Sequence record: PZ445489.1 | Source of the DNA: a phage | DNA: 64,000 bases | Strand: one strand, 5' to 3' | Notes under the pieces: generated by a model | The model's input: the letters and a program-made list of their open reading frames with translations, nothing else | Databases searched by the model: none | Told to the model about the DNA's origin: nothing | Translations under genes and position numbers: made by a program | Part shown: in pieces, positions 1-64,000 of the stretch | How the letters are laid out: every line of letters starts with the position of its first letter | Position numbering within the stretch: position 1 is the stretch's first letter

Positions 1-1317
1 ATGGAAGTATCAAGACCCTATGTTAATACAGTAGATGTTATTGATTTCGGAATAGATAAGCGTTTCTTTCGTTTACCCGTTTCCGGAATACTAGCACAAG
101 AGGGTATCACACCTAATGGCCCTCAAATAGCAATTATCAATGCCCTAGAAGACCCTAGACATCGTTTTGTAACGGCATGTGTATCACGCCGTGTAGGTAA
201 ATCTTTTATAGCGTATACACTTGGGTTCCTAAAATTGCTGGAACCTAATGTGAAGGTACTAGTAGTTGCCCCTAACTATTCACTAGCTAATATCGGATGG
301 TCTCAGATTCGTGGTCTTATTAAGAAGTACGGCCTACAAACCGAACGTGAAAACGCTAAAGATAAAGAGATTGAGTTAGCTAATGGTTCTCTATTTAAAC
401 TAGCTTCCGCGGCTCAGGCTGACTCCGCGGTTGGACGTTCATATGATTTTATCATCTTTGACGAGGCGGCAATTTCCGATGTGGGTGGTGATGCCTTCAG
501 GGTTCAGCTGCGTCCTACCCTAGATAAGCCTAATTCTAAGGCTCTATTTATTTCCACCCCTCGCGGAGGTAACTGGTTTAAAGAGTTTTACGCCTACGGA
601 TTCGATGATACGTTACCTAACTGGGTGTCTATTCATGGTACATATCGTGATAACCCACGTGCTGATTTGAATGACATTGAGGAGGCACGCCGTACGGTTA
701 GTAAAAACTACTTCCGCCAAGAATACGAAGCTGACTTCTCTGTATTCGAAGGACAGATATTTGATACCTTTAATGCTATCGATCATGTTAAAGATCTCAA
801 AGGTATGCGTCACTTCTTTAAAGATGATGAAGCATTCGAAACGTTGCTTGGTATTGACGTTGGTTATCGTGATCCTACAGCAGTTCTTACTATTAAATAT
901 CATTACGATACGGATACTTACTATGTATTAGAAGAGTACCAGCAGGCGGAGAAAACTACAGCTCAGCATGCTGCTTATATTCAGCACTGTATAGATCGTT
1001 ATAAAGTTGATCGTATTTTTGTTGACTCTGCAGCAGCTCAGTTCCGCCAGGACTTAGCTTATGAGCATGAAATTGCCTCAGCTCCAGCTAAAAAATCTGT
1101 CCTAGATGGCCTAGCATGCCTGCAAGCACTGTTCCAACAGGGCAAGATTATTGTAGATGCCTCATGTTCCTCCTTAATTCATGCATTGCAGAATTACAAG
1201 TGGGACTTCCAAGAAGGTGAAGAGAAATTATCACGTGAAAAACCACGTCATGATGCTAACTCTCACCTTTGTGATGCGCTCCGCTATGGAATTTATTCTA
1301 TTTCCCGTGGTAAATAA
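1..1317 (+). CDS. Terminase large subunit (ATPase + nuclease); ORF begins at window edge so true start may lie upstream
   Basis: 438 aa; Walker-B-like FIIFDEAA, N-terminal ATPase region then C-terminal acidic nuclease region; first gene of head module. Confidence 0.85.
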   Translation: MEVSRPYVNTVDVIDFGIDKRFFRLPVSGILAQEGITPNGPQIAIINALEDPRHRFVTACVSRRVGKSFIAYTLGFLKLLEPNVKVLVVAPNYSLANIGWSQIRGLIKKYGLQTERENAKDKEIELANGSLFKLASAAQADSAVGRSYDFIIFDEAAISDVGGDAFRVQLRPTLDKPNSKALFISTPRGGNWFKEFYAYGFDDTLPNWVSIHGTYRDNPRADLNDIEEARRTVSKNYFRQEYEADFSVFEGQIFDTFNAIDHVKDLKGMRHFFKDDEAFETLLGIDVGYRDPTAVLTIKYHYDTDTYYVLEEYQQAEKTTAQHAAYIQHCIDRYKVDRIFVDSAAAQFRQDLAYEHEIASAPAKKSVLDGLACLQALFQQGKIIVDASCSSLIHALQNYKWDFQEGEEKLSREKPRHDANSHLCDALRYGIYSISRGK

Positions 1318-1431
1318 ATAAGTATAGGATGGGATACTACTCAGTTGGTATCCCATTCCTGTATTTTAAAATCCCCTTTACAAATTCGATACGATTATGT
1401 ATACTATATTCATACAGTTGAGGAGAACACT

Positions 1432-1869
1432 ATGGCAAGCAATATAAAATATAAACGCGATGCTATATCCCTTATGAGAGACGGAATAAAAAGTCAATAT
1501 AAAAAAGACTCTCAATGTGCTATCTGCGGTTGTGCTGAAGAATTAGAGCTTCATCATTACCATACGGTGTCTCTACTAGTTAAAAAATTTGCTAAAGAAC
1601 TCCAATTGGATTTCACTGACGAAGAAACAGTCCTTTCAAATAGGACGGCATTCTATGATCGATATAGGCATGAGCTAGTAGAAGACACTGTTACCCTCTG
1701 TGTACACCATCACCAATTATTACATAAGGTTTACACAAAAGAACCTCCTTTATTTTCTGCTAATAAGCAAAAAGTGTGGGTTCAAAAGCAGAAAGACAAA
1801 TTACAGAATCCTCAAGAAAAGACACAAGTCAAGACTGAAACAAAATCAGGATTCGCAAGGTTCTTATAA
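1432..1869 (+). CDS. HNH-type endonuclease-like protein
   Basis: CAICGC...LHHYH...N...LCVHHHQLLH matches the C-x2-C/HH/N/C-x2-H HNH pattern; start moved to ATG 1432 with AGGAG 6 nt upstream (track start 1345). Confidence 0.55.
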   Translation: MASNIKYKRDAISLMRDGIKSQYKKDSQCAICGCAEELELHHYHTVSLLVKKFAKELQLDFTDEETVLSNRTAFYDRYRHELVEDTVTLCVHHHQLLHKVYTKEPPLFSANKQKVWVQKQKDKLQNPQEKTQVKTETKSGFARFL

Positions 1870-3086
1870 TGGGTTTTAAAAGCTGGATTACTGAAAAGCT
1901 AAATCCGGGTCAACGTATTATAAGAGACATGGAACCAGTTAGTCATCGCACTAACCGTAAGCCTTTTACCACTGGACAAGCCTACAGTAAAATTGAGATT
2001 CTCAATAGAACTGCTAATATGGTTATAGATAGTGCGGCGGAGTGTTCTTATACTGTCGGAGATAAATATAATATTGTTACGTACGCTAATGGCGTCAAAA
2101 CAAAGACTCTAGACACTCTCTTAAATGTACGACCTAATCCATTCATGGATATAAGCACATTCCGTAGACTTGTAGTCACTGACCTACTTTTTGAAGGTTG
2201 TGCATACATCTATTGGGATGGCACATCGCTTTACCATGTCCCGGCCGCTCTTATGCAGGTCGAGGCAGATGCCAATAAGTTTATCAAAAAATTTATATTT
2301 AATAATCAGATAAACTATCGCGTAGATGAGATTATCTTTATAAAGGATAACAGTTACGTGTGCGGCACAAATTCTCAAATTTCTGGACAATCTCGTGTTG
2401 CTACTGTTATTGATTCTCTTGAGAAGCGTTCCAAGATGCTTAACTTTAAAGAGAAATTCCTCGATAACGGAACCGTGATTGGTCTTATTCTTGAAACGGA
2501 TGAAATCCTGAACAAGAAATTGCGTGAGCGTAAACAAGAAGAATTACAACTCGATTATAATCCTAGTACTGGTCAGTCTTCTGTCCTGATTCTAGATGGT
2601 GGTATGAAAGCTAAACCGTACTCCCAAATATCCTCTTTTAAAGATCTAGACTTTAAGGAAGACATCGAAGGATTTAATAAATCTATTTGTCTAGCCTTTG
2701 GAGTTCCGCAAGTACTGCTTGATGGTGGTAATAATGCGAATATTCGACCAAACATCGAATTGTTCTATTATATGACTATCATTCCTATGCTGAACAAACT
2801 GACTAGTTCTCTTACTTTCTTTTTTGGTTATAAGATTACTCCTAATACTAAGGAGGTAGCTGCATTAACACCAGATAAAGAAGCTGAGGCTAAACATTTA
2901 ACCTCATTGGTTAATAATGGTATTATGACTGGTAACGAAGCTCGTTTAGAGCTGAACCTTGAACCTTTAGATGATGAGCAGATGGATAGGATTCGTATTC
3001 CTGCTAACGTTGCTGGTTCTGCAACAGGTGTATCTGGTCAAGAAGGTGGTAGACCTCAAGGTTCCACCGAGGGAGATAAAGAATGA
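1869..3086 (+). CDS. Portal protein
   Basis: 405 aa directly after terminase and before protease/capsid; size and position as in T5-like phages. Confidence 0.8.
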   Translation: MGFKSWITEKLNPGQRIIRDMEPVSHRTNRKPFTTGQAYSKIEILNRTANMVIDSAAECSYTVGDKYNIVTYANGVKTKTLDTLLNVRPNPFMDISTFRRLVVTDLLFEGCAYIYWDGTSLYHVPAALMQVEADANKFIKKFIFNNQINYRVDEIIFIKDNSYVCGTNSQISGQSRVATVIDSLEKRSKMLNFKEKFLDNGTVIGLILETDEILNKKLRERKQEELQLDYNPSTGQSSVLILDGGMKAKPYSQISSFKDLDFKEDIEGFNKSICLAFGVPQVLLDGGNNANIRPNIELFYYMTIIPMLNKLTSSLTFFFGYKITPNTKEVAALTPDKEAEAKHLTSLVNNGIMTGNEARLELNLEPLDDEQMDRIRIPANVAGSATGVSGQEGGRPQGSTEGDKE

Positions 3087-3577
3087 TTGATTATAATGGT
3101 CTAAAGACCATTTTTGGTGAAAAACTACCAGAATCTCATATCTTCTTTGCTACGGTTGCTGCGCATAAATATGTTCCTAGCTATGCTTTTCTGCGTAGAG
3201 AACTAGGGCTTTCATCTGCGCATACTAACCGTAAAGTATGGAAGAAATTTGTAGAGGCTTATGGTAAAGCAGTTCCTCCTGCTCCACCGGCCCCACCGTT
3301 AACTCTTTCTAAAGATTTAACTGCTAGCATGTCGGTTGAAGAGGGAGCAGCATTAACACTTTCTGTTACTGCAACTGGTGGTACTAGTCCATATACTTAT
3401 GCATGGACTAAAGATGGTTCTCCTATTCCGGAAGCTTCAGGAGCTACCTATACTAAGCCTGCAGCAGCTACGGAGGATTCTGGAGCCTATAAAGTAACTG
3501 TAACAGATAGTAAGCAAGTAAGTAAGGATTCTACTGCATGTGCTGTGACAGTTAATCCTACTGTTCCTGGAGGCTAA
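3083..3577 (+). CDS. Head decoration protein with C-terminal Ig-like domain (pb10-like)
   Basis: 164 aa; PPAPPAPP linker followed by Ig-like segment (YTYAWTKDGSPI...GAYKVTVTD); overlaps portal stop. Confidence 0.65.
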   Translation: MIDYNGLKTIFGEKLPESHIFFATVAAHKYVPSYAFLRRELGLSSAHTNRKVWKKFVEAYGKAVPPAPPAPPLTLSKDLTASMSVEEGAALTLSVTATGGTSPYTYAWTKDGSPIPEASGATYTKPAAATEDSGAYKVTVTDSKQVSKDSTACAVTVNPTVPGG

Positions 3578-3580
3578 TAA

Positions 3581-4213
3581 ATGACACAAGCTGCTATTGA
3601 CTATAACAAGTTAAAATCAGCACCCGTTCATTTAGATGCTTATATTAAATCTATTGATAGTGAATCCAAAGAGGGCGTTGTAAAAATACGTGGATTCGCT
3701 AATACAATTAGTAAAGATCGCGCTGGCGATGTAATCCCTGCTTCCGCATGGAAAACATCTAATGCACTTACTAACTATATGAAAAACCCGATTATTCTTT
3801 TCGGACACGATCATCGTCGTCCAATCGGTAAGTGTATTGATCTTAACCCTACTGAAATGGGTCTCGAAATCGAATGCGAGATCTATGAAAGTTCTGACCC
3901 GGCTATCTTTTCACTAATTAAAAACGGTGTACTGAAAACTTTTAGTATCGGATTCCGCTGCCTAGATGCAGAGTGGGATGAAGCTACTGATATATTTATT
4001 ATTAAAGATTTAGAACTATACGAAGTTTCGGTAGTTTCTGTACCTTGTAATCAGGACTCAACGTTCAATCTCGCTAAGAGCATGAATGGTCATGATTATA
4101 CTGAATGGCGTAAATCTTTTACTGCAATAAGTTCTAAAGCTGTCCCAGCTCAAGAACGTAATCTTTCTGAACTAGAAAAACTTGCGATAGCTTTAGGCTA
4201 CGTTAAAGAATAA
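3581..4213 (+). CDS. Prohead maturation protease (HK97-type)
   Basis: 210 aa; DRAGDVIPASAW and ILFGHDHRRPIG motifs typical of prohead protease family; sits between decoration and capsid genes. Confidence 0.8.
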   Translation: MTQAAIDYNKLKSAPVHLDAYIKSIDSESKEGVVKIRGFANTISKDRAGDVIPASAWKTSNALTNYMKNPIILFGHDHRRPIGKCIDLNPTEMGLEIECEIYESSDPAIFSLIKNGVLKTFSIGFRCLDAEWDEATDIFIIKDLELYEVSVVSVPCNQDSTFNLAKSMNGHDYTEWRKSFTAISSKAVPAQERNLSELEKLAIALGYVKE

Positions 4214-4230
4214 CGGAGAATTATTTAAAA

Positions 4231-5607
4231 ATGACTATTGATATTAATAAGCTGAAAGAAGAACTTGGTCTGGGTGATCTGGCTAAATCTCTGGAAGGTC
4301 TGACCGCTGCTCAGAAAGCTCAGGAAGCTGAACGTATGCGTAAAGAGCAGGAAGAAAAAGAACTGGCTCGTATGAATGACCTGGTTTCTAAAGCAGTTGG
4401 CGAAGATCGTAAGCGTCTGGAAGAGGCTCTGGATCTGGTTAAGTCTCTGGATGAGAAATCTAAGAAGAGCGCAGAACTGTTTGCACAAACTGTAGAAAAA
4501 CAACAGGAAACTATTGTTGGTCTTCAGGATGAAATTAAATCTCTGCTGACAGCTCGTGAAGGTCGTTCCTTCGTTGGTGATAGTGTTGCTAAAGCACTGT
4601 ACGGTACTCAGGAAAACTTTGAAGATGAAGTTGAAAAACTGGTTCTGTTATCTTATGTAATGGAAAAGGGCGTATTCGAGACCGAACACGGTCAAAAACA
4701 CCTGAAAGCAGTGAATCAGTCTTCTTCTGTAGAAGTTTCTAGTGAAAGCTATGAAACTATTTTCTCTCAGCGTATTATCCGTGACCTGCAGAAAGAGCTT
4801 GTAGTTGGCGCACTGTTCGAAGAACTGCCGATGTCCAGTAAGATTCTTACTATGCTGGTTGAACCGGATGCTGGTAAAGCTACTTGGGTTGCTGCTTCTA
4901 CTTATGGTACTGATGCAACTACTGGTGATGAAGTTAAAGGTGCTCTTAAAGAAATCCACTTCAGTACTTACAAACTGGCTGCTAAGTCCTTCATTACTGA
5001 TGAAACTGAAGAAGATGCAATCTTCTCCCTGCTGCCACTGCTTCGTAAGCGTCTGATCGAAGCACACGCTGTTTCTATTGAAGAAGCCTTCATGACTGGT
5101 GATGGTTCCGGTAAACCGAAAGGTCTGCTGACTCTTGCTAGTGAAGATAGTGCTAAAGTTATTACTGAAGCTAAAGCTGATGGTTCCGTACTGGTAACTG
5201 CTAAAACTATCTCTAAATTGCGTCGTAAACTGGGCCGTCATGGTCTGAAACTGAGCAAACTGGTACTGATTGTATCTATGGATGCTTACTATGATCTGCT
5301 GGAAGATGAAGAATGGCAGGATGTTGCCCAAGTTGGTAATGATGCTGTTAAACTGCAGGGTCAGGTTGGTCGTATTTATGGTCTGCCGGTTGTAGTTTCT
5401 GAGTACTTCCCAGCTAAAGCTACTTCCGCAGAGTTCGCAGTTATTGTTTATAAAGATAACTTCGTAATGCCACGCCAGCGTGCTGTTACTGTTGAACGTG
5501 AGCGCCAAGCTGGTAAACAGCGTGACGCATACTACGTTACTCAGCGTGTTAACCTGCAACGTTACTTTGCAAATGGCGTTGTATCTGGTGCTTACGCTGC
5601 ATCTTAA
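4231..5607 (+). CDS. Major capsid protein precursor with N-terminal scaffolding (delta) domain
   Basis: 458 aa; charged coiled-coil N-terminus then HK97-like body; host-optimal codon usage; terminator follows. Confidence 0.9.
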   Translation: MTIDINKLKEELGLGDLAKSLEGLTAAQKAQEAERMRKEQEEKELARMNDLVSKAVGEDRKRLEEALDLVKSLDEKSKKSAELFAQTVEKQQETIVGLQDEIKSLLTAREGRSFVGDSVAKALYGTQENFEDEVEKLVLLSYVMEKGVFETEHGQKHLKAVNQSSSVEVSSESYETIFSQRIIRDLQKELVVGALFEELPMSSKILTMLVEPDAGKATWVAASTYGTDATTGDEVKGALKEIHFSTYKLAAKSFITDETEEDAIFSLLPLLRKRLIEAHAVSIEEAFMTGDGSGKPKGLLTLASEDSAKVITEAKADGSVLVTAKTISKLRRKLGRHGLKLSKLVLIVSMDAYYDLLEDEEWQDVAQVGNDAVKLQGQVGRIYGLPVVVSEYFPAKATSAEFAVIVYKDNFVMPRQRAVTVERERQAGKQRDAYYVTQRVNLQRYFANGVVSGAYAAS

Positions 5608-5626
5608 TACAGGCTTTTCAGCCGAT

Positions 5627-5652
5627 AAGGAGAGCTTCGGCTCTCCTTTTTT
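5627..5652 (+). terminator. Rho-independent terminator after capsid gene
   Basis: AAGGAGAGC-TTCG-GCTCTCCTT hairpin followed by TTTTTT. Confidence 0.8.
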
Positions 5653-5666
5653 ATTGGGAAAAATAA

Positions 5667-6179
5667 ATGCAAATAATCACAGCTGAAGACTATAGATTAT
5701 ATGGTGGGTTAAAACGACCTGAACTAGAATCTGGAGTAGAGATGATGATTACTGCTGCCAATGCGCTGATTACTAGCCTTTTAGGTATGGATGATGCTGA
5801 TGCGGTAGACCAGTTAATCAATACAAAACCTACTCGTAAAAAATACTTCTTAAGTTCTCCCTCGGCTACTTCAGTAACCAAAATGACTATTAACGACAAG
5901 GAGATAGATCCAGAACAATATAAGTTGTATTCTGATGGGGTTATACTTCTTAAATTTAATCCCCCAGAAGGTTATATGGGTGTAGAATACACACAAGGTG
6001 GATTTAATCCAATACCTGAGGATCTCAAACTTGCAGCATGTATGCTAGTAGATCATTGGCATAAACAGGATTACCGTCAAGCTAAAACAATTGGCGGAGA
6101 AACAGTTACTTTTAATAATACTAAGTCTGGTATTCCAGAGCATATTCGTACTATTATTGAAGTTTACAGGAGAGTATAA
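5667..6179 (+). CDS. Putative head completion / connector protein
   Basis: 170 aa ORF immediately downstream of capsid gene in head-tail junction position; no recognisable catalytic motif. Confidence 0.45.
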   Translation: MQIITAEDYRLYGGLKRPELESGVEMMITAANALITSLLGMDDADAVDQLINTKPTRKKYFLSSPSATSVTKMTINDKEIDPEQYKLYSDGVILLKFNPPEGYMGVEYTQGGFNPIPEDLKLAACMLVDHWHKQDYRQAKTIGGETVTFNNTKSGIPEHIRTIIEVYRRV

Positions 6180-6946
6180 TGTCTCTTTCTGATTTAGCTA
6201 CACAAATTATTAAGGAGCAGCTAGATAATGTTGGGCGTTCCGAGAACAATAAGAATACTGTTGTATATTCTGTTGAAACAGGACTGAAAGATCCTACTAG
6301 AGATGGTACTGTTGCTCAGGTATCTTTTAAATTCTCAAAACCTATATCCCAAGATCTCCTTAATGTTAGGACCGCTTCTATTCTAAAAGCAGTTTCTTCT
6401 AGCTTAGATCTAACAGGAGATTTAGGTGCTCTAGAGAATTTAATACAAGCAACCGCTGGTAAAAAATCTGCTGTAGGTAAAAAACGTTCTACTGGTAGAG
6501 TTCAAGTAAACTTTGGGGATCCTAGAGACGTAGAAGATGGATATTCTGGTGCAGTAACAGGTGCTTCTGGTCGTTTTGTATCAAATAGTAATATGAAGGT
6601 TATTCTGGAGTTGGTTGCTAAAGAATACTTAATAAAGGATATGAAAAAAGCAGGAGCTCCACTTAAATTTAGAACAGGTCGTTTTGCAAACTCTCTAAAA
6701 GTTAAAGATGTTATGCTTAGAGATGCTGGAACTAGCAAAGGTGCTCCGGAATTAAACGTTACATATAATTATATGGTACGTCCATATTCAGTATTTAATC
6801 CTGCAGTATCTACATATCGAAGATTGTCACTACGACCCTACCCAGGTGCTAGAAACCCTCAAAGACTAATTGGAGAGGCGATAGCTAAAGCTGCAAGAGA
6901 CTTAATTCACTCCAGATACAAAATTAAGGTTAATCAAGGAACCTAA
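6179..6946 (+). CDS. Hypothetical structural protein (head-tail joining region)
   Basis: 255 aa ORF, translationally coupled to neighbours within the structural operon. Confidence 0.4.
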   Translation: MSLSDLATQIIKEQLDNVGRSENNKNTVVYSVETGLKDPTRDGTVAQVSFKFSKPISQDLLNVRTASILKAVSSSLDLTGDLGALENLIQATAGKKSAVGKKRSTGRVQVNFGDPRDVEDGYSGAVTGASGRFVSNSNMKVILELVAKEYLIKDMKKAGAPLKFRTGRFANSLKVKDVMLRDAGTSKGAPELNVTYNYMVRPYSVFNPAVSTYRRLSLRPYPGARNPQRLIGEAIAKAARDLIHSRYKIKVNQGT

Positions 6947-6949
6947 TAA

Positions 6950-7435
6950 ATGGATCACAGAACAAGTATAGCACAAGCTCTGGTTGATCGAATAGCCAAA
7001 CAAATGGATGGCTCTCAACCAGATGAATATTTTAATAACTTGTATGGAAACGTCTCACGTCAAACTTATAAGTTTGAGGAGATACGAGAGTTTCCTTATG
7101 TTGCAGTTCATATCGGAACTGAAACTGGGCAGTATCTTCCCTCAGGTCAACAGTGGATGTTTTTAGAACTTCCTATCCTGGTGTATGATAAAGAGAAAAC
7201 AGACATTCAAGAGCAACTTGAAAAACTCGTAGCGGATATAAAAACCGTTATTGACACAGGTGGAAATTTAGAATATACTGTTAGTAAACCTAATGGATCG
7301 ACCTTCCCATGTGAGGCGACTGATATGAGCATTACATCAGTTAGTACAGATGAGGGTCTACTGGCCCCATATGGTTTAGCAGAAATAAATGTAACAGTGA
7401 GGTATCAGCCTCCACGTAGGTCACTTCGCAGATAA
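6950..7435 (+). CDS. Putative tail terminator / tail completion protein
   Basis: 161 aa ORF immediately upstream of the tail tube gene. Confidence 0.4.
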   Translation: MDHRTSIAQALVDRIAKQMDGSQPDEYFNNLYGNVSRQTYKFEEIREFPYVAVHIGTETGQYLPSGQQWMFLELPILVYDKEKTDIQEQLEKLVADIKTVIDTGGNLEYTVSKPNGSTFPCEATDMSITSVSTDEGLLAPYGLAEINVTVRYQPPRRSLRR

Positions 7436-7461
7436 GTTACAGATTAGGAGAAAATAATTAA

Positions 7462-8868
7462 ATGTCTTTACAACTATTACGTAATACTCGAATCTTCGTG
7501 TCTACGGTTAAGACTGGTCACGATAAGACCAACACGCAAGAGATTCTAGTTCAGGATGATATTTCTTGGGGTCAGGACAGTAACTCAACAGATATTACTG
7601 TTAACGAAGCTGGTCCGCGTCCTACTCGTGGTTCTAAACGTTTTAACGATTCCTTGAATGCAGCTGAGTGGAGCTTCTCCACCTATATCCTGCCATACAT
7701 GGATAAAACTACTAGCAAACAAATTGTTCCTGACTATATGTTATGGCATGCACTTTCTAGTGGTAAAGCTATTAACCTTGATGGAGATACTGGAGCACAT
7801 AATAATGCTACTAACTTCATGGTTAACTTCAAAGATAACGCATATCACGAACTGGCTATGCTGCATATTTACATTCTAACTGACAATGCGTGGAGTTACA
7901 TTGACTCTTGCCAGATCAACCAGGCAGAAGTTAACGTTGATATTGAAGATATTGGTCGTGTAACTTGGTCTGGTAACGGTAATCAGCTCATTCCGTTAGA
8001 TAGCCAACCATTTGACCCTGATGCATTAGGTATTGATGATGAAACTTATATGACTATTCAGAGTTCTTACATTAAGAACAAGTTAACTATCCTAAAAATT
8101 AAGGATATGGATTCTGATAAGGCATATGATATTCCTATTACTGGTGGTACTTTTACCATTAATAACAACATCACGTACCTAACCCCGAATATTATGTCAC
8201 GTGTAAATATTCCAATCGGCTCATTTACGGGTGCGTTTGAGTTAACGGGTTCTTTGACAGCTTACCTTAATGATAAGTCTCTTGGTTCTATGGAACTGTA
8301 CAAAGATCTGATTAAAACCCTTAAGGTAGTTAACCGTTTTGAAATCGCACTTATTTTGGGTGGAGAATATGACGAGGAACGTCCGGCAGCTGTGTTAGTT
8401 GCTAAACAGGCGCACGTTAATATCCCTACTATTGAGACTGATGATGTACTTGGTACTTCAGTAGAGTTTAAAGCTATTCCTACTGATTTGGATACTGGTG
8501 ACGAAGGTTATCTTGGATTTTCTAACAAGTATACAAAAACTACTGTGGCTAATCTGATTGCTACGGGGGATGGTGCTAAAATTCCTCCAGTTCCCGTTAA
8601 ATCCATTACAGTTAAGTCGGCAGGTGAGGCTGTTTCTGTAACAAATAGTAATACTTTACAGATGTCTGTTGAGGTAACACCTTCAGAAGCTACTAATAAG
8701 GCTGTAACTTGGTCTATTTCTAGTGGTAACGCAGCTACAATTGATGCAGAATCTGGGTTATTAACAGCTGATGCCTCTAAAACTGGTGCAGTTACTGTGA
8801 AGGCTGTAGCTAAAGATGGTTCTGGTGTAGAAGGTACTAAAACTATCACAGTTAGTGCTGGTGGTTAA
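7462..8868 (+). CDS. Major tail tube protein with C-terminal Ig-like (BIG2-type) domain (pb6-like)
   Basis: 468 aa; C-terminal ~90 aa Ig-like segment (SITVKSAGEAVSVTNSNTLQMSVEVTPSEATNKAVTWSISSGN); position before chaperones and tape measure. Confidence 0.8.
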   Translation: MSLQLLRNTRIFVSTVKTGHDKTNTQEILVQDDISWGQDSNSTDITVNEAGPRPTRGSKRFNDSLNAAEWSFSTYILPYMDKTTSKQIVPDYMLWHALSSGKAINLDGDTGAHNNATNFMVNFKDNAYHELAMLHIYILTDNAWSYIDSCQINQAEVNVDIEDIGRVTWSGNGNQLIPLDSQPFDPDALGIDDETYMTIQSSYIKNKLTILKIKDMDSDKAYDIPITGGTFTINNNITYLTPNIMSRVNIPIGSFTGAFELTGSLTAYLNDKSLGSMELYKDLIKTLKVVNRFEIALILGGEYDEERPAAVLVAKQAHVNIPTIETDDVLGTSVEFKAIPTDLDTGDEGYLGFSNKYTKTTVANLIATGDGAKIPPVPVKSITVKSAGEAVSVTNSNTLQMSVEVTPSEATNKAVTWSISSGNAATIDAESGLLTADASKTGAVTVKAVAKDGSGVEGTKTITVSAGG

Positions 8869-8872
8869 ATAA

Positions 8873-9775
8873 ATGTACTACTCTCTAATGCGAGAGTCAA
8901 AAGTTATAGTTGAGTATGATGGTAGGGCATTTCATTTTGATGCCCTATCAAACTATGATATACAGACTTCCTACGAGGAATTCAAGACTCTTCGTAGGAC
9001 TGTTCATCGTAGAACTAACTATGCAGACTCTATTATAAATGCTCAAACCCCCTCTTCTATCTCTCTAGCAATAAATTTCAGTAATACTCTTACAGAGGCT
9101 AACTTCTTTGAATGGTTAGGTTTTGATAGAAAAGGTAATACTTTCTTACTCCCACTATATAGTAGTAATATTGAACCTATTATGTTCAATATCTATATAG
9201 TAAATAAAGATAATAACTGTGTATATTTTGAAAACTGTTATGTATCTACGGTAGATTTTTCTTTAGATAAGAACATACCAATTCTTAATGTTGGTATTGA
9301 GTCTGGGAAATTCTCAGAAGTATCTACCTATAGAGAAGCAGCTTCTATTATACAGGGTGAAGTAATGTCTTACAGCCCAGTAATAGCTTCTACTAATGGC
9401 AGCATCTTACCCGGTCTTATTTCTGCCTCTTTATCTTTCCAACAGCAGTGCTCCTGGAGAGAGGATAAGAGTGTTTTTGATATAAATAAAATTTATAATA
9501 ATAAAAGAGCTTATGTAAATGAAATGAATGCTTCGGCAACCATTTCTCTATATTACTTGAAACGTTTTGCAGGAGATATGGTTTACAATATCGAACCGGA
9601 GACAGATGTACCTTTAAATATAAGAAATAATAATATTTCTATAGATTTTCCTTCAGCACGTATTACAAAACGCCTAGATTTCTCAGATGTGTATAGAGTT
9701 GAGTGGGATATTATACCTACTGCTTCTTCAGACCCAGTGAGAATAGATTTCTTTGGAGAAATTAAAAATGATTAA
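8873..9775 (+). CDS. Hypothetical tail structural protein (p140-like position)
   Basis: 300 aa, N/I/S-rich, AT-rich codon usage contrasting with neighbours; between tail tube and chaperone genes. Confidence 0.4.
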   Translation: MYYSLMRESKVIVEYDGRAFHFDALSNYDIQTSYEEFKTLRRTVHRRTNYADSIINAQTPSSISLAINFSNTLTEANFFEWLGFDRKGNTFLLPLYSSNIEPIMFNIYIVNKDNNCVYFENCYVSTVDFSLDKNIPILNVGIESGKFSEVSTYREAASIIQGEVMSYSPVIASTNGSILPGLISASLSFQQQCSWREDKSVFDINKIYNNKRAYVNEMNASATISLYYLKRFAGDMVYNIEPETDVPLNIRNNNISIDFPSARITKRLDFSDVYRVEWDIIPTASSDPVRIDFFGEIKND

Positions 9776-10172
9776 TTTAAAAGATATTACTCTTGATACT
9801 CGTACTATTACTCTTTCCTACCCAGGTATGCCGAACTTTAAATTAGAACTTAACTATATGTCTCGTGCTACCTCTAAACGTGTTATTTCTTCTGCTAAAC
9901 GCGATGAATGGGTTAATGGTACTTTGATTCAGGTACAGGATGATGATAAGTTCATTGAAGCCTTCGTTGACGCAGCTATTAAAGGTTGGACCGGTTTGAC
10001 TGTAGGTGACGTTGAAAAACTGATGCTGATTGAAACAGATGCTGATCCTGCTACTGAAGTTCCTTTTAGCCGCGATAATGCTGTAATGCTCATGCAGAAC
10101 TCTGCTGCGTTTGATTCTTGGATCAACCAGACAGTGTTCCACTTAGACACTTTTCGTAGCCCAAAAGCGTAA
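9753..10172 (+). CDS. Putative tail assembly chaperone
   Basis: 139 aa ORF upstream of tape measure gene; typical chaperone position. Confidence 0.45.
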   Translation: MEKLKMINLKDITLDTRTITLSYPGMPNFKLELNYMSRATSKRVISSAKRDEWVNGTLIQVQDDDKFIEAFVDAAIKGWTGLTVGDVEKLMLIETDADPATEVPFSRDNAVMLMQNSAAFDSWINQTVFHLDTFRSPKA

Positions 10173-10233
10173 AGAACTCCTAGATGCTGTTGCTGATTTT
10201 GCAGATAAGTGTATTAAAAGCTCAGCATCTAAA

Positions 10234-10602
10234 ATGACTAAACAACAATATTTAATACTTTGTGAATCAATGGGTATAGAGCCTGATCCTAAGGCCATGC
10301 CTGTTGAACTTGAAGACTTTCCCCCTATTGTAGCTACTAGTATGAATATTTATAACAGTCTAATTGACTGCTTCATACCAGGTGACTTTCCTATCTTTAT
10401 AGGTAAAGATAAGGCTGCTCTAGGTGTTTTATTTGATATTTATGGGATTACTGATCCTATAGAGAAAGAATTTGTTCTACACATTATCAATATATTTGAT
10501 GCTAAAGCTGTAGATGCTGCACGTAAACGTGCTGAGAAGCATAAACCGCAAAACGGAAGGATTCCTAACGTTAAGCCACATGCTAGATCTCGTGCACGGT
10601 AA
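10234..10602 (+). CDS. Putative tail assembly chaperone (possibly expressed as a frameshift extension of the upstream ORF)
   Basis: 122 aa; its reading frame is open back to 10147 and overlaps the end of the upstream chaperone ORF. Confidence 0.4.
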   Translation: MTKQQYLILCESMGIEPDPKAMPVELEDFPPIVATSMNIYNSLIDCFIPGDFPIFIGKDKAALGVLFDIYGITDPIEKEFVLHIINIFDAKAVDAARKRAEKHKPQNGRIPNVKPHARSRAR

Positions 10603-10637
10603 AAGTTTCCTCCAATGGGCGTTCCACGATGAGGCTT

Positions 10638-10668
10638 GGCTCTGGGTGATTTGCCCAGAGCCTTTTTT
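10638..10668 (+). terminator. Rho-independent terminator
   Basis: GGCTCTGGG-TGATTTG-CCCAGAGCC hairpin followed by TTTTTT. Confidence 0.75.
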
Positions 10669-10685
10669 ATTGGGAAAAATAAAAC

Positions 10686-13600
10686 ATGACTGATAAGCTA
10701 ATACGAGAATTACTAATAGACGTTAAACAGAAGGGGGCAACTCGTACTGCAAAGTCTATTGAAAACGTATCTGATGCGTTGGAAAATGCTGCTGCTGCTT
10801 CCGAACTGACAAATGAGCAGTTAGGTAAAATGCCCAGAACTCTTTATTCCATTGAGAGGGCAGCAGATAGAGCAGCGAAAAGTCTTACTAAAATGCAAGC
10901 TAGTAGGGGTATGGCTGGTATCACTAAATCCATTGATGGTATTGGTGATAAGCTAGACTACCTGGCTATCCAGCTTATTGAAGTAACAGATAAACTAGAA
11001 ATTGGATTCGATGGAGTTTCTAGATCTGTTAAAACAATGGGTAATGATGTTGCAGCTGCAACAGAAAAAGTCCAGGATAGATTATATGATACTAATAGAG
11101 CATTAGGTGGCACAGCTAGGGGTTTTAATGATACTGCTGGTGCCGCTGGTAGAGCTTCTAGAGCTATTGGTAATACTTCTGGTTCAGCACGTGGTGCAAC
11201 TCGTGATTTTGCGGCAATGGCTAAGATCGGTGGTAGTCTACCTATTATGTACGCAGCTCTTGCTTCCAACATCTTCGTTTTGCAATCAGCATTTGAACAA
11301 CTTAAACTAGGTGATCAGCTAAATCGTCTAGAAAAATTTGGTGTTATAGTAGGTACTCAGACAGGTACTCCTGTTCAGTCCCTTGCTAGATCACTACAAG
11401 AGGCAGCTGGCTATGCAATCTCTTTTGAAGAAGCTATGAGGCAAGCATCCTCAGCGTCCGCTTATGGATTTGACGCCGAACAACTTAATAAATTTGGTTT
11501 AGTAGCTCGTCGTGCTGCTGCTGTTCTTGGCGTTGATATGACTGATGCACTTAACCGTGTAATTAAGGGTGTATCTAAACAAGAAATCGAACTTCTGGAT
11601 GAACTTGGTGTTACTATTCGTCTTAATGATGCTTATGCTGATTACGTTAAGCAGTTAAATGCTGCAAACACAGGTATAACATATAATATTAACAGCCTTA
11701 CTACTTTCCAGAAACAGCAGGCGTATGCTAATGCTGTTATAGCAGAGTCTACTAAACGTTTTGGCTACTTAGATGAAGTTTTACGTGCTACTCCGTGGGA
11801 GCAATTTGCCGCTAATGCTGATGCCGCACTGAGAAAGATTCAGCAGGCTGCTGCTAAATACTTAGGGCCCGTAATTGATGCTATCAACACAGTATTTTAT
11901 ACTTCTCAGGCTTCTGTATCTGCTGAAGCAGCTAGAGCTCAAGAAAAAACTAATAGACAGATAGATCCTACCAACGTTGGTGCTGTTGCTTTAAGTTTAG
12001 CCGCTTCTGAAGAAGGGTATAATAAAGCTCTAGATATGTATAAGGAATCTCTTGATAAGCGTAATAAGCTAAAATCTGAGTTCGATAAACGAATGGAACA
12101 AGCAGATTTCTATACAAAATTAGCTATACGTCAAGTTGGTGAAGGTATTCCTGTTGGTCTTGCGGCAGCAGGTGCTTCGGAGGCCAATAAGCAATTTGTA
12201 GCAGAAACTGCAGCTATGGGTCTACAAGTAACTAGACTTGGTAAGGAAGTAGAGGATTCTACAGAGAATCTCAATGCTTGGAAATCAGCGTATCAAGCTG
12301 CTGGGGCCGCTGCTGCAAAGGCTAGTCCAGAGTTTCAGAAGCAAATTAATCTACAGAGAGATACTACTGATCCTGATGCTGTATACGATTTTAACTCTAC
12401 TGTATTAAAAGGACTAACTGAGCAGCAGAAAGCGTACAATCAGACTAAGAAAACGGCTAGTGACTTAGCTAATGACATACAGAACGTTGCTCAGAATACA
12501 GATACTGCTGCTAAAACTAGTGCTACTTTAGCAGATGCTATAAAAAACATAGAATCTCTATCTCTAGGTACTGGTAAGAGTGCTGATGAATATGTTAAAA
12601 ACCTTAATCTGGGTTATAACACCCTGTCTGAAATGAAAACTGCATCTCAGGCTCTATCTGAGTATGTTAAACTAACTGGTAATGAAACTAAAAATCAGTT
12701 AGCAGTTCAACAGAAGATAGCTGATGTATACAATCAAACTAAGGATAAGGAAAAGGCTCAGGAAGCTGGTAGACGTTTAGAGTTGCAACAGTTAGAAGAG
12801 CAAGAAGCTGCTTTACGCCGTGTTCTTCAAACAAACCAGGGGAATAAAGCTGTTGAGAAAGAAATTGAAAAAATTCAGCTGGAGAAACTTAAACTTACCA
12901 ATCAGGGTATGGAAGCTCAGAAGAAGATCAAGGATTACACAGATAAAATTCTTGGTGTAGATCGTGAGATAGCTCTTCTGAATGACCGTACTATGACTAC
13001 TACTCAATATAGATTAGCTCAGCTAAAACTAGAACTAACTGTAGAGAAAGAGAAGTACGAATGGTATACAAAACAAGCGGACAAACAGAAAGAGGCGGAA
13101 CAGTCTAGACGTGCTCAAGCACAAATAAGCAGGGAACTATGGGAAACGGAGAAGCAGGCAACTGCCTCACATGTATCAGCTCTCATGGATGCACTAGAAG
13201 TCAGCCAAACACAAAGAAATGTTACTGGCCAAGCTCAGATTCTTACGGAAAGATTATCTGTTTTGCAAGAACAGCTAGAACTATCTAAGGGCAATACCGA
13301 AGAAGAGATCAAGTATCGTAATGAGATCTATAAAACTGCTGCTGCTCTAGAGCAACTTAGAAAGCAAAGAGAAGGCCAAATGCAGCAACAGGTAGGATCT
13401 TCTGTGGGTGCTGTGTACACTCCTACAACTGGACTATCTGGGGAAGACAAAGATTTTGCAGATATGCAAAATAGAATGGCTTCTTATGATCAGGCAATCT
13501 CTAAGCTATCTGAATTAAATTCTGAAGCAACCGCTGTGGCTCAAAGTATGGGTAACTTAACTAACGCTATGATCCAGTTCTCTCAGGGATCCCTAGATAC

Positions 13601-14366
13601 TACCTCCTTGATTGCTTCTGGCATGCAAACTGTATCTTCTATGATTCAGTATAGTACTAGTCAACAGGTTAGTGCTATTGATGCAGCTATCGCAGCGGAG
13701 CAGAAACGTGATGGTAAATCAGAAGCATCTAAAGCTAAATTGAAGAAGCTAGAAGCTGAAAAGCTGAAGATTCAACAAGATGCAGCTAAGAAGCAGATTA
13801 TCATCCAAACTGCAGTAGCAGTTATGCAGGCAGCAACAGCTGTACCATACCCGTTCTCTATCCCTCTGATGGTAGCGGCAGGTTTGGCAGGTGCATTAGC
13901 TCTTGCTCAGGCATCCTCTGCATCTAGTATGTCAAGTATTGCGGATTCTGGGGCGGATACAACTAGTTACTTAACCTTAGGAGAGCGTCAGAAGAATATA
14001 GATGTGTCCATGTCTGCTAATGCAGGTGAACTATCTTATATTCGTGGCGATCAAGGTATAGGTAGTGCCAACTCTTTCGTTCCTCGTGCTGAGGGTGGTA
14101 ATATGTATCCAGGGGTTAGCTATCAAATGGGTGAGCATGGTACAGAAGTAGTTACCCCTATGGTTCCTATGAAAGCTACACCTAATGATGAGCTAAAAAC
14201 CTCGTCTAACTCAACTTCAGGAAGACCTATCATCCTGAATATTAGTGCTATGGATGCTGCAAGTTTTAGAGAGTTTGCCTCTAGTAATAGTGGTGCTCTG
14301 AGAGACGCAGTAGAATTAGCTCTGAATGAGAACGGTGCTAGTCTGAAAACATTAGGAAATTCTTAA
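10686..14366 (+). CDS. Tail tape measure protein (pb2-like)
   Basis: 1226 aa, long coiled-coil-rich Ala/Gln/Lys sequence with hydrophobic segment near C-terminus; between chaperones and distal tail protein. Confidence 0.9.
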   Translation: MTDKLIRELLIDVKQKGATRTAKSIENVSDALENAAAASELTNEQLGKMPRTLYSIERAADRAAKSLTKMQASRGMAGITKSIDGIGDKLDYLAIQLIEVTDKLEIGFDGVSRSVKTMGNDVAAATEKVQDRLYDTNRALGGTARGFNDTAGAAGRASRAIGNTSGSARGATRDFAAMAKIGGSLPIMYAALASNIFVLQSAFEQLKLGDQLNRLEKFGVIVGTQTGTPVQSLARSLQEAAGYAISFEEAMRQASSASAYGFDAEQLNKFGLVARRAAAVLGVDMTDALNRVIKGVSKQEIELLDELGVTIRLNDAYADYVKQLNAANTGITYNINSLTTFQKQQAYANAVIAESTKRFGYLDEVLRATPWEQFAANADAALRKIQQAAAKYLGPVIDAINTVFYTSQASVSAEAARAQEKTNRQIDPTNVGAVALSLAASEEGYNKALDMYKESLDKRNKLKSEFDKRMEQADFYTKLAIRQVGEGIPVGLAAAGASEANKQFVAETAAMGLQVTRLGKEVEDSTENLNAWKSAYQAAGAAAAKASPEFQKQINLQRDTTDPDAVYDFNSTVLKGLTEQQKAYNQTKKTASDLANDIQNVAQNTDTAAKTSATLADAIKNIESLSLGTGKSADEYVKNLNLGYNTLSEMKTASQALSEYVKLTGNETKNQLAVQQKIADVYNQTKDKEKAQEAGRRLELQQLEEQEAALRRVLQTNQGNKAVEKEIEKIQLEKLKLTNQGMEAQKKIKDYTDKILGVDREIALLNDRTMTTTQYRLAQLKLELTVEKEKYEWYTKQADKQKEAEQSRRAQAQISRELWETEKQATASHVSALMDALEVSQTQRNVTGQAQILTERLSVLQEQLELSKGNTEEEIKYRNEIYKTAAALEQLRKQREGQMQQQVGSSVGAVYTPTTGLSGEDKDFADMQNRMASYDQAISKLSELNSEATAVAQSMGNLTNAMIQFSQGSLDTTSLIASGMQTVSSMIQYSTSQQVSAIDAAIAAEQKRDGKSEASKAKLKKLEAEKLKIQQDAAKKQIIIQTAVAVMQAATAVPYPFSIPLMVAAGLAGALALAQASSASSMSSIADSGADTTSYLTLGERQKNIDVSMSANAGELSYIRGDQGIGSANSFVPRAEGGNMYPGVSYQMGEHGTEVVTPMVPMKATPNDELKTSSNSTSGRPIILNISAMDAASFREFASSNSGALRDAVELALNENGASLKTLGNS

Positions 14367-14373
14367 AACTGGA

Positions 14374-14400
14374 GGAGGACTTTGAGTCCTCCTTTTCTTT
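14374..14400 (+). terminator. Rho-independent terminator after tape measure gene
   Basis: GGAGGAC-TTTGA-GTCCTCC hairpin followed by TTTTCTTT. Confidence 0.75.
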
Positions 14401-14419
14401 ATGGAAAAATAAAAATTTC

Positions 14420-14448
14420 TTGATAAAATTTTCTAATACTATTATAAT
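14420..14448 (+). promoter_or_regulatory. Sigma70-type promoter upstream of distal tail gene
   Basis: TTGATA-17 nt-TATAAT, followed by AGGAG RBS and ATG at 14476. Confidence 0.5.
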
Positions 14449-14475
14449 ATTGTTATTAAAGAGGAGAAATTAACT

Positions 14476-15090
14476 ATGAGATTACCAGACCCATACACGA
14501 ATCCAGAACTTTCAGGCTTAGGATTCGAAAGTGTTAACCTGATTGATAATGACCCAGTAATTCGTGATGAGTTACCTAATGGTAAAGTTAACGAAGTTAA
14601 GGTATCCGCTCAGTACTGGGGTATAAACATTTCTTACCCAGAATTGTTTCCTGATGAATTCAGTGTTCTAGATTCCTTTATTCTAGAGTATAAGAGGACA
14701 GGAGGCTACATTGATGTTATACTACCTCAGTATGAGGCTTTTAGGGTTAGGGGTAATACTAACTTAGTAAATATACCTGCTGGACAGAAAGGTTCCAATA
14801 TTACTATGGATACAAAAGGTGTTCTTACCGGTATTCCTAAACCAGGTGATTTATTTAAGTTATCCAATCACCCAAAAGTTTATAAAATAACATCATTTAA
14901 TAGATCTGGTAATTCATGGTCTATTAACGTATATCCTGATTTATTTGTAACTACTACTGGAGCTGAAAAACCAGTATTTAATGGGATACTATTTAGAACA
15001 AAACTCATGAATGGTGATGCTTTCGGATCTACATTAAATAATAACGGAACATATTCCGGCATCTCATTAAATTTACGGGAAAGTTTATGA
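14476..15090 (+). CDS. Distal tail protein (Dit, pb9-like)
   Basis: 204 aa directly after tape measure; strong RBS AAAGAGGAGAAA. Confidence 0.75.
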   Translation: MRLPDPYTNPELSGLGFESVNLIDNDPVIRDELPNGKVNEVKVSAQYWGINISYPELFPDEFSVLDSFILEYKRTGGYIDVILPQYEAFRVRGNTNLVNIPAGQKGSNITMDTKGVLTGIPKPGDLFKLSNHPKVYKITSFNRSGNSWSINVYPDLFVTTTGAEKPVFNGILFRTKLMNGDAFGSTLNNNGTYSGISLNLRESL

Positions 15091-17936
15091 AAAAAATACT
15101 AGATAGTGCTAGAAACTACTTAAAAAATAATAGCAGAATAAAAACTGCTAGTCTAATTTCTCTAGAGTTACCTGGCTCTACTGGTACTAGTACTGCTTTT
15201 ATTTATTTAACTGATTATTTTAGGGATGTACTATATAATGGCATCCTATACCAGGCGGGTAAAGTTAAGTCTATTAGCACACACAAACAAAATAGAGATT
15301 TATCTATTGGTAGTCTATCTTTTACTATTACTGGTACAGCACAGGATGAAGTACTAAAACTAGTGCAAAATGGTGTATCCTTCTTAGATAGAACCGTATC
15401 AATTCATCAAGCAATTATTACCGAAGATGGTTCTATTCTACCAGTAGACCCAGATACAAATGGTCCTCTACTATACTTTAGGGGGAGGATTACTGGAGGG
15501 GGCATTAAAGATAACATTAGTACCTCTGGAGTAGGAACCTCTACAATTACCTGGAATTGTTCTAACCAATTCTATGACTTTGATAGAGTTAATGGTAGAT
15601 ATACTGATGACGCCTCCCATAGGGGACTTGAAGTTGTAGCTGGACAGTTAGTACCATCTAATGGTGCTAAAAGACCTGAGTACCAAGAAGACTATGGGTT
15701 CTTTCATTCTAATAAGAGTATATCTATACTAGCAAAGTACCAAGTACAGGAAGAAAGGTATAAGCTAAAATCAAAGAAAAAACTATTTGGCTTATCTAGA
15801 AGCTACAGCCTTAAAAAATACTATGAAACTGTCACTAAGGAAGTAGATATAGATTTTAACCTTGCTGCTAAATATATCCCAGTAGTTTATGGCGTACAGA
15901 AAATACCAGGAATACCAATTTTTGCTGATACAGAACTACACAATCCCAACATAGTTTATGTCGTATACGCCTTTGCTGAGGGGGAGATTGATGGTTTTCT
16001 TGATTTCTCTTTTGGTGATAACCCTATGATCTGCGTAGATGCTAATGATAGCTCCGCTAGAACCTGCTTTGGTACTAAAAAAGTGGCTGGGGACACCATG
16101 CAAAGAATAGCGTCAGGAACACCTTCTAGTAGTCCTTCCGTGCATGGGCAGGAGTATAAGTATAATGATGGTAATGGTGACATAAGAATTTGGACGTATC
16201 ATGGAAAATCTGATCAAACGGCTTCTGAAGTACTAGTAGATATAGCTAAAGAACGTGGGTTCTACCTTCAGAATATGAATGGCAATGGACCGGAGTACTG
16301 GGATGCTAGGTATAAACTATTAGATACTGCATACGCAGTGGTGCGCTTCACTATTAATGAAAATAGGACTGAGATTCCTGAAGTTAGTGCTGAAATTCAA
16401 GGTAAAAAAGTAAAAGTCTATCATTCTGATGGTAGAGTAACTGCTAATAGTACTAGTTTAAATGGTATTTGGCAAACACTTGATTACTTAACCTCTGATA
16501 GATACGGTGCTAATATTACCATTGATCAGTTCCCCCTTCAGCAATTAATACAGGAAGCAGCTATTTTAGATATTATAGATGAATCCTATCAGGTATCTTG
16601 GCAGCCATATTGGAGATACGTTGGGTGGACTGATCCACTAGCAGAAAATAGACAAATAGTACAAATGAATACTATTCTGGATACATCTGAATCAGTATTT
16701 AAAAATGTGCAAGGTTTATTAGAGTCCTACGGTGGGGCTATTAACAACTTATCTGGCCAGTACAGGGTTACTGTAGAAAAATACTCTAATACTCCATTAG
16801 AGATTAATTTTCTAGATACTTATGGTGATTTGGAGCTATCAGATACTACTGGTAGAAATAAATTCAACTCAGTTCAAGCATCTATCGTAGACCCAGCCCT
16901 TAGCTGGAAAACTAATTCCATTACATTCTATAACTCCAAGTATAAGGAACAGGACAAGAACCTGGATAAAAAATTACAACTATCTTTTGCTAATATTACT
17001 AATTACTATACTGCAAGAAGTTTTGCGGATAGAGAACTTAAGAAATCCAGATACTCAAGAACACTTTCTTTCTCATTGCCATATCAATTCATTGGTATTG
17101 AGCCTAATGATGCTATTGCATTCACATATGATCGTTATGGATGGGACAAAAAGTATTTCCTAGTTGATGAGGTTGAAAACTCTAGAGAGGGTAAGATAAA
17201 TGTTACTCTACAGGAGTATGGAGAAGATGTATTCATCAACTCTGAGCAGGTTGATAATAGCGGTAATGATATACCAGATATTAGTAACAATGTTCTTCCT
17301 CCTAGAGATTTTAAGTATACTCCTACACCCGGTGGCTTAGTTGGTTCTATAGGTAAAAATGGTGAGTTATCCTGGCTTCCGAGTCTAACCAATAATGTAG
17401 TTTATTACTCTATCGTGCATTCCGGTCATGCTGAACCTTATATTGTGCAGCAACTAGAAACAAACCCCAATGAACGCATAATCCAAGAGATAATTGGAGA
17501 GCCTGCAGGTTTAGCAATATTTGAAATAAGGGCTGTGGATATAAACGGTAGAAGAAGTTCTCCAGTAACATTATCTATAGAACTTAACTCTGCTAAAAAC
17601 CTAAGCGTAGTATCTAATTTTAGAGTAACTAATACTGCCTCTGGAGATGTAACTGAGTTTGTTGGCCCAGATGTGAAACTAGCCTGGGATAGAATACCTG
17701 AAGAAGATATAATAGAGAGTATATTTTATACCCTTGAAATACACGATTCGCAAAATAGGATGTTAAGAAGTGTACGTATTGAAAATCAGTATACTTATGA
17801 CTATTTATTAACGTATAATAAGGCAGATTTTGCTCTCCAGAACAGCGGTGCTCTAGGTATAAATAGAAAATTGTATTTTCGTATTAGAGCTGAAGGGGAT
17901 GATGGAGAACAGTCTGTGGAGTGGGCATCCATTTAA
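15087..17936 (+). CDS. Baseplate hub / tail-associated lysin-like protein (pb3-like)
   Basis: 949 aa following Dit, overlapping stop/start; canonical Dit-hub order. Confidence 0.75.
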   Translation: MKKILDSARNYLKNNSRIKTASLISLELPGSTGTSTAFIYLTDYFRDVLYNGILYQAGKVKSISTHKQNRDLSIGSLSFTITGTAQDEVLKLVQNGVSFLDRTVSIHQAIITEDGSILPVDPDTNGPLLYFRGRITGGGIKDNISTSGVGTSTITWNCSNQFYDFDRVNGRYTDDASHRGLEVVAGQLVPSNGAKRPEYQEDYGFFHSNKSISILAKYQVQEERYKLKSKKKLFGLSRSYSLKKYYETVTKEVDIDFNLAAKYIPVVYGVQKIPGIPIFADTELHNPNIVYVVYAFAEGEIDGFLDFSFGDNPMICVDANDSSARTCFGTKKVAGDTMQRIASGTPSSSPSVHGQEYKYNDGNGDIRIWTYHGKSDQTASEVLVDIAKERGFYLQNMNGNGPEYWDARYKLLDTAYAVVRFTINENRTEIPEVSAEIQGKKVKVYHSDGRVTANSTSLNGIWQTLDYLTSDRYGANITIDQFPLQQLIQEAAILDIIDESYQVSWQPYWRYVGWTDPLAENRQIVQMNTILDTSESVFKNVQGLLESYGGAINNLSGQYRVTVEKYSNTPLEINFLDTYGDLELSDTTGRNKFNSVQASIVDPALSWKTNSITFYNSKYKEQDKNLDKKLQLSFANITNYYTARSFADRELKKSRYSRTLSFSLPYQFIGIEPNDAIAFTYDRYGWDKKYFLVDEVENSREGKINVTLQEYGEDVFINSEQVDNSGNDIPDISNNVLPPRDFKYTPTPGGLVGSIGKNGELSWLPSLTNNVVYYSIVHSGHAEPYIVQQLETNPNERIIQEIIGEPAGLAIFEIRAVDINGRRSSPVTLSIELNSAKNLSVVSNFRVTNTASGDVTEFVGPDVKLAWDRIPEEDIIESIFYTLEIHDSQNRMLRSVRIENQYTYDYLLTYNKADFALQNSGALGINRKLYFRIRAEGDDGEQSVEWASI

Positions 17937-19993
17937 TGATTTCGAATAATGCACCAGCCAAAATGGTCTTAAATAGTATAATGACTGGATATACAATGGC
18001 GTATGTCCAGCACTCTATATATACTGATTATGACGTTATTGGTAGATCTTTTTGGTTAAAGATGGGAGAAAGTATAGATAGACGTGATTATACCGGTATA
18101 GATACTTTCTTCGTAATGATTAATAATCTAACCCCTTCAACCTCTTACGAGATTCAAGGGGCTTTCTACGACTCTATTATTGATTCTGAACTGCTAGAGG
18201 CTAAGATTGGTATCAATCTCTCTAATGAGACTAACTTTAGGACAAAGGAAAAGCCAATAATTACTGCAGCAAGATCTGAATCAGAACCCGTTGACGTTGG
18301 TGTTGGTGCTCCAATAGTTGTTGTAGAGACTGCTGGTGAAGCTAGTTACTGCACTATTGAATTAAAAAGTACTGCATCAGAAGATAGTGAATGGGTTAAA
18401 TATTATATAGGCGCACTGGGACCTACTATCAAATTTGGTGGTGTTCCTGTTGGCGACTATAAGATCAGAATATCTGGTCAAGTTACGATGCCAGATGGTG
18501 TTACAGTTGACTCATCTGGTTATTATGAATATCCTAGCGTTTTCACTGTAGCTTATAATTTTGTACCACCTACTGCACCTACTAACATTGCCTTTAAAGC
18601 TGCACGAATTGCAGATGGTAAGGAACGATATGATGTCAGAATAGAGTGGGACTGGGAACGTGGTGCGGGTGCTAATGTCCGTGAATTTCTGGTTACTTAT
18701 ATAAACTCTGAAGAATACGCTAAGACTGGCTGGGCTAAAGCTCAAAAGATAAACGTTGGGGCTGCTAGAGCTGCAACGATTATATCATTCCCATGGAAAG
18801 TTGAACATATTTTTAAGGTATCATCAATTGCCTGGGGACCAAATAAGCAAGATATAACAGAATCACCTCCTGTAACATTTATATTGAATGAAGATACTCC
18901 CCTAGACAACAGCTTTGTCAATGAGACGGGTATTGATGTTAATTATGCCTTTATTAAGGGCAGCATGAAAGATGGAGAAATCTGGAGACAGACATTCTTA
19001 ATCGACGCAGCTACTGGTGCTATTAACATTGGTCTGCTAGATGAAGAAGGAAAAGCACCTATTTCTTTTGACCCTATAAACCGTGTTGTTAACGTTGATG
19101 GTAAAGTAATTACTAGAGATATCAATGCTGCTAACTTTATCATGACTAACTTATCTGGTAAAGATAATCCAGCAATCTACACACAAGGTAAATCCTGGGG
19201 GGATAATAACTCTGGTATTTGGATGGGTATGGATAATACTTCAGCCAAAGCTAAGTTAGACATTGGTAATGCTACACAATGGATTCGTTATGATGGTGAT
19301 ACTCTTCGTATATCTAGTGGGGTTGTTATTGGAACCCCTAATGGTGACGTAGATATTGGTACTGGGATGCAGGGTAAACAAACAGTATTTGTTTATAAGT
19401 TAGCAACATCTCTACCTGCTAAACCACTAGAACAAGATTATCCTCCTCCTGGTTGGTCAAAAACTCCACCTAACCGTACAGATATGACACAAAATATCTA
19501 TGCGACTACAGGTACGCTTGATCCGGTTACTAACAAACTTCTTGAAGGTACTAGCTGGTCTGATGTAGTTCAGTGGAGTGGTACTGAAGGTACTATAGGA
19601 CATGATGGACAACGTGGTCCTGGAATGTACTCCTTAGGTATTCCTGGTCTTGGGGGCTGGGATGATGGACAAGCTAATGCCTTCTTCCAGAATAACTTTG
19701 GTAGTCCTCCTGTTAGATATGATGTATTAACCGAATTTAATAGTAATGCTCCACAATCAGCATTTACCAGACAATGGAATGGATCTGGGTGGGTTAACCC
19801 TGCAATGGTTCTTCATGGGAACATGATTGTTAATGGAACAGTGACGGCAGATAAAATTGTAGCAGGAAATGCTTTCTTGTCTCAAATTGGTGTTAATATC
19901 ATTTATGATAGAAATGCTGCGTTATCCGGGAATCCTGAGGCATACTACAAGATGAAGATAGACCTAAATAGTGGGTATATCCATATAAGGTAA
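17936..19993 (+). CDS. Tail tip / central fibre protein (pb4-like)
   Basis: ATG overlaps hub stop (TAATG); track start 17921 is a GTG 15 nt upstream. Confidence 0.65.
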
Positions 19994-19998
19994 GTATA

Positions 19999-20421
19999 AT
20001 GAGTACTGAAAATAGAGTTATAGACTTAGTAATAGACGAAAATGTACCATATGGTTTAATGATGCAGTTTTTAGACGTTGATGATAGTACTTATCCGCCT
20101 ACAGATACTCCAGTTAACTTAACTGGATATTCTCTAAGAGGTACTGTAAAAAATAGTCTAGATGAGAATGCGGAGATATTAGCATCTTTTACTACTAAAA
20201 TTATTGATGCTGCTCAAGGGGCTGTAGCTATAAGTTTGCCAGTAGAATCTGTGGAAAATATAGGAGCTAGAGCATCTAAAGATAGAGATAAATATAACCC
20301 TCGTCAGCGATTCGCAGGATACTATGATATAATTATGACTAGAGATGTTATAGGATCTGCAATTAGCTCCTTTCGTATAATGGAGGGTAAAGTATTTATC
20401 AGTGATGGGGTAACTAAATAA
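19999..20421 (+). CDS. Collar protein (p132-like)
   Basis: 140 aa ORF between pb4-like gene and tail fibre gene. Confidence 0.55.
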
Positions 20422-23189
20422 TGGCAGTAACTACTAAAATTATTGTACAACAAATATTAAATATTGATGATACTAAAGCTACTGCTAGTAAGTTTCCTAG
20501 ATATACAGTAATTCTAGGCAATTCTATTAGCTCTATTACTGCAAGTGAGTTAGTGTCTTCTATTGAGGCAGCAGCTAAGTCTGCTGCAGCTGCAAAAGAT
20601 TCTGAGATAGCGGCTAAAACTTCGGAACTTAACGCTAAAAACTCTGAACAGGAAGCTGCTATTTCTGCTGGAGCTTCTGAAACTTCTGCTACTCAGTCCG
20701 CTGCTTCTGCCGCCCAATCTGCTGCATCAGCTACTAAATCTGAGGAATCAGCAGCTGCAGCTAAAATATCTGAGACTAATGCTAAAACTAGCGAAGATAA
20801 GGCAAAGGCTAGTGAAATTAATGCAAAAACTAGTGAAACTAATGCAAAAACTAGTGAGACTAACGCAAAGGCTAGTGAAGATAAGGCAAAGGCTAGTGAA
20901 ACTAATGCTGCTGCTTCTGCTATTGCAGCAAAGGCTAGTGAAGATAAGGCAAAGGCTAGTGAAACTAATGCTGCTGCTTCTGCTTCGGATTCTAGAGGTT
21001 ATAGAGATGAGGCAGAAATATTCTCTACACAAGCCGGCGCATCAGCATCCGCTGCAAAAACCTCGGAAACAAATGCTAAAACTAGTGAAACAAATGCTAA
21101 AACTAGTGAGACTAATACAAAAACTAGTGAAACCAATGCAGCCCATTCCGCAGCCTCAGCTAGCCAATCAGTAACTACTATTCAAGGCTTAAAATCAGAT
21201 GTTGAGCAATTAAAAACAGATACTCAACTAATTAAAGACAGCACTATAGGTGAAACAACGGCTTTAAAATCTGATGTTGAGCAATTAAAAACAGATACAC
21301 AGAGTATTAAAGATAGTGCGGTAACGGAAACTACAGCGATAAAAGATGCTGCTGCAGCCGAGGCTGCACAAGCAAGTAATAGCGCTACCGAAGCAGGACG
21401 ACAAGCTAGCAATGCTGCTGGTAGCGCACAAAGTGCATCTACAGACGCTGGGCGTGCGGAAGTAGCTGCTGGCAAAGCTGAAGGTATTATTAGTAAATCG
21501 TTATTAAAAGAAAATAATCTTTCAGATCTGTCGGATATTAATGCTTCTCGTCAAACACTCCTTATAGACTCACTTGTGCAGGATGGGGTTCATACTTTTT
21601 TATATTCACATAATAGATTATATAGATTTGTTATTAGGGATGATGGTCTTATCGTTCTTCAGAAAAACATAAATGGTGATGGTATCTCATGGGAATCTCT
21701 TCCATTATCAATTATTGCTGGTGGTACTGGAGCGGATACACTTGAAGGTGCGAGATATAATTTAGGAGTTGATAGGCTGTTTCAGAATTCTGGTGAAACA
21801 GTTTTATACTCTCCAAACAAAGATAAGTATCTAAGCATTTCATCTGATGGGGATCATTGGGGCGTTTATGATGCTACAACCGATCAATGGCTACCACTAG
21901 GTATTCAATTTGGTGGTACAGGAGCTAAGGATGCGAATGGTATTAGAAATAATATAGGACTTGGCGAGAAACATGCACCAAAGTTCTTGAGTCTTACTGT
22001 TGAAAACGAAACGGAAAATGCAACTACTGCAAACGCAGGTCTATACCATTCAAAATTAAAGAGTGCACAAGGCGAAGATATTGGTTCATCTCAGTCTTAT
22101 TTTGAGACTCAATTAGGTGTAGGTAAACACACAATTGGTGTGTTTCATAATAACTTGTCTCACTATTATCAGTTTAATGAAAATGGTACTTTTTCAGGAG
22201 CTAAATCAATCGCATTAGCTGCTGGTGCAGGTATTTATGTTGACGGAAATGAACGCAATCCGTCACAACTATTTTCAATCATGAATCCACCAATAAACAC
22301 ATGGACTGGTGTAAGTCGTTACAACTGGTATGACGATTATGCTATCGCTGGTTTAATCAGAAGAGGTGACACACACATTGAATCTTTTGGAATAGAACTG
22401 TATCAAGCAGGTATACAGAACTATATGCACAAGTTTTACCCTGACGGAAGAACCCATTCCGCCCAATATACAGGGAAGACCCAACAAATGGGCTGGGATG
22501 ATCCTAACTATTGGGGTAACGCTCTAGTTTGGGGCGAGATTATTGGTAACAATGATGGTGGATGGGCGCCAGGTCTATCATGGGGTACTCAATCAACAGG
22601 TGGATATCCACTTCGCGCAACATGGGGGCTTATCCCACAAGGTAATAATGCTTGGCCTTTTTGCTCGTTAAGACTTCGTGGTGATGGGGAGTTTTTCTGC
22701 AACTTCCAGTTTCAACCAGCGTCAAATGATATAACAACATGGTCATCAAGTGGAAATTTCATTTTTCAAAAGGCCGCTAACTCTGACAGAGATTTAAAGC
22801 ATGATATAATTTATACAGATGGAAAAGAAAGCTATGACCGAGTTATGCAGTGGTTGCCAACGATGTTTAAATACAACGGTAGCGACATTCAACGATTCGG
22901 CTTAATAGCTCAAGACCTGCTAAAAATAGACCCCGAATACGTAAAATTAATCCCAGGAGGTGATATTTTTGCAGATGTTGTAGGTGTTAACGATGATGGT
23001 GAAGAATATGTAGATCGTCAAATTGTTGTTGACAAAGCGGATGACACATTAGCGCTTGATAACAACGTCATTATGGCAGATTTAGCTTGCGCATTTCGTT
23101 ATCAAGCCGATAAAGTTAACAAACTTGAGCAAGAATTAACCGAACTGAAAAAACTTGTGAGTGAGCTCATTAAGCCAGATAACTCATAA
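20421..23189 (+). CDS. L-shaped (lateral) tail fibre with C-terminal intramolecular chaperone domain
   Basis: 922 aa; N-terminal Ala/Ser-rich heptad repeats (TSETNAK, KASEDKAKASETNAAASA); C-terminal DLKHD...FGLIAQDL segment resembling S74 autoproteolytic chaperone. Confidence 0.8.
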   Translation: MAVTTKIIVQQILNIDDTKATASKFPRYTVILGNSISSITASELVSSIEAAAKSAAAAKDSEIAAKTSELNAKNSEQEAAISAGASETSATQSAASAAQSAASATKSEESAAAAKISETNAKTSEDKAKASEINAKTSETNAKTSETNAKASEDKAKASETNAAASAIAAKASEDKAKASETNAAASASDSRGYRDEAEIFSTQAGASASAAKTSETNAKTSETNAKTSETNTKTSETNAAHSAASASQSVTTIQGLKSDVEQLKTDTQLIKDSTIGETTALKSDVEQLKTDTQSIKDSAVTETTAIKDAAAAEAAQASNSATEAGRQASNAAGSAQSASTDAGRAEVAAGKAEGIISKSLLKENNLSDLSDINASRQTLLIDSLVQDGVHTFLYSHNRLYRFVIRDDGLIVLQKNINGDGISWESLPLSIIAGGTGADTLEGARYNLGVDRLFQNSGETVLYSPNKDKYLSISSDGDHWGVYDATTDQWLPLGIQFGGTGAKDANGIRNNIGLGEKHAPKFLSLTVENETENATTANAGLYHSKLKSAQGEDIGSSQSYFETQLGVGKHTIGVFHNNLSHYYQFNENGTFSGAKSIALAAGAGIYVDGNERNPSQLFSIMNPPINTWTGVSRYNWYDDYAIAGLIRRGDTHIESFGIELYQAGIQNYMHKFYPDGRTHSAQYTGKTQQMGWDDPNYWGNALVWGEIIGNNDGGWAPGLSWGTQSTGGYPLRATWGLIPQGNNAWPFCSLRLRGDGEFFCNFQFQPASNDITTWSSSGNFIFQKAANSDRDLKHDIIYTDGKESYDRVMQWLPTMFKYNGSDIQRFGLIAQDLLKIDPEYVKLIPGGDIFADVVGVNDDGEEYVDRQIVVDKADDTLALDNNVIMADLACAFRYQADKVNKLEQELTELKKLVSELIKPDNS

Positions 23190-23207
23190 TGTATACATAG
23201 TAAAAAG

Positions 23208-23241
23208 AAACCCCAGCGAACAAAATCCGCTGGGGTTTTTC
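23208..23241. terminator. Bidirectional rho-independent terminator between convergent late and early modules
   Basis: CCCCAGCG-AACAAAATC-CGCTGGGG hairpin flanked by A-run on one side and TTTTT on the other. Confidence 0.8.
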
Positions 23242-23246
23242 TATAA

Positions 23247-23507
23247 CTAGCTTCTACAACCTTCTATAATACCAAGATTATAAATAGTTAATAGTATTTT
23301 TAAATGCTCAGTATCCGTATTAGTACAAAGATCCACAAAACCTTCAGGATCCCAGAAAATAACATTACCTTCTTTATCTGTTTTTAGTACGACCGTTTCT
23401 GGTTCAGTAGTTTTAATCTGATAAGTTGACGTATTAGTATCAATACCTACCATATTAGGATCGGTAAAATTATTTGCTTCCTGAACTTCCAAATCCGCCT
23501 TCACCAC
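23247..23507 (-). CDS. Hypothetical small protein (start uncertain)
   Basis: 86 aa ORF downstream of dUTPase; 38-nt overlap with dUTPase suggests a later start may be used. Confidence 0.35.
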   Translation of the reverse strand: MVKADLEVQEANNFTDPNMVGIDTNTSTYQIKTTEPETVVLKTDKEGNVIFWDPEGFVDLCTNTDTEHLKILLTIYNLGIIEGCRS

Positions 23508-23916
23508 GATTAGTCTCCCCTAGTTCGTCAACGATTTCAAAATTATGAGTTGAGTAGTGTGGTACTACTACTAGCTGACAAAGTCTTTCAAAATTCTCCA
23601 GAGTTTGTATTTCAGAACCGTAGTTATAAAGGTTCATCTTAATAGTACCACGATAGTCTGAGTCGATCACTCCTGCGGTATTTGCAATCATCAAATGACG
23701 TTTACCTAAAGAACTACGAGGAACCACCAAACCGAACCAACCTCGCGGAATTTCTACCGCGACACCGGTGTCAATCATTAGGGATTTGCCTGGTGCAATA
23801 GCTCGTAAGTCTGCGGCAGGGTTAGTACCAAAGAATGCTCGCAGATCCATACCCGCGGCATCTTCGGAACCAATCTTAGGCATACAATCTGGATGAGTTA
23901 ATTTAATTTTAATCAT
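23470..23916 (-). CDS. dut: dUTP pyrophosphatase (dUTPase)
   Basis: 148 aa; AAGMDL, GLVVPRSSL, GVIDSDYRG and C-terminal RGEGGFGSSG motifs. Confidence 0.9.
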   Translation of the reverse strand: MIKIKLTHPDCMPKIGSEDAAGMDLRAFFGTNPAADLRAIAPGKSLMIDTGVAVEIPRGWFGLVVPRSSLGKRHLMIANTAGVIDSDYRGTIKMNLYNYGSEIQTLENFERLCQLVVVPHYSTHNFEIVDELGETNRGEGGFGSSGSK

Positions 23917-24788
23917 TGTTCTGCAATCTCCAAAATATCTTTTGTAAACTTATCTAACACATCTTGACCTACAGCAGCAATAGCATCCACACAGTAGGTA
24001 GGTAAATCAACCAGAATTAGGTTTCGATAAAGCAACTCTTCCGAAGCATTTAAATTCTGTATATACTTCTGTTTTCCAGGCAGTGGAAGCTGATCAATAA
24101 TATCCAGAACGTTACCGAATTCACGAATAATGTTATATCCGCGTTTTGCCCCAATACCTTCAACACCTCGGATATTATCCCCTAAATCACCCATAATTGC
24201 TTTCAGAGAGATAAACTGCTCTACATCGTCAACATTATGATGCTCGTACATATCACGAAGATGGTATTCACGACGTGTTGTGAAAGAAAAACGAGAAACT
24301 TTATCTGTTAATAAAGTATCCCAGTCACCGTCAGTAGAAATCAACCAAACGTGATCATATAGATGCCCGATGAGCTTAACAATATAAGCTGCCATGTCGT
24401 CTGCTTCTACACCACGAATAGTGAAAGTTGGGAATGTAGTTTCACATAATTCGAAAGCATCTTTCAAATACTCAAAGAACTGCTCATCTAATGCTTTCTC
24501 CTCTTCCGTACGCTGCGAGTATTTCTCATCTCGGTTCCCTTTATACTCGGGGAGATGTTCTAAGCGGAATACAGACTTCCCCTTATCTCCTAAAACTATT
24601 GTAGTTCTAGCAGAATAAGATTTTGCAAGAGACTGAATAGTGGAAACATAACTTGAGGCAAATGGTTTTTTACTATTGTTATGCTTGAAGCGAAAGCCTA
24701 AGTTAGTTCCATCGACAATCATTAGGTTACGACGGGAAGCCATTTCAGCTTCCTCTTCTTCAATAAATTTTCCCCAGGATTTACTCAT
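23913..24788 (-). CDS. Flap endonuclease / 5'-3' exonuclease (D15-like)
   Basis: 291 aa; N-terminal acidic PIN-like and helix-hairpin-helix segments (GIGAKRG); overlaps dUTPase start. Confidence 0.85.
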   Translation of the reverse strand: MSKSWGKFIEEEEAEMASRRNLMIVDGTNLGFRFKHNNSKKPFASSYVSTIQSLAKSYSARTTIVLGDKGKSVFRLEHLPEYKGNRDEKYSQRTEEEKALDEQFFEYLKDAFELCETTFPTFTIRGVEADDMAAYIVKLIGHLYDHVWLISTDGDWDTLLTDKVSRFSFTTRREYHLRDMYEHHNVDDVEQFISLKAIMGDLGDNIRGVEGIGAKRGYNIIREFGNVLDIIDQLPLPGKQKYIQNLNASEELLYRNLILVDLPTYCVDAIAAVGQDVLDKFTKDILEIAEQ

Positions 24789-25270
24789 TATTTAATTAAG
24801 TCCTCAACAGATGCATGACGTAGCCACGGCTCAAATAAACCAATTACGATTTCCATGTCTTTCTTATTTAACACCATATGGGTACGACTCATTAAGTTGT
24901 CAACCATTGGGTCTGAGCTATCCAAAGCTATTAACCACTGTCCTCTGTCTTTCTTGAATATTAAGGCAGGCTTGGAGTTCATCTGCTCACCTTCACGTGA
25001 GCATTGCTGCCACCACTTCTCTAGAGTGGATTCACCAACATTAAATAAATTACTTGATAATGCGTCATCTTTATACCACTTAACTTCGAAGCAGTATTTA
25101 CTAATGTGTCCGCTTTGTGGTGGAAGGTAGATGTCACCTTTCAGTCCGTGGCTCTGGCCAAAAGCACCAGAGCCAGGAACACGTTCCCACTCAAGACCTG
25201 TACGCTCACGTAGAATATCTCTTACCTGATATTCACCACGTTTACCTTTCTCTCTACTATCTACAGCCAT
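24788..25270 (-). CDS. Putative PD-(D/E)xK-type nuclease (D14-like position)
   Basis: 160 aa; GDIY...EVKW segment resembling restriction-endonuclease-fold catalytic core. Confidence 0.45.
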   Translation of the reverse strand: MAVDSREKGKRGEYQVRDILRERTGLEWERVPGSGAFGQSHGLKGDIYLPPQSGHISKYCFEVKWYKDDALSSNLFNVGESTLEKWWQQCSREGEQMNSKPALIFKKDRGQWLIALDSSDPMVDNLMSRTHMVLNKKDMEIVIGLFEPWLRHASVEDLIK

Positions 25271-25273
25271 GTT

Positions 25274-27112
25274 TTATTCTAAGTAGGAAAATCCTTCTGC
25301 ATCTTTTTTGACAGTAATCTTATGAGCTAGTGGATGCGTATGCCCATGAGAAACAATGATAGAATTTAGACTTTCTTCCTCATTTAATAGTTCAACGAGA
25401 GTATCAAGTCCTTTTGTATCAATAAAGCTAATTACTTCATCAAGGAATAGAAGATTAATATTAACTTTACTAATAGATGTTAACAGCATCCGAATAGCTA
25501 ACAGGGTTGCTAGATTAATTCGACTTTGCTGACCAGTAGAGCAGTTCTCCATACTGGTACGGTTTCCATCATTGAAGATTACTACTTGTAATTTTGTTTC
25601 ATCAAGTTCAAATCCAAGTGCGAATTTACCACCAGTCATAATAGAAAGGTATTTATTAATTAATTCTTCGAATACTTTCACACTATGCTCTAGTTTATAT
25701 CCTACTAGATTCTTCAATGCAGCAATCAGAATATCGAGATCAGCAACAGCTTCTGATACTTCATTTAATTTGGAAGTAATCTCAGACATTTCTGCTTCAG
25801 CTTTCTCAATCTGTTCTAGTTTCGCTTTATATTTCGCATTGGCTAATTCTACATTTGCATTATGCTCTTTGGCAATTGCAACCTTAGAGCGGCCATCAGC
25901 GATTTCCTGTTCTAATTGTCGGATTTGCACCTGTAGGATTTGCACATTGAGTTCTTCAAAAGAAGTATCACTCATTGAATTTTTGAACTCGTCTCTAGCT
26001 ACCACTGCTTTATCCAAAGCATCCTTTGCTCTAGTATATGCAACGTACTCAAGTTGTTCTTTCTTCAACTGTTCTAGCTTAGCTTCAAGAGATTGCTTCT
26101 CTTTGAACAGAGGATCATATTCTATTCTAGCCATATCCATTGCTTTTTGAGCAGCAGTTGTATCCAGATGAGTACCGCAAGTAGGGCATTCAGTATTTGA
26201 AGCCTCTTGCTTGAACTTCTGATAACGTTTCTTAACTTCGCCTGCACGTGAGGTCACAATCGTTAGGTCACGCGTAACACTTGAGATCTCTTCATTTTGG
26301 TCGGTGGGCGCAGGTAAATTTTTGAAAGGCTCGAAAGATTGTTCGGCAACTTGTACAGCTTTGTCCAAATTACGCAACTTAGTAATATTAGCCTCTTGAG
26401 ACTTGGCTAATACCGCCTTAATTTTCGATTCAGTAAGTTCTTGTGCTAATGGTTCTTCATCAAACTCCGGTACTTCTACAGGTTCCTGTAGAGTTCCTAG
26501 ATTATTCTTTCCATTAAGGATTTTCGTAATTACAGCCATTTGGCCCTGCAAATTATTTAAGGTATTTGCTATTTCTTTACGGTCAGCCTTAATAGTTTCT
26601 GACATTTCTTTATATTGTTCTTGATTGAACAAGTTAACAAGAAAAGCCTTACGTGTTGCATCTGTTGCTTTTAGAAAGTCTAGATTGGAACCCACTGATT
26701 GATAAATTAGTTTGGTGAATGTTTGGAAGTCACCACCCATAATCTCTTCAATCATCTTGTATGTTTGGGTTGCCGTGTGTCCACTAATATCTTCCCCATT
26801 TTTAATAAGAGTTACTTTAGCAGTTGACTTAACTACTTTATGTAGTTCATACTCATCTTCATCTTTCGAGAAATAAGCGTGCATATCATACTCTTTTTTC
26901 GGAGAAGACCAAGAGAACAGAGCATCTTTCTTAATACCGCGTGAGTTCTTATTATAAAAGAGTTCTTCAATAACAGTGGCGATGGTGGATTTTCCTAATC
27001 CATTGCCACCAATTAGTTGAGTAACTGGATTCTTATCGAAATGAATTACGATGTCCTTACCGTAAGACATAACGTTACTAAATTTTAGTGTCTTAATTGT
27101 AATCTTTGACAT
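25274..27112 (-). CDS. SbcC/Rad50-like ATPase (D13-like)
   Basis: Walker A GGNGLGKST, long coiled coils, central CPTCG zinc hook, C-terminal LLFLDEV Walker B; start placed at internal Met (track start 27187 overlaps sbcD-like gene). Confidence 0.8.
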   Translation of the reverse strand: MSKITIKTLKFSNVMSYGKDIVIHFDKNPVTQLIGGNGLGKSTIATVIEELFYNKNSRGIKKDALFSWSSPKKEYDMHAYFSKDEDEYELHKVVKSTAKVTLIKNGEDISGHTATQTYKMIEEIMGGDFQTFTKLIYQSVGSNLDFLKATDATRKAFLVNLFNQEQYKEMSETIKADRKEIANTLNNLQGQMAVITKILNGKNNLGTLQEPVEVPEFDEEPLAQELTESKIKAVLAKSQEANITKLRNLDKAVQVAEQSFEPFKNLPAPTDQNEEISSVTRDLTIVTSRAGEVKKRYQKFKQEASNTECPTCGTHLDTTAAQKAMDMARIEYDPLFKEKQSLEAKLEQLKKEQLEYVAYTRAKDALDKAVVARDEFKNSMSDTSFEELNVQILQVQIRQLEQEIADGRSKVAIAKEHNANVELANAKYKAKLEQIEKAEAEMSEITSKLNEVSEAVADLDILIAALKNLVGYKLEHSVKVFEELINKYLSIMTGGKFALGFELDETKLQVVIFNDGNRTSMENCSTGQQSRINLATLLAIRMLLTSISKVNINLLFLDEVISFIDTKGLDTLVELLNEEESLNSIIVSHGHTHPLAHKITVKKDAEGFSYLE

Positions 27113-28070
27113 ATTTCGCAGCTCTAGCCAAGATTCTATCAATGTCGCCTTGAGATAGCTTCTCGACTTCACGGAAGTAAAGTTCAAGTTCGCCTAACAT
27201 ATCAAGATCAACAAGATTTAACTTAGCGTCTTTAGTAACTCGATGGTTAATCTTCTTATCTAATAAATCAGAGTCTTTGATAGACTTTAACTGAACAACG
27301 TCACCAGTAACTTCATAGACTACACGATCATAATCACTAGGTTCCATCTCTTCACCAGCTCCGATTGTTTTACGAATCAGTTGTGGTAAATCACCGAGTT
27401 CAATCCATTCTACTTTTAATGTGTCGGTATCAACGATAAAGCAACCATTTGTACCTTTTGTGCGTTCTCTATGGAACGATGTAGTTAATGGAGACCCTGG
27501 GTAGAGGAGCCTAGTAGATCCGATAGTCTGGCTATTAGTATAAGAATGTAAATCGCCAGCAACTACAGTATCATAACAGTTGTACTTAGTTAGATCAATT
27601 TCTGGTTTTACATGCGGAGGGATTTCACCGCGAACATGCGTGAAACATAGTTTTGATTCAGATGGTTTCCACTTAGATTTATGGATTTCGTCATATGGAA
27701 CAATATCAAATTCAGGGGAACGATATGGTTTGGTAATTACTTCCCACTTACCACTCGTTACTTTATTAATAACTCCTGCATAATGATACAGACATGAAAT
27801 GGTTTTCGTTAACATTTCATGATTTCCAGTAAAGATTTTGCCTGGATGGTCAAGTCTTGACATGAACTGTTCAAGCAGTTCTATTTCTTCTGACGACGGG
27901 TCGGCAACATCAAGTATATCACCGCCAGCAATATGAAGATCGCAGTTATGATTATGGAATATATCATTTAACCGTTCTCCTAGCATCAGGAAGCGACGCT
28001 TCTGCCATTCCTTTGGAACTTTATCTTGTCCTAGTTTGATATGATGATCAGCACTAAATAATATTCTCAT
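27093..28070 (-). CDS. SbcD/Mre11-like metallophosphoesterase nuclease (D12-like)
   Basis: 325 aa; SADHH, GGDILD, GNHE metallophosphatase motifs. Confidence 0.85.
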   Translation of the reverse strand: MRILFSADHHIKLGQDKVPKEWQKRRFLMLGERLNDIFHNHNCDLHIAGGDILDVADPSSEEIELLEQFMSRLDHPGKIFTGNHEMLTKTISCLYHYAGVINKVTSGKWEVITKPYRSPEFDIVPYDEIHKSKWKPSESKLCFTHVRGEIPPHVKPEIDLTKYNCYDTVVAGDLHSYTNSQTIGSTRLLYPGSPLTTSFHRERTKGTNGCFIVDTDTLKVEWIELGDLPQLIRKTIGAGEEMEPSDYDRVVYEVTGDVVQLKSIKDSDLLDKKINHRVTKDAKLNLVDLDMLGELELYFREVEKLSQGDIDRILARAAKYVKDYN

Positions 28071-28090
28071 TGGTTAAAAAGAAAGGGGCC
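28062..28090 (-). terminator. Rho-independent terminator (GGGGC-GAAA-GCCCC type hairpin)
   Basis: Hairpin followed on - strand by TTTCTTTTT; downstream of 28107..28880. Confidence 0.65.
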
Positions 28091-28106
28091 GAAGCCCCTC
28101 TATTTA

Positions 28107-28880
28107 TTAGTCGTCCAGATCGCTTGCAGCTTCTTGGTCAATACCTTTCTGGGAACCAGCATTGCTGTTACCAGATTTGGCATCATCATCTTTATTCTCA
28201 CGACCTTCCATGAAGGCTTGAATTGCTTCTTTCTGCTCTTCATAGGTAGGAACCGGATAGGTTTGTTCCAGAGAAGGAACTTTTTCGAACTTAATGATGT
28301 CACCATCTTCATCACACATAGCTTCACCGATCAGATCTACATCCGCAGCATATTGCTTAGATTCCGCACTGTTAGGATCTTGCAGCTTAATCTGGAACTG
28401 CATAGCAGCAATCTGCTGTACATCATACTCAGTATCGAAACCTTTACCTTTTTTCTCGATAGAAATATCAATATCAAACGGAGTTGCCAGGTTCAACTGC
28501 TTCATGATAGACTGGATGCCTTTCAGAATAGTAGCCTTGACTTCCATTACTTTCAGTTTGTTATCAGAACGGTCAATAACAAAAGCGATATAGTTTTTCT
28601 TCGGTTTCAGCGGAACACGATTACCGTCTTTATCCAGCTCTTTCTCAAAGAAGCCCATCTCATGAACCGGATCGGCTTTACCACGAACAAAGCTCTCTTT
28701 GTCACGGTTGAAACGAAGACATTCGAAAGGAGCTACGCTACCCTCTTTATTAGTCAGCCAATAGACATAACGTGGAAGAACACCAGAAACGATACGAACA
28801 CGAGTGATACCGTTGTTGAACTTCAGGAATTCGATTTTATCGTTAGAACCGCCAGTAGTTTCGCCCCAAGACTTAGCCAT
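28107..28880 (-). CDS. Putative ssDNA-binding protein (D11-like position)
   Basis: 257 aa with strongly acidic C-terminal tail (AASDLDD) as seen in SSB proteins; replication-module location. Confidence 0.4.
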   Translation of the reverse strand: MAKSWGETTGGSNDKIEFLKFNNGITRVRIVSGVLPRYVYWLTNKEGSVAPFECLRFNRDKESFVRGKADPVHEMGFFEKELDKDGNRVPLKPKKNYIAFVIDRSDNKLKVMEVKATILKGIQSIMKQLNLATPFDIDISIEKKGKGFDTEYDVQQIAAMQFQIKLQDPNSAESKQYAADVDLIGEAMCDEDGDIIKFEKVPSLEQTYPVPTYEEQKEAIQAFMEGRENKDDDAKSGNSNAGSQKGIDQEAASDLDD

Positions 28881-29157
28881 ATTTTATTTCCTCTTTAAAG
28901 ATTAATTTCGATTTGTTAATTGCGATTAGTGGGTTAGTGTCGATTACTAAACGTGGTATCCATACTGGAACATATTGTATGTCCAAACTAGGATCGTTTG
29001 TAAACTTGTATTCGGCATAATTTCGTAGACTTAAAATTCCTAGATATTCTGCCAGTTGTCTATTAGACAATTTATTTGGATTATCAACTATTGTTGATTC
29101 ATTCAAAATGAATGAAGAACCGACCAATAATTGGTGAGCATCAGGCTCTGTAAGCAT
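28873..29157 (-). CDS. Hypothetical protein
   Basis: 94 aa ORF downstream of tandem promoters. Confidence 0.4.
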   Translation of the reverse strand: MLTEPDAHQLLVGSSFILNESTIVDNPNKLSNRQLAEYLGILSLRNYAEYKFTNDPSLDIQYVPVWIPRLVIDTNPLIAINKSKLIFKEEIKYG

Positions 29158-29257
29158 TCTTTTGAATAGCTTAATAATTAGGTCGGAATTTCCTCTAGCT
29201 AGTAAGTATAGCTTTTCATAATCGAAGAATTTAATTTTTGTTTTCTCCTCGAATTTA

Positions 29258-29295
29258 TGTATATATTATACTAGATTTCGAGAGAATTTAGCAAC
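29258..29295 (-). promoter_or_regulatory. Early sigma70-type promoter (proximal copy of tandem pair)
   Basis: TTGCTA-18 nt-TATAAT with conserved downstream TATAATATATACATAAATT box. Confidence 0.55.
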
Positions 29296-29359
29296 TAAAA
29301 TTTTTATTTTTCTGCTTCGTACTTTCTTATCAATCCGAAACTTTCTCTCTCAAATTTAT

Positions 29360-29395
29360 GTATATATTATACATCATTTATGAGCTATTGCCAAA
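29360..29395 (-). promoter_or_regulatory. Early sigma70-type promoter (distal copy of tandem pair)
   Basis: TTGGCA-17 nt-TATAAT with the same ~25-nt downstream box repeated about 95 bp from the first copy. Confidence 0.5.
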
Positions 29396-30730
29396 TGCAA
29401 TTTTAGCTAATTGAACTGCTTTCTCAGGAGTCATGGTAATAGTTTTCCACCCGTTATTACGATATACTGCCATACGCCCAGAAGCCTGTCTTAGCCCAGT
29501 ACCACCTTTCATAATTAGATCTACAACAATAGGGTCGAGTTTACCCTCGACAATACGTTGAACACGACCTGCAAGCTGTTCAATGAGAGACTCATTATTA
29601 ATGAGACTTCCCATTATTAAACAAGACAACTCATTAAGAGAAATACCTTCAGAGAAGATACTTTGAGCTGCTGCAAGTACACAAGGTCCACCTTTTGCTA
29701 TATCTTCCTGAATTTTTAATCGGTCATCCAAGTGGGTTGCCCCTATAATTTCATATGTTGTAACACCACGCTGTGCAAGAGCTTCTAGTACTGTTTGGAT
29801 TAACTCTGTTCTATCACTTACAATGAGTACTTTATGCCCCATATTCACATATAAATGTGCTAGGTTTATAATAGTTTCTCGATATTCAGGATGATTATAC
29901 ACATCGTTAGCACGTAATGCCCATGGTACGTTTTGGTTTCCTGATAACTCAACAGGTACGGAGTACCTATGGATTGTAGGTGCAACAGTATTATTAACCG
30001 GCGGACTAAATATCTTATATCCAAAGAAATCTTTGAACATAACTTGTAGACCGTCTTTCCGTTTTAATGTGCCGGATAGTCCAATTTTATAGCGAGCACA
30101 GGATATTTCTAGGAAGTTAGTGAAAGTTGTAGCCACACAATGGTGAACTTCATCAACTATAACAGTACCGAATACTTTAGAAAGATTATTCGCATGTTTA
30201 TTCACTGTTTGAATATTACTGACCACAATTGGTGGATCAATGTTATATTTCCCAGAACCTATTATGCCTGGTTCAAACCCAAACCATTTACGAACTTCTG
30301 CTGCCCACATCTCACGAATAGATGTATTTGTACAGATTACCAAAGTTTTCTGGCCAAATTTATACGCAAGTGCAAGGGCTAGGATAGTTTTACCAAATCC
30401 AGGTTTACCATTAATAATACAGGTATCGTCACATTCTTCATATATTGGAAGCTGATCTTCTTCACGCAGCTTGAACTTAGGTTCTGGTATAGCTACTGGA
30501 GCTAATGTGCGTTTATCTACTAATTCGTATTTTACTCCTTTAGCATCTAGTAAGTCCAGACGCGTAATAGGAATCCACTTAATCTCTTTGGCAACAACAC
30601 CACTATTCTTGTACATAATAGGGTATTTACTAGTCATTGTCTCTATGTGATAAGTGGTTTGCTTACTACAATAATCCCAAAGTTCATCATCGGGCTTGAA
30701 ATAGGCTTTATTAGATATAACAACTTTCAT
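29378..30730 (-). CDS. SF2 DEAD/DExH-box helicase (D10-like)
   Basis: 450 aa; Walker A GKPGFGKT, Walker B VIVDEVHH, C-terminal helicase motifs. Confidence 0.8.
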   Translation of the reverse strand: MKVVISNKAYFKPDDELWDYCSKQTTYHIETMTSKYPIMYKNSGVVAKEIKWIPITRLDLLDAKGVKYELVDKRTLAPVAIPEPKFKLREEDQLPIYEECDDTCIINGKPGFGKTILALALAYKFGQKTLVICTNTSIREMWAAEVRKWFGFEPGIIGSGKYNIDPPIVVSNIQTVNKHANNLSKVFGTVIVDEVHHCVATTFTNFLEISCARYKIGLSGTLKRKDGLQVMFKDFFGYKIFSPPVNNTVAPTIHRYSVPVELSGNQNVPWALRANDVYNHPEYRETIINLAHLYVNMGHKVLIVSDRTELIQTVLEALAQRGVTTYEIIGATHLDDRLKIQEDIAKGGPCVLAAAQSIFSEGISLNELSCLIMGSLINNESLIEQLAGRVQRIVEGKLDPIVVDLIMKGGTGLRQASGRMAVYRNNGWKTITMTPEKAVQLAKIAFGNSS

Positions 30731-31224
30731 AATTTTATTCTAAGTCTAGGAATTTCAGGCTCCTCTTGATGGGCTTGATAAATAACAGGGCTATTATTTA
30801 CCAGAATATAGCTTATGTAAGCTGGAACATAGGATAATACAAATGGATATGGAACTTTAGCCACATAGCATTGGTATTTTCCATTATAAATTCTAGCTGA
30901 ATGCAAAACTTTAGAGGTGACAACATCATAGAACGTAGTTTTCTTCCAATTAATAAGATTTCCATCAGAATCTATAAATTGGTTACGCTTTGACCCCACT
31001 AATTGAGACAACATTGATATTCTACCCCTAATAGGATAGAGCTTGTATGGTAATTCTTTCCGTTTCTCAAATAGAATAAGCCTACGTTGAGAAAACGTGC
31101 CAGGCAACTTCCTGTTATCTAGCACATATTTATTATATCTTGTTGTAATTACGGAATAATCACCTTCTTGCTCAATTGATACAAATGCCCGTAACGCATA
31201 GACGGGCAATTTGAAATTAAGCAC
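30727..31224 (-). CDS. Hypothetical protein
   Basis: 165 aa ORF between helicase and polymerase genes; no confident motif. Confidence 0.45.
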   Translation of the reverse strand: MLNFKLPVYALRAFVSIEQEGDYSVITTRYNKYVLDNRKLPGTFSQRRLILFEKRKELPYKLYPIRGRISMLSQLVGSKRNQFIDSDGNLINWKKTTFYDVVTSKVLHSARIYNGKYQCYVAKVPYPFVLSYVPAYISYILVNNSPVIYQAHQEEPEIPRLRIKL

Positions 31225-33784
31225 CGAGAATCCTTTTCACGTTATCCAGATCTTTACATACAGCAATAAACTTATCATCCTTGTACTTGCTATGATCTGG
31301 ATGCTCTTTATCCATTGCAGCTAGTTTCTTATACTCGAACTCTGCATCAAGTAATACACCCTTGACATAACGAGTATATTCATCATCATCAATACAAGCG
31401 ATTGATGGATGCTGTTTCTTCATCTTACCACAGGAGTAGTCACGAGAACCTCCAGCCTCAGAATCAGAATCAATACCAATCGGACAGCCAGGGATACTGA
31501 TACCACGGTCTTTCTGAATATTACGAATCAGGATTTCATTGTATTGGTCGATCAAATCCTCACGAACAATAGCAACTACGGAGTCATGAACCAGCATAAC
31601 AACCTTCATCTCTTGTTCTAGGCCAAGAGAAATGATCTCATTATCTGCATCTACCGCACCTAAAAGGAGGCTATCAGAAGAAGCAGACTGAATGATTGCG
31701 TTAAATCCAGAACGGATTTCTTCACCCTGAACACCACGGTCTTCGGAGTGGATATTATGCAGACGACGTTTACGACCAAAGTGACTATAGATAAATCCAT
31801 GATTCTTGATCTGATCGTGGCACTTATCAATCCAACGCTTAAGCTGCGGGAACTGACCGAAGTAAGTTTCAATGTACTCTTTAGCATCTGCAACAGTACA
31901 CTCTACAAACGGTTCGCCTGTCTTAGCAGCCTGTTCCAGAAGAGCTTCGTTAACAGAATGAGCTACTTTAGCTGGGCCAGAACCATACAGAATACCAAAG
32001 GTGATTGCTTTAGCTGCTTGACGCAGAGCTGGGAATAACTTTTTAACATCACGAGGTTCGCATTGGAGCTTAAATACCATGTGTGCGATGTTAGAGTGGA
32101 AGTCAGGGTATTTATCAGGTTCATTTCTCATGTTGATAAATACCTGTTGCATATTTCTATCACCAGATAGAACAGCAGCATAATAAACTTCCGCAGTTGT
32201 TAAGTCCCATGCGATTACACGGTATCCAGGTGGTGCAACCACACAACCCTTGATAATAGATTCATCACGAGGTAACTGTTGCAGGTTCAGTTTACCAGAA
32301 GAACTCAGACGACCAGAAGTAGTCATGTGTTCGTGGAAGCCAGTACGAATGCAACCATCAGCATCAATGCTCAGAAGAATCTTCTCAACGTAAGTAGAGA
32401 TCAGCTTAGTCAGCTTACGAATCTCTAGTAGAGTCTTAGCAATTGGATGCTGCGTAGACAATTCGTTCAGAGCTTCTGCATCTGTAGAGTCTGCTCCAGT
32501 ATCCGTCAATTTACCTGTTGGGGTTAAGCCAACATAATCAAACAGAAGAACACGTAGCTGCTTAACAGAGTTTGGGTTAAACGCTTCGTTCTGATCTTTC
32601 TCTAGCTGAACGACTTCTGGATAAGTATACAGCTTCTCACGAGCTTTATTCAGATTATGAGTTAACTGGTACTGAGCTTCTTTTAAACGATCAATAGAAA
32701 TAGGTACACCACGATCCTCAACACGCTGGAGAAATACACAACCAGGCATTAGAACATCATAATACAGACTGCAAAGTTTTTCATTCTTCTCAATTTTTGG
32801 TAAGAAGAAGTTGTGCAAACGTATGGTAGCATCTGTATCTTTTGCAGCGTAAGGCCACATAATATCAAACGGAATTAAATCATATGTGAAATCTTCTTTC
32901 TTGATTTTATGTGCTTTGCAGTAATCATCCTTGAACTTATCTAGTTCAAAGTCATAGTCGCCCATATCGGTATACTTCATTGCTAGAGATTTCAAGCCAT
33001 GAGTACCACGACGCTCATCTAGAACATAATGCTGCAACATAGTATCATGGAGCCTGCGTTCTTTATGTGCTTTATCAAAAGTAAGTCCCAGATGGTACTT
33101 ATAAAAGTGCATATCAAACTTCAAGTTGTGAAAAACAATAGTGTGGTTTTCACTATCCAGAATTTTCTGGAGATAATATACTGCAACCTCTGTGAGACAA
33201 TCAGAATCGATATATACACCCTGGTACTCTTGGTGAGATATAGAAACACCAAGCAGATAACCATCTCGACAGTATAGTGCTGAGGTTTCAGAGTCAAATG
33301 CGACAGGTCCGATAACCATATTATACACCATCTTGATATATTCTTCCGCCTCGTCAGGGTCAGTAATAGGACGGTAATCACCAGCTTTTGCAATCTTCTC
33401 ACGACCATTGATAATATCGTGGATATTCTCTACTGTTGCATCGAAAACTGGTTTCATTTCAGGCTTAAAGTGTAACTGGGCTGGGCTGATACTCGCAATC
33501 CAGTTAGCATATCCATTATACTCTACACGTTTACCAGTATAATCACCAATGCCTTTCTTACCTGCGAAATACAGGAAAGGTTCAGCACCTACTAGTATAA
33601 CAAAATCATAATCATTCGGATCAAATGGGTTTTCTGGTGTTCCAATAGTAATGTGCTTTTTAAGCAAACGACCAGATAACTTCTCGTTACACATATGGAA
33701 TACATCAACTTCCTCGCCGTATAGCTGGAAATGTTTATCATACCGAGTGTTATTTAGAGCTTTATCAACTACTGCGATTTTCAA
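31217..33784 (-). CDS. DNA polymerase, family A, with 3'-5' exonuclease domain
   Basis: 855 aa; exo motif FDSETS, Pol A motif B KAITFGILYG and motif C VHDS. Confidence 0.9.
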   Translation of the reverse strand: MKIAVVDKALNNTRYDKHFQLYGEEVDVFHMCNEKLSGRLLKKHITIGTPENPFDPNDYDFVILVGAEPFLYFAGKKGIGDYTGKRVEYNGYANWIASISPAQLHFKPEMKPVFDATVENIHDIINGREKIAKAGDYRPITDPDEAEEYIKMVYNMVIGPVAFDSETSALYCRDGYLLGVSISHQEYQGVYIDSDCLTEVAVYYLQKILDSENHTIVFHNLKFDMHFYKYHLGLTFDKAHKERRLHDTMLQHYVLDERRGTHGLKSLAMKYTDMGDYDFELDKFKDDYCKAHKIKKEDFTYDLIPFDIMWPYAAKDTDATIRLHNFFLPKIEKNEKLCSLYYDVLMPGCVFLQRVEDRGVPISIDRLKEAQYQLTHNLNKAREKLYTYPEVVQLEKDQNEAFNPNSVKQLRVLLFDYVGLTPTGKLTDTGADSTDAEALNELSTQHPIAKTLLEIRKLTKLISTYVEKILLSIDADGCIRTGFHEHMTTSGRLSSSGKLNLQQLPRDESIIKGCVVAPPGYRVIAWDLTTAEVYYAAVLSGDRNMQQVFINMRNEPDKYPDFHSNIAHMVFKLQCEPRDVKKLFPALRQAAKAITFGILYGSGPAKVAHSVNEALLEQAAKTGEPFVECTVADAKEYIETYFGQFPQLKRWIDKCHDQIKNHGFIYSHFGRKRRLHNIHSEDRGVQGEEIRSGFNAIIQSASSDSLLLGAVDADNEIISLGLEQEMKVVMLVHDSVVAIVREDLIDQYNEILIRNIQKDRGISIPGCPIGIDSDSEAGGSRDYSCGKMKKQHPSIACIDDDEYTRYVKGVLLDAEFEYKKLAAMDKEHPDHSKYKDDKFIAVCKDLDNVKRILGA

Positions 33785-33877
33785 ATTTAATCTCCTCTTG
33801 GTAAGTAAGTATAACTTCAGTGTTTCTTCTCTAACTTACCAATATATTATATCAAAATATTGGGATAATAGCAAATA

Positions 33878-34207
33878 CTATTTATAAGTATGAAGTAATT
33901 TACGCATTTCATTACGCTGCTTTTCTAGTACCCGAAATTCTTCATCTATACGCAGAAAAGCACCTAACACTTTCATAGATTGCTCAGTATTTTCTACAAC
34001 AGCCCAATCATAAGTTAGATACACCTCTTGACCTGTATCTTTTACTTTAAAGAAAATATAAGATGCAGGTAATTTAGGATCACCAAATAAATGAAAATCC
34101 TTCCGTTTATTAAGGGACTCTAGTACTGTAAACAGCTCTAGTTTAATCTCTTCGTGTGTTATACTATCGTATACTGGAACATCTTCATAAATATATACAT
34201 ATTCCAT
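33878..34207 (-). CDS. Hypothetical protein
   Basis: 109 aa ORF between primase and polymerase. Confidence 0.45.
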   Translation of the reverse strand: MEYVYIYEDVPVYDSITHEEIKLELFTVLESLNKRKDFHLFGDPKLPASYIFFKVKDTGQEVYLTYDWAVVENTEQSMKVLGAFLRIDEEFRVLEKQRNEMRKLLHTYK

Positions 34208-34233
34208 AGTAGCTCCTCAGTTATTTAGGACTA

Positions 34234-35124
34234 TTATACCAAATCTTTAAGCGATTCAGCAACTAAAATTTCAATACGTTTTGCCAACATATCGATCTCT
34301 TCTTTATTTAAATCACCTGGATCTTTGCCTTCAGGCAGGAGGAAGTTAGCAACTACAGGTGTTAAACGCGTTTTTGTACGAATTAGCTTAGCCAATGCTT
34401 GTGCAGCTTTATTACCAGAAGCATCATTATCTAGTAAGATAACAACAACTTTTACCCCAGCAATAATATAAGGACTGAACTTATCTGCAATGTTATCCGA
34501 AGTAAACTGATGTGTACCAAAGCAGCAAGAAGCATAGTCTATACCATTATCCTCTAGGTTCAGCATATCAAAGATACCTTCAACTAGAATAAGAACTGGA
34601 GTATTATATCGTACAGGGAAAATTGGTGGTGAAACTTGTTTTGGTTTTACTAAGTATTTAGGAGGGGCAGAACTGTTTATAGAACGACCCAAAAATAGGA
34701 TATTGCGTCCAACAGCATCTGTGATTGGGAATACAATTCTGCCTTCCCAGTCTGCTTGGTGTTGGAAAGCAAAATATTTCTTCAAGGTCTTAGAACTTAT
34801 ACCTCGGAAATCACCTTCGAAAAGGTAAGCAGATTCAGGAATTGCAAGATTCGTAGATCCATTCCTAATCTCTGAAATCTTTTTACGTACCTGTGATAGT
34901 CTTGGGGACTGCCGGTACTGAGTCTCATTAAAATAATGGTAAATGCTCGGTATACCTTTACCGAAGCCACAACTCAAGCAGTGCATAATACCTGTTTCAG
35001 GATCAATACGCAAACTTGGGTGTTTATCGTCATGATCTGGATTGAGACAACAGATGAGGATGTCCCCACCTGTGTCTTTATATTCAATGCCTTTCAGATC
35101 AAGTAGTTCTGTTATTCTACTCAT
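34234..35124 (-). CDS. DNA primase (zinc-binding + TOPRIM, DnaG-like)
   Basis: 296 aa; N-terminal CLNPDHDDKHPS...CLSCG zinc finger, TOPRIM acidic motifs EGIFD and LLDNDASG. Confidence 0.8.
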   Translation of the reverse strand: MSRITELLDLKGIEYKDTGGDILICCLNPDHDDKHPSLRIDPETGIMHCLSCGFGKGIPSIYHYFNETQYRQSPRLSQVRKKISEIRNGSTNLAIPESAYLFEGDFRGISSKTLKKYFAFQHQADWEGRIVFPITDAVGRNILFLGRSINSSAPPKYLVKPKQVSPPIFPVRYNTPVLILVEGIFDMLNLEDNGIDYASCCFGTHQFTSDNIADKFSPYIIAGVKVVVILLDNDASGNKAAQALAKLIRTKTRLTPVVANFLLPEGKDPGDLNKEEIDMLAKRIEILVAESLKDLV

Positions 35125-36644
35125 ATATCGCTGGCCTGTTCACCTGTTGAATTTTCAGTTTTATCTTTCTTAGCACGTTTAGGTTGAGCCGACTTATCCT
35201 TCTCAATAGGGATAACGAACTCAGCTTCCATTTGAGATATGTCTTCCATTGCTAGGTTAGTTGTATTATCCATTCGCAGAGTTTCCCAGTTCATCTTAGG
35301 CATAAACTTCACGCTATCAGAAGAACGAGTCTTAACGAAGTCAAACATAATAGCACCTTGACCATTATCAGCTTTTGCAGCATTAAGATTAGCAGCCATG
35401 TCTGCGGAGTCAAGAATCCCCTTTGACATACGTGTTCTACCATCTTGATCGATCTGGTAAGGAGCTACACCAGCCACGTTATGTTTCTGGCAGATAGATT
35501 TGAAAGATGAGCTAACAACCATCTGTTCTTTCCAGTCATACATATCAATGGTTTTAGAGTCTGGAAGTCGGGTTTGGTTAATATAGTCCAGTAAAGCTAC
35601 TGTAACTTTATCACCATATCTAGCAACTAATTTATTTAATTCTACGTCAACTGTTGTAATGGACAGTTCGGGGTCATAAACAATAATCATAGGAGTATGT
35701 AGTTCATATCCCTCTATTAGCTTACTCTCCATATCGTAGAAATCACTCATCTTAGCCATTGTGTACTGTTTAACGAAGCTATCGAAAAGCTCTTCACCAC
35801 CATTAAACATTCTAGCTCTAGTTCTGGCTAATCTCAACAGAGCTGCACCTTCTAGAGTATTATTACGCATTGCTAATGCTGATACACCAGCTAACATGGC
35901 TAGATTACGTCTAAATACTTCATGTTCTTTCATCTCAATTGAGAAGTATGGAGCAATATCCCCATTCAAATATTGCTGAACCTGTATGTTTGAACAGATA
36001 ATGGATTTACCAGTACCACGCCAACCACCAAGCAGTAACGTTTCTGTGCGAGCTAAACCAATTTGAGCGTCGAACTCATTACAAATACCAAGAGCGATTA
36101 AGTTCAGTTTGGTATCTTCTTCTCTCTGGAAAATACGCATGTTATCTGCGTTGAATACTTTTCCAGTATTCGTTACTTTCTCTTCTAATTTTAAGTGAAG
36201 GGAGGCAACTCGGTTGAGAATTTCTCCCTGATCCAGCATTGTTAAATCTTGAAGCACGTCTGTTTCTAGAAGCTTCAGGAATAAATCCTGTGTATATTCG
36301 GCCTCTAGGACTTCAAGTGCCTGTTCCATGCTCACTTCTGGAATTTGAGTGTTAGCTAAGACGACTAGAGCTTGAGAAAGGCGGGCGTTCCTATTAGCTT
36401 CAAGCATAAGTGCGTCAATGGACGGCATTGTGTTATATTTTTTATAATAATTCTGGACGGCTTGGTAAATTGAGGAGAAAGCGTCATTAAAATGATCTTT
36501 ATGCAGTTTTGAGAATGTTTCCAATGCTATTTGCTTCTGTTCGGAAGCTAGAAGCATCTTCAACACTACAGCTTGCACGTTAAACAAGGTCATTCTCCTT
36601 TGCACGCTTTCGTGCCTTCTAAATGCAAAAAGGGGAAGGAGCAT
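35121..36644 (-). CDS. Replicative DNA helicase (DnaB/RecA-fold ATPase)
   Basis: 507 aa; Walker A GGWRGTGKS; overlaps primase start; exact start uncertain (alternative Met 51 nt downstream). Confidence 0.75.
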   Translation of the reverse strand: MLLPLFAFRRHESVQRRMTLFNVQAVVLKMLLASEQKQIALETFSKLHKDHFNDAFSSIYQAVQNYYKKYNTMPSIDALMLEANRNARLSQALVVLANTQIPEVSMEQALEVLEAEYTQDLFLKLLETDVLQDLTMLDQGEILNRVASLHLKLEEKVTNTGKVFNADNMRIFQREEDTKLNLIALGICNEFDAQIGLARTETLLLGGWRGTGKSIICSNIQVQQYLNGDIAPYFSIEMKEHEVFRRNLAMLAGVSALAMRNNTLEGAALLRLARTRARMFNGGEELFDSFVKQYTMAKMSDFYDMESKLIEGYELHTPMIIVYDPELSITTVDVELNKLVARYGDKVTVALLDYINQTRLPDSKTIDMYDWKEQMVVSSSFKSICQKHNVAGVAPYQIDQDGRTRMSKGILDSADMAANLNAAKADNGQGAIMFDFVKTRSSDSVKFMPKMNWETLRMDNTTNLAMEDISQMEAEFVIPIEKDKSAQPKRAKKDKTENSTGEQASDI

Positions 36645-36658
36645 AGCCCCCTCCCCTT
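36626..36658 (-). terminator. Terminator-like hairpin after D5-like gene
   Basis: AAGGGGA-loop-TCCCCTT hairpin followed by TTTT on - strand; overlaps the possible helicase start region. Confidence 0.5.
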
Positions 36659-36675
36659 AGGTTTAATTTACCAGA

Positions 36676-37443
36676 TTATTCAGCAGCCGCAGCTTTTGCA
36701 TCCAGTTTAGCACGCTTAGCGGCACCATCATAGTCCTTAGCAACCAGACCACGACGAGACAGCATAGATTTAACACCACGCTCAGACTTACCAGTTTTCT
36801 CAGCGATCTCAGCAACAGTCATGTTAACCAGATCCAGACCTTCTAGCAGATCTTCACGAGTTTTAGCACTTGAAGTTTCCTGTACCGGCATAGCAGCGAT
36901 ACGACCTTCACGAAGCAGGCTCAGAGCTTTACCACGGATCTGCTTGATATTACGACCGAAGTGAGCAGCGATAGCTTCAATAGTAGCACCAGCAACAACC
37001 TGATTAACAAAATCAGTTTCTTCATCCGGAGTGAAGGAACGAACAGCAGCAGCTTTTTCAGTTGGCTTAACAGAAGCGGTCATTTCTAGACTCAGGATCT
37101 TACCCTGTACCTGTTTAGCACCGAACTGACCACCAGCTACAGCAGCAGCGATTTCAGCATAGGTATACTGACCAGCATGAGCGTTCAGGAAATCAACCAG
37201 TTCAGCTTCCTGCTCAGGAGTCCACGGAGATTTCTGCACTTCGTTAGCTTTTTGTACTTCAAAACCTTCTTTACGCAGTTTAGAGCCAACAGAGCGAGCA
37301 GTAACATCTTTGCCAGTTTCAGCAGCCAGTTCAGCAGCGATAGCCGCTACTTGTTCTTGAGAGATTACAGCAACACCCAGAGCAGTGGCTTTTGCTTTCA
37401 GAGACTCGGTTACACCTTCTACGTTCCAGTTCAGTTTAGACAT
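36676..37443 (-). CDS. DNA-binding protein with four internal helix-turn-helix-like repeats (D5-like)
   Basis: 255 aa; four repeats of ~30 aa (e.g. TVAEIAEKTGKSERGVKSMLSRRGL); host-optimal codon usage. Confidence 0.65.
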   Translation of the reverse strand: MSKLNWNVEGVTESLKAKATALGVAVISQEQVAAIAAELAAETGKDVTARSVGSKLRKEGFEVQKANEVQKSPWTPEQEAELVDFLNAHAGQYTYAEIAAAVAGGQFGAKQVQGKILSLEMTASVKPTEKAAAVRSFTPDEETDFVNQVVAGATIEAIAAHFGRNIKQIRGKALSLLREGRIAAMPVQETSSAKTREDLLEGLDLVNMTVAEIAEKTGKSERGVKSMLSRRGLVAKDYDGAAKRAKLDAKAAAAE

Positions 37444-38209
37444 TATTATTTTTCTCCAATAGTTCTTTAATCGACAGGATTTCTATCCCATTCGTTTCGG
37501 CTTTCTTATAAGATGAGGAAGAACGCTTCGATTCATCCTCACAGATTAGGTATTTGACGTCTTTGGTAACGGATTTCTTAACCGTATATCCTAGACCTTC
37601 TAAATAGTTTGTTGCATCCGTTCTATTTGCAAAATCTTGCAAAGATCCGGTAATACATACCGCGATTCCATTTGGCTGGGCAACTAATTCATCTGCAATG
37701 ACGGTTTTAGCTTTAGCACCAGTTGAGAATTTCCACGGTAGTTCGATAACATCCTTGCCTTGTGGGGAACTTAGCCAGGCTTTGTAGTTTTCTCCAGCCT
37801 TGCCGTCAGCCTTCACATCGTGGAAGCTAGTGCAATTTTGGGATAATTTCTTTGCTGCAACCTCTCCGATTAGGGGGATTCCTAAAGAACCGAGAACTGA
37901 ACCAAAGTCAATGTCTCCGCGAACTTTAGTGTTTAATTCGCTAATTAATTTAGCGGCAACCTTGCTACCCACTGCTCTAACCAAATCTTCTTCGGTTAGG
38001 TAAAATAGTTCTGAAATCTTCGTCAGCTCCAGCTTCTCAATAGTTTTTGGGCCAAAGCCCTTTAACTTCATTTTTGTACAAAAGTTCTCAATTAGCTTAC
38101 TTGATTGCGCTGGACAGTTGGACTTATTCCTACAGAATAATTGCCCGTTGACAAGATCTAGCTTAGAACCACAAGAGGGACATTGTGTTGGAATTTCGAT
38201 TTTCATCAA
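37436..38209 (-). CDS. NAD-dependent DNA ligase, C-terminal part (zinc finger, HhH, BRCT-like)
   Basis: 257 aa; CPSCGSKLDL...CRNKSNC zinc-finger; glycine-rich HhH segments. Confidence 0.8.
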   Translation of the reverse strand: MMKIEIPTQCPSCGSKLDLVNGQLFCRNKSNCPAQSSKLIENFCTKMKLKGFGPKTIEKLELTKISELFYLTEEDLVRAVGSKVAAKLISELNTKVRGDIDFGSVLGSLGIPLIGEVAAKKLSQNCTSFHDVKADGKAGENYKAWLSSPQGKDVIELPWKFSTGAKAKTVIADELVAQPNGIAVCITGSLQDFANRTDATNYLEGLGYTVKKSVTKDVKYLICEDESKRSSSSYKKAETNGIEILSIKELLEKNNNV

Positions 38210-38236
38210 ATTTCTTCCTTATCAATTTATATAAAT

Positions 38237-38265
38237 ATTATAGCAAGTATTTAAGCATTTAGCAA
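38237..38265 (-). promoter_or_regulatory. Early promoter located between the two ligase ORFs
   Basis: TTGCTA-17 nt-TATAAT with conserved downstream ATTTATATAAATTGAT box. Confidence 0.6.
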
Positions 38266-38408
38266 CTACAATTTTAACTAACTTTGCTTACCCTCGCCAT
38301 AACTTTCTATCCCTCAACTGAATGATAATAGTATATACCTAAGCGGCGAAAATGTCAATAACCACTTTATAATTCCGATATGGTAGATGGGTAGCAAAGG
38401 GTTATGTA

Positions 38409-39383
38409 TTAATCGTATACTCGCTCTACTATGCACGGGATTACACCACCAGCACGAATTACTCGAATCTGGCAACCGATCTCTAGATCGAGAGAGTTAA
38501 TATAATCAACGTTATTAAGAGTCGCTTTAACAATTGTAGCGTCATCAATAATTACCGGTTCGAAATAACCAACAGGAGTTACTTTACCAGAAGCCCCTAC
38601 CTGCCATTCAACTTTAGTAAGAGTTGTAATCTCGCCTTCTTCATCCTCTTTAATAGCGAATGCCCCACGAGGGAATTTATTAGTCCAGCCTTCTCGGAAG
38701 AATTTGTTGTTGTCATTAATACGAACAACTTTACCGTCCGTCGGAATCCATTTAAAGAAGGAACGCACATTAACAACTGTTAAGAAATCTTCATTCTCTA
38801 GCCAGAGCATATCTTTTAAATATGCTTCTGTAATACCTACAGACTCAGCAGAACATTGGATACCATAAGCAACGAAGATTAAACCACCTTCCCCGATACG
38901 TTGTACGAAATCATCACTATCTTTGAGGTTAATAGCACCAGAGGCAAAGTTACGTTTATTTTCTACTTCTTTTGTAATTAGAACTTCACCAGTGATTTGA
39001 GTAGGTACTTTTTGGGAAATCTTTTTAGGGATGTTCAGCAATCTTACGTTGCTTGTGACATCATTCCCTAGAATACCATTACCACGAGTTAGTGCTTGAA
39101 CAAATTCTCCATTAATATATAACAGAGAAATTGCACAACCATCTAACTTATCAGTTTCTACTTGACCTAATGGGTTAAATGGGGGTTTATCTCCACGATT
39201 ATAATAAACTTTCTGTAAAGAATACATACGATACAGATGTGGAATATCACCCTTAGGCCCGATCTCTTCTTCTAGTGGGAAGCGTTTTACCAGGCAATCA
39301 TACTCCTCATCAGAGATTAAAGACATACCTTGATAATATGCTTCTTGACAGCGTTTAATAAATTCTTTTACATTATTCATCAT
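38409..39383 (-). CDS. NAD-dependent DNA ligase, N-terminal adenylation/OB-fold part
   Basis: 324 aa; adenylation motif KLDG, NAD-ligase-like N-terminus (EEYDCLVKRF). Confidence 0.8.
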   Translation of the reverse strand: MMNNVKEFIKRCQEAYYQGMSLISDEEYDCLVKRFPLEEEIGPKGDIPHLYRMYSLQKVYYNRGDKPPFNPLGQVETDKLDGCAISLLYINGEFVQALTRGNGILGNDVTSNVRLLNIPKKISQKVPTQITGEVLITKEVENKRNFASGAINLKDSDDFVQRIGEGGLIFVAYGIQCSAESVGITEAYLKDMLWLENEDFLTVVNVRSFFKWIPTDGKVVRINDNNKFFREGWTNKFPRGAFAIKEDEEGEITTLTKVEWQVGASGKVTPVGYFEPVIIDDATIVKATLNNVDYINSLDLEIGCQIRVIRAGGVIPCIVERVYD

Positions 39384-39567
39384 CGGCGATTTCCATCTTG
39401 AGTTCTTTATTATATTGTGTAACCATATCCATCAAATCAGCAGATTCTTTCAGAAACGCATCTTTGTACACCTTTTGATTTACTGTGCCTATGCTATCTT
39501 GATAATTAATGCGTGCTGTGGAAAGTAGATTAAGTTTTGCTTGAATCTTGGGAAGTGTTACTTTCAT
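39373..39567 (-). CDS. Hypothetical small protein
   Basis: Start moved to ATG with GAGAGGA RBS; track start 39582 lies inside the conserved promoter downstream box. Confidence 0.4.
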   Translation of the reverse strand: MKVTLPKIQAKLNLLSTARINYQDSIGTVNQKVYKDAFLKESADLMDMVTQYNKELKMEIADDE

Positions 39568-39596
39568 AATTGATCCTCTCATTAATTTATATAAAT

Positions 39597-39625
39597 ATTA
39601 TATAACAAAACTGAGTTGAAAGCAA
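39597..39625 (-). promoter_or_regulatory. Early sigma70-type promoter
   Basis: TTGCTT-17 nt-TATAAT with conserved downstream box. Confidence 0.6.
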
Positions 39626-39652
39626 ATACATTTATAAAGAAAAAGCCAAGAA

Positions 39653-39961
39653 CTAGGCATTCTTGGCTTTGAGTTCTTCAGCTCGTTTCTGTACTTCATG
39701 TAAAACCTCAGATTCGCTAAGAATCTGTGTAAACGCATAGAAAAGCTGTGATGTTGTTTCCAGGGTGTAAGGAAAAGAGAAGCCAGATTTCGTTGGAAAC
39801 CATTCATCATTAATATCAAGAAGCCAGTAACGAATACCCATGTATAGATTCCCACGAAATTCAGATACTGTTAATCTTACTTGTTCCCCCTCCTTCTCCC
39901 AAAGTATGATGGACTGGTCATCAACGTGTCCTTCATAGTTTTGATTTACCTGTTCGCTCAT
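39653..39961 (-). CDS. PC4/YdbC-like ssDNA-binding protein
   Basis: 102 aa; RLTVSEFRGNLYMGIRYW segment resembling the PC4-family fold. Confidence 0.55.
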   Translation of the reverse strand: MSEQVNQNYEGHVDDQSIILWEKEGEQVRLTVSEFRGNLYMGIRYWLLDINDEWFPTKSGFSFPYTLETTSQLFYAFTQILSESEVLHEVQKRAEELKAKNA

Positions 39962-39977
39962 TTACATATCCCAAATA

Positions 39978-40001
39978 CACAAAAAGCCCCATATAGGGGC
40001 T
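39978..40001 (-). terminator. Rho-independent terminator
   Basis: AGCCCC-ATAT-AGGGGCT hairpin followed by TTTTT on - strand. Confidence 0.7.
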
Positions 40002-40011
40002 AATTGGTTTC

Positions 40012-40308
40012 TTATCGGCCTACTGGAGAAGCACGATCTAACTCTGATTGGAGGCTAGTCACACGACGGACTTTCTCGACAGGAATAAAACGGAAACTAT
40101 CATTAGTACGAGAGAAGACAAGAATTTCATCATCTTTCGCTTTACGAATACGTTCACGTTTAATACGCTCAGCCAGATATTTATCTTGGGCTGGATCAAA
40201 TTCCATCGTACCCTGAAGGTACGTGGTTCCTTTCTGACGAAGTTTCTCGTAATGAAGATAAAACTCACCAAATTTTTCGCACTGTGCAATAATTTCAGCT
40301 TTAGTCAT
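40012..40308 (-). CDS. Hypothetical protein
   Basis: 98 aa ORF with terminator downstream. Confidence 0.5.
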   Translation of the reverse strand: MTKAEIIAQCEKFGEFYLHYEKLRQKGTTYLQGTMEFDPAQDKYLAERIKRERIRKAKDDEILVFSRTNDSFRFIPVEKVRRVTSLQSELDRASPVGR

Positions 40309-40345
40309 AGCTATAGTTCCTTTTGTTGGTGGATTTATCTAAAAA

Positions 40346-40756
40346 TTACTTAGTGATAGCTCGGATTGCTTCTGCCAGATGAGCGGCCGCTTTACCAGTC
40401 AGTTTGTCGATAATTGCATCATCCAGAAAATCTGGTGCTAAGCCAGCATCAGAGAATGCTGCGCGAAGGTCGGCATGGGCTTGAGCTTTGGAGGTACGAG
40501 AACCACCGGAAGCTTTTTCTCCAGTAGATGCGCTAGATTTAGAAGTAGAACCAGCAGCTTTCTTAATATACAAACCTGCTTTAGTCAGCTTCATACGAAA
40601 ACCGTTCGGAGTTACACCATTTTCCTGGGCAATTTCGCTAACAATTTCCATGCTAACACCCGGACGTTCATCCTCTGGGAATTGCTCCATACGAGCAACG
40701 TATTCGGAAGACATTTTTTCGAACAGTTCATCAGTCCACTGAGTTGGAGTAGTCAT
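40346..40756 (-). CDS. Hypothetical protein with motif related to the D5-like repeats
   Basis: 136 aa; EIVSEIAQENGVTPNGFRMKLTKAGL resembles the repeat unit of 36676..37443; own promoter upstream. Confidence 0.5.
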   Translation of the reverse strand: MTTPTQWTDELFEKMSSEYVARMEQFPEDERPGVSMEIVSEIAQENGVTPNGFRMKLTKAGLYIKKAAGSTSKSSASTGEKASGGSRTSKAQAHADLRAAFSDAGLAPDFLDDAIIDKLTGKAAAHLAEAIRAITK

Positions 40757-40813
40757 ATTTTATATTTCCTTAATTAAGAATTAAACAGAATAGTTCTTTC
40801 AAACTATGAGAAT

Positions 40814-40842
40814 ATTATATCAAGAATTGTAGGATTAAGCAA
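40814..40842 (-). promoter_or_regulatory. Early sigma70-type promoter
   Basis: TTGCTT-17 nt-TATAAT. Confidence 0.55.
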
Positions 40843-40862
40843 CTGAAATTTTTCGGTAATTG

Positions 40863-41132
40863 CTACACATCTAGCTCAACAATCTCCCAATCATCTGCTA
40901 GAATTTCTTCTAAAGTTAACTCTACATCTTGCTTATGTGATCGTTTAAAATTTTCAAAAATACCTGTGGGCAATGGTGCAAAACTTTTGATAGTATCATT
41001 GTCAACATTAAACTCAAAAAGAAGCATAAAGTTTTTATCGTTTTTCCAGCAATCTCGCTGAAGATATTTTATGTCTCCAGCTTTAAGCAAATCTGTTAGC
41101 TTACTCACGACGTTTTCCTTTTTCTTTATCAA
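40863..41132 (-). CDS. Hypothetical protein
   Basis: 89 aa ORF overlapping end of upstream gene. Confidence 0.4.
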   Translation of the reverse strand: MIKKKENVVSKLTDLLKAGDIKYLQRDCWKNDKNFMLLFEFNVDNDTIKSFAPLPTGIFENFKRSHKQDVELTLEEILADDWEIVELDV

Positions 41133-41805
41133 GTTTCAGGGCAGCCTTAACAGCCTCATTAATCAACGTAATAATTTCTTCACGAGTCCACTTATACCCT
41201 AGAGATTTTACGTCAACCCCTAACTTTTCCAGATGTTTAACAGAAGCCAGCTCGTAATTCATATAATGAACGTTCTGTTGTTTGCTTTCTGATAGAAGCC
41301 ATACACGGTAACAACCAACAGGATTATCCATTGCTTTTTTGATTTCACCAATACACTGGTATCCAGGAACCCAAACAAGTTCTCCAACCTCAAATTCTTC
41401 TGCCACAGCATCGTCAGGAATAATTGGAGGATTCAATGGATCTACAATATCGTTCAAACGAAGTAGAGCACCATATCGTTCCAGAACAGATTTAACCATT
41501 GCTACAGAGCGGTAATTACGATCGGCAATTTCTTCAAAAGAATCACCAGATAGGTACTGTTCAATAACGTTGGCCAACTCAATACCTTCAATGAGTGTAC
41601 CACGTTTCTTTTTCTTCATTTCGGCAACTTGAATCTGGCGGTCTTGCCACTCTTCAATCATCCTTTCCATAGTCGGATTGGAAGATACGCCGAGCATTTC
41701 ACAAGCTGCTTTCTTGGTACCACCGTTCTCCAGATGCTCTATAACCTTTTTAAAGACTTCATCAGGGATTTCATGGATATGTTTCTTTCTGCGAGAACCA
41801 GCCAT
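41101..41805 (-). CDS. Early protein with putative HTH (first gene of N25-type transcript)
   Basis: 234 aa starting MAGSRRKKHIHEIPDEVFKK; expressed from the promoter at 41837..41865. Confidence 0.6.
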   Translation of the reverse strand: MAGSRRKKHIHEIPDEVFKKVIEHLENGGTKKAACEMLGVSSNPTMERMIEEWQDRQIQVAEMKKKKRGTLIEGIELANVIEQYLSGDSFEEIADRNYRSVAMVKSVLERYGALLRLNDIVDPLNPPIIPDDAVAEEFEVGELVWVPGYQCIGEIKKAMDNPVGCYRVWLLSESKQQNVHYMNYELASVKHLEKLGVDVKSLGYKWTREEIITLINEAVKAALKLDKEKGKRRE

Positions 41806-41836
41806 ATTTAAACTCCTCTCTCAAATTTATGAATCT

Positions 41837-41865
41837 ATTATACAGAAAAATTTTCCTGAAAGCAA
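41837..41865 (-). promoter_or_regulatory. Strong early promoter matching the T5 PN25 core
   Basis: - strand reads TTGCTTTCAGGAAAATTTTTCTGTATAATAGATTCATAAATTTGAGAGAGGAG, as I recall the N25 promoter used in expression vectors. Confidence 0.85.
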
Positions 41866-41874
41866 ATAAAATTT

Positions 41875-42117
41875 TTACGATTCCTTGAGCAGAGAAGAAA
41901 GTTCAGCATATACTTTATCTAACTCAAACCCTATGCGAAGGGATACGTTAGTCCTCCGTTGTTTAAGTAACCATTCGGATATGTTAGGGATGCCAGCTAA
42001 TCTGTGTGGTACCACCCTACATAGCTTTTCCGAAGTATCATAAACAGGAACTTTACGTTCTTTTACTGGAAACTTCCTTGTTTCCCATTTTTTATTCTTC
42101 ACTGTCATTTCTAGCAC
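41875..42117 (-). CDS. Hypothetical protein
   Basis: 80 aa ORF; overlaps stop region of large ATPase gene. Confidence 0.35.
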   Translation of the reverse strand: MLEMTVKNKKWETRKFPVKERKVPVYDTSEKLCRVVPHRLAGIPNISEWLLKQRRTNVSLRIGFELDKVYAELSSLLKES

Positions 42118-44881
42118 CTAGCTCTGACATTGCTTCATCATGCATATGTTTTTCCTCGTCAGTCATGAACTTATAAGGAATTGGCATACACTCGATTTTA
42201 CAATAGGTTCTGTACCAGTCTACAATATTTTCAGTGTTCATATCCTTACCAATACCCATCATACCAAGATACATTCTTGCATATTTTGGGTTAGCACTCT
42301 GACCTGTTTTAAGGAAGAAATCTTTCTTCTTACCTTTCAGAGCTTCTATGAATGGTTTGATAGTGACATTTGAACACTTCTTAATATCTTCCCAGAACAT
42401 CTCGTGCATTTTATGGAAGAATGCCGCTCGATCATTCGGTTTATCCTTGATATACTGTTCAACATGCTCAACTGTTACATCTTTAATAGACTCAAGATGA
42501 TAATAGCGAACAAGAAGTAGTTTAGCTTCATACGCATCCGCATGACGTGGAGCACAATAATCCGGAGTTGAATGTAGAATAGCTTTGATTCGCTCTTCTG
42601 TGTATTCTTTACCAGCACCTTCAATAGTTCCCCAGCTTTCGCTGAAAATATCAATAGTTGCACCCTGATCAAGCAAGTAATAACGTAAAGTACTAGTATA
42701 GTTCCTAGATTCCAGCTCTCTGCGACGTGCGTATAATTGCTGTGCTAACTCCGGCCAACCTTCATCAATATTATATTGCTCAGAACCTGCAGAGAACCCA
42801 CTAGTGGATTTATCAATAAAATAATAGATATTCTGAGCACCACGGTCGCGCCTGATTGCTTGGAAACGCATGTTTGGCGCTTGGTTACTAGTTCTAGTGA
42901 TAACGAATACGTTATCAAAATAGTTGAAGTCAACACCACTCGTTACGGATGGACTACATAATAAGCAATCAATTTGTTGATCAATTAGCTCATTAGTTGT
43001 GTAATCCAGAATACGTCTAATATCTACATCAGATGTAGAGTTTGAGTGGATTTCCTTAACTAACGCACCCGTATTACGACGCAATGCCATGCCCTTCTCA
43101 TTCAGTTCATCTGGACCACAGTCAGATACTAGGATAGATTTCTCACCCATCTCTAGAGAAGTCTGAAGTGCAACCCAAATACTGGACTCATCAGGGAACT
43201 CATAAGCATGAGCTTTTGACAGCATTTTACGGTGATGATTGTAAAATGCAACCGGTTTATCAAACTCAATCAAAGAACCATATGCTTCAATTGTTTCTGC
43301 ACTAATATCCCCATCAGATAATATAATGATTTTTGCAGTTGCAAGAATGTCCCGAAGAACCTGAATACATTCACGACGTTGTTTAACAACCGGGGCGAAT
43401 AATAGGTCATTCATTACAGCGTCACATTCATCGATAAAGATTGCATCAATTTGACCAATAAAACTCTTGAACTTATGCAAAGAGTGAATAGTTGTGGACA
43501 TACGGTCAATAGCACCACGCTTAAAATTAAGCATATCTACAGACTTATCATATTGTCCTGCACTAAATTTCTTAGCATTTGAAGATACCAGTGCTCGAGT
43601 ATTGGTAATTGCTAAGAAATTACCTTTAATAACTCCTGAATCCAGCCAACGCACAACCGCTGTAGTTTTACCTGTACCTAGACTTGCTTTTACAAAAGTC
43701 ATATAACCTTCTGGTGGCACGGTATTTAATTTCAAGAAGTTATCAGTTTCTAGAGAATTAGTTTCTAGCTTTTTAAGTGGAATACCTTTTAAAACATCTG
43801 GTATATCACGTTTAGAATTATTAACAAACGCTTTCAGAGCCTGTTTACGACCGTTGTTAAAATAATCTTGAATATTACGACTATTATCTTTAGTTGCAAT
43901 ATACTCAGATAAAGCTGGGCGGATCTCCTTCTCTAGCCAGCCAAAATCTACACCATCCTCTAGTGCTCGGTGATAGAGTTTAGGAATAATACGTAGATAT
44001 ACACCATCCTCAGCTTCTTCTAATTCGCTGATAGTTTCCTCTACTTTATCAGAGGCAGCTTTTTTACCTTTAATTTGGTCGAGTAAAGAATAGAACTCCT
44101 CCTTAAACTCACCTCTAGTTGTTTCATAGTCAACTAGATTATTAGGTAAATTTACTTTTGAGCCTTTAACAAATACCAGACGTGAAGTACCCTCCGCTTT
44201 AAACGGATCTACTATACCATCAGTAAATAAAGGATCTGCAAAGTAATGGAGCTGTACGGAAGAGTAATAAGCTAAGTCGGCAATATCAAAGCCATACTTT
44301 TGTCTACTACTTTCGTTGATAGATGTAAATAAGAACTTGATTTGACCCTGAGTTACTTTAACATTAGATTCTAGTATTAAGTGCATTCGGATACCTGGTT
44401 TTAGCCCAGCCGAAGATGACGCATGAGCGATAAACCCTGCATCAAGAGGAAACATATCCTCACTAATACTATTTAACATCCTAATAATATGTCGAGCCAT
44501 GCCAACAAGATCAAACTTGTTACAACCTCCTGTATCTACAATACCATCCACATCCATTGCGATTATATGACTTGGATTAGATACATTAAAGTTGCCCTTC
44601 TTACGTCGCACATTATTTTTAGGTGCAAGACATCGACCTCGTACCGCAACGATATGAGGGTCAGACGTTAAACGTCTCATAAGAGGAAGCATTTCTACTA
44701 GGGTTTGAGGATCAACTTCATCAATTACATCAAACTTGAAGGGCATTGAAGCTGGTTTACCTTCAGGATGCTTTGAGGAAAATCTTTTAGCAAAAAGATA
44801 ATCTTCTGCTTTAACTTCTCGCCAATTGCCTGTGGCTAAATCGCGATGAAATCCTGCATGACCTTGTAGGATTGAAAACAC
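42092..44881 (-). CDS. Large replication-associated ATPase/helicase (origin-binding-protein-like)
   Basis: Walker A ASLGTGKTT and Walker B AIFIDECD; start placed at GTG with AGGAG 7 nt upstream (track gives TTG at 44959). Confidence 0.6.
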   Translation of the reverse strand: MFSILQGHAGFHRDLATGNWREVKAEDYLFAKRFSSKHPEGKPASMPFKFDVIDEVDPQTLVEMLPLMRRLTSDPHIVAVRGRCLAPKNNVRRKKGNFNVSNPSHIIAMDVDGIVDTGGCNKFDLVGMARHIIRMLNSISEDMFPLDAGFIAHASSSAGLKPGIRMHLILESNVKVTQGQIKFLFTSINESSRQKYGFDIADLAYYSSVQLHYFADPLFTDGIVDPFKAEGTSRLVFVKGSKVNLPNNLVDYETTRGEFKEEFYSLLDQIKGKKAASDKVEETISELEEAEDGVYLRIIPKLYHRALEDGVDFGWLEKEIRPALSEYIATKDNSRNIQDYFNNGRKQALKAFVNNSKRDIPDVLKGIPLKKLETNSLETDNFLKLNTVPPEGYMTFVKASLGTGKTTAVVRWLDSGVIKGNFLAITNTRALVSSNAKKFSAGQYDKSVDMLNFKRGAIDRMSTTIHSLHKFKSFIGQIDAIFIDECDAVMNDLLFAPVVKQRRECIQVLRDILATAKIIILSDGDISAETIEAYGSLIEFDKPVAFYNHHRKMLSKAHAYEFPDESSIWVALQTSLEMGEKSILVSDCGPDELNEKGMALRRNTGALVKEIHSNSTSDVDIRRILDYTTNELIDQQIDCLLCSPSVTSGVDFNYFDNVFVITRTSNQAPNMRFQAIRRDRGAQNIYYFIDKSTSGFSAGSEQYNIDEGWPELAQQLYARRRELESRNYTSTLRYYLLDQGATIDIFSESWGTIEGAGKEYTEERIKAILHSTPDYCAPRHADAYEAKLLLVRYYHLESIKDVTVEHVEQYIKDKPNDRAAFFHKMHEMFWEDIKKCSNVTIKPFIEALKGKKKDFFLKTGQSANPKYARMYLGMMGIGKDMNTENIVDWYRTYCKIECMPIPYKFMTDEEKHMHDEAMSELGARNDSEE

Positions 44882-45380
44882 AACAATACTCCTGTATTGG
44901 AAATGAAATAAGTTTTCTTTAGGACTATTCAGAAAGAATAGAACAACTGTTACTGTCAATTTCTCAACAAATTAATCGCAAATACTGAAGGGGGGTGGCA
45001 ACTTCCCCTTTCACGCTACACTGCCGCTTCACTATACCGCACAAATCCTTGAGGATGGCCGCTAAGCCAGATTTGCTCACCTAATGCTTCATGTACTAGC
45101 TCATACTAGATGTAGTATACCTTACGTCATCACTTCTCAGAGTTTTTCACTCTTCCCGTCTCACTTCACAACCACCTCACACTAGGTTGCTTCGAGGCCT
45201 TACCAGGGTTCCTACGGGATGTAGATCGCTAAGTATTCTATTAACTATTTGTTTAAAAACTAACACGTAACAGTTAAAACAACCCTTAATGGGGCAGCCT
45301 AACTGTTCCGTATCGCGGATTGTAAACAAGAAAAATTAGCAAAATCAATTTTTACTAATGTCTCTCAATTCAATATAAAT

Positions 45381-45409
45381 ATTATATCAAGATTTTGGGC
45401 ATCATGCAA
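45381..45409 (-). promoter_or_regulatory. Early promoter driving a ~400-nt ORF-free transcript region
   Basis: TTGCAT-17 nt-TATAAT with conserved downstream box; no start codon or RBS follows for ~480 nt. Confidence 0.55.
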
Positions 45410-45449
45410 GTAAAATTTTCCGGATGGTGCTATCATTGGTCTTGAGTAC

Positions 45450-45478
45450 GGATAAAACCGAGCCAAAATGACTCGGTT
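45450..45478 (-). terminator. Rho-independent terminator at end of Sir2-containing operon
   Basis: ACCGAG-loop-CTCGGT hairpin followed by TTTTA on - strand. Confidence 0.6.
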
Positions 45479-45485
45479 ATGTGGA

Positions 45486-45683
45486 TTAGACACTTAAAAT
45501 ACTTCTAATCTCTTCTATATACTTATCTACTTTTTTAGCATCTACTTTATTTAGTTTTCCTATATCAAAACTAGGATCAGTAAACATTCTAGCTATCTCT
45601 ATCTCTAGAGACTTACTAATTTTCCCTGTAGTATTCCACTTAGAAATCTTACCTTTTATTTTCCAAAATTCCTTATTCATCAT
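45486..45683 (-). CDS. Hypothetical small protein
   Basis: 65 aa, Lys-rich; last ORF of the operon. Confidence 0.4.
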   Translation of the reverse strand: MMNKEFWKIKGKISKWNTTGKISKSLEIEIARMFTDPSFDIGKLNKVDAKKVDKYIEEIRSILSV

Positions 45684-46065
45684 TTAATCCCGGAACATAT
45701 ATCCCAACACGGTTTAATTGTTCTTTAGCTTCTTTGAGAATATCTGGAGTGTACTCCCAAATATCATCTTCCACCTGTAAAAGATGGGGCGAACAACCAT
45801 CATCAGGCACACGACATATGGCAAAACCACGTGGATGGAACAAAGAGAAATTTAGTGCAACAATTAAACCCATAGCAGACAATTCATTCCAATCCAATTC
45901 CCATTCCCCAGCGTAGCCTGATAGGCAAACACCAATACAGGGATCGTCTATTTGCTGCTCCGGAAAAGTGAAGGAGACTTGTCTTACTCCCAACCAACGT
46001 TGTAGCAGCTTCTCCGCACGTTTCACCAAACTAGGGTCAATCTGACGCCAATATACTTGTTCCAT
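45673..46065 (-). CDS. Hypothetical protein, paralog of 46075..46503
   Basis: 130 aa; shares PCIG, W-EL-EMGL-ALN-LF-P and Y-PGL blocks with the adjacent ORF. Confidence 0.5.
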   Translation of the reverse strand: MEQVYWRQIDPSLVKRAEKLLQRWLGVRQVSFTFPEQQIDDPCIGVCLSGYAGEWELDWNELSAMGLIVALNFSLFHPRGFAICRVPDDGCSPHLLQVEDDIWEYTPDILKEAKEQLNRVGIYVPGLNDE

Positions 46066-46074
46066 TCTGCCTCC

Positions 46075-46503
46075 TTAAGCAGTTAAACCTGGGATCATAT
46101 ACCCGAAACGTCGAAGTTTCTGAATCCCCTCATTTACTTCTTCCGGTGAGTAAGACCAACCATAACGTTCATTAACCTGAAAACCAGGAGATTCACTAGT
46201 TTTATAGTTAACAACGAGGCGATGCTTAGCAGGCATAAACAGCTTATAGTTTAACGCAAAAACTAAGCCCATTTCATCTAACTCTTTCCAGCCAACAATT
46301 TCTTCAAGACCATCTTCTACCTGCACAATTAAACCAATACAGGGGGCCTCATCAATATCATCTTTAAAAGCAAAGGAGATTTCATTATTCTCACACCATA
46401 TTTTCAGAGCATTAATAGCCTCATTGTACAGGTTGGCTGGAAGAGTATGCCAAAAATTAACCAATATTGGGTTAGCTTCTTTAGAGAATACATTATTGAA
46501 CAT
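46075..46503 (-). CDS. Hypothetical protein, paralog of 45673..46065
   Basis: 142 aa; same conserved blocks as neighbour, tandem arrangement. Confidence 0.5.
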   Translation of the reverse strand: MFNNVFSKEANPILVNFWHTLPANLYNEAINALKIWCENNEISFAFKDDIDEAPCIGLIVQVEDGLEEIVGWKELDEMGLVFALNYKLFMPAKHRLVVNYKTSESPGFQVNERYGWSYSPEEVNEGIQKLRRFGYMIPGLTA

Positions 46504-46505
46504 AT

Positions 46506-47012
46506 TTACACCTTAAATTGTTGTAAGGATTTACACATTTCAAGATCTGGGCTAAATTCTAGCATATAGCTAACAGCTTTTAAATCTTGAAGATTTATTC
46601 CAGTTCTACCATTGACTATAACTGTTGGATACTGATACATCATAGCACCAGCGTCATCCAGTACACACCAATGTTTGAGCTTATGCTTTTCAACGAAGCG
46701 AAGAACAGAATTACCCCTAGATAGCCCACCACCAGTAAAATCCGTTGTACCAAGAAAACGATCGATAAGACCTAATCCGGTCATAATCTGAACGTTCTCC
46801 ATCTCATTCCTGACAGAGAACCATGAGGATACTCCAACAATCATTATCGGAGAAGGACGAATAAAGTCCTGAAAAGCCTTGAGAAGCGGTTTGAAAACCC
46901 AGTCACTTCCAAAGAAAATCTTTTCATCATCAGGTGCATGATGGTGGGAGATGCTCGAATTGAGCACCCCATCAATGTCTAGAAAAATAATTGGAGTATT
47001 ACTTATTTCCAT
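46506..47012 (-). CDS. HAD-superfamily phosphatase-like protein
   Basis: 168 aa; N-terminal FLDIDGVLN (DxDxV nucleophile motif) and later acidic LDDAG segment. Confidence 0.55.
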   Translation of the reverse strand: MEISNTPIIFLDIDGVLNSSISHHHAPDDEKIFFGSDWVFKPLLKAFQDFIRPSPIMIVGVSSWFSVRNEMENVQIMTGLGLIDRFLGTTDFTGGGLSRGNSVLRFVEKHKLKHWCVLDDAGAMMYQYPTVIVNGRTGINLQDLKAVSYMLEFSPDLEMCKSLQQFKV

Positions 47013-47181
47013 TTTTGTTCCTTTCTAAGAACGTATCATACTCAACCGTATTCACATATATAACACCATAGTCATCGGATTTATAGTCCATTTCCCACAA
47101 CTCACAGCGATAGTACCAACTACCGTCCGCCCATACAAATATATCATCAGGGTGTGTATACACAGATTTAATTATGGACAT
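46999..47181 (-). CDS. Hypothetical small protein
   Basis: 60 aa ORF with overlapping start/stop coupling inside the operon. Confidence 0.35.
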   Translation of the reverse strand: MSIIKSVYTHPDDIFVWADGSWYYRCELWEMDYKSDDYGVIYVNTVEYDTFLERNKNGNK

Positions 47182-47996
47182 ATTTGTTTCCCTGGCATAT
47201 AAGGTCTACCCTCTAGATGAGCTTCTACACGAGCAATAAAATCAGGGTCACTAAAAGCATCTACCGCACCTTTACTCCAGTAAGGAATACCACGATCTTC
47301 CAACTGGTACATCTCACTACGAGTCATACCTTGATAGCCCGGTTCTGCCGCTAGGGCACTATCGTAGTAGTTAACTACCATTAATTTGGCAGCAGTCAAA
47401 TTAAGAACAGGAAATAATTCCCAGTAGAAGTTAATTACTTGGTTAGAACAACCAACCACAATGATCATATCTTGACTGGTAATATCATCAAAAACATTGT
47501 ACATTTCTGTATATGCTGGAGCATGCTCACCAAAGAAGATTACATTAGGTTTAACCCATTTATAATCATCTGGGTCAATAGAGCTATACCCAACATCAAT
47601 AATTCGTTTATTACTACTATTGTAGCTGTCAGCTACAACAACCTCTTTTAAATATCCGTGAATGTGCAGAATGTCACTATGTGGAACGCCAGCACGTTCA
47701 ATAAGGTCATCAACATTGGTAGTCAAGTTTACTACTTGACCTGGATATTGTTTATACCATTCACCAATACGCAAATGTGCAAGATTGGGTTCAACAGTTT
47801 TTAGCTCTTCACGACGCTTGTTGTAAAACATATGGGTTTTATGATAAAAATTACCACGAAAGGCATGAATATTACATACTTCTTCTAGATTATAATCATC
47901 CCACAATGCTTTACCACTAGCAGTATCAGTACGAAAAGCTCGTACACCACTTTCAACACTCAAACCCGCACCGCTAATAATAATTAATCTACGCAT
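47172..47996 (-). CDS. Sir2 (sirtuin)-family NAD-utilising protein lacking zinc-ribbon cysteines
   Basis: 274 aa; GAGLSVESGVRAFR, LTTNVDDLIERAG, catalytic-type HG, VIFFGE and IVVGCS motifs; no CxxC pairs. Confidence 0.65.
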   Translation of the reverse strand: MRRLIIISGAGLSVESGVRAFRTDTASGKALWDDYNLEEVCNIHAFRGNFYHKTHMFYNKRREELKTVEPNLAHLRIGEWYKQYPGQVVNLTTNVDDLIERAGVPHSDILHIHGYLKEVVVADSYNSSNKRIIDVGYSSIDPDDYKWVKPNVIFFGEHAPAYTEMYNVFDDITSQDMIIVVGCSNQVINFYWELFPVLNLTAAKLMVVNYYDSALAAEPGYQGMTRSEMYQLEDRGIPYWSKGAVDAFSDPDFIARVEAHLEGRPYMPGKQICP

Positions 47997-48210
47997 TTTT
48001 CACCTGTTCTCTGAAGTTTTGCCCAATACTGTCTAATAGCTCAGCTAATTCTTTATTGCCTTTCTCCATTAAGGTGTTAGCAATAACTTCTAGCATAGTA
48101 GCGCAGGATTCAACCCCATCCTTATAGCCAGTTTCCCAGTGCTGCATTAATGCGTTTTCCAAAGCGGCGTTTAAACCCTTATCTGGTAGCATCGGCTTCG
48201 AGAATGCCAT
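47989..48210 (-). CDS. Hypothetical small protein
   Basis: 73 aa ORF, translationally coupled. Confidence 0.4.
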   Translation of the reverse strand: MAFSKPMLPDKGLNAALENALMQHWETGYKDGVESCATMLEVIANTLMEKGNKELAELLDSIGQNFREQVKNA

Positions 48211-48382
48211 AAAGTTTCTCCTCTAGTTCCATAACACGATTTTCATAAGAGGCACGCAACTTTTCAATTGCCAGTGCACGCACTGTAACCTCATTAGAAT
48301 TAATAGCTAACTGGGCCAGATCTTCTGTTTCCATACGTCCGTTGTAAATTAAGCGATATTTAAGATGTTTTACGTTTTTCAT
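48179..48382 (-). CDS. Hypothetical small protein
   Basis: 67 aa ORF. Confidence 0.4.
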   Translation of the reverse strand: MKNVKHLKYRLIYNGRMETEDLAQLAINSNEVTVRALAIEKLRASYENRVMELEEKLYGILEADATR

Positions 48383-48391
48383 TCTTGTTCC

Positions 48392-48673
48392 TTAGTTCTG
48401 TACTGTAAATTCATTCTTATCACAGTGAGCATAATAATACCCATACATACGATAAATTTTCACAGCCTTAGTAGACCCCTTCGATTCTTCATAATCAATC
48501 CAGAGCCACTTGTCTTTACCTACATAATGTACCCGAAACTTCTTAGCTTTCTTATCATTCCATGTTGCAACAACACGACGATAATCAAATCCGCCCAACC
48601 AATCTAGAGCCTTACGTTCTTCACTAGGCTCTCCAAGATGGGAGACATCTACTTTAGGAAGCAATTCGCTCAT
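48392..48673 (-). CDS. Hypothetical protein (first gene after strong early promoter)
   Basis: 93 aa; GGAGAAAGCT RBS and promoter directly upstream. Confidence 0.5.
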   Translation of the reverse strand: MSELLPKVDVSHLGEPSEERKALDWLGGFDYRRVVATWNDKKAKKFRVHYVGKDKWLWIDYEESKGSTKAVKIYRMYGYYYAHCDKNEFTVQN

Positions 48674-48691
48674 AGCTTTCTCCTCTCAAAT

Positions 48692-48720
48692 TTATAAATC
48701 TATTATATATAAATTTTTGG
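48692..48720 (-). promoter_or_regulatory. Strong early promoter, near-duplicate of the N25-type promoter
   Basis: TTGCTTTCAGCCAAAAATTTATATATAATAGATTTATAAATTTGAGAGGAG on - strand. Confidence 0.75.
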
Positions 48721-48772
48721 CTGAAAGCAAATAAAATAAAAGCCAGGTCGACTAGCAACCCGGCTGATTAGC

Positions 48773-50647
48773 TTACTTAGCTCGAATATCCTGATGCTTC
48801 ACTCTACCCATCACCTCGTGCTGTTTGCCAGGGTTAAATGGACGAGCACCCGGATTTCCAAGATACCCACAAACTCGACGAGTTACTTCAAGAGTTTCGG
48901 GGTCATGATTACCACAGATAGGACACTTAAACCCATCTTCGGATGCTATTGTTTCACCTAAGAATCCGCATTTACCGCAAGAATCCACTGGAGTATTAAT
49001 ACCGAAGTAATGAACTTTACTAGCAGCATAATTAATAACCCATTCCAGTGCATCTGGGAATCGTTTCATATCCGGTAGTTCTACATAGGAAATGCACCCA
49101 CCAGAAGCAATAGGCGTAAAGTTAGATTCATAATCAAATTTCACGTTAGGAGCAACTTTACGCTCTACATCAAGGTGGTGCGAGTTAGTGTAGTATCCTT
49201 TAGACAGAATATCTTCATGCTCTGGGAAATATTCACGGTCTAAACGGCAAAACCTATCACATAGGGACTCTGACGGTGTAGCATACAGGCTATAACCTAA
49301 CTTAGTCTCTTCCTTCTTCTGATCGACTCTATCTCGCATGTACTGCAATACACGCTGAACAAACTTGATGCAGGTCTCTGACATTGTGTCTACATCTTTG
49401 CCAAACATGAACTGTAGCATTTCATGGCAACCAATATACCCTAGAGATACAGAAGCACGGTTATAGAAATGATCGAATACATATTCATCAGGCTCCAAGC
49501 GTAACCCAAAGGCTCCTGACATATAGAGGATGGGTGCAGCTTTAGCTTGGATGTATTTTAAGCGATCAACTCTCCACTCCAATGCTTTTAACGCTGTATC
49601 CACACGTAGCTCAAGCAAATCAAAGAATAGATCAATATTTCCTTCAGCTTCGATAGCAATTCTAGGCAAGTTTACAGAAACAACACCTAAGTTATTACGG
49701 CCAGCAGTTTCACCATCTTCTGCAGCAGCTAGGAATGAACGGCAGCCCATAGAAACTTTATAGTCTCCAGTAACTTCTACAACCTTGTCATAGCTGATAT
49801 AATCTGGATACATACGTTCAGCAGTACATTTCATAGCTAACTTCTTGATGTCATAATTAACATCTCCTGGTTTCATATTTACGCCATCGCGAAGTACAAA
49901 TACCAGTTTCGGGAAGATAGCTGTACGTTTATTGATACCTAAACCATCCATGCGTACTTTCAGTATTGCTTTCTGTACTAGACGTGCTTCCCAGGAAGTT
50001 CCTAGACCAAAACCAAAGGTAATAAATGGACTCTGACCATTAGAGTTGAACATGGTATTGATTTCATATTCTAAACCCTGACAAGCGTCATAGACTTCTT
50101 TTTCAGTCATCTCCGTAGCCATTACTGATGCTTTGGCTTCATCCTTAGTCCAACGTTTTGCAAACGCATGATTTTTGTCATAGGATTTACGAACATAAGG
50201 GGCTAATACTTCATCAAGGCGATCTACAGAAGTACCACCGTACTGATGGGAGCTAACCTGAGTGATAATCTGAGCAGTAATAGCCGCCGCAGTAGTGATA
50301 GAGTTTGGAGTGCTAATTTCAGCATTACCAACCTTCATACCATTCTTCAACATATCTTCCAAAGCTACCAGACAACAGTTAGTCATGCCTAATGCAGCAT
50401 AATCAGCATCGTGGAAATGAATATCCCCAATCATATGAGCATTTCGAATCTGAATAGGCATTTCTTCTAGAATTAGATACTTACTCAATTCACCTGCAAG
50501 CATATCCCTTTGTGTAGGGAAACGTTCTGAGGGTTTATTGGCATTATTAAACAGCAGCTCTTCATCTGCTGACCCTTCGATAATCTCTTTGCAGTTTCTA
50601 ATTAACGCCTGCATTTCTTTATACTTTAGTTCTTCATTACGATTCAT
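48773..50647 (-). CDS. nrdD: Anaerobic ribonucleoside-triphosphate reductase (class III)
   Basis: 624 aa; C-terminal glycyl-radical motif RVCGYLG and zinc-ribbon cysteines CGKCGF...CPICG. Confidence 0.9.
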   Translation of the reverse strand: MNRNEELKYKEMQALIRNCKEIIEGSADEELLFNNANKPSERFPTQRDMLAGELSKYLILEEMPIQIRNAHMIGDIHFHDADYAALGMTNCCLVALEDMLKNGMKVGNAEISTPNSITTAAAITAQIITQVSSHQYGGTSVDRLDEVLAPYVRKSYDKNHAFAKRWTKDEAKASVMATEMTEKEVYDACQGLEYEINTMFNSNGQSPFITFGFGLGTSWEARLVQKAILKVRMDGLGINKRTAIFPKLVFVLRDGVNMKPGDVNYDIKKLAMKCTAERMYPDYISYDKVVEVTGDYKVSMGCRSFLAAAEDGETAGRNNLGVVSVNLPRIAIEAEGNIDLFFDLLELRVDTALKALEWRVDRLKYIQAKAAPILYMSGAFGLRLEPDEYVFDHFYNRASVSLGYIGCHEMLQFMFGKDVDTMSETCIKFVQRVLQYMRDRVDQKKEETKLGYSLYATPSESLCDRFCRLDREYFPEHEDILSKGYYTNSHHLDVERKVAPNVKFDYESNFTPIASGGCISYVELPDMKRFPDALEWVINYAASKVHYFGINTPVDSCGKCGFLGETIASEDGFKCPICGNHDPETLEVTRRVCGYLGNPGARPFNPGKQHEVMGRVKHQDIRAK

Positions 50648-50675
50648 TATACTCTCCTTCTCTAACTAAGACTAC

Positions 50676-50704
50676 TATTATAACTCATTCGAGGGCGGAT
50701 GTCA
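50676..50704 (-). promoter_or_regulatory. Perfect-consensus sigma70 promoter for nrdD
   Basis: - strand TTGACA-17 nt-TATAAT followed by GAAGGAG RBS and ATG. Confidence 0.7.
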
Positions 50705-50755
50705 ACAATATTTTACTATAAAGTTCTGTAACATGATCTGAGTCAAAAAATTTTA

Positions 50756-50784
50756 TTTGCCAATCTCTATTAAAAATTGTATAA
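50756..50784 (+). promoter_or_regulatory. Sigma70-type promoter (distal, divergent from nrdD)
   Basis: TTGCCA-17 nt-TATAAT. Confidence 0.5.
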
Positions 50785-50897
50785 TCACGCACTCGTGCAC
50801 GCGATATAAAATGATTATCTAGTATCACACATCTCACGTTAAAAGCAAGCAAATTTTTTATTTAAATGCAATATCATAGGCTTATTTAAAATTGTAG

Positions 50898-50926
50898 TTG
50901 CTTTTTACTGTATATATTGGTATAAT
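50898..50926 (+). promoter_or_regulatory. Sigma70-type promoter upstream of phoH-like gene
   Basis: TTGCTT-17 nt-TATAAT. Confidence 0.6.
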
Positions 50927-50999
50927 ATATTTGTAAGTTGATAAACAAGATCTTTTTGTTGATCCTCTGTTAGCGAAGTACACTATAGGAGTGTTATTT

Positions 51000-51752
51000 A
51001 TGGGAAAAGCACGTCAAAAAAGAGAGAACCGCAATGGTTCAAGAAAGCGTGGCAACAAATATGAGAATAACGTAATTCAGGCTGATTTTTCTAATGATTA
51101 CGCTAACCCAGTTGCTAAATCCCTAGTAGGTAAAAACCGCGAGCAAAAATCATATATCAATATGATCAAGAACAACACAGTGACTGTGGGTATCGGTGAG
51201 CCAGGTACTGGTAAAACCTTTATTCCGTCCGTTCTTGCAGCTCAGGAACTAGTAGACATTCACTCAGATATTGAGCAAGTGATTCTCGTACGTCCTAATG
51301 AACCTCTAGGTAAGTCTCTTGGTATGCTTCCTGGTGATCTAGCGGAAAAGCTAGAGCCTTGGTTGGAGCCAATAGCTGATGGTATGAAATGGGCCATCGG
51401 CGATCATGCATATAAAGGATATGTCGAACGTCAGAAAATTAAATTTTTGGCTATCGAACATGCTCGTGGCAGAACTTTCAACAACTCCTATGTAATTGTC
51501 GACGAAGCTCAGAATATTTCCGTTGAGGCAATGATTTGTCTCCTAACTCGTGTAGGGCAAGACTGCCGTTTAATTATCTGCGGAGATATAGCTCAGAAAG
51601 ACATTAAAGGTGACTCAGGTCTAGCACTCCTTCTGGAAGTCTATGAGAAATATGAAAATGCCCCATTCTCAATGATCGAATTGATTGATAACGTTCGTTC
51701 TGTTGAGTCTAAAGCATTCTATGACATTTTTAAAGACATGGGGAAGGTGTAA
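51000..51752 (+). CDS. phoH: PhoH-like ATPase
   Basis: Walker A GEPGTGKT, Walker B VIVDEAQN; start at ATG 51000 with AGGAG RBS (track start is an upstream GTG). Confidence 0.85.
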   Translation: MGKARQKRENRNGSRKRGNKYENNVIQADFSNDYANPVAKSLVGKNREQKSYINMIKNNTVTVGIGEPGTGKTFIPSVLAAQELVDIHSDIEQVILVRPNEPLGKSLGMLPGDLAEKLEPWLEPIADGMKWAIGDHAYKGYVERQKIKFLAIEHARGRTFNNSYVIVDEAQNISVEAMICLLTRVGQDCRLIICGDIAQKDIKGDSGLALLLEVYEKYENAPFSMIELIDNVRSVESKAFYDIFKDMGKV

Positions 51753-51753
51753 T

Positions 51754-51975
51754 ATGGGAAACGTCGTTCATCTGAGCCGTAAAACTAAAATACATCGTAC
51801 TTCACTGAGTGCTGCTAATATGATTACACGTAAGGAAGGGGAAGAAAGTCCTAAGACAACCCTAGCGTGGAAAATTGTAACCTCAAACCCAAATAAACCA
51901 TTCAATTATAACGAGCTGAGCACCTCCATAGATATTCTATTAAAAGAAGTAGCTAGAGCTAAAGTAATTGAATAA
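51754..51975 (+). CDS. Hypothetical small protein
   Basis: Start placed at ATG with GAAGGTG RBS; track start 51685 lies inside phoH. Confidence 0.4.
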   Translation: MGNVVHLSRKTKIHRTSLSAANMITRKEGEESPKTTLAWKIVTSNPNKPFNYNELSTSIDILLKEVARAKVIE

Positions 51976-52002
51976 GCTAAAAAGCTAGACTGGTAATATA
52001 CA

Positions 52003-52035
52003 GGCCTGGGTATGAAAATACTCGGGCCTTTTCTA
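52003..52035 (+). terminator. Rho-independent terminator upstream of nrdA promoter
   Basis: CCTGGGTAT-GAAA-ATACTCGGG hairpin (with G-U pairs) followed by TTTTC. Confidence 0.55.
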
Positions 52036-52049
52036 TCAGAAAATTTTAT

Positions 52050-52078
52050 TTGCCTAATGACCAATAATAATGTAGAAT
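52050..52078 (+). promoter_or_regulatory. Sigma70-type promoter for nrdA
   Basis: TTGCCT-17 nt-TAGAAT. Confidence 0.55.
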
Positions 52079-52116
52079 ATTCCTTAAATCCTGATAACTA
52101 TAAAAAGGAAAGCCAA

Positions 52117-54447
52117 ATGAGCCATCGCATTGAAAAAGTAATTAAACGTGACGGTACTGTAGAAGACTTTGCTCCTGAAAAACTCAATGGTTGGGCAGAG
52201 TATGGTTGCAAAACAGTTGATGTAAGTTGGTCAGCCATTACTATGGCTGCTCAAAAAACTCTACCTAAAGGGGTTGTAGATTCCGACACTCTGATGGACG
52301 CATTAATTAAAGCTGCTGAAAGTCTTATCAAAGATAATCCAGCATACGATGTGCCAGCAAAGGAATTACGTCTTGCGCAAATGCGTAAACGCCTTTATGA
52401 TTCTTTCGAACCACCCTCTCTACGCTTCTTCCATGACCATATGGTTAGCGTAGGTGCATGGGAAGACATGAGTGCATGGATTACCGATGAGCAATTTGAA
52501 GCTCTGAATCAGGTTATAGACCACGATCGTGACCGTCTTTTTACTAGTGGTGGACTGAAGCAGTTCTTTGATAAGTATTCCCGTCGTAACATAGCCACTG
52601 GTGAAATTTACGAAACCCCGCAGTTTGCCTACATGGGTATGGCAATGGCGATGTTATCTCAACCTAACTGGACAATTCTAGATGCAATCGACCTCTACAA
52701 CGCAATGTCACTCCACAAAATCAACGTTCCTACGCCGCCACTGGTTGGTCTGCGCTCTAGTGACCGTGGATTTGCTAGTTGCTGCCTCGTGGATTCCACT
52801 GACACGTTGGATTCAATCGACACCGCCGAGCACATCGTCTTCAAAATGGTCGCAGCCAGAGCGGGAATCGGGTATCATCTTGAAAGCCGATCAATTGCTG
52901 ATCCGGTGCGAAATGGGGCATTCCCACATTCCGGAAAACTGCCATATTATCGACACATTGACCGCTCAGTAAAGGCCAATACTCAGCAAACTCGTGGTGG
53001 TTCTGCCACAGTGTCTTATCCATACTTCGACCCTGAAATCATTCAATTGATGCAGGTTAAGCAACAACGTGCTACAGATGAGAATAAAATCGATAAGATG
53101 GATTATTCTCTGAGCTTTAACAATCTTTTGTTAAAACGTTATCTTAAAAACGAGGATATTACGCTAATGTCATACTTCTATGCTCCAGAAGTTCATGAAG
53201 CGTTTTATAGTGATGACGAGGCTAAATTTGAAGAAATCTACGTGGCAGCGGAGAAACGTGTGGCATCTCTTACAAAGATCGACCACGAAGGAAAAACAGT
53301 TCCTGCAGCTCCTAAAGTCTCTGCAAAAGAAATCCTAGATACTTGGCTACGTATCCGAATGGAAACAGGACGTATGTATGCTCATCACATCGGGGAATCT
53401 AATCGTCACGGTAACTTCCTTGATCCAATCCGTATGACAAACCTTTGTGTTGAAATTACTCAGCCTACGCGCCCGTTCCATCATATCACAGAACTGTATA
53501 AGACAAAAGAGCAGCTTGATCAAATGAAGCCGGAGGATATTGGTGAAGTATCTCTGTGTAACTTAGGTGGTGTTGTACTGGGGCGCATGGAATCTCTGGC
53601 TGAGTGGGAAAAAACTTGCTACATCCTCCTGAAATTCGTTGATACAATTATTGAAATTCAGGATTATCCGTTCCCAACTATGGAATATACGGCTAAGAAA
53701 CGTCGTAATGTTGGTATTGGCCTAATGAACGCAGCAGGTGCAATGGCAGCAGAAGGTCTGGCTTATGAAGGTATTGAAGCCCGTAACTGGATTCACCGTG
53801 AGGCTGAAAAACTGTCCTACTTCCTGCATAAAGCCTCTGTACGCCTAGCTAAAGAACAGGGTGCATGTGAGTGGTTTGATCGTACTAAACCATCTAAAGG
53901 AATTCTGGTAATCGACACGTACAAGAAAACTGTTGATGAACTGGTATCCGTAGGTCTAGAAATGGATTGGGAGTCTCTGCGTGCAGATATTCTGAAATAC
54001 GGTATGCGTAACTCTGTTCTGACTGCTCAGATGCCAGGAGAAAGTTCTTCTGTTCTGTTAGGTGTTACTAATTCTATTGAACCGCCTCGTAAGATTGTAT
54101 CTATCAAGGGTAGTGCAGTGAATAAAGTAATTGCAATTGCTCCGGGTGCAACCGATTGGGAAACGTTAATGAGCTATAAACTGGCTTATGATGTAGATCG
54201 TATCGAGTGGATCAAATGGGTAGCAACTATGCAGAAATTCTTCAGTCAGTCTATCAGTACGAATATGTACTATGACTACACCAAGTTTGAGAATGAAATC
54301 ATTCCTGGTCCAGTAGTAGTTCGTGATTTCATGACTGCTGTTAAGTATGGGTGGAAGACTTTCTACTACGCAAACTTCAACACCGCTAATGGTGGTGGTG
54401 CAGGGGAAGAATCCGCAGGCTGCGCTTCTGGTGGTTGTACCATCTAA
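52117..54447 (+). CDS. nrdA: Ribonucleoside-diphosphate reductase alpha subunit (class Ia)
   Basis: N-terminal ATP-cone, catalytic cysteines, C-terminal CASGGC tail; start at ATG 52117 with AAGGAA RBS (track extension covers terminator and promoter). Confidence 0.9.
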   Translation: MSHRIEKVIKRDGTVEDFAPEKLNGWAEYGCKTVDVSWSAITMAAQKTLPKGVVDSDTLMDALIKAAESLIKDNPAYDVPAKELRLAQMRKRLYDSFEPPSLRFFHDHMVSVGAWEDMSAWITDEQFEALNQVIDHDRDRLFTSGGLKQFFDKYSRRNIATGEIYETPQFAYMGMAMAMLSQPNWTILDAIDLYNAMSLHKINVPTPPLVGLRSSDRGFASCCLVDSTDTLDSIDTAEHIVFKMVAARAGIGYHLESRSIADPVRNGAFPHSGKLPYYRHIDRSVKANTQQTRGGSATVSYPYFDPEIIQLMQVKQQRATDENKIDKMDYSLSFNNLLLKRYLKNEDITLMSYFYAPEVHEAFYSDDEAKFEEIYVAAEKRVASLTKIDHEGKTVPAAPKVSAKEILDTWLRIRMETGRMYAHHIGESNRHGNFLDPIRMTNLCVEITQPTRPFHHITELYKTKEQLDQMKPEDIGEVSLCNLGGVVLGRMESLAEWEKTCYILLKFVDTIIEIQDYPFPTMEYTAKKRRNVGIGLMNAAGAMAAEGLAYEGIEARNWIHREAEKLSYFLHKASVRLAKEQGACEWFDRTKPSKGILVIDTYKKTVDELVSVGLEMDWESLRADILKYGMRNSVLTAQMPGESSSVLLGVTNSIEPPRKIVSIKGSAVNKVIAIAPGATDWETLMSYKLAYDVDRIEWIKWVATMQKFFSQSISTNMYYDYTKFENEIIPGPVVVRDFMTAVKYGWKTFYYANFNTANGGGAGEESAGCASGGCTI

Positions 54448-54455
54448 TATTAACA

Positions 54456-54478
54456 AGGGGACATACGTCCCCTTTATT
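54456..54478 (+). terminator. Rho-independent terminator after nrdA
   Basis: AGGGGAC-ATAC-GTCCCCT hairpin followed by TTATT. Confidence 0.7.
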
Positions 54479-54506
54479 AGACCTTCTATGGCTGTAATTT
54501 TAAATT

Positions 54507-54989
54507 ATGGAAGAAAAATACAAAGAAATAGTGGGGTTATTTGATTATAATCCAGAAACAGGGATATTTACCCATAAAGCTAGAGAAGATAAATCCTTCA
54601 ATACTAGATTTGCTGGCAAAGAAGCTGGTTCTCTAGAAAAATGCTCTGGATATATTGTAATGCAAGTAAAAGGCACTAAGTATTACGCGCATATCCTAGC
54701 ATTCCTTATCGTTAATGGGTATATTCCAAAGGAAGTAGATCACGATAATAGAATACGGCACGATAACCGAGCTATTAATTTAAAGGCCTCTGACAGACAC
54801 AGTAATGGTAAAAATGTCGGGGCGCACAAAGATAATAAATTAGGTATTAAAAATATTCACCAAAAAGCGAGTGGATCTTACCAGGTACAGATAGCCCGTA
54901 AAGGTGTAAAATATACTAAAACATTCAAAGAACTTGAGGATGCTATAGAGTGGCGCGATATGAAACTATTGGAGCTTGATAGTTTATAA
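54507..54989 (+). CDS. HNH homing endonuclease with AP2-like DNA-binding domain
   Basis: 160 aa; HNH core DHDNRIRHDNRAINL; C-terminal segment resembling AP2-type domain; inserted between nrdA and nrdB. Confidence 0.7.
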   Translation: MEEKYKEIVGLFDYNPETGIFTHKAREDKSFNTRFAGKEAGSLEKCSGYIVMQVKGTKYYAHILAFLIVNGYIPKEVDHDNRIRHDNRAINLKASDRHSNGKNVGAHKDNKLGIKNIHQKASGSYQVQIARKGVKYTKTFKELEDAIEWRDMKLLELDSL

Positions 54990-54995
54990 TTTTAC

Positions 54996-55024
54996 TTGCT
55001 AATCGCTACCAGATTTGCTATAAT
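54996..55024 (+). promoter_or_regulatory. Sigma70-type promoter for nrdB
   Basis: TTGCTA-17 nt-TATAAT. Confidence 0.6.
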
Positions 55025-55055
55025 ATTCCTGAAATAGTGAGAAAGAGGAAAATCA

Positions 55056-56201
55056 ATGACTACTTTACTAAACCTGAATTGGGATCATACTAATGCTGAC
55101 CTTTTCCTGGGAGATTCTCTCGGTATCGCAGATTATGTACGTGTAGCACATCCAGAACTAGAACGTCTGGCACTTCTGCAACGCTCTCAATTTTGGACTG
55201 AAACTGAGATCAGTCTGGAAGCAGATAAGAAACAATGGCCTAACCTCCCACGGGAAATTCAGGAAATTACACTCCTGAACTTAGCATGGCAGACTCAAAC
55301 AGACTCCTTTATCAGTCGTGCTCCTGAAGCAGCTATTATGCCACTTGTAAGTCGTCCAGAATTGGAAGGTATGCTCAAACAGTGGAGCTATTTTGAAGAC
55401 CTGCATAGTCGTGCTTATAGCAATATTATTCGTAATGTGCTGACTGACCCAGCAGAATTTATTGATTCTGTAACCAAAAACCAAGAAGCATTCGCACGCA
55501 TCGCTGATTCTGTTGAACTATTCGATGAACTGTACCTGTTAGGTCAGTATTTCATTGCAGTACGCGATCATCGTGGCGACAATACATACCCAGAAACTGA
55601 GTTCCCTGAAGTTAAACGTGAAACTCAGGCTAAACTATTAGACGCTTACTTTGCGATCTACGGTCTGGAAGCAATGCAGTTTTACGCATCCTTTGCATGT
55701 ACCTTTGCATTAGCAGAGAATGATATTCTGCAAGGTATTGCTAAAAATCTGCAATTAATCGCTAAAGATGAAGCTCTGCATACTCAGATGTCCAAAGCAA
55801 TCATCCAGATTATGTTTCAGCAATTTGACAAAGATCTGGTAGATGAAGCAGTGGCTAAAGCACCAGCACAGCTCCTGAAAACTCTGAAAACTGAAATTGA
55901 ATGGGGTCATTTCATTTTCAAAGGTCGTAGTCTGATTGGCTTGAACGCAGAACTTCTAGAAGAATATCTGTACTTTGTGGGGCGTAATGCATTTATGCAC
56001 ATTGGTGTAGAATGGCCTAGTCACTTACCAGTAATCACCAAAAACCCTATTCCGTGGATCATGAACTGGTTGGATACTACTTCTCTACAGCCTGCTCCAC
56101 AAGAAATTCAGATTGGTGCAGCTTACCGTGTAGGTCAGGTAACTGAGACATCTACTGATACTCTGAAAGATCTGGGTAATGAATTTGGAGATTTCTTATG
56201 A
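55056..56201 (+). CDS. nrdB: Ribonucleoside-diphosphate reductase beta subunit (class Ia)
   Basis: 381 aa; di-iron ligand EDLH-type motifs and radical-site tyrosine region. Confidence 0.9.
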   Translation: MTTLLNLNWDHTNADLFLGDSLGIADYVRVAHPELERLALLQRSQFWTETEISLEADKKQWPNLPREIQEITLLNLAWQTQTDSFISRAPEAAIMPLVSRPELEGMLKQWSYFEDLHSRAYSNIIRNVLTDPAEFIDSVTKNQEAFARIADSVELFDELYLLGQYFIAVRDHRGDNTYPETEFPEVKRETQAKLLDAYFAIYGLEAMQFYASFACTFALAENDILQGIAKNLQLIAKDEALHTQMSKAIIQIMFQQFDKDLVDEAVAKAPAQLLKTLKTEIEWGHFIFKGRSLIGLNAELLEEYLYFVGRNAFMHIGVEWPSHLPVITKNPIPWIMNWLDTTSLQPAPQEIQIGAAYRVGQVTETSTDTLKDLGNEFGDFL

Positions 56202-56731
56202 TTACAGCAATGTATGCAGTTGGGCCGAATGGGGAGTTCGGCCTCCGCGGTAAACTTCCATGGGGTTCCTTCAAAGAAGAACTAGATGCTTTCTATTCTC
56301 AACTGGACGTGTTGAATCCAGATAACATCATCATTGGTGCGGGTACTTATTTAGCTCTTCCATACGCCGTTAGAGAACGTATGATTGGAGCTTCTGACCT
56401 ATTTATTCGTGCTGATCGTCCACTGCCAGACGATATTACACATGATATTTACACTCCAATTTCTAAGATTGGGGATGCTTTACCTACATTTCTGAAAGAT
56501 CAGCAGACAGTAGTTCTAGGTGGGGCTAACCTTCTTCTAGAAATGTATATTCATGGACATATTGAAAGTGCTTTTGTATCCACAATCTTTAGTGATCAAA
56601 AACTAGAGGCAGATGTACATCTGGATAATACGATTCTAGATTACAACTACGAATCTACTCGTTTAGTTTACGCAACTGGCGCAAACAGTGATAACAGCCT
56701 GCGATTTGTACAGGAATTGGTTACTTATTAA
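56198..56731 (+). CDS. frd: Dihydrofolate reductase
   Basis: 177 aa; N-terminal MYAVGPNGEFG...LPW motif; overlaps nrdB stop and thyA start. Confidence 0.8.
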   Translation: MITAMYAVGPNGEFGLRGKLPWGSFKEELDAFYSQLDVLNPDNIIIGAGTYLALPYAVRERMIGASDLFIRADRPLPDDITHDIYTPISKIGDALPTFLKDQQTVVLGGANLLLEMYIHGHIESAFVSTIFSDQKLEADVHLDNTILDYNYESTRLVYATGANSDNSLRFVQELVTY

Positions 56732-57570
56732 TGCAACAATACTTAAAAATTTTGACAGATGTAACTTTACTAGGTGAACCCCGTAATGACCGTACAGGAA
56801 CGGGCACAGTTTCAATTTTTGATTCCTATGCTAAGTTCGACCTACGTGAGGGATTCCCGGCTGTAACTACTAAACGCCTGGCCTGGAAATCAGTAGTAGG
56901 AGAACTCTTATGGTTCTTGTCTGGTTCCACAAATCTCCATGATCTACGTGTATTCACATTTGGTCGTGACGAAGGACAGTGGACCATCTGGACTCCAAAT
57001 TATGAAGACCAAGCTATAAGTATGGGGTATGATAAGGGTAATCTAGGACCAGTATATGGTAAACAGTGGCGCAACTTTGGTGGGCGAGATCAGATTCTAG
57101 AACTTATTGAAGGACTCAAGAATAATCCTCATGGCCGCAGACATCTAGTTTCTGCATGGAACGTAGCTGAACTTGATAAAATGGCATTACCACCCTGTCA
57201 CTACGGCTTCCAGTGCTATGTAAGCAACGATGGATACCTAGATCTTAAATGGACACAACGTTCTGTAGACTGTTTTCTAGGCCTACCTTTCAATATTGCT
57301 AGTTATGCTTTATTAACACATATCCTGGCAAAACTGACCGGGTTAAAACCTCGCTACCTTATCTTTAGTGGCGGTGATACTCATATCTATAATGACCATA
57401 TGGAACAGGTAGAAGAACAGGTAAAACGTAAACCTCGTTCTTTACCAACTCTAGTAATGCCAGAATTTGTAGATCTCTACGATTTACTGGAGAATAATAC
57501 TGCAGCTTGGTCATTCCATTTAGAGGGGTACGATCCTCACCCAGCTCTTAAAGCTAAGATGTCTTCTTAA
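56731..57570 (+). CDS. thyA: Thymidylate synthase
   Basis: 279 aa; active-site PPCHYGFQCYV and LPFNIASYALLTH motifs. Confidence 0.9.
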   Translation: MQQYLKILTDVTLLGEPRNDRTGTGTVSIFDSYAKFDLREGFPAVTTKRLAWKSVVGELLWFLSGSTNLHDLRVFTFGRDEGQWTIWTPNYEDQAISMGYDKGNLGPVYGKQWRNFGGRDQILELIEGLKNNPHGRRHLVSAWNVAELDKMALPPCHYGFQCYVSNDGYLDLKWTQRSVDCFLGLPFNIASYALLTHILAKLTGLKPRYLIFSGGDTHIYNDHMEQVEEQVKRKPRSLPTLVMPEFVDLYDLLENNTAAWSFHLEGYDPHPALKAKMSS

Positions 57571-57576
57571 CTCAAA

Positions 57577-57602
57577 TAGCCCTTTCGGGGGCTATTATAT
57601 TT
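57577..57602 (+). terminator. Rho-independent terminator after thyA
   Basis: ATAGCC-CTTTCGG-GGCTAT hairpin followed by TATATTT. Confidence 0.65.
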
Positions 57603-57611
57603 AAATTTCAT

Positions 57612-57640
57612 TTGCTTATTTAGTGAAATTTAAATATAAT
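57612..57640 (+). promoter_or_regulatory. Early sigma70-type promoter
   Basis: TTGCTT-17 nt-TATAAT with downstream TTTTATAAATTGGAGG. Confidence 0.65.
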
Positions 57641-57665
57641 ATATTTTATAAATTGGAGGTATACA

Positions 57666-57947
57666 ATGATTTCAGCCAAAGAAGCCCAAGAACTTGCAGG
57701 ATTAACAGAAGTACCCGCATTTCTAAAGTTTATAGAAGAAAAGATTGTAGAAGCTGCTAAGTCTGGAAATACAGAAGTAATTATTCGAGATAATCCTTAC
57801 GCTAGGTGGCTATATAATCCTAGAGAAATGCCAGGAGCAGCTAAATCGGTACTAAAAACCTTATCGGATAAGGGGTATCATCTCTCACAATACTACCGAG
57901 AAGCCGCCTTTGTAGACATGGGTCTTAAAATTAGTTGGGAGGTATAA
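57666..57947 (+). CDS. Hypothetical protein
   Basis: 93 aa ORF after promoter with GGAGG RBS. Confidence 0.45.
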   Translation: MISAKEAQELAGLTEVPAFLKFIEEKIVEAAKSGNTEVIIRDNPYARWLYNPREMPGAAKSVLKTLSDKGYHLSQYYREAAFVDMGLKISWEV

Positions 57948-58423
57948 TGTCGGTTTTCCACATTTATACAGATGGTGCTTGTAAGTCTAACCCAGGTCCA
58001 GGTGCCTGGGGTTTTATTGTCTATGATGATAACGACGATCGTTTAGGTTCTAAATCTGGTTATAATCCTAAAACTACAAATAATGAGATGGAACTCACAG
58101 CTATCGTAGAAGCCCTACGTTGGTCTGTTAAAAAAGATAATAGACCAATTGCTATCTATACTGACTCTGCTTATTGCAAAAATGGTATGGAAAGTTGGAT
58201 GTTTTCTTGGCAAAGGAAAGGCTGGAAGAAAGCAGATGGTGAAGTTCCTCTTAATCTAGAACTTTGGCAGGAAGCATTTAAATTAACACAGCAGTATATC
58301 AACTTTCATAATACTAATCCTACCTTTATTAAGGTTAAAGGACATTCTGGTATTAGTGGTAATGAAGCTGTAGATGCATTGTGTAACACAGTTATTACTG
58401 AGCAAGAACTTGCCGAGATGTGA
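57947..58423 (+). CDS. rnh: Ribonuclease H
   Basis: IYTDGACKSNPGPGAWGFIV...MELTAI motifs; ATG overlaps upstream stop (TAATG), GGGAGG RBS. Confidence 0.85.
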   Translation: MSVFHIYTDGACKSNPGPGAWGFIVYDDNDDRLGSKSGYNPKTTNNEMELTAIVEALRWSVKKDNRPIAIYTDSAYCKNGMESWMFSWQRKGWKKADGEVPLNLELWQEAFKLTQQYINFHNTNPTFIKVKGHSGISGNEAVDALCNTVITEQELAEM

Positions 58424-58442
58424 TAAATAAATTAAAAATCTT

Positions 58443-58471
58443 CTTGCTTAAAGCCCTCTAATTTAGTATAA
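58443..58471 (+). promoter_or_regulatory. Early sigma70-type promoter
   Basis: TTGCTT-17 nt-TATAAT. Confidence 0.65.
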
Positions 58472-58499
58472 TATTCGTATTGAAAGTGAGGAGGGCTTT

Positions 58500-58778
58500 A
58501 TGCGAATTTATAACTCAAATTCATTAGGATTTAAACCGTTGAGAAAACGTGCACAATCACCTCGTCAAATAAGAAAGGCTAATATTGGTGAGCCAGAGAC
58601 ACGTCTTCCGCCTCCTCCAGAACAACGTTTAGTTTATCTGGACGAAGAGTTAGCTGAACGCGAAAGAAAAGCTCAAGAAGAGATTGAGCGTAAGAAAATG
58701 TGTACTGCTCCAGCGTATAATAAAGGAGCGTATCAATATGTTTCCGACGCAGAACAAGCTAAGATGGTTGGTAGATAA
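58500..58778 (+). CDS. Hypothetical protein
   Basis: 92 aa; GAGGAGG RBS; proline/charged-rich. Confidence 0.5.
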   Translation: MRIYNSNSLGFKPLRKRAQSPRQIRKANIGEPETRLPPPPEQRLVYLDEELAERERKAQEEIERKKMCTAPAYNKGAYQYVSDAEQAKMVGR

Positions 58779-58794
58779 TTTTTAAAAAATTCAT

Positions 58795-58823
58795 TTGCTA
58801 AACGCTTCAAATTCTTGTATAAT
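58795..58823 (+). promoter_or_regulatory. Early sigma70-type promoter
   Basis: TTGCTA-17 nt-TATAAT with downstream TTCATAAATTGAT box. Confidence 0.65.
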
Positions 58824-58861
58824 ATACTTCATAAATTGATAAACAAAAAGGAAAACAAATA

Positions 58862-59377
58862 ATGGCTAAGCAGAAAAACGCAAAAACTCAAGCAGCTACT
58901 ACAGTTAAAACTTTCCCGCAGACTGAGGCTAACCGCAAAGCTCGTCTGGAACGCCACCTGCGCAAGCACCCTACTGATGCTCAAGCTGCACAGGCACTGA
59001 ATCGTCCGGCTCCGATTCGTCAAAAGCCGAAGGCTAAGAACGCTACTCGTTCTGTAGCCCGCCTTGTGACCTATGTACAAGGTTATGGTCACAAATCTGT
59101 TCCAGTAACACTGAGTTTCAATGCTGGTGCAGAATTGTTCCCTCGTAATGGCATGGCCATGAAAGATTACGAGAAAGCAGTTAACCAGAAACGCAAACCA
59201 ACGGCAGATGTACTGCGTGATGCTCGTGGACAGTTTGGTTCTGTTAAGCCAAATATCTTCGGTGTAGAGTATAGCAAAGATAACGTTCGTGCTCTGTGTT
59301 ACGGTGTAGGCATTAAGTTCACGGGTGATTCTGCTCGTAAATCTGCTAAACCAGCTCGCAAGCGTAAAGCGAAGTAA
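58862..59377 (+). CDS. Hypothetical basic protein (possible nucleic-acid-binding)
   Basis: 171 aa, Lys/Arg-rich, host-optimal codon usage suggesting high expression. Confidence 0.5.
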   Translation: MAKQKNAKTQAATTVKTFPQTEANRKARLERHLRKHPTDAQAAQALNRPAPIRQKPKAKNATRSVARLVTYVQGYGHKSVPVTLSFNAGAELFPRNGMAMKDYEKAVNQKRKPTADVLRDARGQFGSVKPNIFGVEYSKDNVRALCYGVGIKFTGDSARKSAKPARKRKAK

Positions 59378-59441
59378 TAGATAAGTAGGGGCGAAAGCCC
59401 CTACAATCTACTAATTCTCTAACTAATCAAGGATATTTTTT

Positions 59442-59657
59442 ATGTTCTCTAAGAAACCACGTTCTGTTACTGAAATCGTTGCTTCCTTTACCACTATCAC
59501 TGATGAGCTTCAAGCTCGTATTGAGGCTGATCAAAAAATCGCAGCTGATATTCAGAAACAGCAGGAAGAACTCGCTTTAAAGTTGGCTGAAACTAACAAG
59601 AGTGAAAAGTCTGCCCAAACTATTATGGAAAATATCCTTAAACTGCTGGGCAAGTGA
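59442..59657 (+). CDS. Hypothetical small coiled-coil protein
   Basis: 71 aa ORF flanked by GNRA-type hairpins. Confidence 0.45.
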   Translation: MFSKKPRSVTEIVASFTTITDELQARIEADQKIAADIQKQQEELALKLAETNKSEKSAQTIMENILKLLGK

Positions 59658-59665
59658 TTTAAATC

Positions 59666-59688
59666 AGGGGGCGAAAGCCCCTCTTATT
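59666..59688 (+). terminator. Terminator-like GGGGC-GAAA-GCCCC hairpin
   Basis: Hairpin followed by TCTTATTT. Confidence 0.5.
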
Positions 59689-59698
59689 TGGAGAAACT

Positions 59699-59935
59699 AT
59701 GCGTAATTTTGTAGCAAAGAATGATTTTAACCGTGCTAGCACCCATAAGTCCACTAGAGATTATACACGACTTTCTAGTCATGAGGTAATGGATACCTGT
59801 TATGAAGAGCTGGAAGGTAGCTGGAATGAATGGCCTGACTTTTCTATGGAAGAGAACTGGGATGTCAGTGAGGATATGCTTCCTGGTTTTAAAGACCCCA
59901 AGAAGTGGGAGTCTATTAAAGAGACAGCTCTTTAA
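59699..59935 (+). CDS. Hypothetical acidic Trp-rich small protein
   Basis: 78 aa; acidic stretch EELEGSWNEWPDFSMEENWDVSEDM. Confidence 0.45.
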   Translation: MRNFVAKNDFNRASTHKSTRDYTRLSSHEVMDTCYEELEGSWNEWPDFSMEENWDVSEDMLPGFKDPKKWESIKETAL

Positions 59936-59963
59936 TAGTTTTCTACACAATAAAGGATAAGTT

Positions 59964-60665
59964 ATGAAAGTAAAACCATTTGGTATGCTAGATATTGAAT
60001 CTCTAGGAACTCCGGGAGATTGTGGTACTACTCATATTGTAATGCCTTCTTTCGCTTTTGTGGCTATGCATGGGATTGATAAAGACCCTGATCTAGTGTT
60101 TGTTACTTTAGATGTACAAGATCAGCTTAATTCTGGAGCTAAAGTTACGGCATCTACTCTAGCATTCTGGATGGATCAAGCTAAACATAGCCCGTCTGCT
60201 ATCCACATTATGGAAGCTATGAAGGAACGTAATCCAAAACTGATTGCCTTCCAAAATGGTAAACATCATTGCACTAATAAACTCGGCTCTAACTATGCTG
60301 CCTTCTCTATGGCTAAAAACATTATGGAATTGGCTCTAGGCGACAATGCTTTGTACTATGGCAATGGCCCAGAGTTTGATATGACTATCTACTCTGCAAA
60401 TACGTTCCATGCTGGAACCAATGAAGAGGTAGTTCCGTGGAAATTCTGGAATTTGGGCAATGTTCGATCTCTTCGTAATCTCTGGATGCAAGCTGGATAC
60501 AGTTATAAGGCTCTAGAGACCGAAGGTATTAGCTGGGCAATAGCTAAAATGGAGAAGATGGACACTATTCGTTATGGGATCTATCCGGTTAAGCATGATC
60601 CTGCATTTGATGCCTTAGTTGAAAGCTATTGTGTTGCAGCTATGATCGAAAAAATGAAAATTTGA
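59964..60665 (+). CDS. DEDDh-family 3'-5' exonuclease (DexA-like)
   Basis: 233 aa; N-terminal MLDIESLG (D-x-E) and C-terminal HDPAFDA (H-x4-D). Confidence 0.55.
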   Translation: MKVKPFGMLDIESLGTPGDCGTTHIVMPSFAFVAMHGIDKDPDLVFVTLDVQDQLNSGAKVTASTLAFWMDQAKHSPSAIHIMEAMKERNPKLIAFQNGKHHCTNKLGSNYAAFSMAKNIMELALGDNALYYGNGPEFDMTIYSANTFHAGTNEEVVPWKFWNLGNVRSLRNLWMQAGYSYKALETEGISWAIAKMEKMDTIRYGIYPVKHDPAFDALVESYCVAAMIEKMKI

Positions 60666-60666
60666 T

Positions 60667-60695
60667 TTGCTTCCGGCCCCAAAATTCTGTATAAT
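60667..60695 (+). promoter_or_regulatory. Early sigma70-type promoter
   Basis: TTGCTT-17 nt-TATAAT with downstream TTCATAAATTTGAGA box. Confidence 0.65.
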
Positions 60696-60735
60696 ATATT
60701 CATAAATTTGAGAAAACAATAAAAGGAAAACAAAT

Positions 60736-60918
60736 ATGCCAGTATCTAAAAATGTTCGTAAAAATGGTAAGAAAGCTACTCGTAATCTGGGTATCCGTCG
60801 TATGGCTGAACGTCAATCAGGTATCCAGAAAATCTTTGATCTGCTAAATCGTGCTAATCCTAAAATTGATAACAGTAACGATACTGTTCTGCGCACTCTG
60901 CTGGCAATTGGTCTGTAA
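60736..60918 (+). CDS. Hypothetical small basic protein
   Basis: 60 aa ORF directly after promoter. Confidence 0.4.
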   Translation: MPVSKNVRKNGKKATRNLGIRRMAERQSGIQKIFDLLNRANPKIDNSNDTVLRTLLAIGL

Positions 60919-60971
60919 TAGACCAAATTTAAACAAATTCAAATCTCAAACTTCATATAAGGAAGCAAATA

Positions 60972-61610
60972 ATGACTACTCGTATCTCTAAAACTCGCGC
61001 TCTGGCAACTATCAAATCTCTGGAAGCTAAAATCCGTAAAGCTACTGAACAACAGCTTCTGATCGCTGTTGGTGAAGGTAAGGATAAAAATAAGGTTGTA
61101 GTTGGCGCTGCAATCGAAGTAGACGATCTATCTGCTCGTATTAAGGCAGATTTCCAGTCTCTGCTGGATATGATGTCCCAGCGTGATCGTATCAAAGCTG
61201 CTCTGATTAAGAGCAATGCGGAAACAATCGTTGAGATTGGCTCTCGTAAGATGACTGTTGCGGAAGCAATTGAAGCTAAGCGTTCTATGGAACTTAAAGC
61301 TCAACTGCTGGCTAACATGCGTAAGCAGTTCCATGCTGCTACGGTTAAGTTTAACACGCAGAAAGTACAGTTTGATGCTAAATATGAGCGTTTGCAGGAT
61401 AGCATGGCTACCCGCGATAAGAAAACTTCCGAAGATGAAGTTAAAATGCAGCTCAACCTGCTGGAACTCAAGAATACTCCATTCTTGATTGATCCGCTGG
61501 AACTGGAGAAGCTGATTAAGCAGCATGACGAGGAATATCAGGACTTTGCAACAAATGTTGACTTTGTTCTGTCCGAGTCTAACGCCTCTACCTTCATTGA
61601 AGTAGAGTAA
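60972..61610 (+). CDS. Hypothetical protein (coiled-coil rich)
   Basis: 212 aa, host-optimal codon usage, AGGAAG RBS. Confidence 0.5.
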   Translation: MTTRISKTRALATIKSLEAKIRKATEQQLLIAVGEGKDKNKVVVGAAIEVDDLSARIKADFQSLLDMMSQRDRIKAALIKSNAETIVEIGSRKMTVAEAIEAKRSMELKAQLLANMRKQFHAATVKFNTQKVQFDAKYERLQDSMATRDKKTSEDEVKMQLNLLELKNTPFLIDPLELEKLIKQHDEEYQDFATNVDFVLSESNASTFIEVE

Positions 61611-61993
61611 TAATTTAAAAGCTAGTAAATCGGTAGACGAAAGCCCAAGCATCTTACCTCGCAGCAGCGGTTGAAATACGAGGTTAAATAAGACCGCTGA
61701 CCATACTATAAGGTATAATCTATTGGAGATTATGTTTATTACATCAGACATTTAATCTGACACGTAAAAACAAAGCGTCGTTGATATTACCGACACAACT
61801 TCAAAGATCAACATTTAAGTATGAAAGCTGAAAAGTTTAAAGAACTCAAACTTCTAAACTTCTAAAGCTAAAAGATGCAAAGTATTCGTTGATGATTCAA
61901 ACCCTAGATCAAAGGTACATGGCTCATAAGATATGGCCTGTGGCGCCTCTAGGCTGTTTATCGGTTTACTAGTTTCACAATTTAAAAATGTAT

Positions 61994-62022
61994 TTGCTAA
62001 TTTACTAAATTATATGTATAAT
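61994..62022 (+). promoter_or_regulatory. Early sigma70-type promoter
   Basis: TTGCTA-17 nt-TATAAT. Confidence 0.6.
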
Positions 62023-62052
62023 ATATTTTTAAATTGATGAAACGAGGCTATT

Positions 62053-62370
62053 ATGACTTTTCATATTTTGATTGATGATGTGCGTAATCTTCACGGAATG
62101 GACATTATCATTCGAACCCCAGAAGCCGCTGTCGAGTTTCTGAATAAAACTGATACCACAGGCCACTTCGTTTATATGGATAATGACTTGGCTGTAGATG
62201 GTATGGAAGGTTATCAAATTCTTCGTTTACTCTTAGAATTTGGGCAGAGACCAAAGAAAGTGGTACTAGTAACCTCGAACCCAGTAGCTAAGCAACATAT
62301 GCGTAATGATTTGCTTGACTTAGGGTACAAAGAAAACCCCAATCGTGTTGAATATGATTGGCAGGAGTAA
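62053..62370 (+). CDS. Standalone receiver (REC/CheY)-like domain protein
   Basis: 105 aa; ILIDDV, VYMDNDL...GMEGYQIL and VVLVTSNP segments resemble response-regulator receiver motifs. Confidence 0.4.
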   Translation: MTFHILIDDVRNLHGMDIIIRTPEAAVEFLNKTDTTGHFVYMDNDLAVDGMEGYQILRLLLEFGQRPKKVVLVTSNPVAKQHMRNDLLDLGYKENPNRVEYDWQE

Positions 62371-62375
62371 AAAGA

Positions 62376-62825
62376 ATGAAGGCAGCTTTGCTTTTAGTAG
62401 CTGCCCTTACCTTCAGCTTTAGTAGTCAGGCATCGCACGATGCAAAAGAAATAGATTGCATTGCTAAAAATATCTATTTCGAAAGTCGTGGTGAGGGCAT
62501 AAAGGGAATGACGGCGATTGCACACGTTACTAAAAACCGTGTAAACTCCGGTAAATTCCCAGATTCCTACTGTAAAGTAGTATATCAGTCTAACCAGTTC
62601 TCTTGGGTATCTAAGAGACCAAAAGTTGATAAAACTGATGAGGCTTGGCAAACCGCTAAGAATTTAGCTAGAGTGATATACTACGTTGATTTACCACAAG
62701 ATCCTACACATGGAGCACTATACTTCCATAGTGGTAAAGATAAACCTTACTGGACAAAGAAGTTTAAGAAAACAACTAAGATTAAGGGACATACGTTTTA
62801 TAAACCTGTTGTCACTAAAACTTAA
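62376..62825 (+). CDS. Secreted cell-wall hydrolase-like protein (SleB-type) with signal peptide
   Basis: N-terminal MKAALLLVAALTFSFSSQA signal peptide; IAKNIYFESRGEG...AIAHVTKNR...QFSW core; AGGAG RBS. Confidence 0.55.
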   Translation: MKAALLLVAALTFSFSSQASHDAKEIDCIAKNIYFESRGEGIKGMTAIAHVTKNRVNSGKFPDSYCKVVYQSNQFSWVSKRPKVDKTDEAWQTAKNLARVIYYVDLPQDPTHGALYFHSGKDKPYWTKKFKKTTKIKGHTFYKPVVTKT

Positions 62826-62833
62826 AAATTTAC

Positions 62834-62862
62834 TTGCTTAAATACTTAAATTTCCGTATAAT
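62834..62862 (+). promoter_or_regulatory. Early sigma70-type promoter
   Basis: TTGCTT-17 nt-TATAAT. Confidence 0.6.
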
Positions 62863-62893
62863 ACTTCCATAAATTAATGAGAGGAAGCGAAAT

Positions 62894-63063
62894 ATGAAAT
62901 CAGTTGTAATTATTGGTGTTAACACTCGCGGTATTCGTACTACGAAAATTGTTAAAACTTCTAACGTTGCTGAGATCACTACGAACCCTAAAAAGTTTGA
63001 TTTCGCCAAAGTCTCAGCAGTTATGACAGAACAATCTTTTAACCAAGCGTTAGGAATGAAATA
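62894..63063 (+). CDS. Hypothetical small protein (56 aa, below ORF-track cutoff)
   Basis: ATG with GAGGAAG RBS after promoter; stop overlaps next ATG. Confidence 0.3.
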
Positions 63064-63507
63064 ATGGAAGAGAATATTTTAGATGTTTTGCGTAGAGCTT
63101 TGCAGGATTCTAAGTTTAATGGTTCTGATAAAGAAGTCGCTAAAAGCTATCAGACCATAATCGGGGATCTTCAGCGTATTAATAAAGATTTCATCACTTC
63201 TGAACAATTTGTGTCTTATCTCAAAGCTCAACTAAAAAGCATTAACCAGATGAAAGCTAAACTTCATGGTCAAGATCTTGATAGTTATAGCTTGCAGTCC
63301 GCTCAGTATGAGTACATTCTAAATAAGTGGTTGCAGGAGTATCTGCCCCCTCAGTTATCTGATACTGAGATTCGTAAATACTTTGCAGAATTAGTTAAGC
63401 TAAACCCTGGAATTACAAAAGGTATGCTGATGAAAGCGATTAAGGAAGAATTTCCTGGGCGTTATGATGGTGGTACTGCTGCTCAGATTGCTGGTGAATT
63501 TAATTAA
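63064..63507 (+). CDS. GatB/YqeY-domain-like protein
   Basis: 147 aa; C-terminal GMLMKAIKEEFPGRYDGGTAAQIAGEF resembles YqeY-type segment. Confidence 0.45.
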   Translation: MEENILDVLRRALQDSKFNGSDKEVAKSYQTIIGDLQRINKDFITSEQFVSYLKAQLKSINQMKAKLHGQDLDSYSLQSAQYEYILNKWLQEYLPPQLSDTEIRKYFAELVKLNPGITKGMLMKAIKEEFPGRYDGGTAAQIAGEFN

Positions 63508-63515
63508 AAATTTAT

Positions 63516-63544
63516 TTGCTAAATGCTTATAAATTCTGTATAAT
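63516..63544 (+). promoter_or_regulatory. Early sigma70-type promoter driving an ORF-free region
   Basis: TTGCTA-17 nt-TATAAT with downstream TTCATAAATTAGAGAAC box; no ORF of at least 60 aa follows on + strand to window end. Confidence 0.6.
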
Positions 63545-64000
63545 ATATTCATAAATTAGAGAACAGCGAGCCGATTACGCTGAACTTGTCTTAATGTAAG
63601 ATGCGTCGAGCACTAAGATTCGTTGAATAGAGTCGGTAGGTTAGTTGTAAAACTAGTACACAGGGGGCGGCAATCCCGGTTAGTGGCTAGAACGTGTAAA
63701 ATGAGGCGTCTGAAACCTCTCCCCTAAACTCTTCTCTAATTTATAAATAGTGGGGTGTGGAAATCACTTATGTAGTAACACTGCCGTCCTAGTATAATTG
63801 GTATTATCAAGCCGTAACTGGTGGAAGATATAGATTCGAATCCTACGGTCGGTAAGAACTGGATAACTGATGCTTTTAACGTAAAAGCTTCCGAGGTTAG
63901 TTGCGCACTGCCTAAACCACGCGGTAGTTGGTTCCAGGCTAACCAACCAGTCTGCTGAATAGTTTTATTACGATTTAACTATGTCCAGGCTAAAGAAGAA

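Follow-up and report, generated by a model that had tools for sequence, protein, structure and literature searches.

A T5-type SciA nicking endonuclease gene flanked by terminase and portal in a Tequintavirus

The open reading frame (ORF) between the large terminase and portal genes in a 64,000-nucleotide stretch of phage DNA (record PZ445489.1; 'the window' denotes this whole stretch) encodes, with a probability that we put at roughly 90%, SciA, the nickase of T5-like phages that cuts one strand at GCGC sites. The gene is already known, having been named, annotated and structurally solved. The description of SciA as a nickase recognizing GCGC rests on Protein Data Bank (PDB) titles, on UniRef and GenBank names and on the summary of older genetics in a 2012 paper; we infer that the allele described here has the same targets in its own genome. 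The product would be a late-expressed, zinc-containing endonuclease of the HNH type (ββα-metal), as in other T5-like phages. The features discussed are collected in Table 1.

By sequence, the window originates from a Tequintavirus (T5-like phage), and its orientation is the reverse of the conventional T5 map. Over bases 1–3100, identity is 99.8% to Escherichia phage vB_EcoD-Elw, 97% to Bf23 and 97–98% to many other Tequintavirus genomes; used as a query, these bases matched 451 phage records, with a query coverage of at least 80% in 433. Pfam matches of the two neighbouring products (Terminase_6N/6C and Phage_portal) bear out the place that the original prediction had given the ORF, between the large terminase and portal genes. 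Directly after the portal gene lies a 164-aa ORF (window 3083–3577, + strand) for an Ig-like decoration protein, whose labels differ among near-identical genomes ('tail fibers protein', 'tail protein', 'Hoc-like head decoration', 'decoration protein'). In one 46-kb Epseptimavirus record, Salmonella phage MET_P1-197_46 (PV804859; 3399–3896), the sciA, portal and capsid genes are in pieces, probably through frameshift errors of assembly and not as real pseudogenes.

Two PDB entries, 9QGV and 9QGX ('Nicking endonuclease'), match the ORF product from end to end, their residues 4–148 aligning to its residues 1–145 (phmmer, E = 5.5e-80). Their titles read 'SciA(H42Q)/(H42A) endonuclease from Escherichia phage T5 in complex with 10 bp DNA (GCGC sequence 2/1)'; both were released on 2026-03-25, and their sequences depart from wild type solely at His42, replaced by Gln or Ala. 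Global identity to T5.153 is 83.4% (145 aa each), and the product matches phrog_3497 with E = 1.3e-69. Elw, Bf23, Gostya9 and many further records label this gene 'nicking (site-specific) endonuclease', and the Gostya9 record names it sciA; in the original T5 records, RefSeq T5 included, it is T5.153 or ORF142, a 'hypothetical protein'. Its UniRef cluster is named 'Nicking endonuclease', and a precomputed Pfam accession, PF26848, is attached to all 114 homologues. Our own Pfam scan, run on a copy of the database without PF26848, returned nothing for the product at E ≤ 1, and an NCBIfam scan returned no family.

Structure comparison agrees with the sequence match. An AlphaFold2 model of the product (36 homologues in the alignment, pLDDT 87.2) matches 9QGV and 9QGX in FoldSeek searches with E = 5e-16, a target TM score of 0.95 and an RMSD of 0.8–0.9 Å, as a predicted model set against experimental ones. 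Besides SciA, FoldSeek found no significant neighbour in the PDB, the HNH effector Cap5 appearing at E > 1. T5 SciA (T5.153/ORF142) is like the window protein in length, fold and invariant Cys/His set, H42 included, and like it in its position between TerL and portal; comparison of gene content with T5, a check proposed with the original prediction, places T5.153 in the same slot. The papers found on a T5 'nickase' deal with Gp015, a pre-early protein that depends on Ung and is distinct from SciA.

The gene comprises 438 bp (145 aa), from an ATG at 1432 to a TAA at 1867–1869 that overlaps the portal ATG (1869) by one base (TAATG); translation of sciA would be coupled to that of the portal gene. 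The construct used to crystallize T5 SciA consists of three extra residues followed by MATN..., and so begins at the Met equivalent to ATG 1432. A longer ORF of 174 aa, starting from TTG 1345, was rejected as the gene because the added stretch contains the terminator-like hairpin and the promoter-like site; relatives annotate the ATG start, which further rules out the TTG. The 114-bp spacer that separates terminase and sciA (1318–1431) holds this hairpin and promoter-like site in the place that T5 gives to another gene, T5.154, and the Bf23 record annotates a promoter at the same position with the remark 'absent in T5 phage'. Transcription of sciA would proceed with the packaging and head genes and apparently also from its own promoter-like site.

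Table 1. Coordinates of sciA, its neighbours and its predicted target sites in the window.
Feature	Position	Strand	Basis
Terminase large subunit	1..1317	+	Pfam Terminase_6N/6C, E 9e-15 and 3e-11; 100% aa identity to T5.155
Terminator-like hairpin, 13-bp stem, 3' of terminase gene	1327..1358	+	stretch kept in nearly all T5-like records
Promoter-like TTTACA-17-TATACT, 5' of sciA	1377..1405	+	10/12 consensus matches; consensus match only
Ribosome-binding site GAGGAG, 6 nt 5' of sciA ATG	1420..1425	+	read from sequence
sciA, 145-aa site-specific nicking endonuclease, T5.153 / T5 SciA ortholog	1432..1869	+	homology, annotation, fold
Catalytic/zinc core, codons C29 to H98	1516..1725	+	invariant residues; AlphaFold2 secondary structure; H42 mutated in crystals
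Variable, predicted-disordered C-terminal tail, residues 126–145, ending G-F-A-R-F-L	1807..1866	+	pLDDT, homologue comparison
Portal protein	1869..3086	+	Pfam Phage_portal, E 1e-50; 98.3% aa identity to T5.152
Predicted SciA nick site G/GCGCAGG, nick 26307/26308	26307..26314	+	ortholog of T5 major interruption 78573/78574
Second full consensus match A/GCGCAGG, candidate nick site	48100..48107	+	pattern match

The original prediction had taken a pattern of Cys and His residues as the sign of an HNH nuclease. The pattern is real (C29-x2-C32, H41-H42, C90-x2-H93-H94, H98), and seven of its residues (C29, C32, H41, H42, C90, H94 and H98) are invariant across 36 aligned homologues, down to 41% identity; H93 is near-invariant, with Asp in three of the 36. 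C29-x2-C32 and C90-x2-H93 form a putative structural zinc site of the CxxC...CxxC type. In the AlphaFold2 model, one strand (38–42) ends in H42, a helical stretch spans residues 46–84, a second strand (86–90) ends in C90, and the following helix (91–101) carries H94 and H98. The modelled core is a ββα-metal unit, its strands split by an unusual helical insert of ~43 residues (46–84). H42 is the residue substituted in both T5 SciA crystal structures (H42Q and H42A).

Remote-homology searches hint at recognized HNH proteins. The protein matches the PHROG HNH family 8048 over residues 24–99 (E = 6e-6) and family 4234 at E = 0.005; in BFVD, most of the structural neighbours beyond its own family belong to the HNH, HNHc or NinG types, as weak matches with E from 6e-3 upward. 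An HNH profile search, which had been proposed as the check, formally fails with Pfam (none at E ≤ 1) and NCBIfam (none); when all 36 homologues were compared with Pfam, HNH-type matches were sub-threshold only and arose in 11, namely AI2M-like_HNH in eight (best 0.051), HNH in two (0.027) and HNHc_6 in one (0.012). The long helical insert is the likely reason that these profiles miss SciA. The assignment as an HNH-type nuclease is nevertheless upheld by the DNA-bound crystals of the T5 ortholog and the ββα core, and the PHROG HNH match and the structural neighbours point the same way: SciA is an HNH / His-Me-finger nuclease too divergent for the Pfam HNH models.

The lack of a Pfam HNH match could also be read as the mark of a zinc-binding but non-catalytic protein for DNA binding or assembly, one that has kept an HNH-like scaffold and lost nuclease activity. 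The Asn of the H-N-H motif indeed has no invariant counterpart, N70 being Met, Ile, Leu, Tyr or His in relatives (often one of the first three) next to an invariant R71. Set against this, the depositors call the T5 protein an endonuclease, H42Q or H42A was needed to crystallize it on DNA, and H42, H94 and H98 are invariant, which leaves loss of activity with next to no credence. For SciA as a nuclease, H42 would act as the catalytic base.

Virion DNA of both T5 and BF23 contains fixed nicks in one strand (PMC10644984). Over 1401–1700 the window sciA allele has 99–100% DNA identity to that of BF23; this near-identity to the allele of a phage whose DNA is nicked argues for an active protein here. 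The 24 of 145 residues by which it differs from the crystallized T5 protein may have shifted its specificity. Nicking is controlled by two loci, sciA and sciB, which map to the late region, and the four major nicks of T5 conform to 5'-R/GCGCRGG-3' (PMC3517423). Annotation of the T5 record assigns the major nicks to the minus strand; on that strand, three of the four sites have the sequence A/GCGCAGGG and the fourth has G/GCGCGGGC.

This fourth T5 site, inside gene D13, has its counterpart in the window inside a D13-like ORF (25274–27187, − strand), with a 600-bp context 96.8% identical to that of T5. The window + strand at this nick corresponds to the nicked (minus) strand of T5. Conservation of the D13 site on the expected strand therefore means that enzyme and substrate are both present in the genome. 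The second match to the full consensus is situated ~100 bp upstream of a minus-strand ORF (47172–47996). We rejected the number of consensus matches as evidence: the two in the whole window (RGCGCRGG, both on the + strand and none on the −) equal the chance mean of 1.98, and the D13 orthology alone is informative. Among the 16 palindromic tetranucleotides, GCGC shows the strongest depletion across the window: it occurs 41 times where trinucleotide composition predicts 61.8 (ratio 0.66). SciA would bind duplex DNA at GCGC-core sites of the consensus above and cut one strand only, just 5' of the GCGC; the product would be fixed single-strand interruptions in one strand of the virion DNA, as in T5 and BF23, here the + strand of the window.

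Strand-specific nicks at a fixed consensus also occur in the virion DNA of Pseudomonas phages (phiKMV-like; tf / LUZ24-like), where, as in T5, they reappear at a late stage of infection (PMC3517423). Their consensus sequences, CGACN5CCTA/CTCCGG and TACT/RTGMC, are unlike that of SciA, and a tblastn search for sciA (E ≤ 1e-3) found no Pseudomonas phage among the organisms and hosts listed.

Small zinc HNH enzymes encoded near packaging genes are found in other phages, and SciA resembles them in these traits (N.phiGamma, the GVE2 HNH protein, PDB 5H0O, and the HK97 gp74 group). Terminase-adjacent HNH enzymes of this kind are common, nick one strand at short sites of 3–7 bp and have a proposed role in packaging (PMC3592412; PMC5714182). 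Were SciA a terminase accessory of the HK97 gp74 or phage gamma type, it would cut concatemers together with the terminase, and packaging would depend on it. The gene does sit within the packaging module with its stop overlapping the portal start, and its predicted-disordered tail carries a conserved peptide at the C terminus that could serve for docking. The ORF upstream of TerL in one T5 record (AY587007, 4517–4999) is labelled 'SciB protein', and is the small terminase subunit in other records; sciB, the other locus that controls nicking, may thus correspond to the gene for that subunit, and the label ties the genetics of nicking to the terminase.

Position, substrate and profile separate SciA from that group. 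The gp74-type genes stand upstream of TerS beside cos, whereas sciA has TerL on one side and portal on the other, in a phage whose genome is terminally redundant (long terminal repeats), with TerS upstream of TerL and neither the small terminase gene nor a cos end directly beside it. N.phiGamma, GVE2 HNH and the HK97 gp74 group match the Pfam HNH models that define them; SciA gives no significant match and differs in carrying its helical insertion of ~43 residues between the core strands. The DNA in the crystals carries GCGC, the sequence of the internal nicks and not that of a genome end, and the known product of SciA, unlike theirs, is internal nicks in packaged DNA. T5 mutants without nicks are viable according to Rogers (1979), as cited in PMC3517423. 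We regard a terminase accessory as highly unlikely. The assistance to packaging suggested in the original prediction, by analogy with HNH proteins of siphophages, thus goes unsupported on account of the different position, the internal-nick substrate and the reported viability of nick-less mutants.

A looser link between SciA and packaging is possible, in view of the 'SciB' label and of the embedding in, and translational coupling to, the packaging and head module. In the C-terminal tail, residues 134–145 have pLDDT below 50 in our model, and the T5 SciA crystals, in which 119–121 of 148 residues are modelled, leave the tail out. After a variable linker, a hydrophobic-x-x-aromatic motif recurs at the C terminus of 104 of 114 homologues, duplicated in some; it takes the form GFARFL in the window and L-x-x-F-K/M-V in many Vibrio phages. 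This peptide may be a docking motif; its role could equally be in folding, dimerization or DNA binding. As a speculative proposal, which we hold to be doubtful, SciA could be coupled to the packaging motor via the C-terminal G-F-x-R/K-F-L peptide and nick the DNA while it is threaded into the head; which strand is cut would then depend on the direction of translocation as well as on the sequence beside the palindromic GCGC core. Such coupling, if true, would explain why consensus sites on the opposite strand of T5 remain un-nicked (PMC3517423), why a T5 record puts the sciB label on the small terminase gene and why sciA is locked, with translational coupling, between TerL and portal.

The alternative that the original prediction had itself raised was a homing endonuclease, here a free-standing HNH gene inserted selfishly between terminase and portal. 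SciA is a small HNH-type nuclease, T5 itself has many HNH homing genes, and the locus is a recombination hot-spot with a mosaic boundary inside sciA. The HNH homing endonucleases of T5 (F-TflI, II, IV and others) and I-HmuI share the His-Me-finger core with SciA (group listed in PMC5714182). I-HmuI likewise nicks one strand. Homing enzymes are sporadic and have extra DNA-binding modules, whereas sciA is a fixed, syntenic core gene of the family Demerecviridae, not a sporadic mobile one. By tblastn it is present in 900 phage records, and the TerL–sciA–portal block was matched in 433 of the 451 related records. The order TerS–TerL–SciA–portal is met in the relatives of the window (Elw, Bf23, Gostya9, T5) and also in Vibrio phage Ceto (Ermolyevavirinae), the one distant context examined, whose homologue has 47% identity. 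Near-universal presence, a slot fixed out to Vibrio phages and purifying selection contradict homing, and we give this reading hardly any chance. It is the neighbouring gene, T5.154, that is sporadic here.

In T5, unlike the window, the T5.154 gene lies between TerL and sciA and overlaps the sciA start. Its product combines T5orf172/MUG113, CapR and treble-clef zinc-finger domains. T5, Gostya9 and 8sent1748 all have an insertion directly upstream of sciA, after window positions 1413–1424, that is T5.154 or a remnant of it (in T5, the 5485–6607 region). In 74 of 442 T5-like records, T5.154 is accompanied by a T5-type 5' end of sciA; nearly all others sampled match the 85-bp conserved spacer only (query bases 1–85, about window 1329–1413). 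The allele of the window lacks the insertion, as does that of BF23, and T5.154 is absent.

The divergence of SciA from T5 follows this boundary. Protein identity to T5 is 100% for TerL and 98.3% for portal against 83.4% for SciA, and 22 of the 24 differences in SciA fall within residues 3–91. DNA identity to T5, Gostya9 and 8sent1748 is 70–74% over 1401–1700, which takes in the first two-thirds of sciA, compared with 90–100% in the flanks. Synonymous divergence from T5 is saturated in codons 1–95 (pS 0.74), against 0.17 in codons 96–145 and 0.25 in TerL, and the dN/dS of codons 1–95 is 0.06. We rejected faster evolution as the cause of the low identity to T5 on these values; saturated synonymous sites together with low dN/dS mark codons 1–95 as an old, exchanged segment. 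T5.154 looks like a mobile nuclease gene moving together with part of the adjacent sciA, a part that has diverged and may resist cleavage; the pattern points to intron-less homing in which sciA is the neighbour or the target.

As a discovery the identification carries little weight, since many T5-like genomes already annotate the gene as a nicking endonuclease; its value is in correct annotation, as many records, RefSeq T5 among them, still say 'hypothetical protein'. The purpose of the T5 nicks has been a question for about 60 years (PMC3517423). The C-terminal peptide, the mosaic boundary linked to mobile T5.154 and the GCGC depletion do not explain it, but offer concrete handles for its study.

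Follow-up and report, generated by a model that had tools for sequence, protein, structure and literature searches.

A sequence recurring after three late terminators of a T5-like phage is probably a look-alike of two ordinary signals

The sequence that recurs immediately 3' of three intrinsic terminators in the compact late operon of a T5-like phage is very probably a look-alike of two ordinary signals, each placed directly after its terminator. In all likelihood, the exact 11-mer found at the three sites, GGAAAAATAAA, represents a weak ribosome-binding site following a leaky terminator at the first two of them and the A-rich block preceding a known late promoter at the third, so that a tempting 'late motif' resolves into two unrelated signals. 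The analysis covered a window of 64,000 nucleotides (sequence record PZ445489.1), which belongs to a T5-like phage of the genus Tequintavirus and is 97.8% identical to phage SP15. The following features, all on the + strand, are referred to throughout (SD, Shine-Dalgarno).

5627-5655 (+): intrinsic terminator T1, after the major capsid gene (4231-5607)
5656-5669 (+): site 1, region of translation initiation for the head completion gene (5667-6179), assigned from SD energy, homologous SD words and the N-terminus
7251-7279 (+): late promoter TTGACA-17-TATACT, located within the tail-terminator gene, 5' of the major tail gene (7462)
10606-10634 (+): non-coding block TTTCCTCCAATGGGCGTTCCACGATGAGG, conserved, following the stop codon of the chaperone gene and preceding T2
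10638-10671 (+): intrinsic terminator T2, after the tail-chaperone gene (10234-10602)
10672-10688 (+): site 2, region of translation initiation for the tape measure gene pb2 (10686-14366), assigned from SD energy, homologous SD words and the N-terminus
14371-14401 (+): intrinsic terminator T3, after the tape measure gene, consisting of the hairpin 14371-14395 and the tail TCTTTA
14403-14419 (+): site 3, the A-rich block GGAAAAATAAAAATTTC preceding the late promoter, which spans approximately -52 to -36 and lies directly before the -35 hexamer
14420-14478 (+): sigma-70 late promoter, TTGATA (14420-14425), 17-nt spacer and TATAAT (14443-14448), with 11 of 12 consensus matches

An earlier note on this DNA had reported nearly the same sequence after the three late terminators, and this was borne out: GGAAAAATAAA occurs in three exact copies (5657-5667, 10673-10683 and 14403-14413), all on the + strand and none elsewhere in the window, located 8-11 nt 3' of terminator-like hairpins at 5627-5648, 10638-10662 and 14371-14395. 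Dinucleotide shuffles of the window gave an expected count of 0.17 compared with the three copies observed, and a first-order Markov model built on the intergenic DNA (4.9 kb) gave 0.026. A similar frequency in coding sequence had been named as the finding that would speak against such a motif; 59 kb of coding sequence contained no copy on either strand. Sites 1 and 2 have 22 identical bases in common (CTTTTTTATTGGGAAAAATAAA), and the likeness of the sites also covers TTTAT(T)GG. The positions first given for sites 2 and 3 were correct, but at site 1 TTATTGGGAAAAATAAA lies at 5651-5667 and not at 5653-5669, its final A being the A of the ATG at 5667. As had been noted, an ATG follows the motif directly in two cases (5667 and 10686), while at site 3 another 60 nt precede the ATG (14476). 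The motif is retained at all three sites in nearly all of the 28 close relatives compared, and phage T5 lacks the copy at site 2. A universal terminator-downstream signal was rejected, since, among the intergenic terminator-like hairpins of the window (about 12), only T1, T2 and T3 carry the motif and approximately nine do not. A mobile or repeated element was likewise rejected, because the site-1 29-mer and the block upstream of T2 were found once per genome and only in Demerecviridae contigs of 104-123 kb; the match of L080 to the searched element was a GC-rich chance hit.

T1 starts 20 nt past the stop at 5607 and comprises 9 bp with a UUCG loop (hairpin 5627-5648, AAGGAGAGC-TTCG-GCTCTCCTT) followed by U6AUU (the U-tract TTTTTTATT, 5647-5655). 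T2 starts 36 nt past the stop at 10602, with 11 bp (hairpin 10638-10662) and the same U6AUU tract (TTTTTTATT, 10663-10671), and T3 starts 5 nt past the stop at 14366, with 11 bp followed by UCUUUA. All three are annotated as terminators in the records of relatives. Compensatory changes were present in 6 of 13 pairs of T2, and 7 of 9 pairs of T3 covary. The core of T1 is invariant in 11 lineages (covarying pairs, 2 of 10), and T1 together with the motif forms the most conserved 30-nt bin of the region, with 90-100% identity compared with approximately 30-60% in the adjoining head completion gene. The near-invariance of T1 in sequence, which is not seen for T2 and T3, hints at some extra constraint. 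Bidirectional termination was rejected, as the minus strand carries no T-run after the hairpins.

It had also been claimed that the space between terminator and ATG leaves no room for a conventional promoter or SD sequence. The first part stood, as no sigma-70 promoter was found in the interval from T1 to 5667 or in that from T2 to 10686, but the second did not, because the motif itself contains the SD word GGGA. At site 1, a weak SD (GGGA, 5656-5659) is followed by an A-rich spacer (5660-5666) and the ATG (5667-5669), giving a distance of 7 nt from GGGA to the ATG; at site 2, GGGA (10672-10675) is followed by a spacer (10676-10685) and the ATG at 10686, giving 10 nt. The predicted duplex of GGGA with the anti-SD is -4.2 kcal/mol at both sites, which is weak and within the range of the other late genes, as is the spacing, and the gene at 15087 likewise has GGGAAAG as its SD word. 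Comparison of 12 lineages showed that the hairpin and TTTTTTATT are fixed, while the next block varies among SD-type words located 5-10 nt from the ATG. The words observed at homologous positions are GGGA, GGGT, AGGT, GGAGT, GAGGT, AGGTGA, GGAGGT and AGGAG (at site 1, GGGT, AGGT, GGAGT or GGAGGT in other lineages), and distant relatives carry a canonical GGAGG, AGGAG or GAGGT at the same alignment position. In phages Spivey and Slocum, ribosome-binding site features are annotated at the SD position.

The N-termini of the head completion protein (MQIITAEDY...) and of the tape measure protein (MTDKLIREL...) are conserved from Met1 in 10-12 lineages, and the variation after the ATG falls at third codon positions. 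High-copy genes of the same operon carry strong SDs (GGAG, AGGAG) with a similar A/T-rich spacer, for example AGGAGAAAATAATTAAATG, and near-copies of the motif elsewhere are ribosome-binding sites too (37446, minus strand, TTGGAGAAAAATAATAATG; 40759, minus strand, AAGGAAATATAAAATATG). The ribosome-site half can be physically uncoupled from the terminator tail TTTTTTATT. In T5, a gene of 250 aa is inserted directly after TTTTTTATT, abolishing the site-2 motif, and in KKP_3711 the SD lies 15 nt further on and TTTTTTATT remains at the hairpin; among close relatives, site 2 varies in A-run length and in its spacing from the ATG. The 'unusual translation-initiation context' put forward earlier was therefore of the right category for sites 1 and 2, but the context is conventional, if weak, and not unusual. 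The cross-genus conservation of the initiation region at sites 1 and 2, TTATTGGGWAAAATAAATG, exceeds what a weak SD alone would need, and this hints at some further constraint on the sequence.

At site 3, the promoter has a predicted start near 14455 and precedes the distal tail protein gene, which has its ATG at 14476 and a strong SD (GAGGAG, 14461-14466). A comparable promoter is kept in 12 of 12 lineages. In the T5 record AY587007, the orthologous 75 nt are labelled 'putative late promoter T5P39' and start exactly at TATGGAAAAATAAA, and a promoter is annotated at this location in phage PR1. T5P39 is probably PG25; a text search of the literature with the promoter sequences gave no match. 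The late promoters of T5 are sigma-70 promoters, and two of them, PG25 and PJ5, have been mapped by primer extension (PMC7472727). The A-tract AAAAATAAAAATT is located at approximately -50 to -38 of the site-3 promoter, and the distal UP subsite is poorly matched. A block of this type also precedes about 25 further promoters of the window, for instance AGAAAAATAAAAATTTTAG-TTGCTA at 29294 on the minus strand, and T5-like promoters have an AT-rich -43 region, AAAAATT (PMC3326045). The A-tract is conserved in 12 lineages, and the GG is not conserved beyond the T5-like and Sugarlandvirus lineages. Judged by its sequence, the site-3 block is a UP-element-like element, the '-43 region' of T5 promoters. 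An exact 11-mer at this site is improbable as mere chance (about 0.03 expected in intergenic DNA). We attribute the resemblance to two causes, namely that both signals have 'GG plus an A-run' preceded by a T-run, and that the promoter blocks form a family, RGAAAAAT, although common descent or a shared constraint could be its source instead. The proposal of a conserved late-expression signal was right in that the sequence is conserved and matters for late expression, but not in treating it as one unit, the third copy being the upstream A-tract of a sigma-70 promoter.

We consider it unlikely that terminator and motif together form a single cis-acting RNA element common to the sites (an operator, or a site of processing) that would co-regulate the late genes. 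Its recogniser would be RNase E or another nuclease, or else a translational repressor or antiterminator encoded by the phage, all of which we regard as improbable. A/U-rich single-stranded RNA beside a hairpin is a typical context for RNase E, and a shared signal would agree with the 22-nt identity of sites 1 and 2, with the retention of TTATTGGGWAAAATAAATG across genera at one or other site and with the conservation peak over T1 and the motif. However, the motif has no fixed word, its A-rich spacer being replaced by ACTAC or ACATA in KKP_3711 and KEY, the GG block behaves like an SD, only the A-tract of site 3 is common with other lineages, and T5 does without the site-2 copy. Rfam covariance models applied to 5400-14700 gave only two matches (E of about 5), both far below the gathering score, so that no Rfam family matches, and a candidate binding protein was not found. 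A processing site, which the earlier note had suggested, received no support among the sequence evidence examined.

A related proposal is that the T1 hairpin-UUUUUUAUU-GGGWAAAAUAAAUG, its T2 twin and TTTCCTCCA-N-GGGCGTTCC-N-GAGG upstream of T2 are cis-acting RNA operators for a putative phage factor, to which we give little credence. If it were true, this factor, acting as a translational repressor or antiterminator, would hold the head completion and tape measure genes at their very low output, and the conservation would reflect factor recognition and not generic terminator or ribosome-binding site function. The block upstream of T2 (10606-10634) is the best-conserved 30-nt bin around site 2 and has no Rfam match. 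As coding explanations of this block, stop-codon read-through, extension by a frameshift (ORF 10514-10693) and a mini-ORF (ATGAGGCTTGGCTCTGGGTGA) were each discarded, given lineage indels that are not multiples of 3, extra stops and an ATG that is not conserved. A role as an anti-SD mimic against the tape measure initiation region was also rejected, the pairing energies of -4 to -8 kcal/mol being mostly no better than those of shuffles. The same was true of a host counterpart, as a search of 596 Gb returned 38 matches, from unrelated taxa and none from Enterobacterales, which is about the chance number for 18 specified bases.

It is very improbable that the U-tail UUUAUU pairs with the spacer AAUAAA in a mini-hairpin that holds GGGAAA in a 6-nt loop and tunes the translation of read-through transcripts. 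Although this structure is in the predicted minimum-energy fold at site 1, it is missing from the centroid fold and amounts to only -1.5 to -2.8 kcal/mol. UUUAUU-N6-AAUAAA or longer is present in about 10 of 24 site-by-lineage cases, including site 1 of Vibrio phi3 (8 bp, -2.8 kcal/mol), but no hairpin is predicted in six of the 24 (0.0 kcal/mol) and the pairing is weaker than -1 kcal/mol in five more. Furthermore, it seldom beats composition-matched shuffles, and any A-rich spacer 3' of a U-tract yields such pairing.

That sites 1 and 2 hold a late promoter of a non-canonical kind is extremely unlikely, even though the motif resembles the block preceding the genuine late promoter of site 3 and AY587007 labels the site-1 region (equivalent to window 5618-5707) 'putative late promoter T5P40', as there is no usable -35/-10 pair around or after the motif (TTGGGA lacks a -10 at 16-18 nt, and AATAAT at 5672-5677 lacks a -35) and T5 late genes use sigma-70 promoters (PMC7472727). 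The T5P40 annotation places the start of ORF137 at an ATG within the gene (window 5745), but the stretch of 26 residues preceding that ATG is conserved as protein as far as Vibrio phages, with variation at third codon positions, so a transcript starting within the T5P40 region would lack the true start codon. The public T5 annotation of this promoter, with its internal ORF137 start, is probably wrong.

The reading of sites 1 and 2 as weak ribosome-binding sites after leaky terminators has counterparts elsewhere. The rpsU-dnaG-rpoD operon of E. coli has an internal terminator and a poor ribosome-binding site before dnaG, and the rplL-rpoB attenuator and the leaky T-phi terminator of phage T7 are further intra-operon examples. 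As in these systems, a GC-rich hairpin and U-tract are located between a highly expressed and a low-level gene, and the downstream late gene is promoterless and has a weak SD. Unlike them, the phage SD starts right after the 9-nt U-tract, so that terminator tail and ribosome-binding site abut; in addition, the phage T1 sequence is unusually invariant across genera, and read-through in the phage is what we infer. Sites 1 and 2 also resemble SD sites with A/U-rich spacers in having a block of purines, 5-10 nt before the AUG, that is complementary to the 3' end of 16S rRNA, but differ from usual SD sites in that the match is weak and the whole initiation region is more conserved across genera. 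A UP element is carried by rrnB P1, and site 3 resembles such elements and the T5 '-43 region' in having an A-tract that immediately precedes the -35 hexamer of a sigma-70 promoter close to consensus; unlike a full UP element, it fits the proximal A-tract only, and contact with the alpha-CTD is predicted.

According to the layout that we propose, sites 1 and 2 follow the pattern TTTTTTATT-GGGAAAAATAA(A)-ATG, in which a terminator U-tract is fused to the ribosome-binding site of the next cistron, the latter half providing a weak SD (GGGA) and an A-rich, unstructured spacer. Since the head completion and tape measure genes have no promoter of their own, they would be expressed only by polymerases reading through T1 or T2; the transcripts reaching T2 likely come from the promoter at 7251-7279, which was found in 12 of 12 lineages. 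Partial termination and a weak SD may then step expression down from abundant proteins, namely the capsid (about 775 copies) and the tail tube (about 120 copies), to rare ones, namely the head completion protein (12) and the tape measure (3). The major capsid protein is present at 13 per asymmetric unit at T=13, the head completion protein is dodecameric and the tape measure is three-stranded (PMC10713586). T3 would close the unit and the strong sigma-70 late promoter would restart transcription, its upstream A-tract probably contacting the C-terminal domain of the RNA polymerase alpha subunit in the fashion of a UP element. Our literature search found no transcript-end map for T5-like phages.

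The terminators, ribosome-binding sites and late promoter are already annotated in public records of the T5 family, and the promoter is of a classic type; only the sequence-invariant T1 and the block before T2 might hide something new. The layout of the late operon, with strong SDs on high-copy genes followed by a terminator and a weak SD before low-copy genes, would provide a testable account of how a step in stoichiometry of approximately 40-65-fold is encoded.

More than 500 genomes of the T5 family aligned to the 10 kb around the motif sites, and Escherichia phage SP15 matched it at 97.8% identity. Based on gene calls and on the product names in relatives' records, we assigned the late genes as follows:

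4231-5607, + strand, major capsid protein
5667-6179, + strand, head completion protein
7462-8868, + strand, major tail protein
ending at 10602, + strand, tail chaperones
10686-14366, + strand, tape measure protein pb2
from 14476, + strand, distal tail protein

Intrinsic terminators follow the capsid, chaperone and tape measure genes (T1, T2 and T3), with the motif downstream of each (sites 1, 2 and 3). With 13 capsid subunits in each asymmetric unit at T=13, a virion requires about 775 of them but only 12 copies of the head completion protein; its tail tube takes many trimers, its tape measure only three strands (PMC10713586).

The motif GGAAAAATAAA was found exactly three times in the window (starts 5657, 10673 and 14403), only on the + strand and never in coding sequence, as compared with 0.17 copies expected from shuffles and 0.026 when the 4.9 kb of intergenic DNA in the window is modelled as a Markov chain. 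Each copy was preceded by a terminator-like hairpin (5627-5648, 10638-10662 and 14371-14395), which bears out the recurrence after three late terminators described in an earlier note, although its coordinates for site 1 were two bases too high. About nine further intergenic terminator-like hairpins in the window have no copy of it, so the motif does not accompany terminators in general. Sites 1 and 2 have 22 identical bases in common, and the three intergenic regions were essentially invariant in 28 close relatives, while flanking codons varied at third positions. In the close relatives L009 and L020, the A-run of site 2 was polymorphic in length (GGGAAAAAATAAA, GGGAAAATAAA) and the motif-to-ATG distance differed by 0-3 nt. 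Near-matches elsewhere in the window fell at ribosome sites (37446- and 40759-) and in a promoter upstream block (29303-).

We then compared 12 Demerecviridae lineages (the window, phiR201, Eos, KKP_3711, Erwinia KEY, Klebsiella Spivey, Serratia Slocum, Pectobacterium My1, Proteus RP7, Providencia PR1 and the Vibrio phages phi3 and 70E35-3), and the alignments indicate that sites 1 and 2 are the ribosome-binding regions of the downstream genes. The hairpin and its tail TTTTTTATT were fixed throughout and always followed by a Shine-Dalgarno (SD)-type word varying by lineage (GGGA, GGGT, AGGT, GGAGT, GAGGT, AGGTGA, GGAGGT or AGGAG), located 5-10 nt from the ATG, and the A-rich spacer was swapped for ACTAC or ACATA in two of the 12. 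Proteins read from the site-1 and site-2 ATGs were conserved from residue one. Pairing of the window's GGGA with the 16S 3' end (-4.2 kcal/mol, spacers of 7 nt at site 1 and 10 nt at site 2) was weak, yet inside the range of other late genes, and gene 15087 also uses GGGAAAG. Genes for abundant proteins in this operon have strong SDs and spacers that are A/T-rich in the same style: the capsid gene SD is GGAG, and in nearly all lineages AGGAGAAAATAATTAAATG stands at the start of the major tail gene.

The two halves of these sites can be separated. In phage T5, a gene for a 250-aa protein (CapR homology domain and treble-clef zinc finger) is inserted directly 3' of T2's TTTTTTATT, the GGGAAAAATAAA half of site 2 is absent and the insert overlaps the tape measure gene at its end. 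In KKP_3711 the SD is displaced 15 nt downstream. TTTTTTATT is therefore part of the terminator, and GGGAAAAATAA goes with the downstream gene. Extra genes at the T2/tape measure junction were located in T5 (L015, 15020-15772) and in Vibrio phages (L032, 15048-15803; L044, 10145-10882); the phi3 insert is a 251-aa ORF unrelated to T5's protein, and 70E35-3 likewise carries an extra ORF. This position appears to be a hot spot for insertions.

At site 3, the motif forms the upstream block of a predicted late promoter. It ends 6 nt 5' of TTGATA-17-TATAAT (11 of 12 consensus positions matched), placing it at about -52 to -42, and some 25 further promoters of the window have a like block (…GAAAAATTTnnn) directly 5' of the -35 element; the promoter at 29294(-) reads AGAAAAATAAAAATTTTAG-TTGCTA. 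An AT-rich -43 region (AAAAATT) has been described as a promoter feature in a T5-like genome (PMC3326045). Strong sigma-70 promoters precede T5 late genes, and primer extension has mapped two of them, PG25 and PJ5, as late promoters (PMC7472727). In the T5 record AY587007, the orthologous 75 nt are annotated 'putative late promoter T5P39', starting exactly at TATGGAAAAATAAA. All 12 lineages retained a -35, a -10 and an A-tract near -46 to -40. Going by the published sequences, T5P39 is probably PG25.

At the distal tail gene start (14458-14478, +), the 21-mer AAAGAGGAGAAATTAACTATG exactly matches the ribosome-binding site used for primers and constructs in 14 papers on expression vectors; this site is presumably 'RBSII' of pQE, which is said to come from T5 promoter PG25. 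The tail-terminator gene (6950-7435) contains a near-consensus promoter (TTGACA-17-TATACT, 7251-7279, +), about 180 nt upstream of the major tail gene and kept within coding sequence in 12 of 12 lineages, Vibrio phages included; by its sequence, it is probably the T5 late promoter PJ5. The large terminase gene is followed by a terminator-like hairpin (1327-1358, +) and, less than 20 nt on, by a promoter-like TTTACA-17-TATACT (1377-1405), the same terminator-then-promoter order as at site 3.

The observation in the earlier note is confirmed and its interpretation supported in part: sites 1 and 2 serve translation initiation, but site 3 is a promoter upstream block. Both signals amount to 'GG plus an A-run' after a T-run, the promoter blocks forming a family RGAAAAAT…, and chance alone does not comfortably account for the shared 11-mer (about 0.03 copies expected). 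A function common to the two roles is nevertheless unlikely, because the GG of site 3 is retained in only two lineages (T5-like phages and Sugarlandvirus), while KEY has GC in its place with AAAAATAAAAAA kept. A common operator or processing site is likewise disfavoured, since the word is not preserved as such across lineages and the site-2 copy is absent from T5 itself. A mini-hairpin that would pair the U-tail with the A-spacer and hold the SD in its loop has marginal standing: its predicted energy is only -1.5 to -2.8 kcal/mol, and about half of the cases have a weak one or none. In AY587007, the T1/site-1 region (101552-101679, window 5618-5745) carries the label 'putative late promoter T5P40', and an internal ATG is given as the start of ORF137; site 1 lacks promoter hexamers and the internal start contradicts the conserved N-terminus, so both the label and that start are probably wrong. 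The motif feature is ordinary and largely annotated already in public records.

No promoter was found in the stretch from T1 to 5667 or in that from T2 to 10686, so expression of the head completion and tape measure genes would have to depend on transcripts that read through the terminators. A leaky terminator with an adjoining weak SD would most likely produce a two-level step-down in expression, from the abundant capsid and tail-tube proteins to the scarce head completion and tape measure proteins; T3 would close the unit, and a strong promoter with its A-tract, together with a strong SD (GAGGAG), would turn expression on again at the tail tip genes. The anatomy of these terminator, SD and promoter parts and their conservation are directly observed; read-through and its magnitude are inferred, and the A-tract of site 3 would contact the alpha-CTD.

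T1 (GGAGAGC-TTCG-GCTCTCC plus TTTTTTATT, 5627-5655, +) was conserved almost to the letter all the way from T5 to the phages of Proteus and Providencia. Identity in the bin containing its 3' half and the motif was 90-100%, as compared with about 30-60% for the adjacent head completion gene, whose protein in RP7 and PR1 shares only about 30% identity with that of the window. In T1, covariation was limited to 2 of 10 pairs, while T2 and T3 change by compensatory substitutions, as ordinary hairpins do, suggesting that T1 may be under sequence-specific constraint beyond hairpin stability. Just 3' of the capsid stop codon lies a small hairpin (GGCT-TTTC-AGCC, 5612-5623, +), and most lineages have a GGC...GCC stem with a variable loop, then GA, in the same place. 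Between the chaperone stop codon and T2, a 29-nt block (TTTCCTCCAATGGGCGTTCCACGATGAGG, 10606-10634, +) containing an anti-SD-like CCTCC and GAGG was conserved in ten Demerecviridae lineages and partly in Vibrio phi3. It was rejected as coding sequence, and no covariation-supported fold, Rfam match or host counterpart was found for it. The invariance of T1 and the block upstream of T2 leave the verdict on the motif unchanged, and they are where anything new would be found.

Follow-up and report, generated by a model that had tools for sequence, protein, structure and literature searches.

The tail assembly chaperones gpG and gpGT of phage lambda are produced by -1 programmed frameshifting at G_GGA_AAG (Levin, Hendrix & Casjens 1993; Xu, Hendrix & Duda 2004). 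In the SEA-PHAGES actinobacteriophages 350 forward and 2368 backward frameshifts have been annotated, mostly in tail chaperone genes, and no general motif has been identified for the forward shifts (PMC10885494). A forward (+1) tail chaperone frameshift is also described for the archaeal virus HSTV-2 (PMC5009743). Outside the tail chaperones, PA-X of influenza A virus arises by a +1 frameshift at UCC_UUU_CGU (Jagger 2012; Firth 2012), as given in passages of a review (PMC5009743), which also cite the bacterial UUU_Ynn sites that are prone to +1 shifting, namely the argI error (Fu & Parker 1994; Schwartz & Curran 1997). Such a UUU_Ynn site has been proposed for Yersinia YopN-TyeA as well; these bacterial cases are incidental errors or a debated site (PMC3789692).

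The present study deals with two tail chaperone reading frames in a stretch of phage DNA of 64,000 nt, called here the window, which is a Tequintavirus (T5-like) genome with 99.9% identity to T5-like phages. Our comparison indicates that the two frames probably constitute a chaperone pair of the lambda G/GT type, produced through +1 programmed frameshifting at UUU_CGU. Judged by its relatives, the locus most likely follows an ordinary phage strategy, that of joining a chaperone pair by frameshift, in an unusual forward direction. No description of a UUU-CGU frameshift site for T5 was found in the searchable literature, and in the T5 RefSeq record and three other records that were inspected the two genes are annotated as separate proteins.

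The chaperone locus and its reading frames

The genes in the window follow the order tube genes, ORF1, ORF2 and tape measure gene (Table 1), and the pair thus occupies the place of a G/GT-type pair between tube and tape measure genes. Annotations of FFH1, T5 and Shivani show this order too. It was found also in metagenomic homologues, which have Phage_tube_2, Baseplate_Tube_p140 and TMP_N as Pfam neighbours. At the place of the terminator-like hairpin that precedes the tape measure gene, the T5 reference has an annotated putative rho-independent terminator. No tRNA genes were found in the 64,000 nt of the window.

Table 1. Positions of the genes, signals and predicted product at the chaperone locus (numbering of the window; a slash marks the junction).
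Feature	Position	Strand	Remarks
pb6-like gene	7462-8868		upstream of ORF1
Tube/baseplate-tube gene	8873-9775		before ORF1
ORF1, short tail assembly (tape measure) chaperone, 134 aa	9768..10172	+	T5.143 equivalent, lambda gpG-like
Overlap, 0 frame (ORF1) and +1 frame (ORF2) both open	10147..10172	+	26 nt
Proposed +1 shift cassette ACT_TTT_CGT	10149..10157	+	core TTT_C 10152-10155
CCCAAAAG	10160..10167	+	holds the C_CCA_AAA heptamer, whose -1 frame is a dead end, and AAA_G, at which the Shivani record has its -2 join
Linker, annotated as intergenic, coding in the +1 frame (VAQKRKELLDAVADFADKCIKSSASK)	10156..10233	+	
Local RNA hairpin, 9-bp stem TAGATGCTG/CAGCATCTA	10181..10231	+	z = -2.3; ends 2 nt before ATG 10234
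ORF2, usual annotation (T5.142 equivalent)	10234..10602	+	read here as C-terminal 'T-like' domain of the predicted fusion
Predicted frameshift product, 277 aa	join(9768..10154,10156..10602)	+	junction ...VFHLDTF/VAQKRKELL...
Intrinsic-terminator-like hairpin and T run	10638..10672	+	11-bp stem, 7 GC pairs; between chaperone genes and tape measure gene
Tape measure protein gene, pb2-like, 1226 aa	10686..14366	+	presumed client of the chaperones

Profile searches matched both frames to tail assembly chaperones. ORF1 matched phrog_313 'tail assembly chaperone' (E 1e-33) over profile positions 12-139 of 258, and ORF2 matched phrog_3914 'tail assembly chaperone' and also positions 170-258 of 258 in phrog_313, so that ORF1 and ORF2 each match one half of a single 258-position tail assembly chaperone profile. 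Pfam gave no match for ORF1, ORF2 or the extended ORF2, and when the fusion alignment was searched against PDB sequences only a chance match came up. The AF2 model of ORF1 had a pLDDT of 94.8, and Foldseek in BFVD matched it to other phage tail assembly chaperones, those of Loki, Gemini, Suba and Mu (E 1e-3 to 5e-2). In the fold comparison with the PDB the HK97 chaperone 2ob9 was found weakly, with a TM score of only 0.33-0.39 and an E of 2.2. The 277-aa fusion modelled by AF2 from a single sequence was unusable (pLDDT 45.8), and a homologue search with it returned no match although the collection includes members of the family, which is taken as a limitation of the search.

ORF1 runs from ATG 9768, with a Shine-Dalgarno (SD) pairing of -6.4 kcal/mol, to TAA 10170-10172, and ORF2 lies in the +1 frame relative to it. 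Just before the overlap the +1 frame has a stop, TAG 10144-10146. A sequence-only reading of this DNA had described the frame of ORF2 as open from 10147 and overlapping the end of ORF1 at 10172, and these coordinates were confirmed. The 29 stop-free codons upstream of the ORF2 ATG would be expected by chance with P of about 0.12-0.14 at the composition of the window. Since the open overlap alone is within chance, its significance comes from the comparison with relatives only.

A conserved TTT_CGN codon pair in the overlap

ORF2 was found in the +1 frame in 61 homologous loci (54 from a first comparison and 7 further lineages), which span at least 14 lineages below 50% identity. Zero-frame TTT_CG[T/A] occurs exactly once per overlap in all 61 of them, and TTT_C is the sole site common to all at which a +1 re-pairing would keep the same amino acid. 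The overlaps all intersect only at positions -5 to +6 around the TTT, and the only invariant columns in a DNA alignment of 14 lineages were TTTCG. Comparison of the overlap in related phages, suggested as a check in the sequence-only reading, thus returned an invariant +1 relation and an invariant TTT_CGN, and the conservation of frame relation and single slip site in 61 loci supports the main proposal of that reading, that the chaperone frames are joined by programmed frameshifting. Its direction and site had been left open; the comparison supports +1 and TTT_CGT (10152-10157).

The site is also constrained at the level of its codons. The slip-site codon was TTT in 36 of 36 distinct sequences and never TTC; at the equally conserved Phe115, used as control, there were 27 TTT and 9 TTC. 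The Arg codon that follows is always CGT or CGA, with CGA at the A site in a minority of lineages, although six of seven lineages examined use AGA more than any other Arg codon; over the seven lineages jointly, a restriction to CGT/CGA has a probability of about 3e-5. The conservation of Phe is partly at the protein level, because this residue belongs to a conserved DLxNF motif that is present also in relatives whose ORF2 lies in the -1 frame. The E-site codon is variable across the family (ACT, AAC, ACC, TCC, TCT, AAT, ATT, CTT or CAG), and that of the window is ACT and not the UCC found 5' of UUU in influenza.

In the most probable reading, most ribosomes would read ORF1 to its stop and yield the 134-aa short chaperone, while a minority would slip with UUU (10152-10154) in the P site and CGU (10155-10157) in the A site. 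UUU followed by a pyrimidine, as tRNA-Phe(GAA) would need for re-pairing, is present here as TTT_C. Peptidyl-tRNA-Phe (anticodon GAA) would move one base forward from UUU, held by a G:U wobble, to UUC with a G:C pair; GUA would then be read, and translation would go on in the +1 frame through the linker and ORF2 to give the 277-aa fusion. This mechanism is modelled on the bacterial UUU_Ynn sites and the influenza PA-X site UCC_UUU_CGU, and the efficiency of the shift is presumably low. Fusions built likewise in 23 lineages are 252-290 aa long and align across the junction as far as a conserved motif, (S)KMTKEqYl.MCE. On the sequence alone, a +1 slip in the P site (...TF/V...) and a -2 event on the same bases (...TFF/V...) are indistinguishable. 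A -2 slip of tRNA-Phe was rejected as a conserved mechanism, the two bases before TTT being variable (CT, AC, CC, AT, TT, AG).

By analogy with lambda, binding of the tape measure protein may fall to the shared N-terminal domain, and recruitment of the tail tube protein to the C-terminal domain. No natural in-frame fusion of ORF1 and ORF2, and no member longer than 205 aa, was found among the best 150 of 307 clusters (50% identity) of ORF1 homologues. It follows that the early stop of ORF1 is maintained, which would fit a need for the short form in excess.

No stimulator of +1 shifting was found around the site. The A-site codon is CGT, and not a stop codon as in prfB. On reading the upstream sequence CCACTTAGACACT no SD-like element was recognized of the kind that stands about 3 nt upstream of the slip codon in prfB. 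CGU is not a rare codon in the window but its commonest Arg codon (216 of 518), and for this reason the rationale of a slow A-site codon is not obviously applicable here. No consensus pairs of a stimulatory RNA structure were found in 14 lineages, and there was no match to an Rfam family. The local hairpin at 10181..10231 is genuine in this phage, but it begins 23 nt past the CGT codon and is unconserved across lineages; being too far from the site and unconserved, it is probably not a frameshift stimulator.

A real frameshift could also take place further downstream, at A_AAA_G (10163-10167) near the ORF1 stop, either as a -2 shift (...FRSPKKRKELL...) or as a +1 shift in which tRNA-Lys moves from AAA to AAG (...FRSPKRKELL...). 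This AAA_G lies within the overlap, reaches the correct frame and belongs to the stretch picked out by the sequence-only reading; it occurs in 38 of the 61 loci, including all close T5 relatives. Moreover, in Salmonella phage Shivani, a close relative with 98% identity to ORF1, the same gene pair is recorded as a 277-aa 'tape measure chaperone' with a two-piece join (GenBank KP143763), and the protein (AJA73579.1/YP_009194776.1) is exactly that of the -2 model at AAA_G. The join is modelled as a -2 at TCA_AAA_GCG (...FRSSKKRK...), which lies 12 nt further downstream than the conserved TTT_CGT, and the Shivani paper gives no rationale for it. However, AAA_G is missing in the other 23 loci, and a zero-frame stop precedes any AAA_G in the form of TTT CGT TAA in three lineages, TTT CGT TAG in a fourth and TTT CGT AAG TAA in Eos. 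The CAAAA string is accounted for by Gln-Lys/Asn codons of the +1 frame, and after a -2 shift tRNA-Lys would sit on CAA, where it pairs at two of three positions. A shift at A_AAA_G is in our view unlikely. The stretch CCCAAAAG, which the sequence-only reading had noticed in the overlap, is indeed present, but it is polymorphic (CCA/TCA) and the conserved slip site is TTT_CGT instead.

The same stretch bears on the remark in that reading that no classic -1 heptamer is present. C_CCA_AAA (10160-10166), the only in-phase heptamer there, is formally an X_XXY_YYZ, and to that extent the remark has to be qualified. A -1 slip there cannot reach ORF2, because the -1 frame is open only from 10160 to TAG 10181-10183 and ends after seven codons; its first C is polymorphic, and it was rejected as a -1 site. 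The overlap has no canonical conserved -1 heptamer of the kind found in G/GT pairs, and the conserved element in its place is TTT_CGN.

A further 29 homologues have their ORF2 in the -1 frame, and each of them carries, in the corresponding position, one canonical slippery heptamer (GGGAAAC, AAATTTT, AAAAAAC, AAATTTA or AAATTTC). Frameshifting is thus the rule in this chaperone family. A homologue with the -1 heptamer A_AAA_AAC encodes the same Phe-Arg as TTC CGC. A UPGMA dendrogram interleaves the +1 and -1 lineages, though it is too crude for counting switches. It could tentatively be suggested that the minimal UUU_CGN is a self-sufficient +1 signal on bacterial ribosomes, acting without rare A-site codon, stop codon, SD element or RNA structure, and that it has been swapped back and forth in evolution with -1 heptamers (A_AAU_UUU, G_GGA_AAC) at or beside the conserved Phe codon; we regard this extension as possible and somewhat doubtful. 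If true, the direction of the shift would be a freely exchangeable trait, and its efficiency would be set by something other than starvation at the A site, such as the gain of tRNA-Phe from wobble to Watson-Crick pairing or the nascent DLxNF peptide.

The linker and the start of ORF2

The conventional view is that there is no frameshift, ORF1 and ORF2 being separate polypeptides with ORF2 starting at ATG 10234. An ATG is present there. The records of T5 (T5.143/T5.142), FFH1, Elw and others, in fact nearly all in GenBank/RefSeq, give the two as separate coding sequences, and according to a genome note of 2018 T5 is without a predicted frameshift signal. However, this ATG has an SD pairing of -0.1 kcal/mol, where the neighbouring genes have -4.2 to -9.1, and 69% of all ATGs in the window pair better. 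It is replaced by the Ile codons ATA/ATT in Eos, Klebsiella and one further lineage with the flanking residues conserved, and gene callers have placed the start of ORF2 at widely differing positions across lineages. The sequence-only reading had named a conserved start and ribosome binding site (RBS) of ORF2 in relatives, with no conserved overlap, as the finding that would speak against a fusion; the opposite was observed, the ATG being unconserved and without RBS and the overlap being conserved.

The sequence upstream of this ATG also argues against separate translation. No ATG, GTG or TTG is present in the +1 frame from 10147 to 10233. Among 29 close relatives, variable sites of the linker fall at +1-frame codon positions one, two and three as 5/1/16, a pattern which is the same in ORF2 proper (11/4/44), and this distribution indicates that the 78 nt before ATG 10234 are under purifying selection in the +1 frame. 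Conservation of the amino-acid sequence of the linker extends to Eos, Klebsiella and other genera. Past the site the zero-frame tails are 0 to 19 aa long and unconserved, whereas the +1-frame sequence and its length are conserved. Together with the invariant frame relation and TTT_CGN, and with the textbook heptamers of the -1-class relatives, these observations make two separate polypeptides very improbable. As in G/GT pairs, ORF2 overlaps ORF1 in another frame without a conserved start or RBS of its own, and the comparison strongly supports the view that it is not an independent gene.

T runs that are known to support transcriptional slippage are far longer than three or four T's. Polymerase slippage that drops one U from the T run, with standard translation afterwards, would be a known other route to trans-frame products (PMC5009743), and the window does have four T's (10151-10154). 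However, 21 of the 61 loci have no more than TTT, preceded by AAC, ACC, TCC or CAG, and slippage would leave the invariant C and G behind the run without a function, so that this explanation is extremely improbable.

Comparison with known systems

Among siphoviruses T5 is a classical model, and T5-like phages find wide application in phage therapy and in biocontrol. If the proposed +1 site is right, the annotation would be corrected to products of 134 aa and 277 aa with no free 122-aa protein, and structural and assembly studies of the T5 tail would have the right chaperone species for expression. The recoding field would gain a compact, naturally conserved +1 cassette with the PA-X core and natural -1 'alleles' in sister lineages.

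The bacterial UUU_Ynn sites share with the proposed site the same tetranucleotide logic, E. coli-type ribosomes and the lack of a stop codon or SD stimulator (PMC5009743). Unlike them, the site described here is conserved in at least 14 deep phage lineages and would open a conserved domain of 140 aa. In the actinobacteriophages and HSTV-2 a +1 long chaperone form is accepted though it is the minority variant, and their chaperones belong to different families unrelated to the T5-like pair. With E. coli prfB (RF2; CUU_UGA with upstream SD) the proposed site shares the +1 slip of a single P-site tRNA and an enterobacterial host; it differs in having no A-site stop, no upstream SD-like stimulator and no autoregulatory logic.

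The PA-X site of influenza A virus has the identical UUU_CGU core and the same proposed shift of P-site tRNA-Phe from UUU to UUC, with no RNA structure needed. The full PA-X-like TCC_TTT_CGT is present in four relatives; the E-site codon of the window differs from it and is variable in the family, and the ribosomes are bacterial and not vertebrate. For PA-X the cause of the frameshift is seen in the slow decoding of CGU. Vertebrate hosts rarely use this codon, unlike the window, where it is the most frequent one for Arg.

The lambda G/GT pair differs from the T5-like pair in direction, which would be +1 here, and in the type of slip site, a single-tRNA site (UUU_C) in place of a tandem heptamer. 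No similarity to lambda G/T was detected in sequence (no Pfam match), and the T5-like shift is predicted from sequence comparison. In organization the two are alike. In each case the two reading frames are flanked by the major tail gene on one side and the tape measure gene on the other. The second frame, which lacks its own start, overlaps the first at its 3' end and forms, by prediction in the T5-like pair, a C-terminal extension, and the short form would be expected in excess. Within the T5 family itself, some homologues carry lambda-like heptamers such as G_GGA_AAC.

Gene order and family assignment of the chaperone pair

The region 9700-10700 shares 99.9% identity with E. coli phages NG_A1 and FFH1; against 445 T5-like (Demerecviridae) records identity is 80-99%. 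In the T5 reference the equivalents of the upstream and downstream ORFs (ORF1 and ORF2) are two CDS, each labelled 'tail assembly chaperone'. ORF1 matches positions 12-139 and ORF2 positions 170-258 of the same 258-position PHROG profile, phrog_313 ('tail assembly chaperone'); judged from this profile, they are predicted to be parts of one protein family unit. A Pfam search of both ORFs gave no match. The AlphaFold model of ORF1 (123 homologues as input) was confident (pLDDT 94.8) and resembled annotated chaperones of unrelated phages in a viral structure library (Loki, Gemini, Suba, Mu FS-gp41; E 1e-3 to 5e-2), and in the PDB the HK97 chaperone 2ob9 at a non-significant level only. The pair is thus identified as chaperones from its place in the gene order, its PHROG membership and a weak fold similarity.

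Features of the chaperone region, in gene order
Feature	Coordinates	Remark
Tail terminator		first in local order, before the pb6-like gene
pb6-like tube protein	7462-8868
Second tube/baseplate-tube protein	8873-9775	end overlaps ORF1 start
ORF1	9768-10172	134 aa; T5.143 equivalent
Candidate slip site TTT_CGT	10152-10157
Linker	10156-10233	78 nt; annotated intergenic
ORF2	10234-10602	T5.142 equivalent
pb2-like tape measure gene	10686-14366	3' of terminator-like hairpin

The ORF1 frame can be extended to TTG 9753, and the start annotated in relatives is ATG 9768 with a GGAGA SD. With this ATG, the beginning of ORF1 shares 8 nt (ATGATTAA; 9768-9775) with the stop end of the tube-like gene before it, which suggests translational coupling. 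Between the chaperone and tape measure genes lies a strong intrinsic-terminator-like hairpin (10638-10672; 11-bp stem, 7 GC pairs, then TTTTTTATTG), at a position where T5 has an annotated putative rho-independent terminator; it would lower transcription of the tape measure gene compared with that of the tube and chaperone genes. At this junction T5 (NC_005859, 95777-96529) carries the endonuclease gene T5.141 (250 aa) and the window has no endonuclease gene, just 83 nt with the terminator (10603-10685). The presence or absence of a homing endonuclease varies at this junction.

Frame relation and nucleotide constraint at the overlap

Programmed frameshifting is textbook knowledge for tail chaperone genes (lambda G/GT; Xu, Hendrix & Duda 2004). 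The sequence-only reading had proposed that it joins this pair, and its frame and coordinates proved accurate: ORF2 is +1 relative to ORF1, in a frame closed by TAG 10144-10146, open from 10147 and overlapping the final 26 nt of ORF1. The -1 frame is closed by TAG 10157-10159 and again by TAG 10181-10183. A 29-codon open stretch alone is unremarkable (P about 0.12-0.14), and therefore the case for frameshifting rests on comparison with relatives.

Homologous loci were taken from annotated phage records, IMG/VR contigs (79 loci) and assemblies encoding more distant ORF1 homologues. Among the first 85, the downstream ORF was +1 in 54 and -1 in 29, with 2 truncated; at 50% ORF1 identity this set formed 12 clusters (7 +1, 5 -1). 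In all 29 of the -1 loci the overlap contains a single canonical heptamer in phase (GGGAAAC 10, AAATTTT 9, AAAAAAC 7, AAATTTA 2, AAATTTC 1), and the +1 loci have exactly one zero-frame TTT-pyrimidine each, always TTT_CGT or TTT_CGA. Seven lineages, separate 50% clusters by construction, were added solely because their ORF1 ends in '...F-R...'; 7/7 were +1 class with TTT_CG[T/A]. Comparing the overlap in related phages, as had been proposed, thus gave a single TTT_CG[T/A] kept in 61/61 +1-class loci.

Taken over these loci, a +1-frame stop comes as close as 5 nt upstream of TTT, and a zero-frame stop as close as the codon right behind CGN (TTT CGT TAA/TAG), so the frame change is confined to NN_NNN_TTT_CGN, within which TTT to TTC is the sole re-pairing that keeps the tRNA cognate. 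Only T-T-T-C-G columns are invariant in a 14-lineage DNA alignment. The slip-site Phe129 codon is TTT in 36/36 distinct sequences, and the equally conserved control Phe115, which precedes it by 14 codons, has 27 TTT and 9 TTC. The Arg that follows Phe129 is only ever encoded by CGT or CGA, AGA being the top Arg codon in 6/7 lineages tested. With the Phe-Arg dipeptide taken as conserved, the joint probability that seven deep lineages all have TTT and CGN is about 3e-5. As a natural control, one locus (L096) encodes the same Phe-Arg as TTC CGC and has an A_AAA_AAC heptamer with ORF2 in -1; other -1-class members have Thr, Asn, Ser, Gln or a stop after Phe. These patterns indicate that the constraint is on nucleotides, beyond protein alone.

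Two variants were also observed. An IMG/VR contig (L061, 3300017780_002463, ~1870-1880) has A_AAT_TTT_CGG with ORF2 in the -1 frame, so that a single Phe codon belongs both to a canonical -1 heptamer and to the UUU_CGN +1 motif; this locus could be a transitional form in a change of shift direction. Four metagenomic +1-class loci (L054, L055, L069, L071) have unusually long zero-frame tails (16-19 aa) and GGAGG-like strings 6-36 nt after TTT_CGT, e.g. TTTCGTGTCGGAGGAAAAGGAG, which may be no more than +1-frame Leu-Glu-Glu codons or may have a role.

Coding of the linker and start of ORF2

Among 29 distinct close relatives TTTCGT is invariant, and linker substitutions by +1-frame codon position are 5/1/16, against 11/4/44 in ORF2 proper and 9/2/27 in ORF1 by its own codon positions. 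From 10147 to 10233 the +1 frame lacks ATG, GTG and TTG and is therefore translatable only by ribosomes coming from ORF1. Anti-SD pairing is -0.1 kcal/mol at ATG 10234 and ranges from -4.2 to -9.1 at seven neighbouring genes; the value at ATG 10234 is worse than at 69% of the window's ATG triplets. The equivalent codon is Ile in Eos, Klebsiella phages and the homologous locus L040, within conserved ...SK(M/I)TKEQYL.... A conserved ORF2 start and RBS in relatives, with no conserved overlap, had been named as evidence against joining; ATG 10234 lacks an SD and is not conserved, and the frame relation and TTT_CG[T/A] are.

Zero-frame tails past the slip site are 0 to 19 residues and unrelated to each other; the +1-frame (or -1-frame) continuation has conserved length and reaches a common (S)KMTKEqYl.MCE motif. 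Reconstructed fusions are all 252-290 aa. No natural in-frame fusion was seen, none exceeding 205 aa in the best 150 of 307 50%-identity ORF1-homologue clusters; the early ORF1 stop is maintained, as expected if the short form is needed in excess. ORF2 does not appear to be an independent gene. With the conserved frame relation and site, the coding constraint on the linker and the missing independent start, the proposed joining is supported, and ORF1 and ORF2 are very probably expressed as a frameshift fusion.

A 51-nt hairpin (10181-10231; z = -2.3), closed by a perfect stem of 9 bp (TAGATGCTG/CAGCATCTA), stops 2 nt short of ATG 10234. It lacks conservation in other genera and might be a further obstacle to internal initiation at this ATG.

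Proposed slip, existing annotation and known systems

The site and mechanism are probably UUU_CGU and a tRNA-Phe +1 slip at 10152-10155. With CGU/CGA in the A site, P-site peptidyl-tRNA-Phe would slip from UUU (G:U wobble, anticodon GAA) to UUC (G:C), and GUA would be decoded next in the +1 frame. The product would be a 277-aa protein, join(9768..10154,10156..10602), whose junction reads ...VFHLDTF|VAQKRKELL.... No conserved RNA structure that could act as stimulator was found in the 14-lineage alignment, Rfam gave no match, no SD-like sequence lies upstream of the slip site, and the E-site codon is variable in the 61 loci. Since CGU is the window's commonest Arg codon, starvation at the A site does not stand out as a driver. 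If the needed ratio resembles lambda's 30:1 (PMC5009743), low, unstimulated efficiency would suffice.

From sequence alone, the +1 slip (TF|V) and a -2 shift over these bases (TFF|V) are indistinguishable. Another -2 site is implied by a database record. T5 RefSeq and almost all relatives have two separate CDS annotated; Salmonella phage Shivani (KP143763, 2015; also RefSeq YP_009194776.1) has, next to a short one, a 'tape measure chaperone' CDS joined from two pieces (93207-94038; L098 5208-6039), the sole joined chaperone CDS met in T5-like records and unmentioned in the Shivani paper. The T5-like record on the pair is inconsistent. By exact-sequence look-up, the deposited 277-aa protein is the -2 model at TCA_AAA_GCG (...FRSSKKRKELL...), so the fusion idea was in the database at another site. 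The comparative data do not support that site: AAA_G, also part of the stretch to which the sequence-only reading pointed (CCCAAAAG, 10160-10167), occurs in only 38/61 +1-class loci, against 61/61 for TTT_C. This suggests that the Shivani join coordinates should be revised. The same reading had seen no classic -1 heptamer; C_CCA_AAA (10160-10166) is in fact an in-phase canonical one, but was rejected as a -1 site, its -1 frame ending after 7 codons (TAG 10181-10183) and its first C being polymorphic among close relatives (CCA/TCA). That change at 10160 is Pro/Ser non-synonymous in the zero frame and synonymous (Ala) in the +1 frame.

The proposed +1 slip at UUU_CGU would belong with two known kinds, tail-chaperone frameshifting and UUU_Y +1 sites, and the predicted fusion would correct the annotation of a model phage family. 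In the SEA-PHAGES actinobacteriophage set 350 annotated forward shifts stand against 2368 backward ones, and 'No general motif' was identified for the forward shifts (PMC10885494). Our literature search found no description of a conserved UUU_CGN site or of the family's +1/-1 dichotomy. A +1 slip at UUU_C would agree with the recoding literature: influenza A produces PA-X through a +1 shift within UCC_UUU_CGU (PMC5009743), and some relatives here have the full TCC_TTT_CGT. The candidate UUU_CGU site would be a clean bacterial equivalent of the PA-X cassette, and its natural -1 alternatives occur in sister lineages.

Follow-up and report, generated by a model that had tools for sequence, protein, structure and literature searches.

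The window, a 64,000-nt stretch of phage DNA (PZ445489.1) with an A+T content of 61%, aligns collinearly, in reverse orientation, with the T5 genome (NC_005859) at 88–98% identity. Judged by its sequence, it can be assigned to a T5-like phage of the Demerecviridae, and the phage that carries the promoter family considered here is placed in the T5-like Tequintavirus group. Between 29.2 and 63.6 kb we found 20 sites comprised of the −35 hexamer TTGCTn, a spacer of 17 or 18 nt, and the −10 hexamer TATAAT, in agreement with the at least 18 originally claimed. The exact pattern TTGCT-N18-TATAAT (that is, TTGCTn, a 17-nt spacer, and TATAAT) occurs 15 times in the window, always within 33846–63544, compared to 0.17 expected from 100 dinucleotide shuffles, none of which contained more than one match; with one mismatch permitted, there are 21 matches versus 3.8 expected. 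The other members of the family are two copies with an 18-nt spacer (29265–29294 and 34233–34262) and three copies whose −35 hexamer differs at one or two positions (TTGGCA at 29366–29394, TTGCAT at 45381–45409, and TTGCCA at 50757–50785). The family thus has the −35 TTGCTn, 17 (plus or minus 1) nt, −10 TATAAT structure of T5-type early promoters. Minus-strand sites span 29265–48730 and plus-strand sites 50757–63544, with both groups pointing outward from a divergent point near 50.7 kb. The copies had been described as near-identical, which is an overstatement: with all copies aligned over 63 nt, the mean pairwise identity is 59% (range 37–79%), compared to 26% for random pairs. A scan with the generic sigma-70 consensus yielded no enrichment over shuffled sequences (71 matches vs. 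60.6 expected; 32 vs. 41.8); such a scan is non-discriminating in this A/T-rich DNA, and only the family-specific pattern is informative. An extended −10 element (TGn; TG at −15/−14) is not a feature of the family, as it was flagged before the hexamer at only three sites (38237, 33846, and 54996). At many family sites, TG directly abuts TATAAT.

On the minus strand, the tandem pair expected at 29258–29395 is indeed present, with cores at 29265–29294 and 29366–29394, 101 nt apart. Its downstream member (29245–29294; TTGCTA, 18 nt, TATAAT, box ATATACATAAATTCGAGGAG) shares 100% identity over 75 nt with T5 "promoter P31B," and the upstream member (29346–29394; TTGGCA, 17 nt, TATAAT, box ATATACATAAATTTGAGAGA) is 98.7% identical to "promoter P31A." Beside the DNA polymerase gene lies the promoter at 33826–33874 (TTGCTA, 17 nt, TATAAT, ATATTGGTAAGTTAGAGAAG), and the one at 34213–34262 (TTGCTG, 18 nt, TATAAT, with a weak box) precedes a 109-aa accessory ORF (33878–34207). 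The promoter 5′ of ligB (38217–38265) matches T5 "promoter P-K 28a" over 75 nt with 100% identity; in tandem with it stands a homolog of "promoter P-K 28b" (38330–38358, 100% identity; TTGACA, 17 nt, TATACT), a promoter of another type, outside the TTGCT family. The site at 39577–39625 corresponds to the T5 promoter 65284–65358 of ligA (100% over 70 nt), although here a 69-aa ORF comes first. Two homologs of named promoters follow, P-N26 5′ of D3 (40794–40842; 51-nt leader, 100% identity to T5 "promoter P-N 26" over 66 nt) and P-N25 5′ of D2 (41817–41865; TTGCTT, 17 nt, TATAAT, AGATTC, A(+1)TAAATTTGAGAGAGGAG; 73 of 75 nt identical to T5 "promoter P-N 25"). Further on, 45361–45409 matches T5 promoter 58999–59073 (98.7% over 75 nt), with a 493-nt leader before the gene of the replication-origin-binding protein, and an N25-like copy at 48682–48730 matches T5 promoter 55708–55782 (95.5%). 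The nrdD promoter (50677–50705; TTGACA, 17 nt, TATAAT), with all 12 consensus positions, is again of a different type from the family and is the homolog of T5 promoter 53884–53958. It stands back-to-back with the plus-strand promoters.

On the plus strand, the first promoter of the rightward arm (50757–50785; TTGCCA, 17 nt, TATAAT) occupies the position of T5 promoter 53776–53850, although that T5 feature aligns best elsewhere (only 16 nt, 63506–63521). It is followed by homologs of T5 promoter 53638–53712 5′ of phoH (50898–50946; 100% over 75 nt), of the core of T5 promoter 50061–50135 directly 5′ of nrdB (54996–55044; 97.4% over 39 nt, the core only), of T5 promoter 46937–47011 5′ of the rnh slot, here followed by a 93-aa ORF (57612–57660), and of T5 promoter 46337–46411 (58444–58492; 100% over 75 nt). 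The next promoter is the counterpart of T5 "promoter P-H 207" (58795–58843; 98.7% over 75 nt). The homolog of T5 promoter 44393–44467 (60667–60715) has the highest box score in the window, with ATATTCATAAATTTGAGAAA, and two more sites with 94.7% identity over 75 nt are the homologs of T5 promoter 43067–43141 (61994–62042) and of P-D/E33 (62834–62882). The outermost site, homologous to P16-17 (63516–63564; 98.3% over 58 nt), keeps its box and drives a non-coding region (RNA X / tRNA-like), with no ORF within 700 nt. Rfam (at the gathering threshold) and ARAGORN produced no matches over the window, the only tRNA-like match, at 63783–63854, being sub-threshold. The P16-17 leader folded with the 165-nt insert has a 13-bp closing stem and an unexceptional overall energy (z = −0.30), and we do not propose it to be a structured RNA.

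Altogether, 19 of the 20 sites are positional orthologs of "regulatory/promoter" features in the RefSeq record of the collinear T5 genome (NC_005859), aligning with them at 87–100%; the named T5 promoters matched are P-N25, P-N26, P-K28a, P31A/P31B, P-H207, P-D/E33, and P16-17. The twentieth site (33846–33874) has its ortholog in phage BF23, where the promoter is annotated as "absent in T5 phage." The same promoter architecture is found in Klebsiella phage KpGranit (Sugarlandvirus). In the KpGranit D2, D3, ligB, and pol promoters, 16–19 of 20 box positions are identical, compared to only 6–11 of 17 spacer positions, and the box variant specific to each promoter is retained across genera.

The core at 41837–41865 had been identified as that of T5 N25, and this proved correct. 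Published PN25 sequences (primer IM103 in PMC4447248; the template in bioRxiv 10.1101/2022.08.30.505822) match the minus strand of the window from TTTATTTGCTTTC through GAGAGAGGAGTTTAAAT, so that the copy is identical to PN25 from −35 through the leader; two substitutions, the only ones, are located farther 5′, within the UP region. A difference between the published N25 and 41837–41865, which would speak against the assignment, was looked for and not found. The non-template oligonucleotide covering −12 to +2 of N25 is TATAATAGATTCAT (PMC7472727). As published (PMC12464699), N25 combines TTGctt, 17 bp, and TATAAT with an UP element and a discriminator of 6 bp that has G at −5, an architecture that fits the window at 41817–41880. 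A near-duplicate of N25 had also been proposed; a second N25-like copy does exist, with 78% identity to the N25 copy over 63 nt, but its core is at 48702–48730, 10 nt away from the proposed 48692–48720.

Beyond the hexamers, most sites carry an A/T-rich block just 5′ of −35 and a 20-nt box 3′ of −10, ATATTcATAAATTtGAGAG. This box corresponds to the discriminator together with the initial transcribed sequence. Over the 25 nt following TATAAT, the information content is 14.3 bits, higher than that of either hexamer (8.7 and 9.4 bits). With a leave-one-out positional weight matrix (PWM) for the 20 nt after TATAAT, 17 of the 20 sites scored above 5 bits, while the remaining 81 TATAAT hexamers of the window averaged −16.8 bits and reached 8.4 at most. 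The column consensus directly 3′ of TATAAT is ATaTt, which is the discriminator of the early class (ATATT; AGATT in N25); ATATT is the discriminator consensus common to all known T5 early promoters (PMC7472727). In the window, A[TG][AT]T[TA] follows only 15 of 101 TATAAT hexamers, mostly at family sites as judged by eye from the alignment. The purine-rich initial transcribed sequence, A(+1)TAAATTtGAGAG, is likewise apparent, both from the PWM scores and from the placement of ATAAATT heptamers, 11 of 37 of which lie 6–7 nt 3′ of a TATAAT. Moreover, an alignment on −10 gives the box 15.2 bits, compared to 10.8 bits for an alignment on ATG, which links it to the promoter rather than to the start codon. 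The conserved downstream box noticed originally is thus real, but not universal: it is absent at 50757–50785 (score −45 bits), poor at 58444–58472, and weak at one further site. The strict consensus first proposed for it is matched with at most three mismatches at only five sites, and the remainder fit only a looser motif. Regarded as a palindromic operator, the box is unconvincing, as its self-complementarity is limited to the central AAATTT.

The upstream block TtAAAATTtTAt, which adjoins −35 and had escaped earlier notice, is as conserved as the box (14.4 bits over 30 nt). In leave-one-out scoring, 19 of the 20 sites have a positive value for it, compared to a mean of −12.5 for the other TATAAT hexamers, and hence the family has an A/T-rich UP-like block. 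In T5, sequences scoring above 6 bits with the PWM built from the window include 13 of 17 non-orthologous early promoters of the left arm, none of three pre-early promoters, and one of three late promoters.

Given the orthology with T5 promoters and the identity to PN25, the interpretation as a family of early promoters is supported: the repeated sequence is the already known family of strong early promoters of T5 and its relatives served by the host RNA polymerase. Since the 1980s, these promoters, N25 foremost, have served as textbook tools for strong expression and for work on promoter escape; the Bujard, Ksenzenko, Hsu, and Severinov laboratories have studied them. Gentz and Bujard in 1985, and Kammerer et al. 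and Deuschle et al. in 1986, reportedly described the downstream homology and promoter strength. Since T5 early promoters are annotated in the reference genome, our finding adds little to what is known, and its value is confirmatory. It does show that the conservation of the discriminator and the initial transcribed sequence is family-wide, holding here, in the other arm of T5, and in a genus infecting Klebsiella.

Binding and initiation by the E. coli sigma-70 holoenzyme, as well as high strength, have been established for N25 and other T5 promoters (PMC12464699, PMC7472727), and early kinetics of T5 Ppol and P15A have been observed by primer extension (PMC7472727). By orthology and from this literature, the promoters in the window are likely to be strong and early; their early class is also suggested by the genes they drive, those of replication and nucleotide metabolism, together with the Ppol and P15A kinetics. 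The motif statistics, positional orthology, identity to PN25, fixed position of the box relative to −10, and conservation seen between genera make it very probable that the sites are sigma-70-dependent early promoters read by the host holoenzyme as a composite signal. RNA polymerase binding, the start site, strength, early timing, and a role of the box in escape would then be as published for T5. In such a signal, the UP-like block beside −35 would be contacted by the alpha C-terminal domains, and the holoenzyme would read the core, that is, −35 TTGCTn, a 17-nt (rarely 18-nt) spacer, and a perfect −10 TATAAT. The 6-nt discriminator would be ATATTc or AGATTC, transcription would start at the A located 7 nt after the hexamer, and the box would comprise this discriminator and the initial transcribed sequence A(+1)TAAATT(T)GAGAG. 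The purine-rich transcript start, as in N25, would allow for quick escape of a very tightly bound polymerase. At short leaders, the GAGAG/GAGG run may also act as, or merge into, the Shine–Dalgarno sequence. About 20 such promoters, one per 1–4 kb and divergent around 50.7 kb, would serve the replication and nucleotide-metabolism genes.

Could the matches be accidental? The window is A/T-rich, and loose sigma-70 matches are as frequent in it as in shuffled sequence. Still, the excess of exact matches over shuffles, the scores of the conserved blocks flanking the hexamers, and the orthology with annotated T5 promoters already rule out a chance origin, the probability of which is negligible. A different alternative concerns the box, which might be chiefly a translation signal, with an unstructured A/U-rich leader and a Shine–Dalgarno sequence common to early mRNAs, and not a part of the promoter. 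Consistent with this, the leader is only 19–34 nt long in 12 of 20 sites, where the GAGAG/GAGG run overlaps the Shine–Dalgarno position, and a GGA/GAGG peak appears in the alignment on ATG. With the purine run so close to the start codon, the translational and transcriptional roles are inseparable at those 12 sites. However, the spacing between −10 and the A/T part of the box, ATATTcATAAATT, is fixed, whereas the distance of this part from ATG varies (25–40 nt). The box is also retained where there is no ORF, at P16-17, and where the leader is 51–493 nt long, at P31A, P31B, N26, and the 45381 site; at site 60695, the real Shine–Dalgarno sequence lies 20 nt further 3′, and published work on N25 places the escape effect of this sequence at the transcriptional level. 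A mainly translational role of the box thus seems quite improbable.

The early discriminator and the initial transcribed sequence could, in addition to serving the promoter, be the cis-target of the early-to-late switch, the mechanism of which "remains unknown" (PMC7472727). The T5 protein gpT5.026 decreases the affinity of RNA polymerase to the −5/+2 segment of N25 about 8–10-fold, and this segment carries ATATT in early promoters and differs in late ones (PMC7472727). On the other hand, the effects of gpT5.026 on in vitro transcription are small, two-fold or less (PMC7472727), the box has no evident operator-like dyad symmetry, and the escape function by itself could account for the conservation. 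We regard such a target as possible but not the likelier case, and the same holds for the proposed actor, a phage factor (gpT5.026 on RNA polymerase, or the DNA-binding D5) selectively weakening the promoters with the box. With its fixed place in the promoter, its specificity for the early class, and a conservation between genera that extends to the individual sites, each promoter keeping its variant, the box is a concrete candidate and a modest lead; the extended box may be the class-specific cis-element of this switch.

Some of the sites also coincide with differences in gene content. The two promoter copies at 33826–33874 and 34213–34262 flank a 376-bp cassette with the 109-aa ORF; in T5 and Seafire, there is a single hybrid promoter at this position, with the crossover within TATAATA. 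In particular, the 5′ half of T5 promoter 70987–71061 is the upstream half of 34213–34262, and its 3′ half is the downstream half of 33826–33874. HNH endonuclease genes (36% identical) lie directly 5′ of the nrdB promoter in the window and directly 3′ of it in T5; the downstream junction of the HNH gene at the nrdB promoter is at TATAATAT, and the Seafire HNH gene is at the same downstream junction. In an alignment of 15 genomes, four different sequences follow the promoter at 57612–57640. Comparison with T5 yields about 8 of 12 whole-ORF insertions or deletions, counted by hand, in promoter-bearing intergenic regions. Junctions within the promoter core are those at 33856/34232, 55026–55031, and 57648, whereas those at 39576 and 48685 fall at the leader (only approximately 12 events, from hand counts on T5 and Seafire and the one 15-genome alignment). 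The promoter-proximal slots look like hot spots where small genes and homing endonucleases are gained and lost, and one crossover falls precisely within a −10 hexamer; this apparent turnover is a modest lead for phage biologists.

These observations would fit the similarity of the copies being maintained or exploited as short homologous linkers for recombination that shuffles small cassettes among T5-like phages. Still, the events are few, gene boundaries, about a third of which carry promoters, are where indels would be expected in any case, and selection for expression of newly gained genes would give the same pattern. Conserved promoters could also be simply the places where homology resumes past a divergent segment, and recombination accounts for the use of the repeats, not for their existence. 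We therefore consider the linker explanation of the similarity unlikely. A slightly better, yet doubtful, case can be made for the −10/discriminator/leader module doubling as a recombination junction for small accessory ORFs and HNH genes, with crossovers in roughly 8–20 nt common to all copies. If true, the promoter family would be an engine of mosaicism of the early region in Demerecviridae, like the promoter-early stem-loops (PeSLs) of T4-like phages.

The closest known system is the set of T5 early promoters themselves, with the same positions and the same elements: the UP block, TTGCTn, 17 nt, TATAAT, the ATATT/AGATT discriminator, and the ATAAATTtGAGAG transcript start. The differences are only at the strain level: the window has the two UP-region substitutions of N25, an extra promoter copy with the 109-aa ORF between pri and pol, like BF23, and several different small ORFs or homing endonucleases beside the promoters. 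Lambda PR, T7 A1, and lambda PL are similar in near-consensus hexamers, the 17-bp spacer, the UP element, and the 6-bp discriminator, with G at −5 in the case of the N25 copy; strong promoters of the lambda PR type and N25 form stable open complexes, and initiation is limited by escape (PMC12464699). Unlike these promoters, the T5 family uses TTGCTn rather than TTGACA, and only the T5 family has a transcript start conserved across ∼20 copies per genome arm. The PeSLs (PMC2839356, PMC4122927) have unrelated sequences and belong to another phage family, and the recombination role suggested here comes from a handful of events. Similar to our sites, PeSLs are repeated early-promoter motifs flanking small variable ORFs; they have junctions of insertions, deletions, and replacements within the motif, a trait that our sites may share. 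As in PeSLs, terminator hairpins adjoin promoters in the window, at least at 39642–39670 and 48741–48765, and the T-tract of the latter hairpin doubles as the upstream A/T block of the promoter at 48682–48730.

The motif TTGCTn, 17 nt, TATAAT (TTGCT-N18-TATAAT) occurs 15 times in the window, against 0.17 occurrences expected from shuffles; with one mismatch allowed, we found 21 matches against 3.8 expected. A broader scan brought in two copies whose spacer is 18 nt and three in which the -35 hexamer is TTGGCA, TTGCAT or TTGCCA, so that the family has 20 members at 29265-63544. Chance is excluded as the origin of these sites, and the predicted number of at least 18 holds. Ten members lie on the minus strand (29265-48730), where the sequence therefore reads as the reverse complement; the other ten (50757-63544) are on the plus strand. 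The two arms diverge from an intergenic region at ~50.7 kb, which also contains the nrdD promoter, a perfect consensus (TTGACA, 17 nt, TATAAT) on the minus strand. The copies had been described as near-identical; they are not, as two copies on average share 59% of 63 aligned nt (range 37-79%; random pairs, 26%), so that they form a motif family. The proposed near-duplicate of the N25 copy does exist and is 78% identical to it, with its core at 48702-48730, 10 nt away from where it had been placed.

Megablast searches of 41000-49000 and 29000-53999 against the phage collection matched more than 500 T5-like genomes (Demerecviridae), and the top matches of window segments had 95-97% identity. By local blastn, T5 (NC_005859) is collinear with the window in the reversed orientation at 88-98% identity, window 1-7214 corresponding to T5 107934-100001 and 23202-64000 to T5 81679-41286. 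Because of this collinearity, 29258-63544 is the T5 early region. It carries genes of replication and nucleotide metabolism: D11/D10 and pol at one end, then nrdD, nrdAB and thy, up to where the RNA X/tRNA cluster begins. In the homologue of the T5 RNA X region, 63783-63854 on the plus strand gave a sub-threshold tRNA-like match (RF00005, 22.3 bits, gathering score 29); ARAGORN found no tRNA in the entire window.

The T5 RefSeq record contains 48 annotated promoters, whose 75-nt features we aligned individually with the window. These features correspond to 19 of the 20 family sites. The named ones are P-N25 (41837, 73/75 identity), P-N26 (40814, 100% over 66 nt), P-K28a (38237, 100%), P31A (29366, 98.7%), P31B (29265, 100%), P-H207 (58823, 98.7%), P-D/E33 (62862, 94.7%) and P16-17 (63544, 98.3%). 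Unnamed T5 features match 39597, 45381, 48702, 50926, 55024, 57640, 58472, 60695 and 62022, and 34233 aligns with T5 70987-71061 over the initial 50 nt of that feature. Site 50785 corresponds to T5 53776-53850 by position only, as that feature aligns best at another place in the window, over 16 nt. At the twentieth site, 33846, the BF23 record marks a promoter "absent in T5 phage". The promoter at 38330-38358 (TTGACA, 17 nt, TATACT) is of another type and outside the family; it is in tandem with 38237 and 100% identical to T5 P-K28b.

The PN25 sequence has been printed as primer IM103 (PMC4447248) and as a transcription template (bioRxiv 10.1101/2022.08.30.505822). The minus strand of the window is identical to it from TTTATTTGCTTTCAGG... 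through ...GAGAGAGGAGTTTAAAT, and therefore 41837-41865 is the T5 N25 core, as stated in the original prediction. Two differences from T5 lie further upstream, where TCATAAAAAAT in T5 is TCGTAAAAATT in the window. Reading the sites as T5-type early promoters was also right: judged by sequence, they have all the defining features of the class, and its annotated members are their orthologues. The promoter family is real, correctly read and already known.

Alignment on the hexamers revealed a conserved block directly upstream of the -35 hexamer, TtAAAATTtTAt (14.4 bits over 30 nt), and another directly after the -10 hexamer, ATaTttaTAAAtT.gagA (14.3 bits over 25 nt); the -35 and -10 hexamers themselves contain 8.7 and 9.4 bits, respectively. 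In leave-one-out scoring, the downstream block exceeded 5 bits in 17 of the 20 family sites, and the 81 other TATAAT hexamers of the window averaged -16.8 bits, with the maximum of 8.4 at the late promoter P-G25. Eleven of the 37 ATAAATT heptamers in the window stand exactly 6-7 nt after a TATAAT. As N25 reads TATAATAGATTCAT from -12 to +2 (PMC7472727), +1 is the A located 7 nt past the hexamer. This start point divides the box into a 6-nt discriminator, ATATTc (AGATTC in the two N25-like copies), and an initial transcribed stretch of ~13 nt, ATAAATT(T)GAGAG.

In short leaders the purine run of the box merges with the Shine-Dalgarno sequence, and one could take the box for a translation leader only. 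As the sole role this is unlikely. Alignment on the -10 hexamer gives the box 15.2 bits and alignment on the ATG 10.8 bits, while the distance between the two varies from 25 to 40 nt; its position is set relative to the -10 hexamer and not to the start codon. Moreover, the box is retained at sites where a ribosome-binding role is impossible. P16-17, which drives RNA X in T5, keeps it with no ORF within 700 nt, and it is kept at P31A, P31B, N26 and the 45381 site, with leaders of 51-493 nt; at 60695, the Shine-Dalgarno sequence lies 20 nt beyond it. A PWM built solely from the window recognized 13 of 17 early promoters of the other T5 arm, which are outside the window and non-orthologous, none of three pre-early and one of three late T5 promoters. 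In late P-J5 and P-G25, which use TTGACA or TTGATA, the ATAAATT box is missing. The same promoter architecture is found in the Klebsiella phage KpGranit (Sugarlandvirus, ~72% nucleotide identity in genes), whose orthologous D2, D3, ligB and pol promoters match at 16-19 of 20 positions in the box and 6-11 of 17 in the spacer. Taken together, anchoring, retention, class specificity and conservation in KpGranit mean that the box is a constrained, promoter-anchored, early-class element. As its purines merge with the Shine-Dalgarno sequence in short leaders, a dual role, transcriptional and Shine-Dalgarno, seems likely. KpGranit also has an exact N25-type box (TATAATAGATTCATAAATTTGAGAGAGGA) in the rnh region, at 46520-46590 of its locus L006, before a gene other than D2.

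Going by the T5 literature, Eσ70 would recognize these promoters via the UP element, the -35 and -10 hexamers and the discriminator and initiate at +1; promoter strength would be high and timing early, and the purine-rich transcript start would help escape. With the native N25 initial transcribed sequence, escape is fast although the open complex is extremely stable; its "anti" variant yields about one tenth of the productive RNA (Hsu and Han, summarizing two decades). An additional role of the box, as a cis-target of the early-to-late switch, is plausible and has already been proposed for the discriminator: all identified T5 early promoters share the ATATT consensus, late promoters differ there, and gpT5.026, a phage protein, weakens the contacts that RNA polymerase makes with the -5/+2 segment (Klimuk et al., PMC7472727).

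The homology of the window to T5 or to Seafire breaks repeatedly inside or beside these promoters. The clearest break, 33856/34232, contains a 109-aa ORF (phrog_35630; 33878-34207, minus strand) flanked by two promoter copies. This cassette is present in about 51 of the more than 500 T5-like records, including BF23. It is missing from T5 and Seafire, which instead have a single hybrid promoter with the upstream half of the 34233 copy and the downstream half of the 33846 copy, the crossover being exactly in the shared TATAATA. Directly upstream of the nrdB promoter lies an HNH endonuclease gene (54507-54989, 160 aa) with its stop codon within the UP block; T5 hegH (HNH, 36% identical) is directly downstream of that promoter, starting immediately after TATAATAT, and Seafire has an HNH homing endonuclease gene at the same downstream junction. 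In 54507-55031, the promoter core is the sole part in common with T5 and Seafire. The slot after the 57612-57640 promoter (57641-57947) has four contents among 15 T5-like genomes (loci L008-L019, L007 and L001): a 93-aa ORF (the window), an ORF starting with MGLF, an HslV-like peptidase gene, or rnh directly (T5). Homology there stops at +1/+2 or at the Shine-Dalgarno sequence. By hand count, ~8 of 12 whole-ORF indels fall in intergenic regions that bear a promoter; about one in three gene junctions is of this kind. These breaks resemble the PeSL cassettes of T4-like phages (PMC2839356, PMC4122927), and the promoter copies might be kept as recombination linkers. We consider this rather improbable; the events are few, and the pattern could equally well be due to selection for expression.

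Within 63551-63760, the P16-17 transcript start (ATAAATTAGAGAA) recurs as a perfect inverted copy at 63732-63746. The two arms are ~7 nt apart in T5, where they form a 5'-terminal hairpin of the RNA X transcript; in the window, the loop has a 165-nt insert (63564-63728), the 13-bp closing stem is kept, and the overall fold energy is unexceptional.

Outside the early region, 14420-14478 on the plus strand is the late P-G25 homologue (TTGATA, 17 nt, TATAAT), followed by the 24-mer ATTAAAGAGGAGAAATTAACTATG, which a literature search found verbatim in 13 papers and which is presumably the "RBSII" of pDS/pQE vectors. The late P-J5 homologue at 7251-7279 (plus strand; TTGACA, 17 nt, TATACT) is the same as in T5 and lies within a coding region, with no early-type box. 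In the late (packaging/head) region, 1377-1425 on the plus strand contains a promoter-like TTTACA, 17 nt, TATACT and, after it, an early-type box, ATATTCATACAGTTGAGGAG; no T5 RefSeq promoter feature aligned to the window there, and the site is where the T5 endonuclease gene T5.154 is missing (homology break 1413/1431). Finally, intrinsic-terminator-like hairpins at 48741-48765 and 39642-39670 (minus strand) have T-tracts that are the A/T-rich upstream blocks of 48702-48730 and 39597-39625, forming compact terminator-promoter junctions as annotated in T5.
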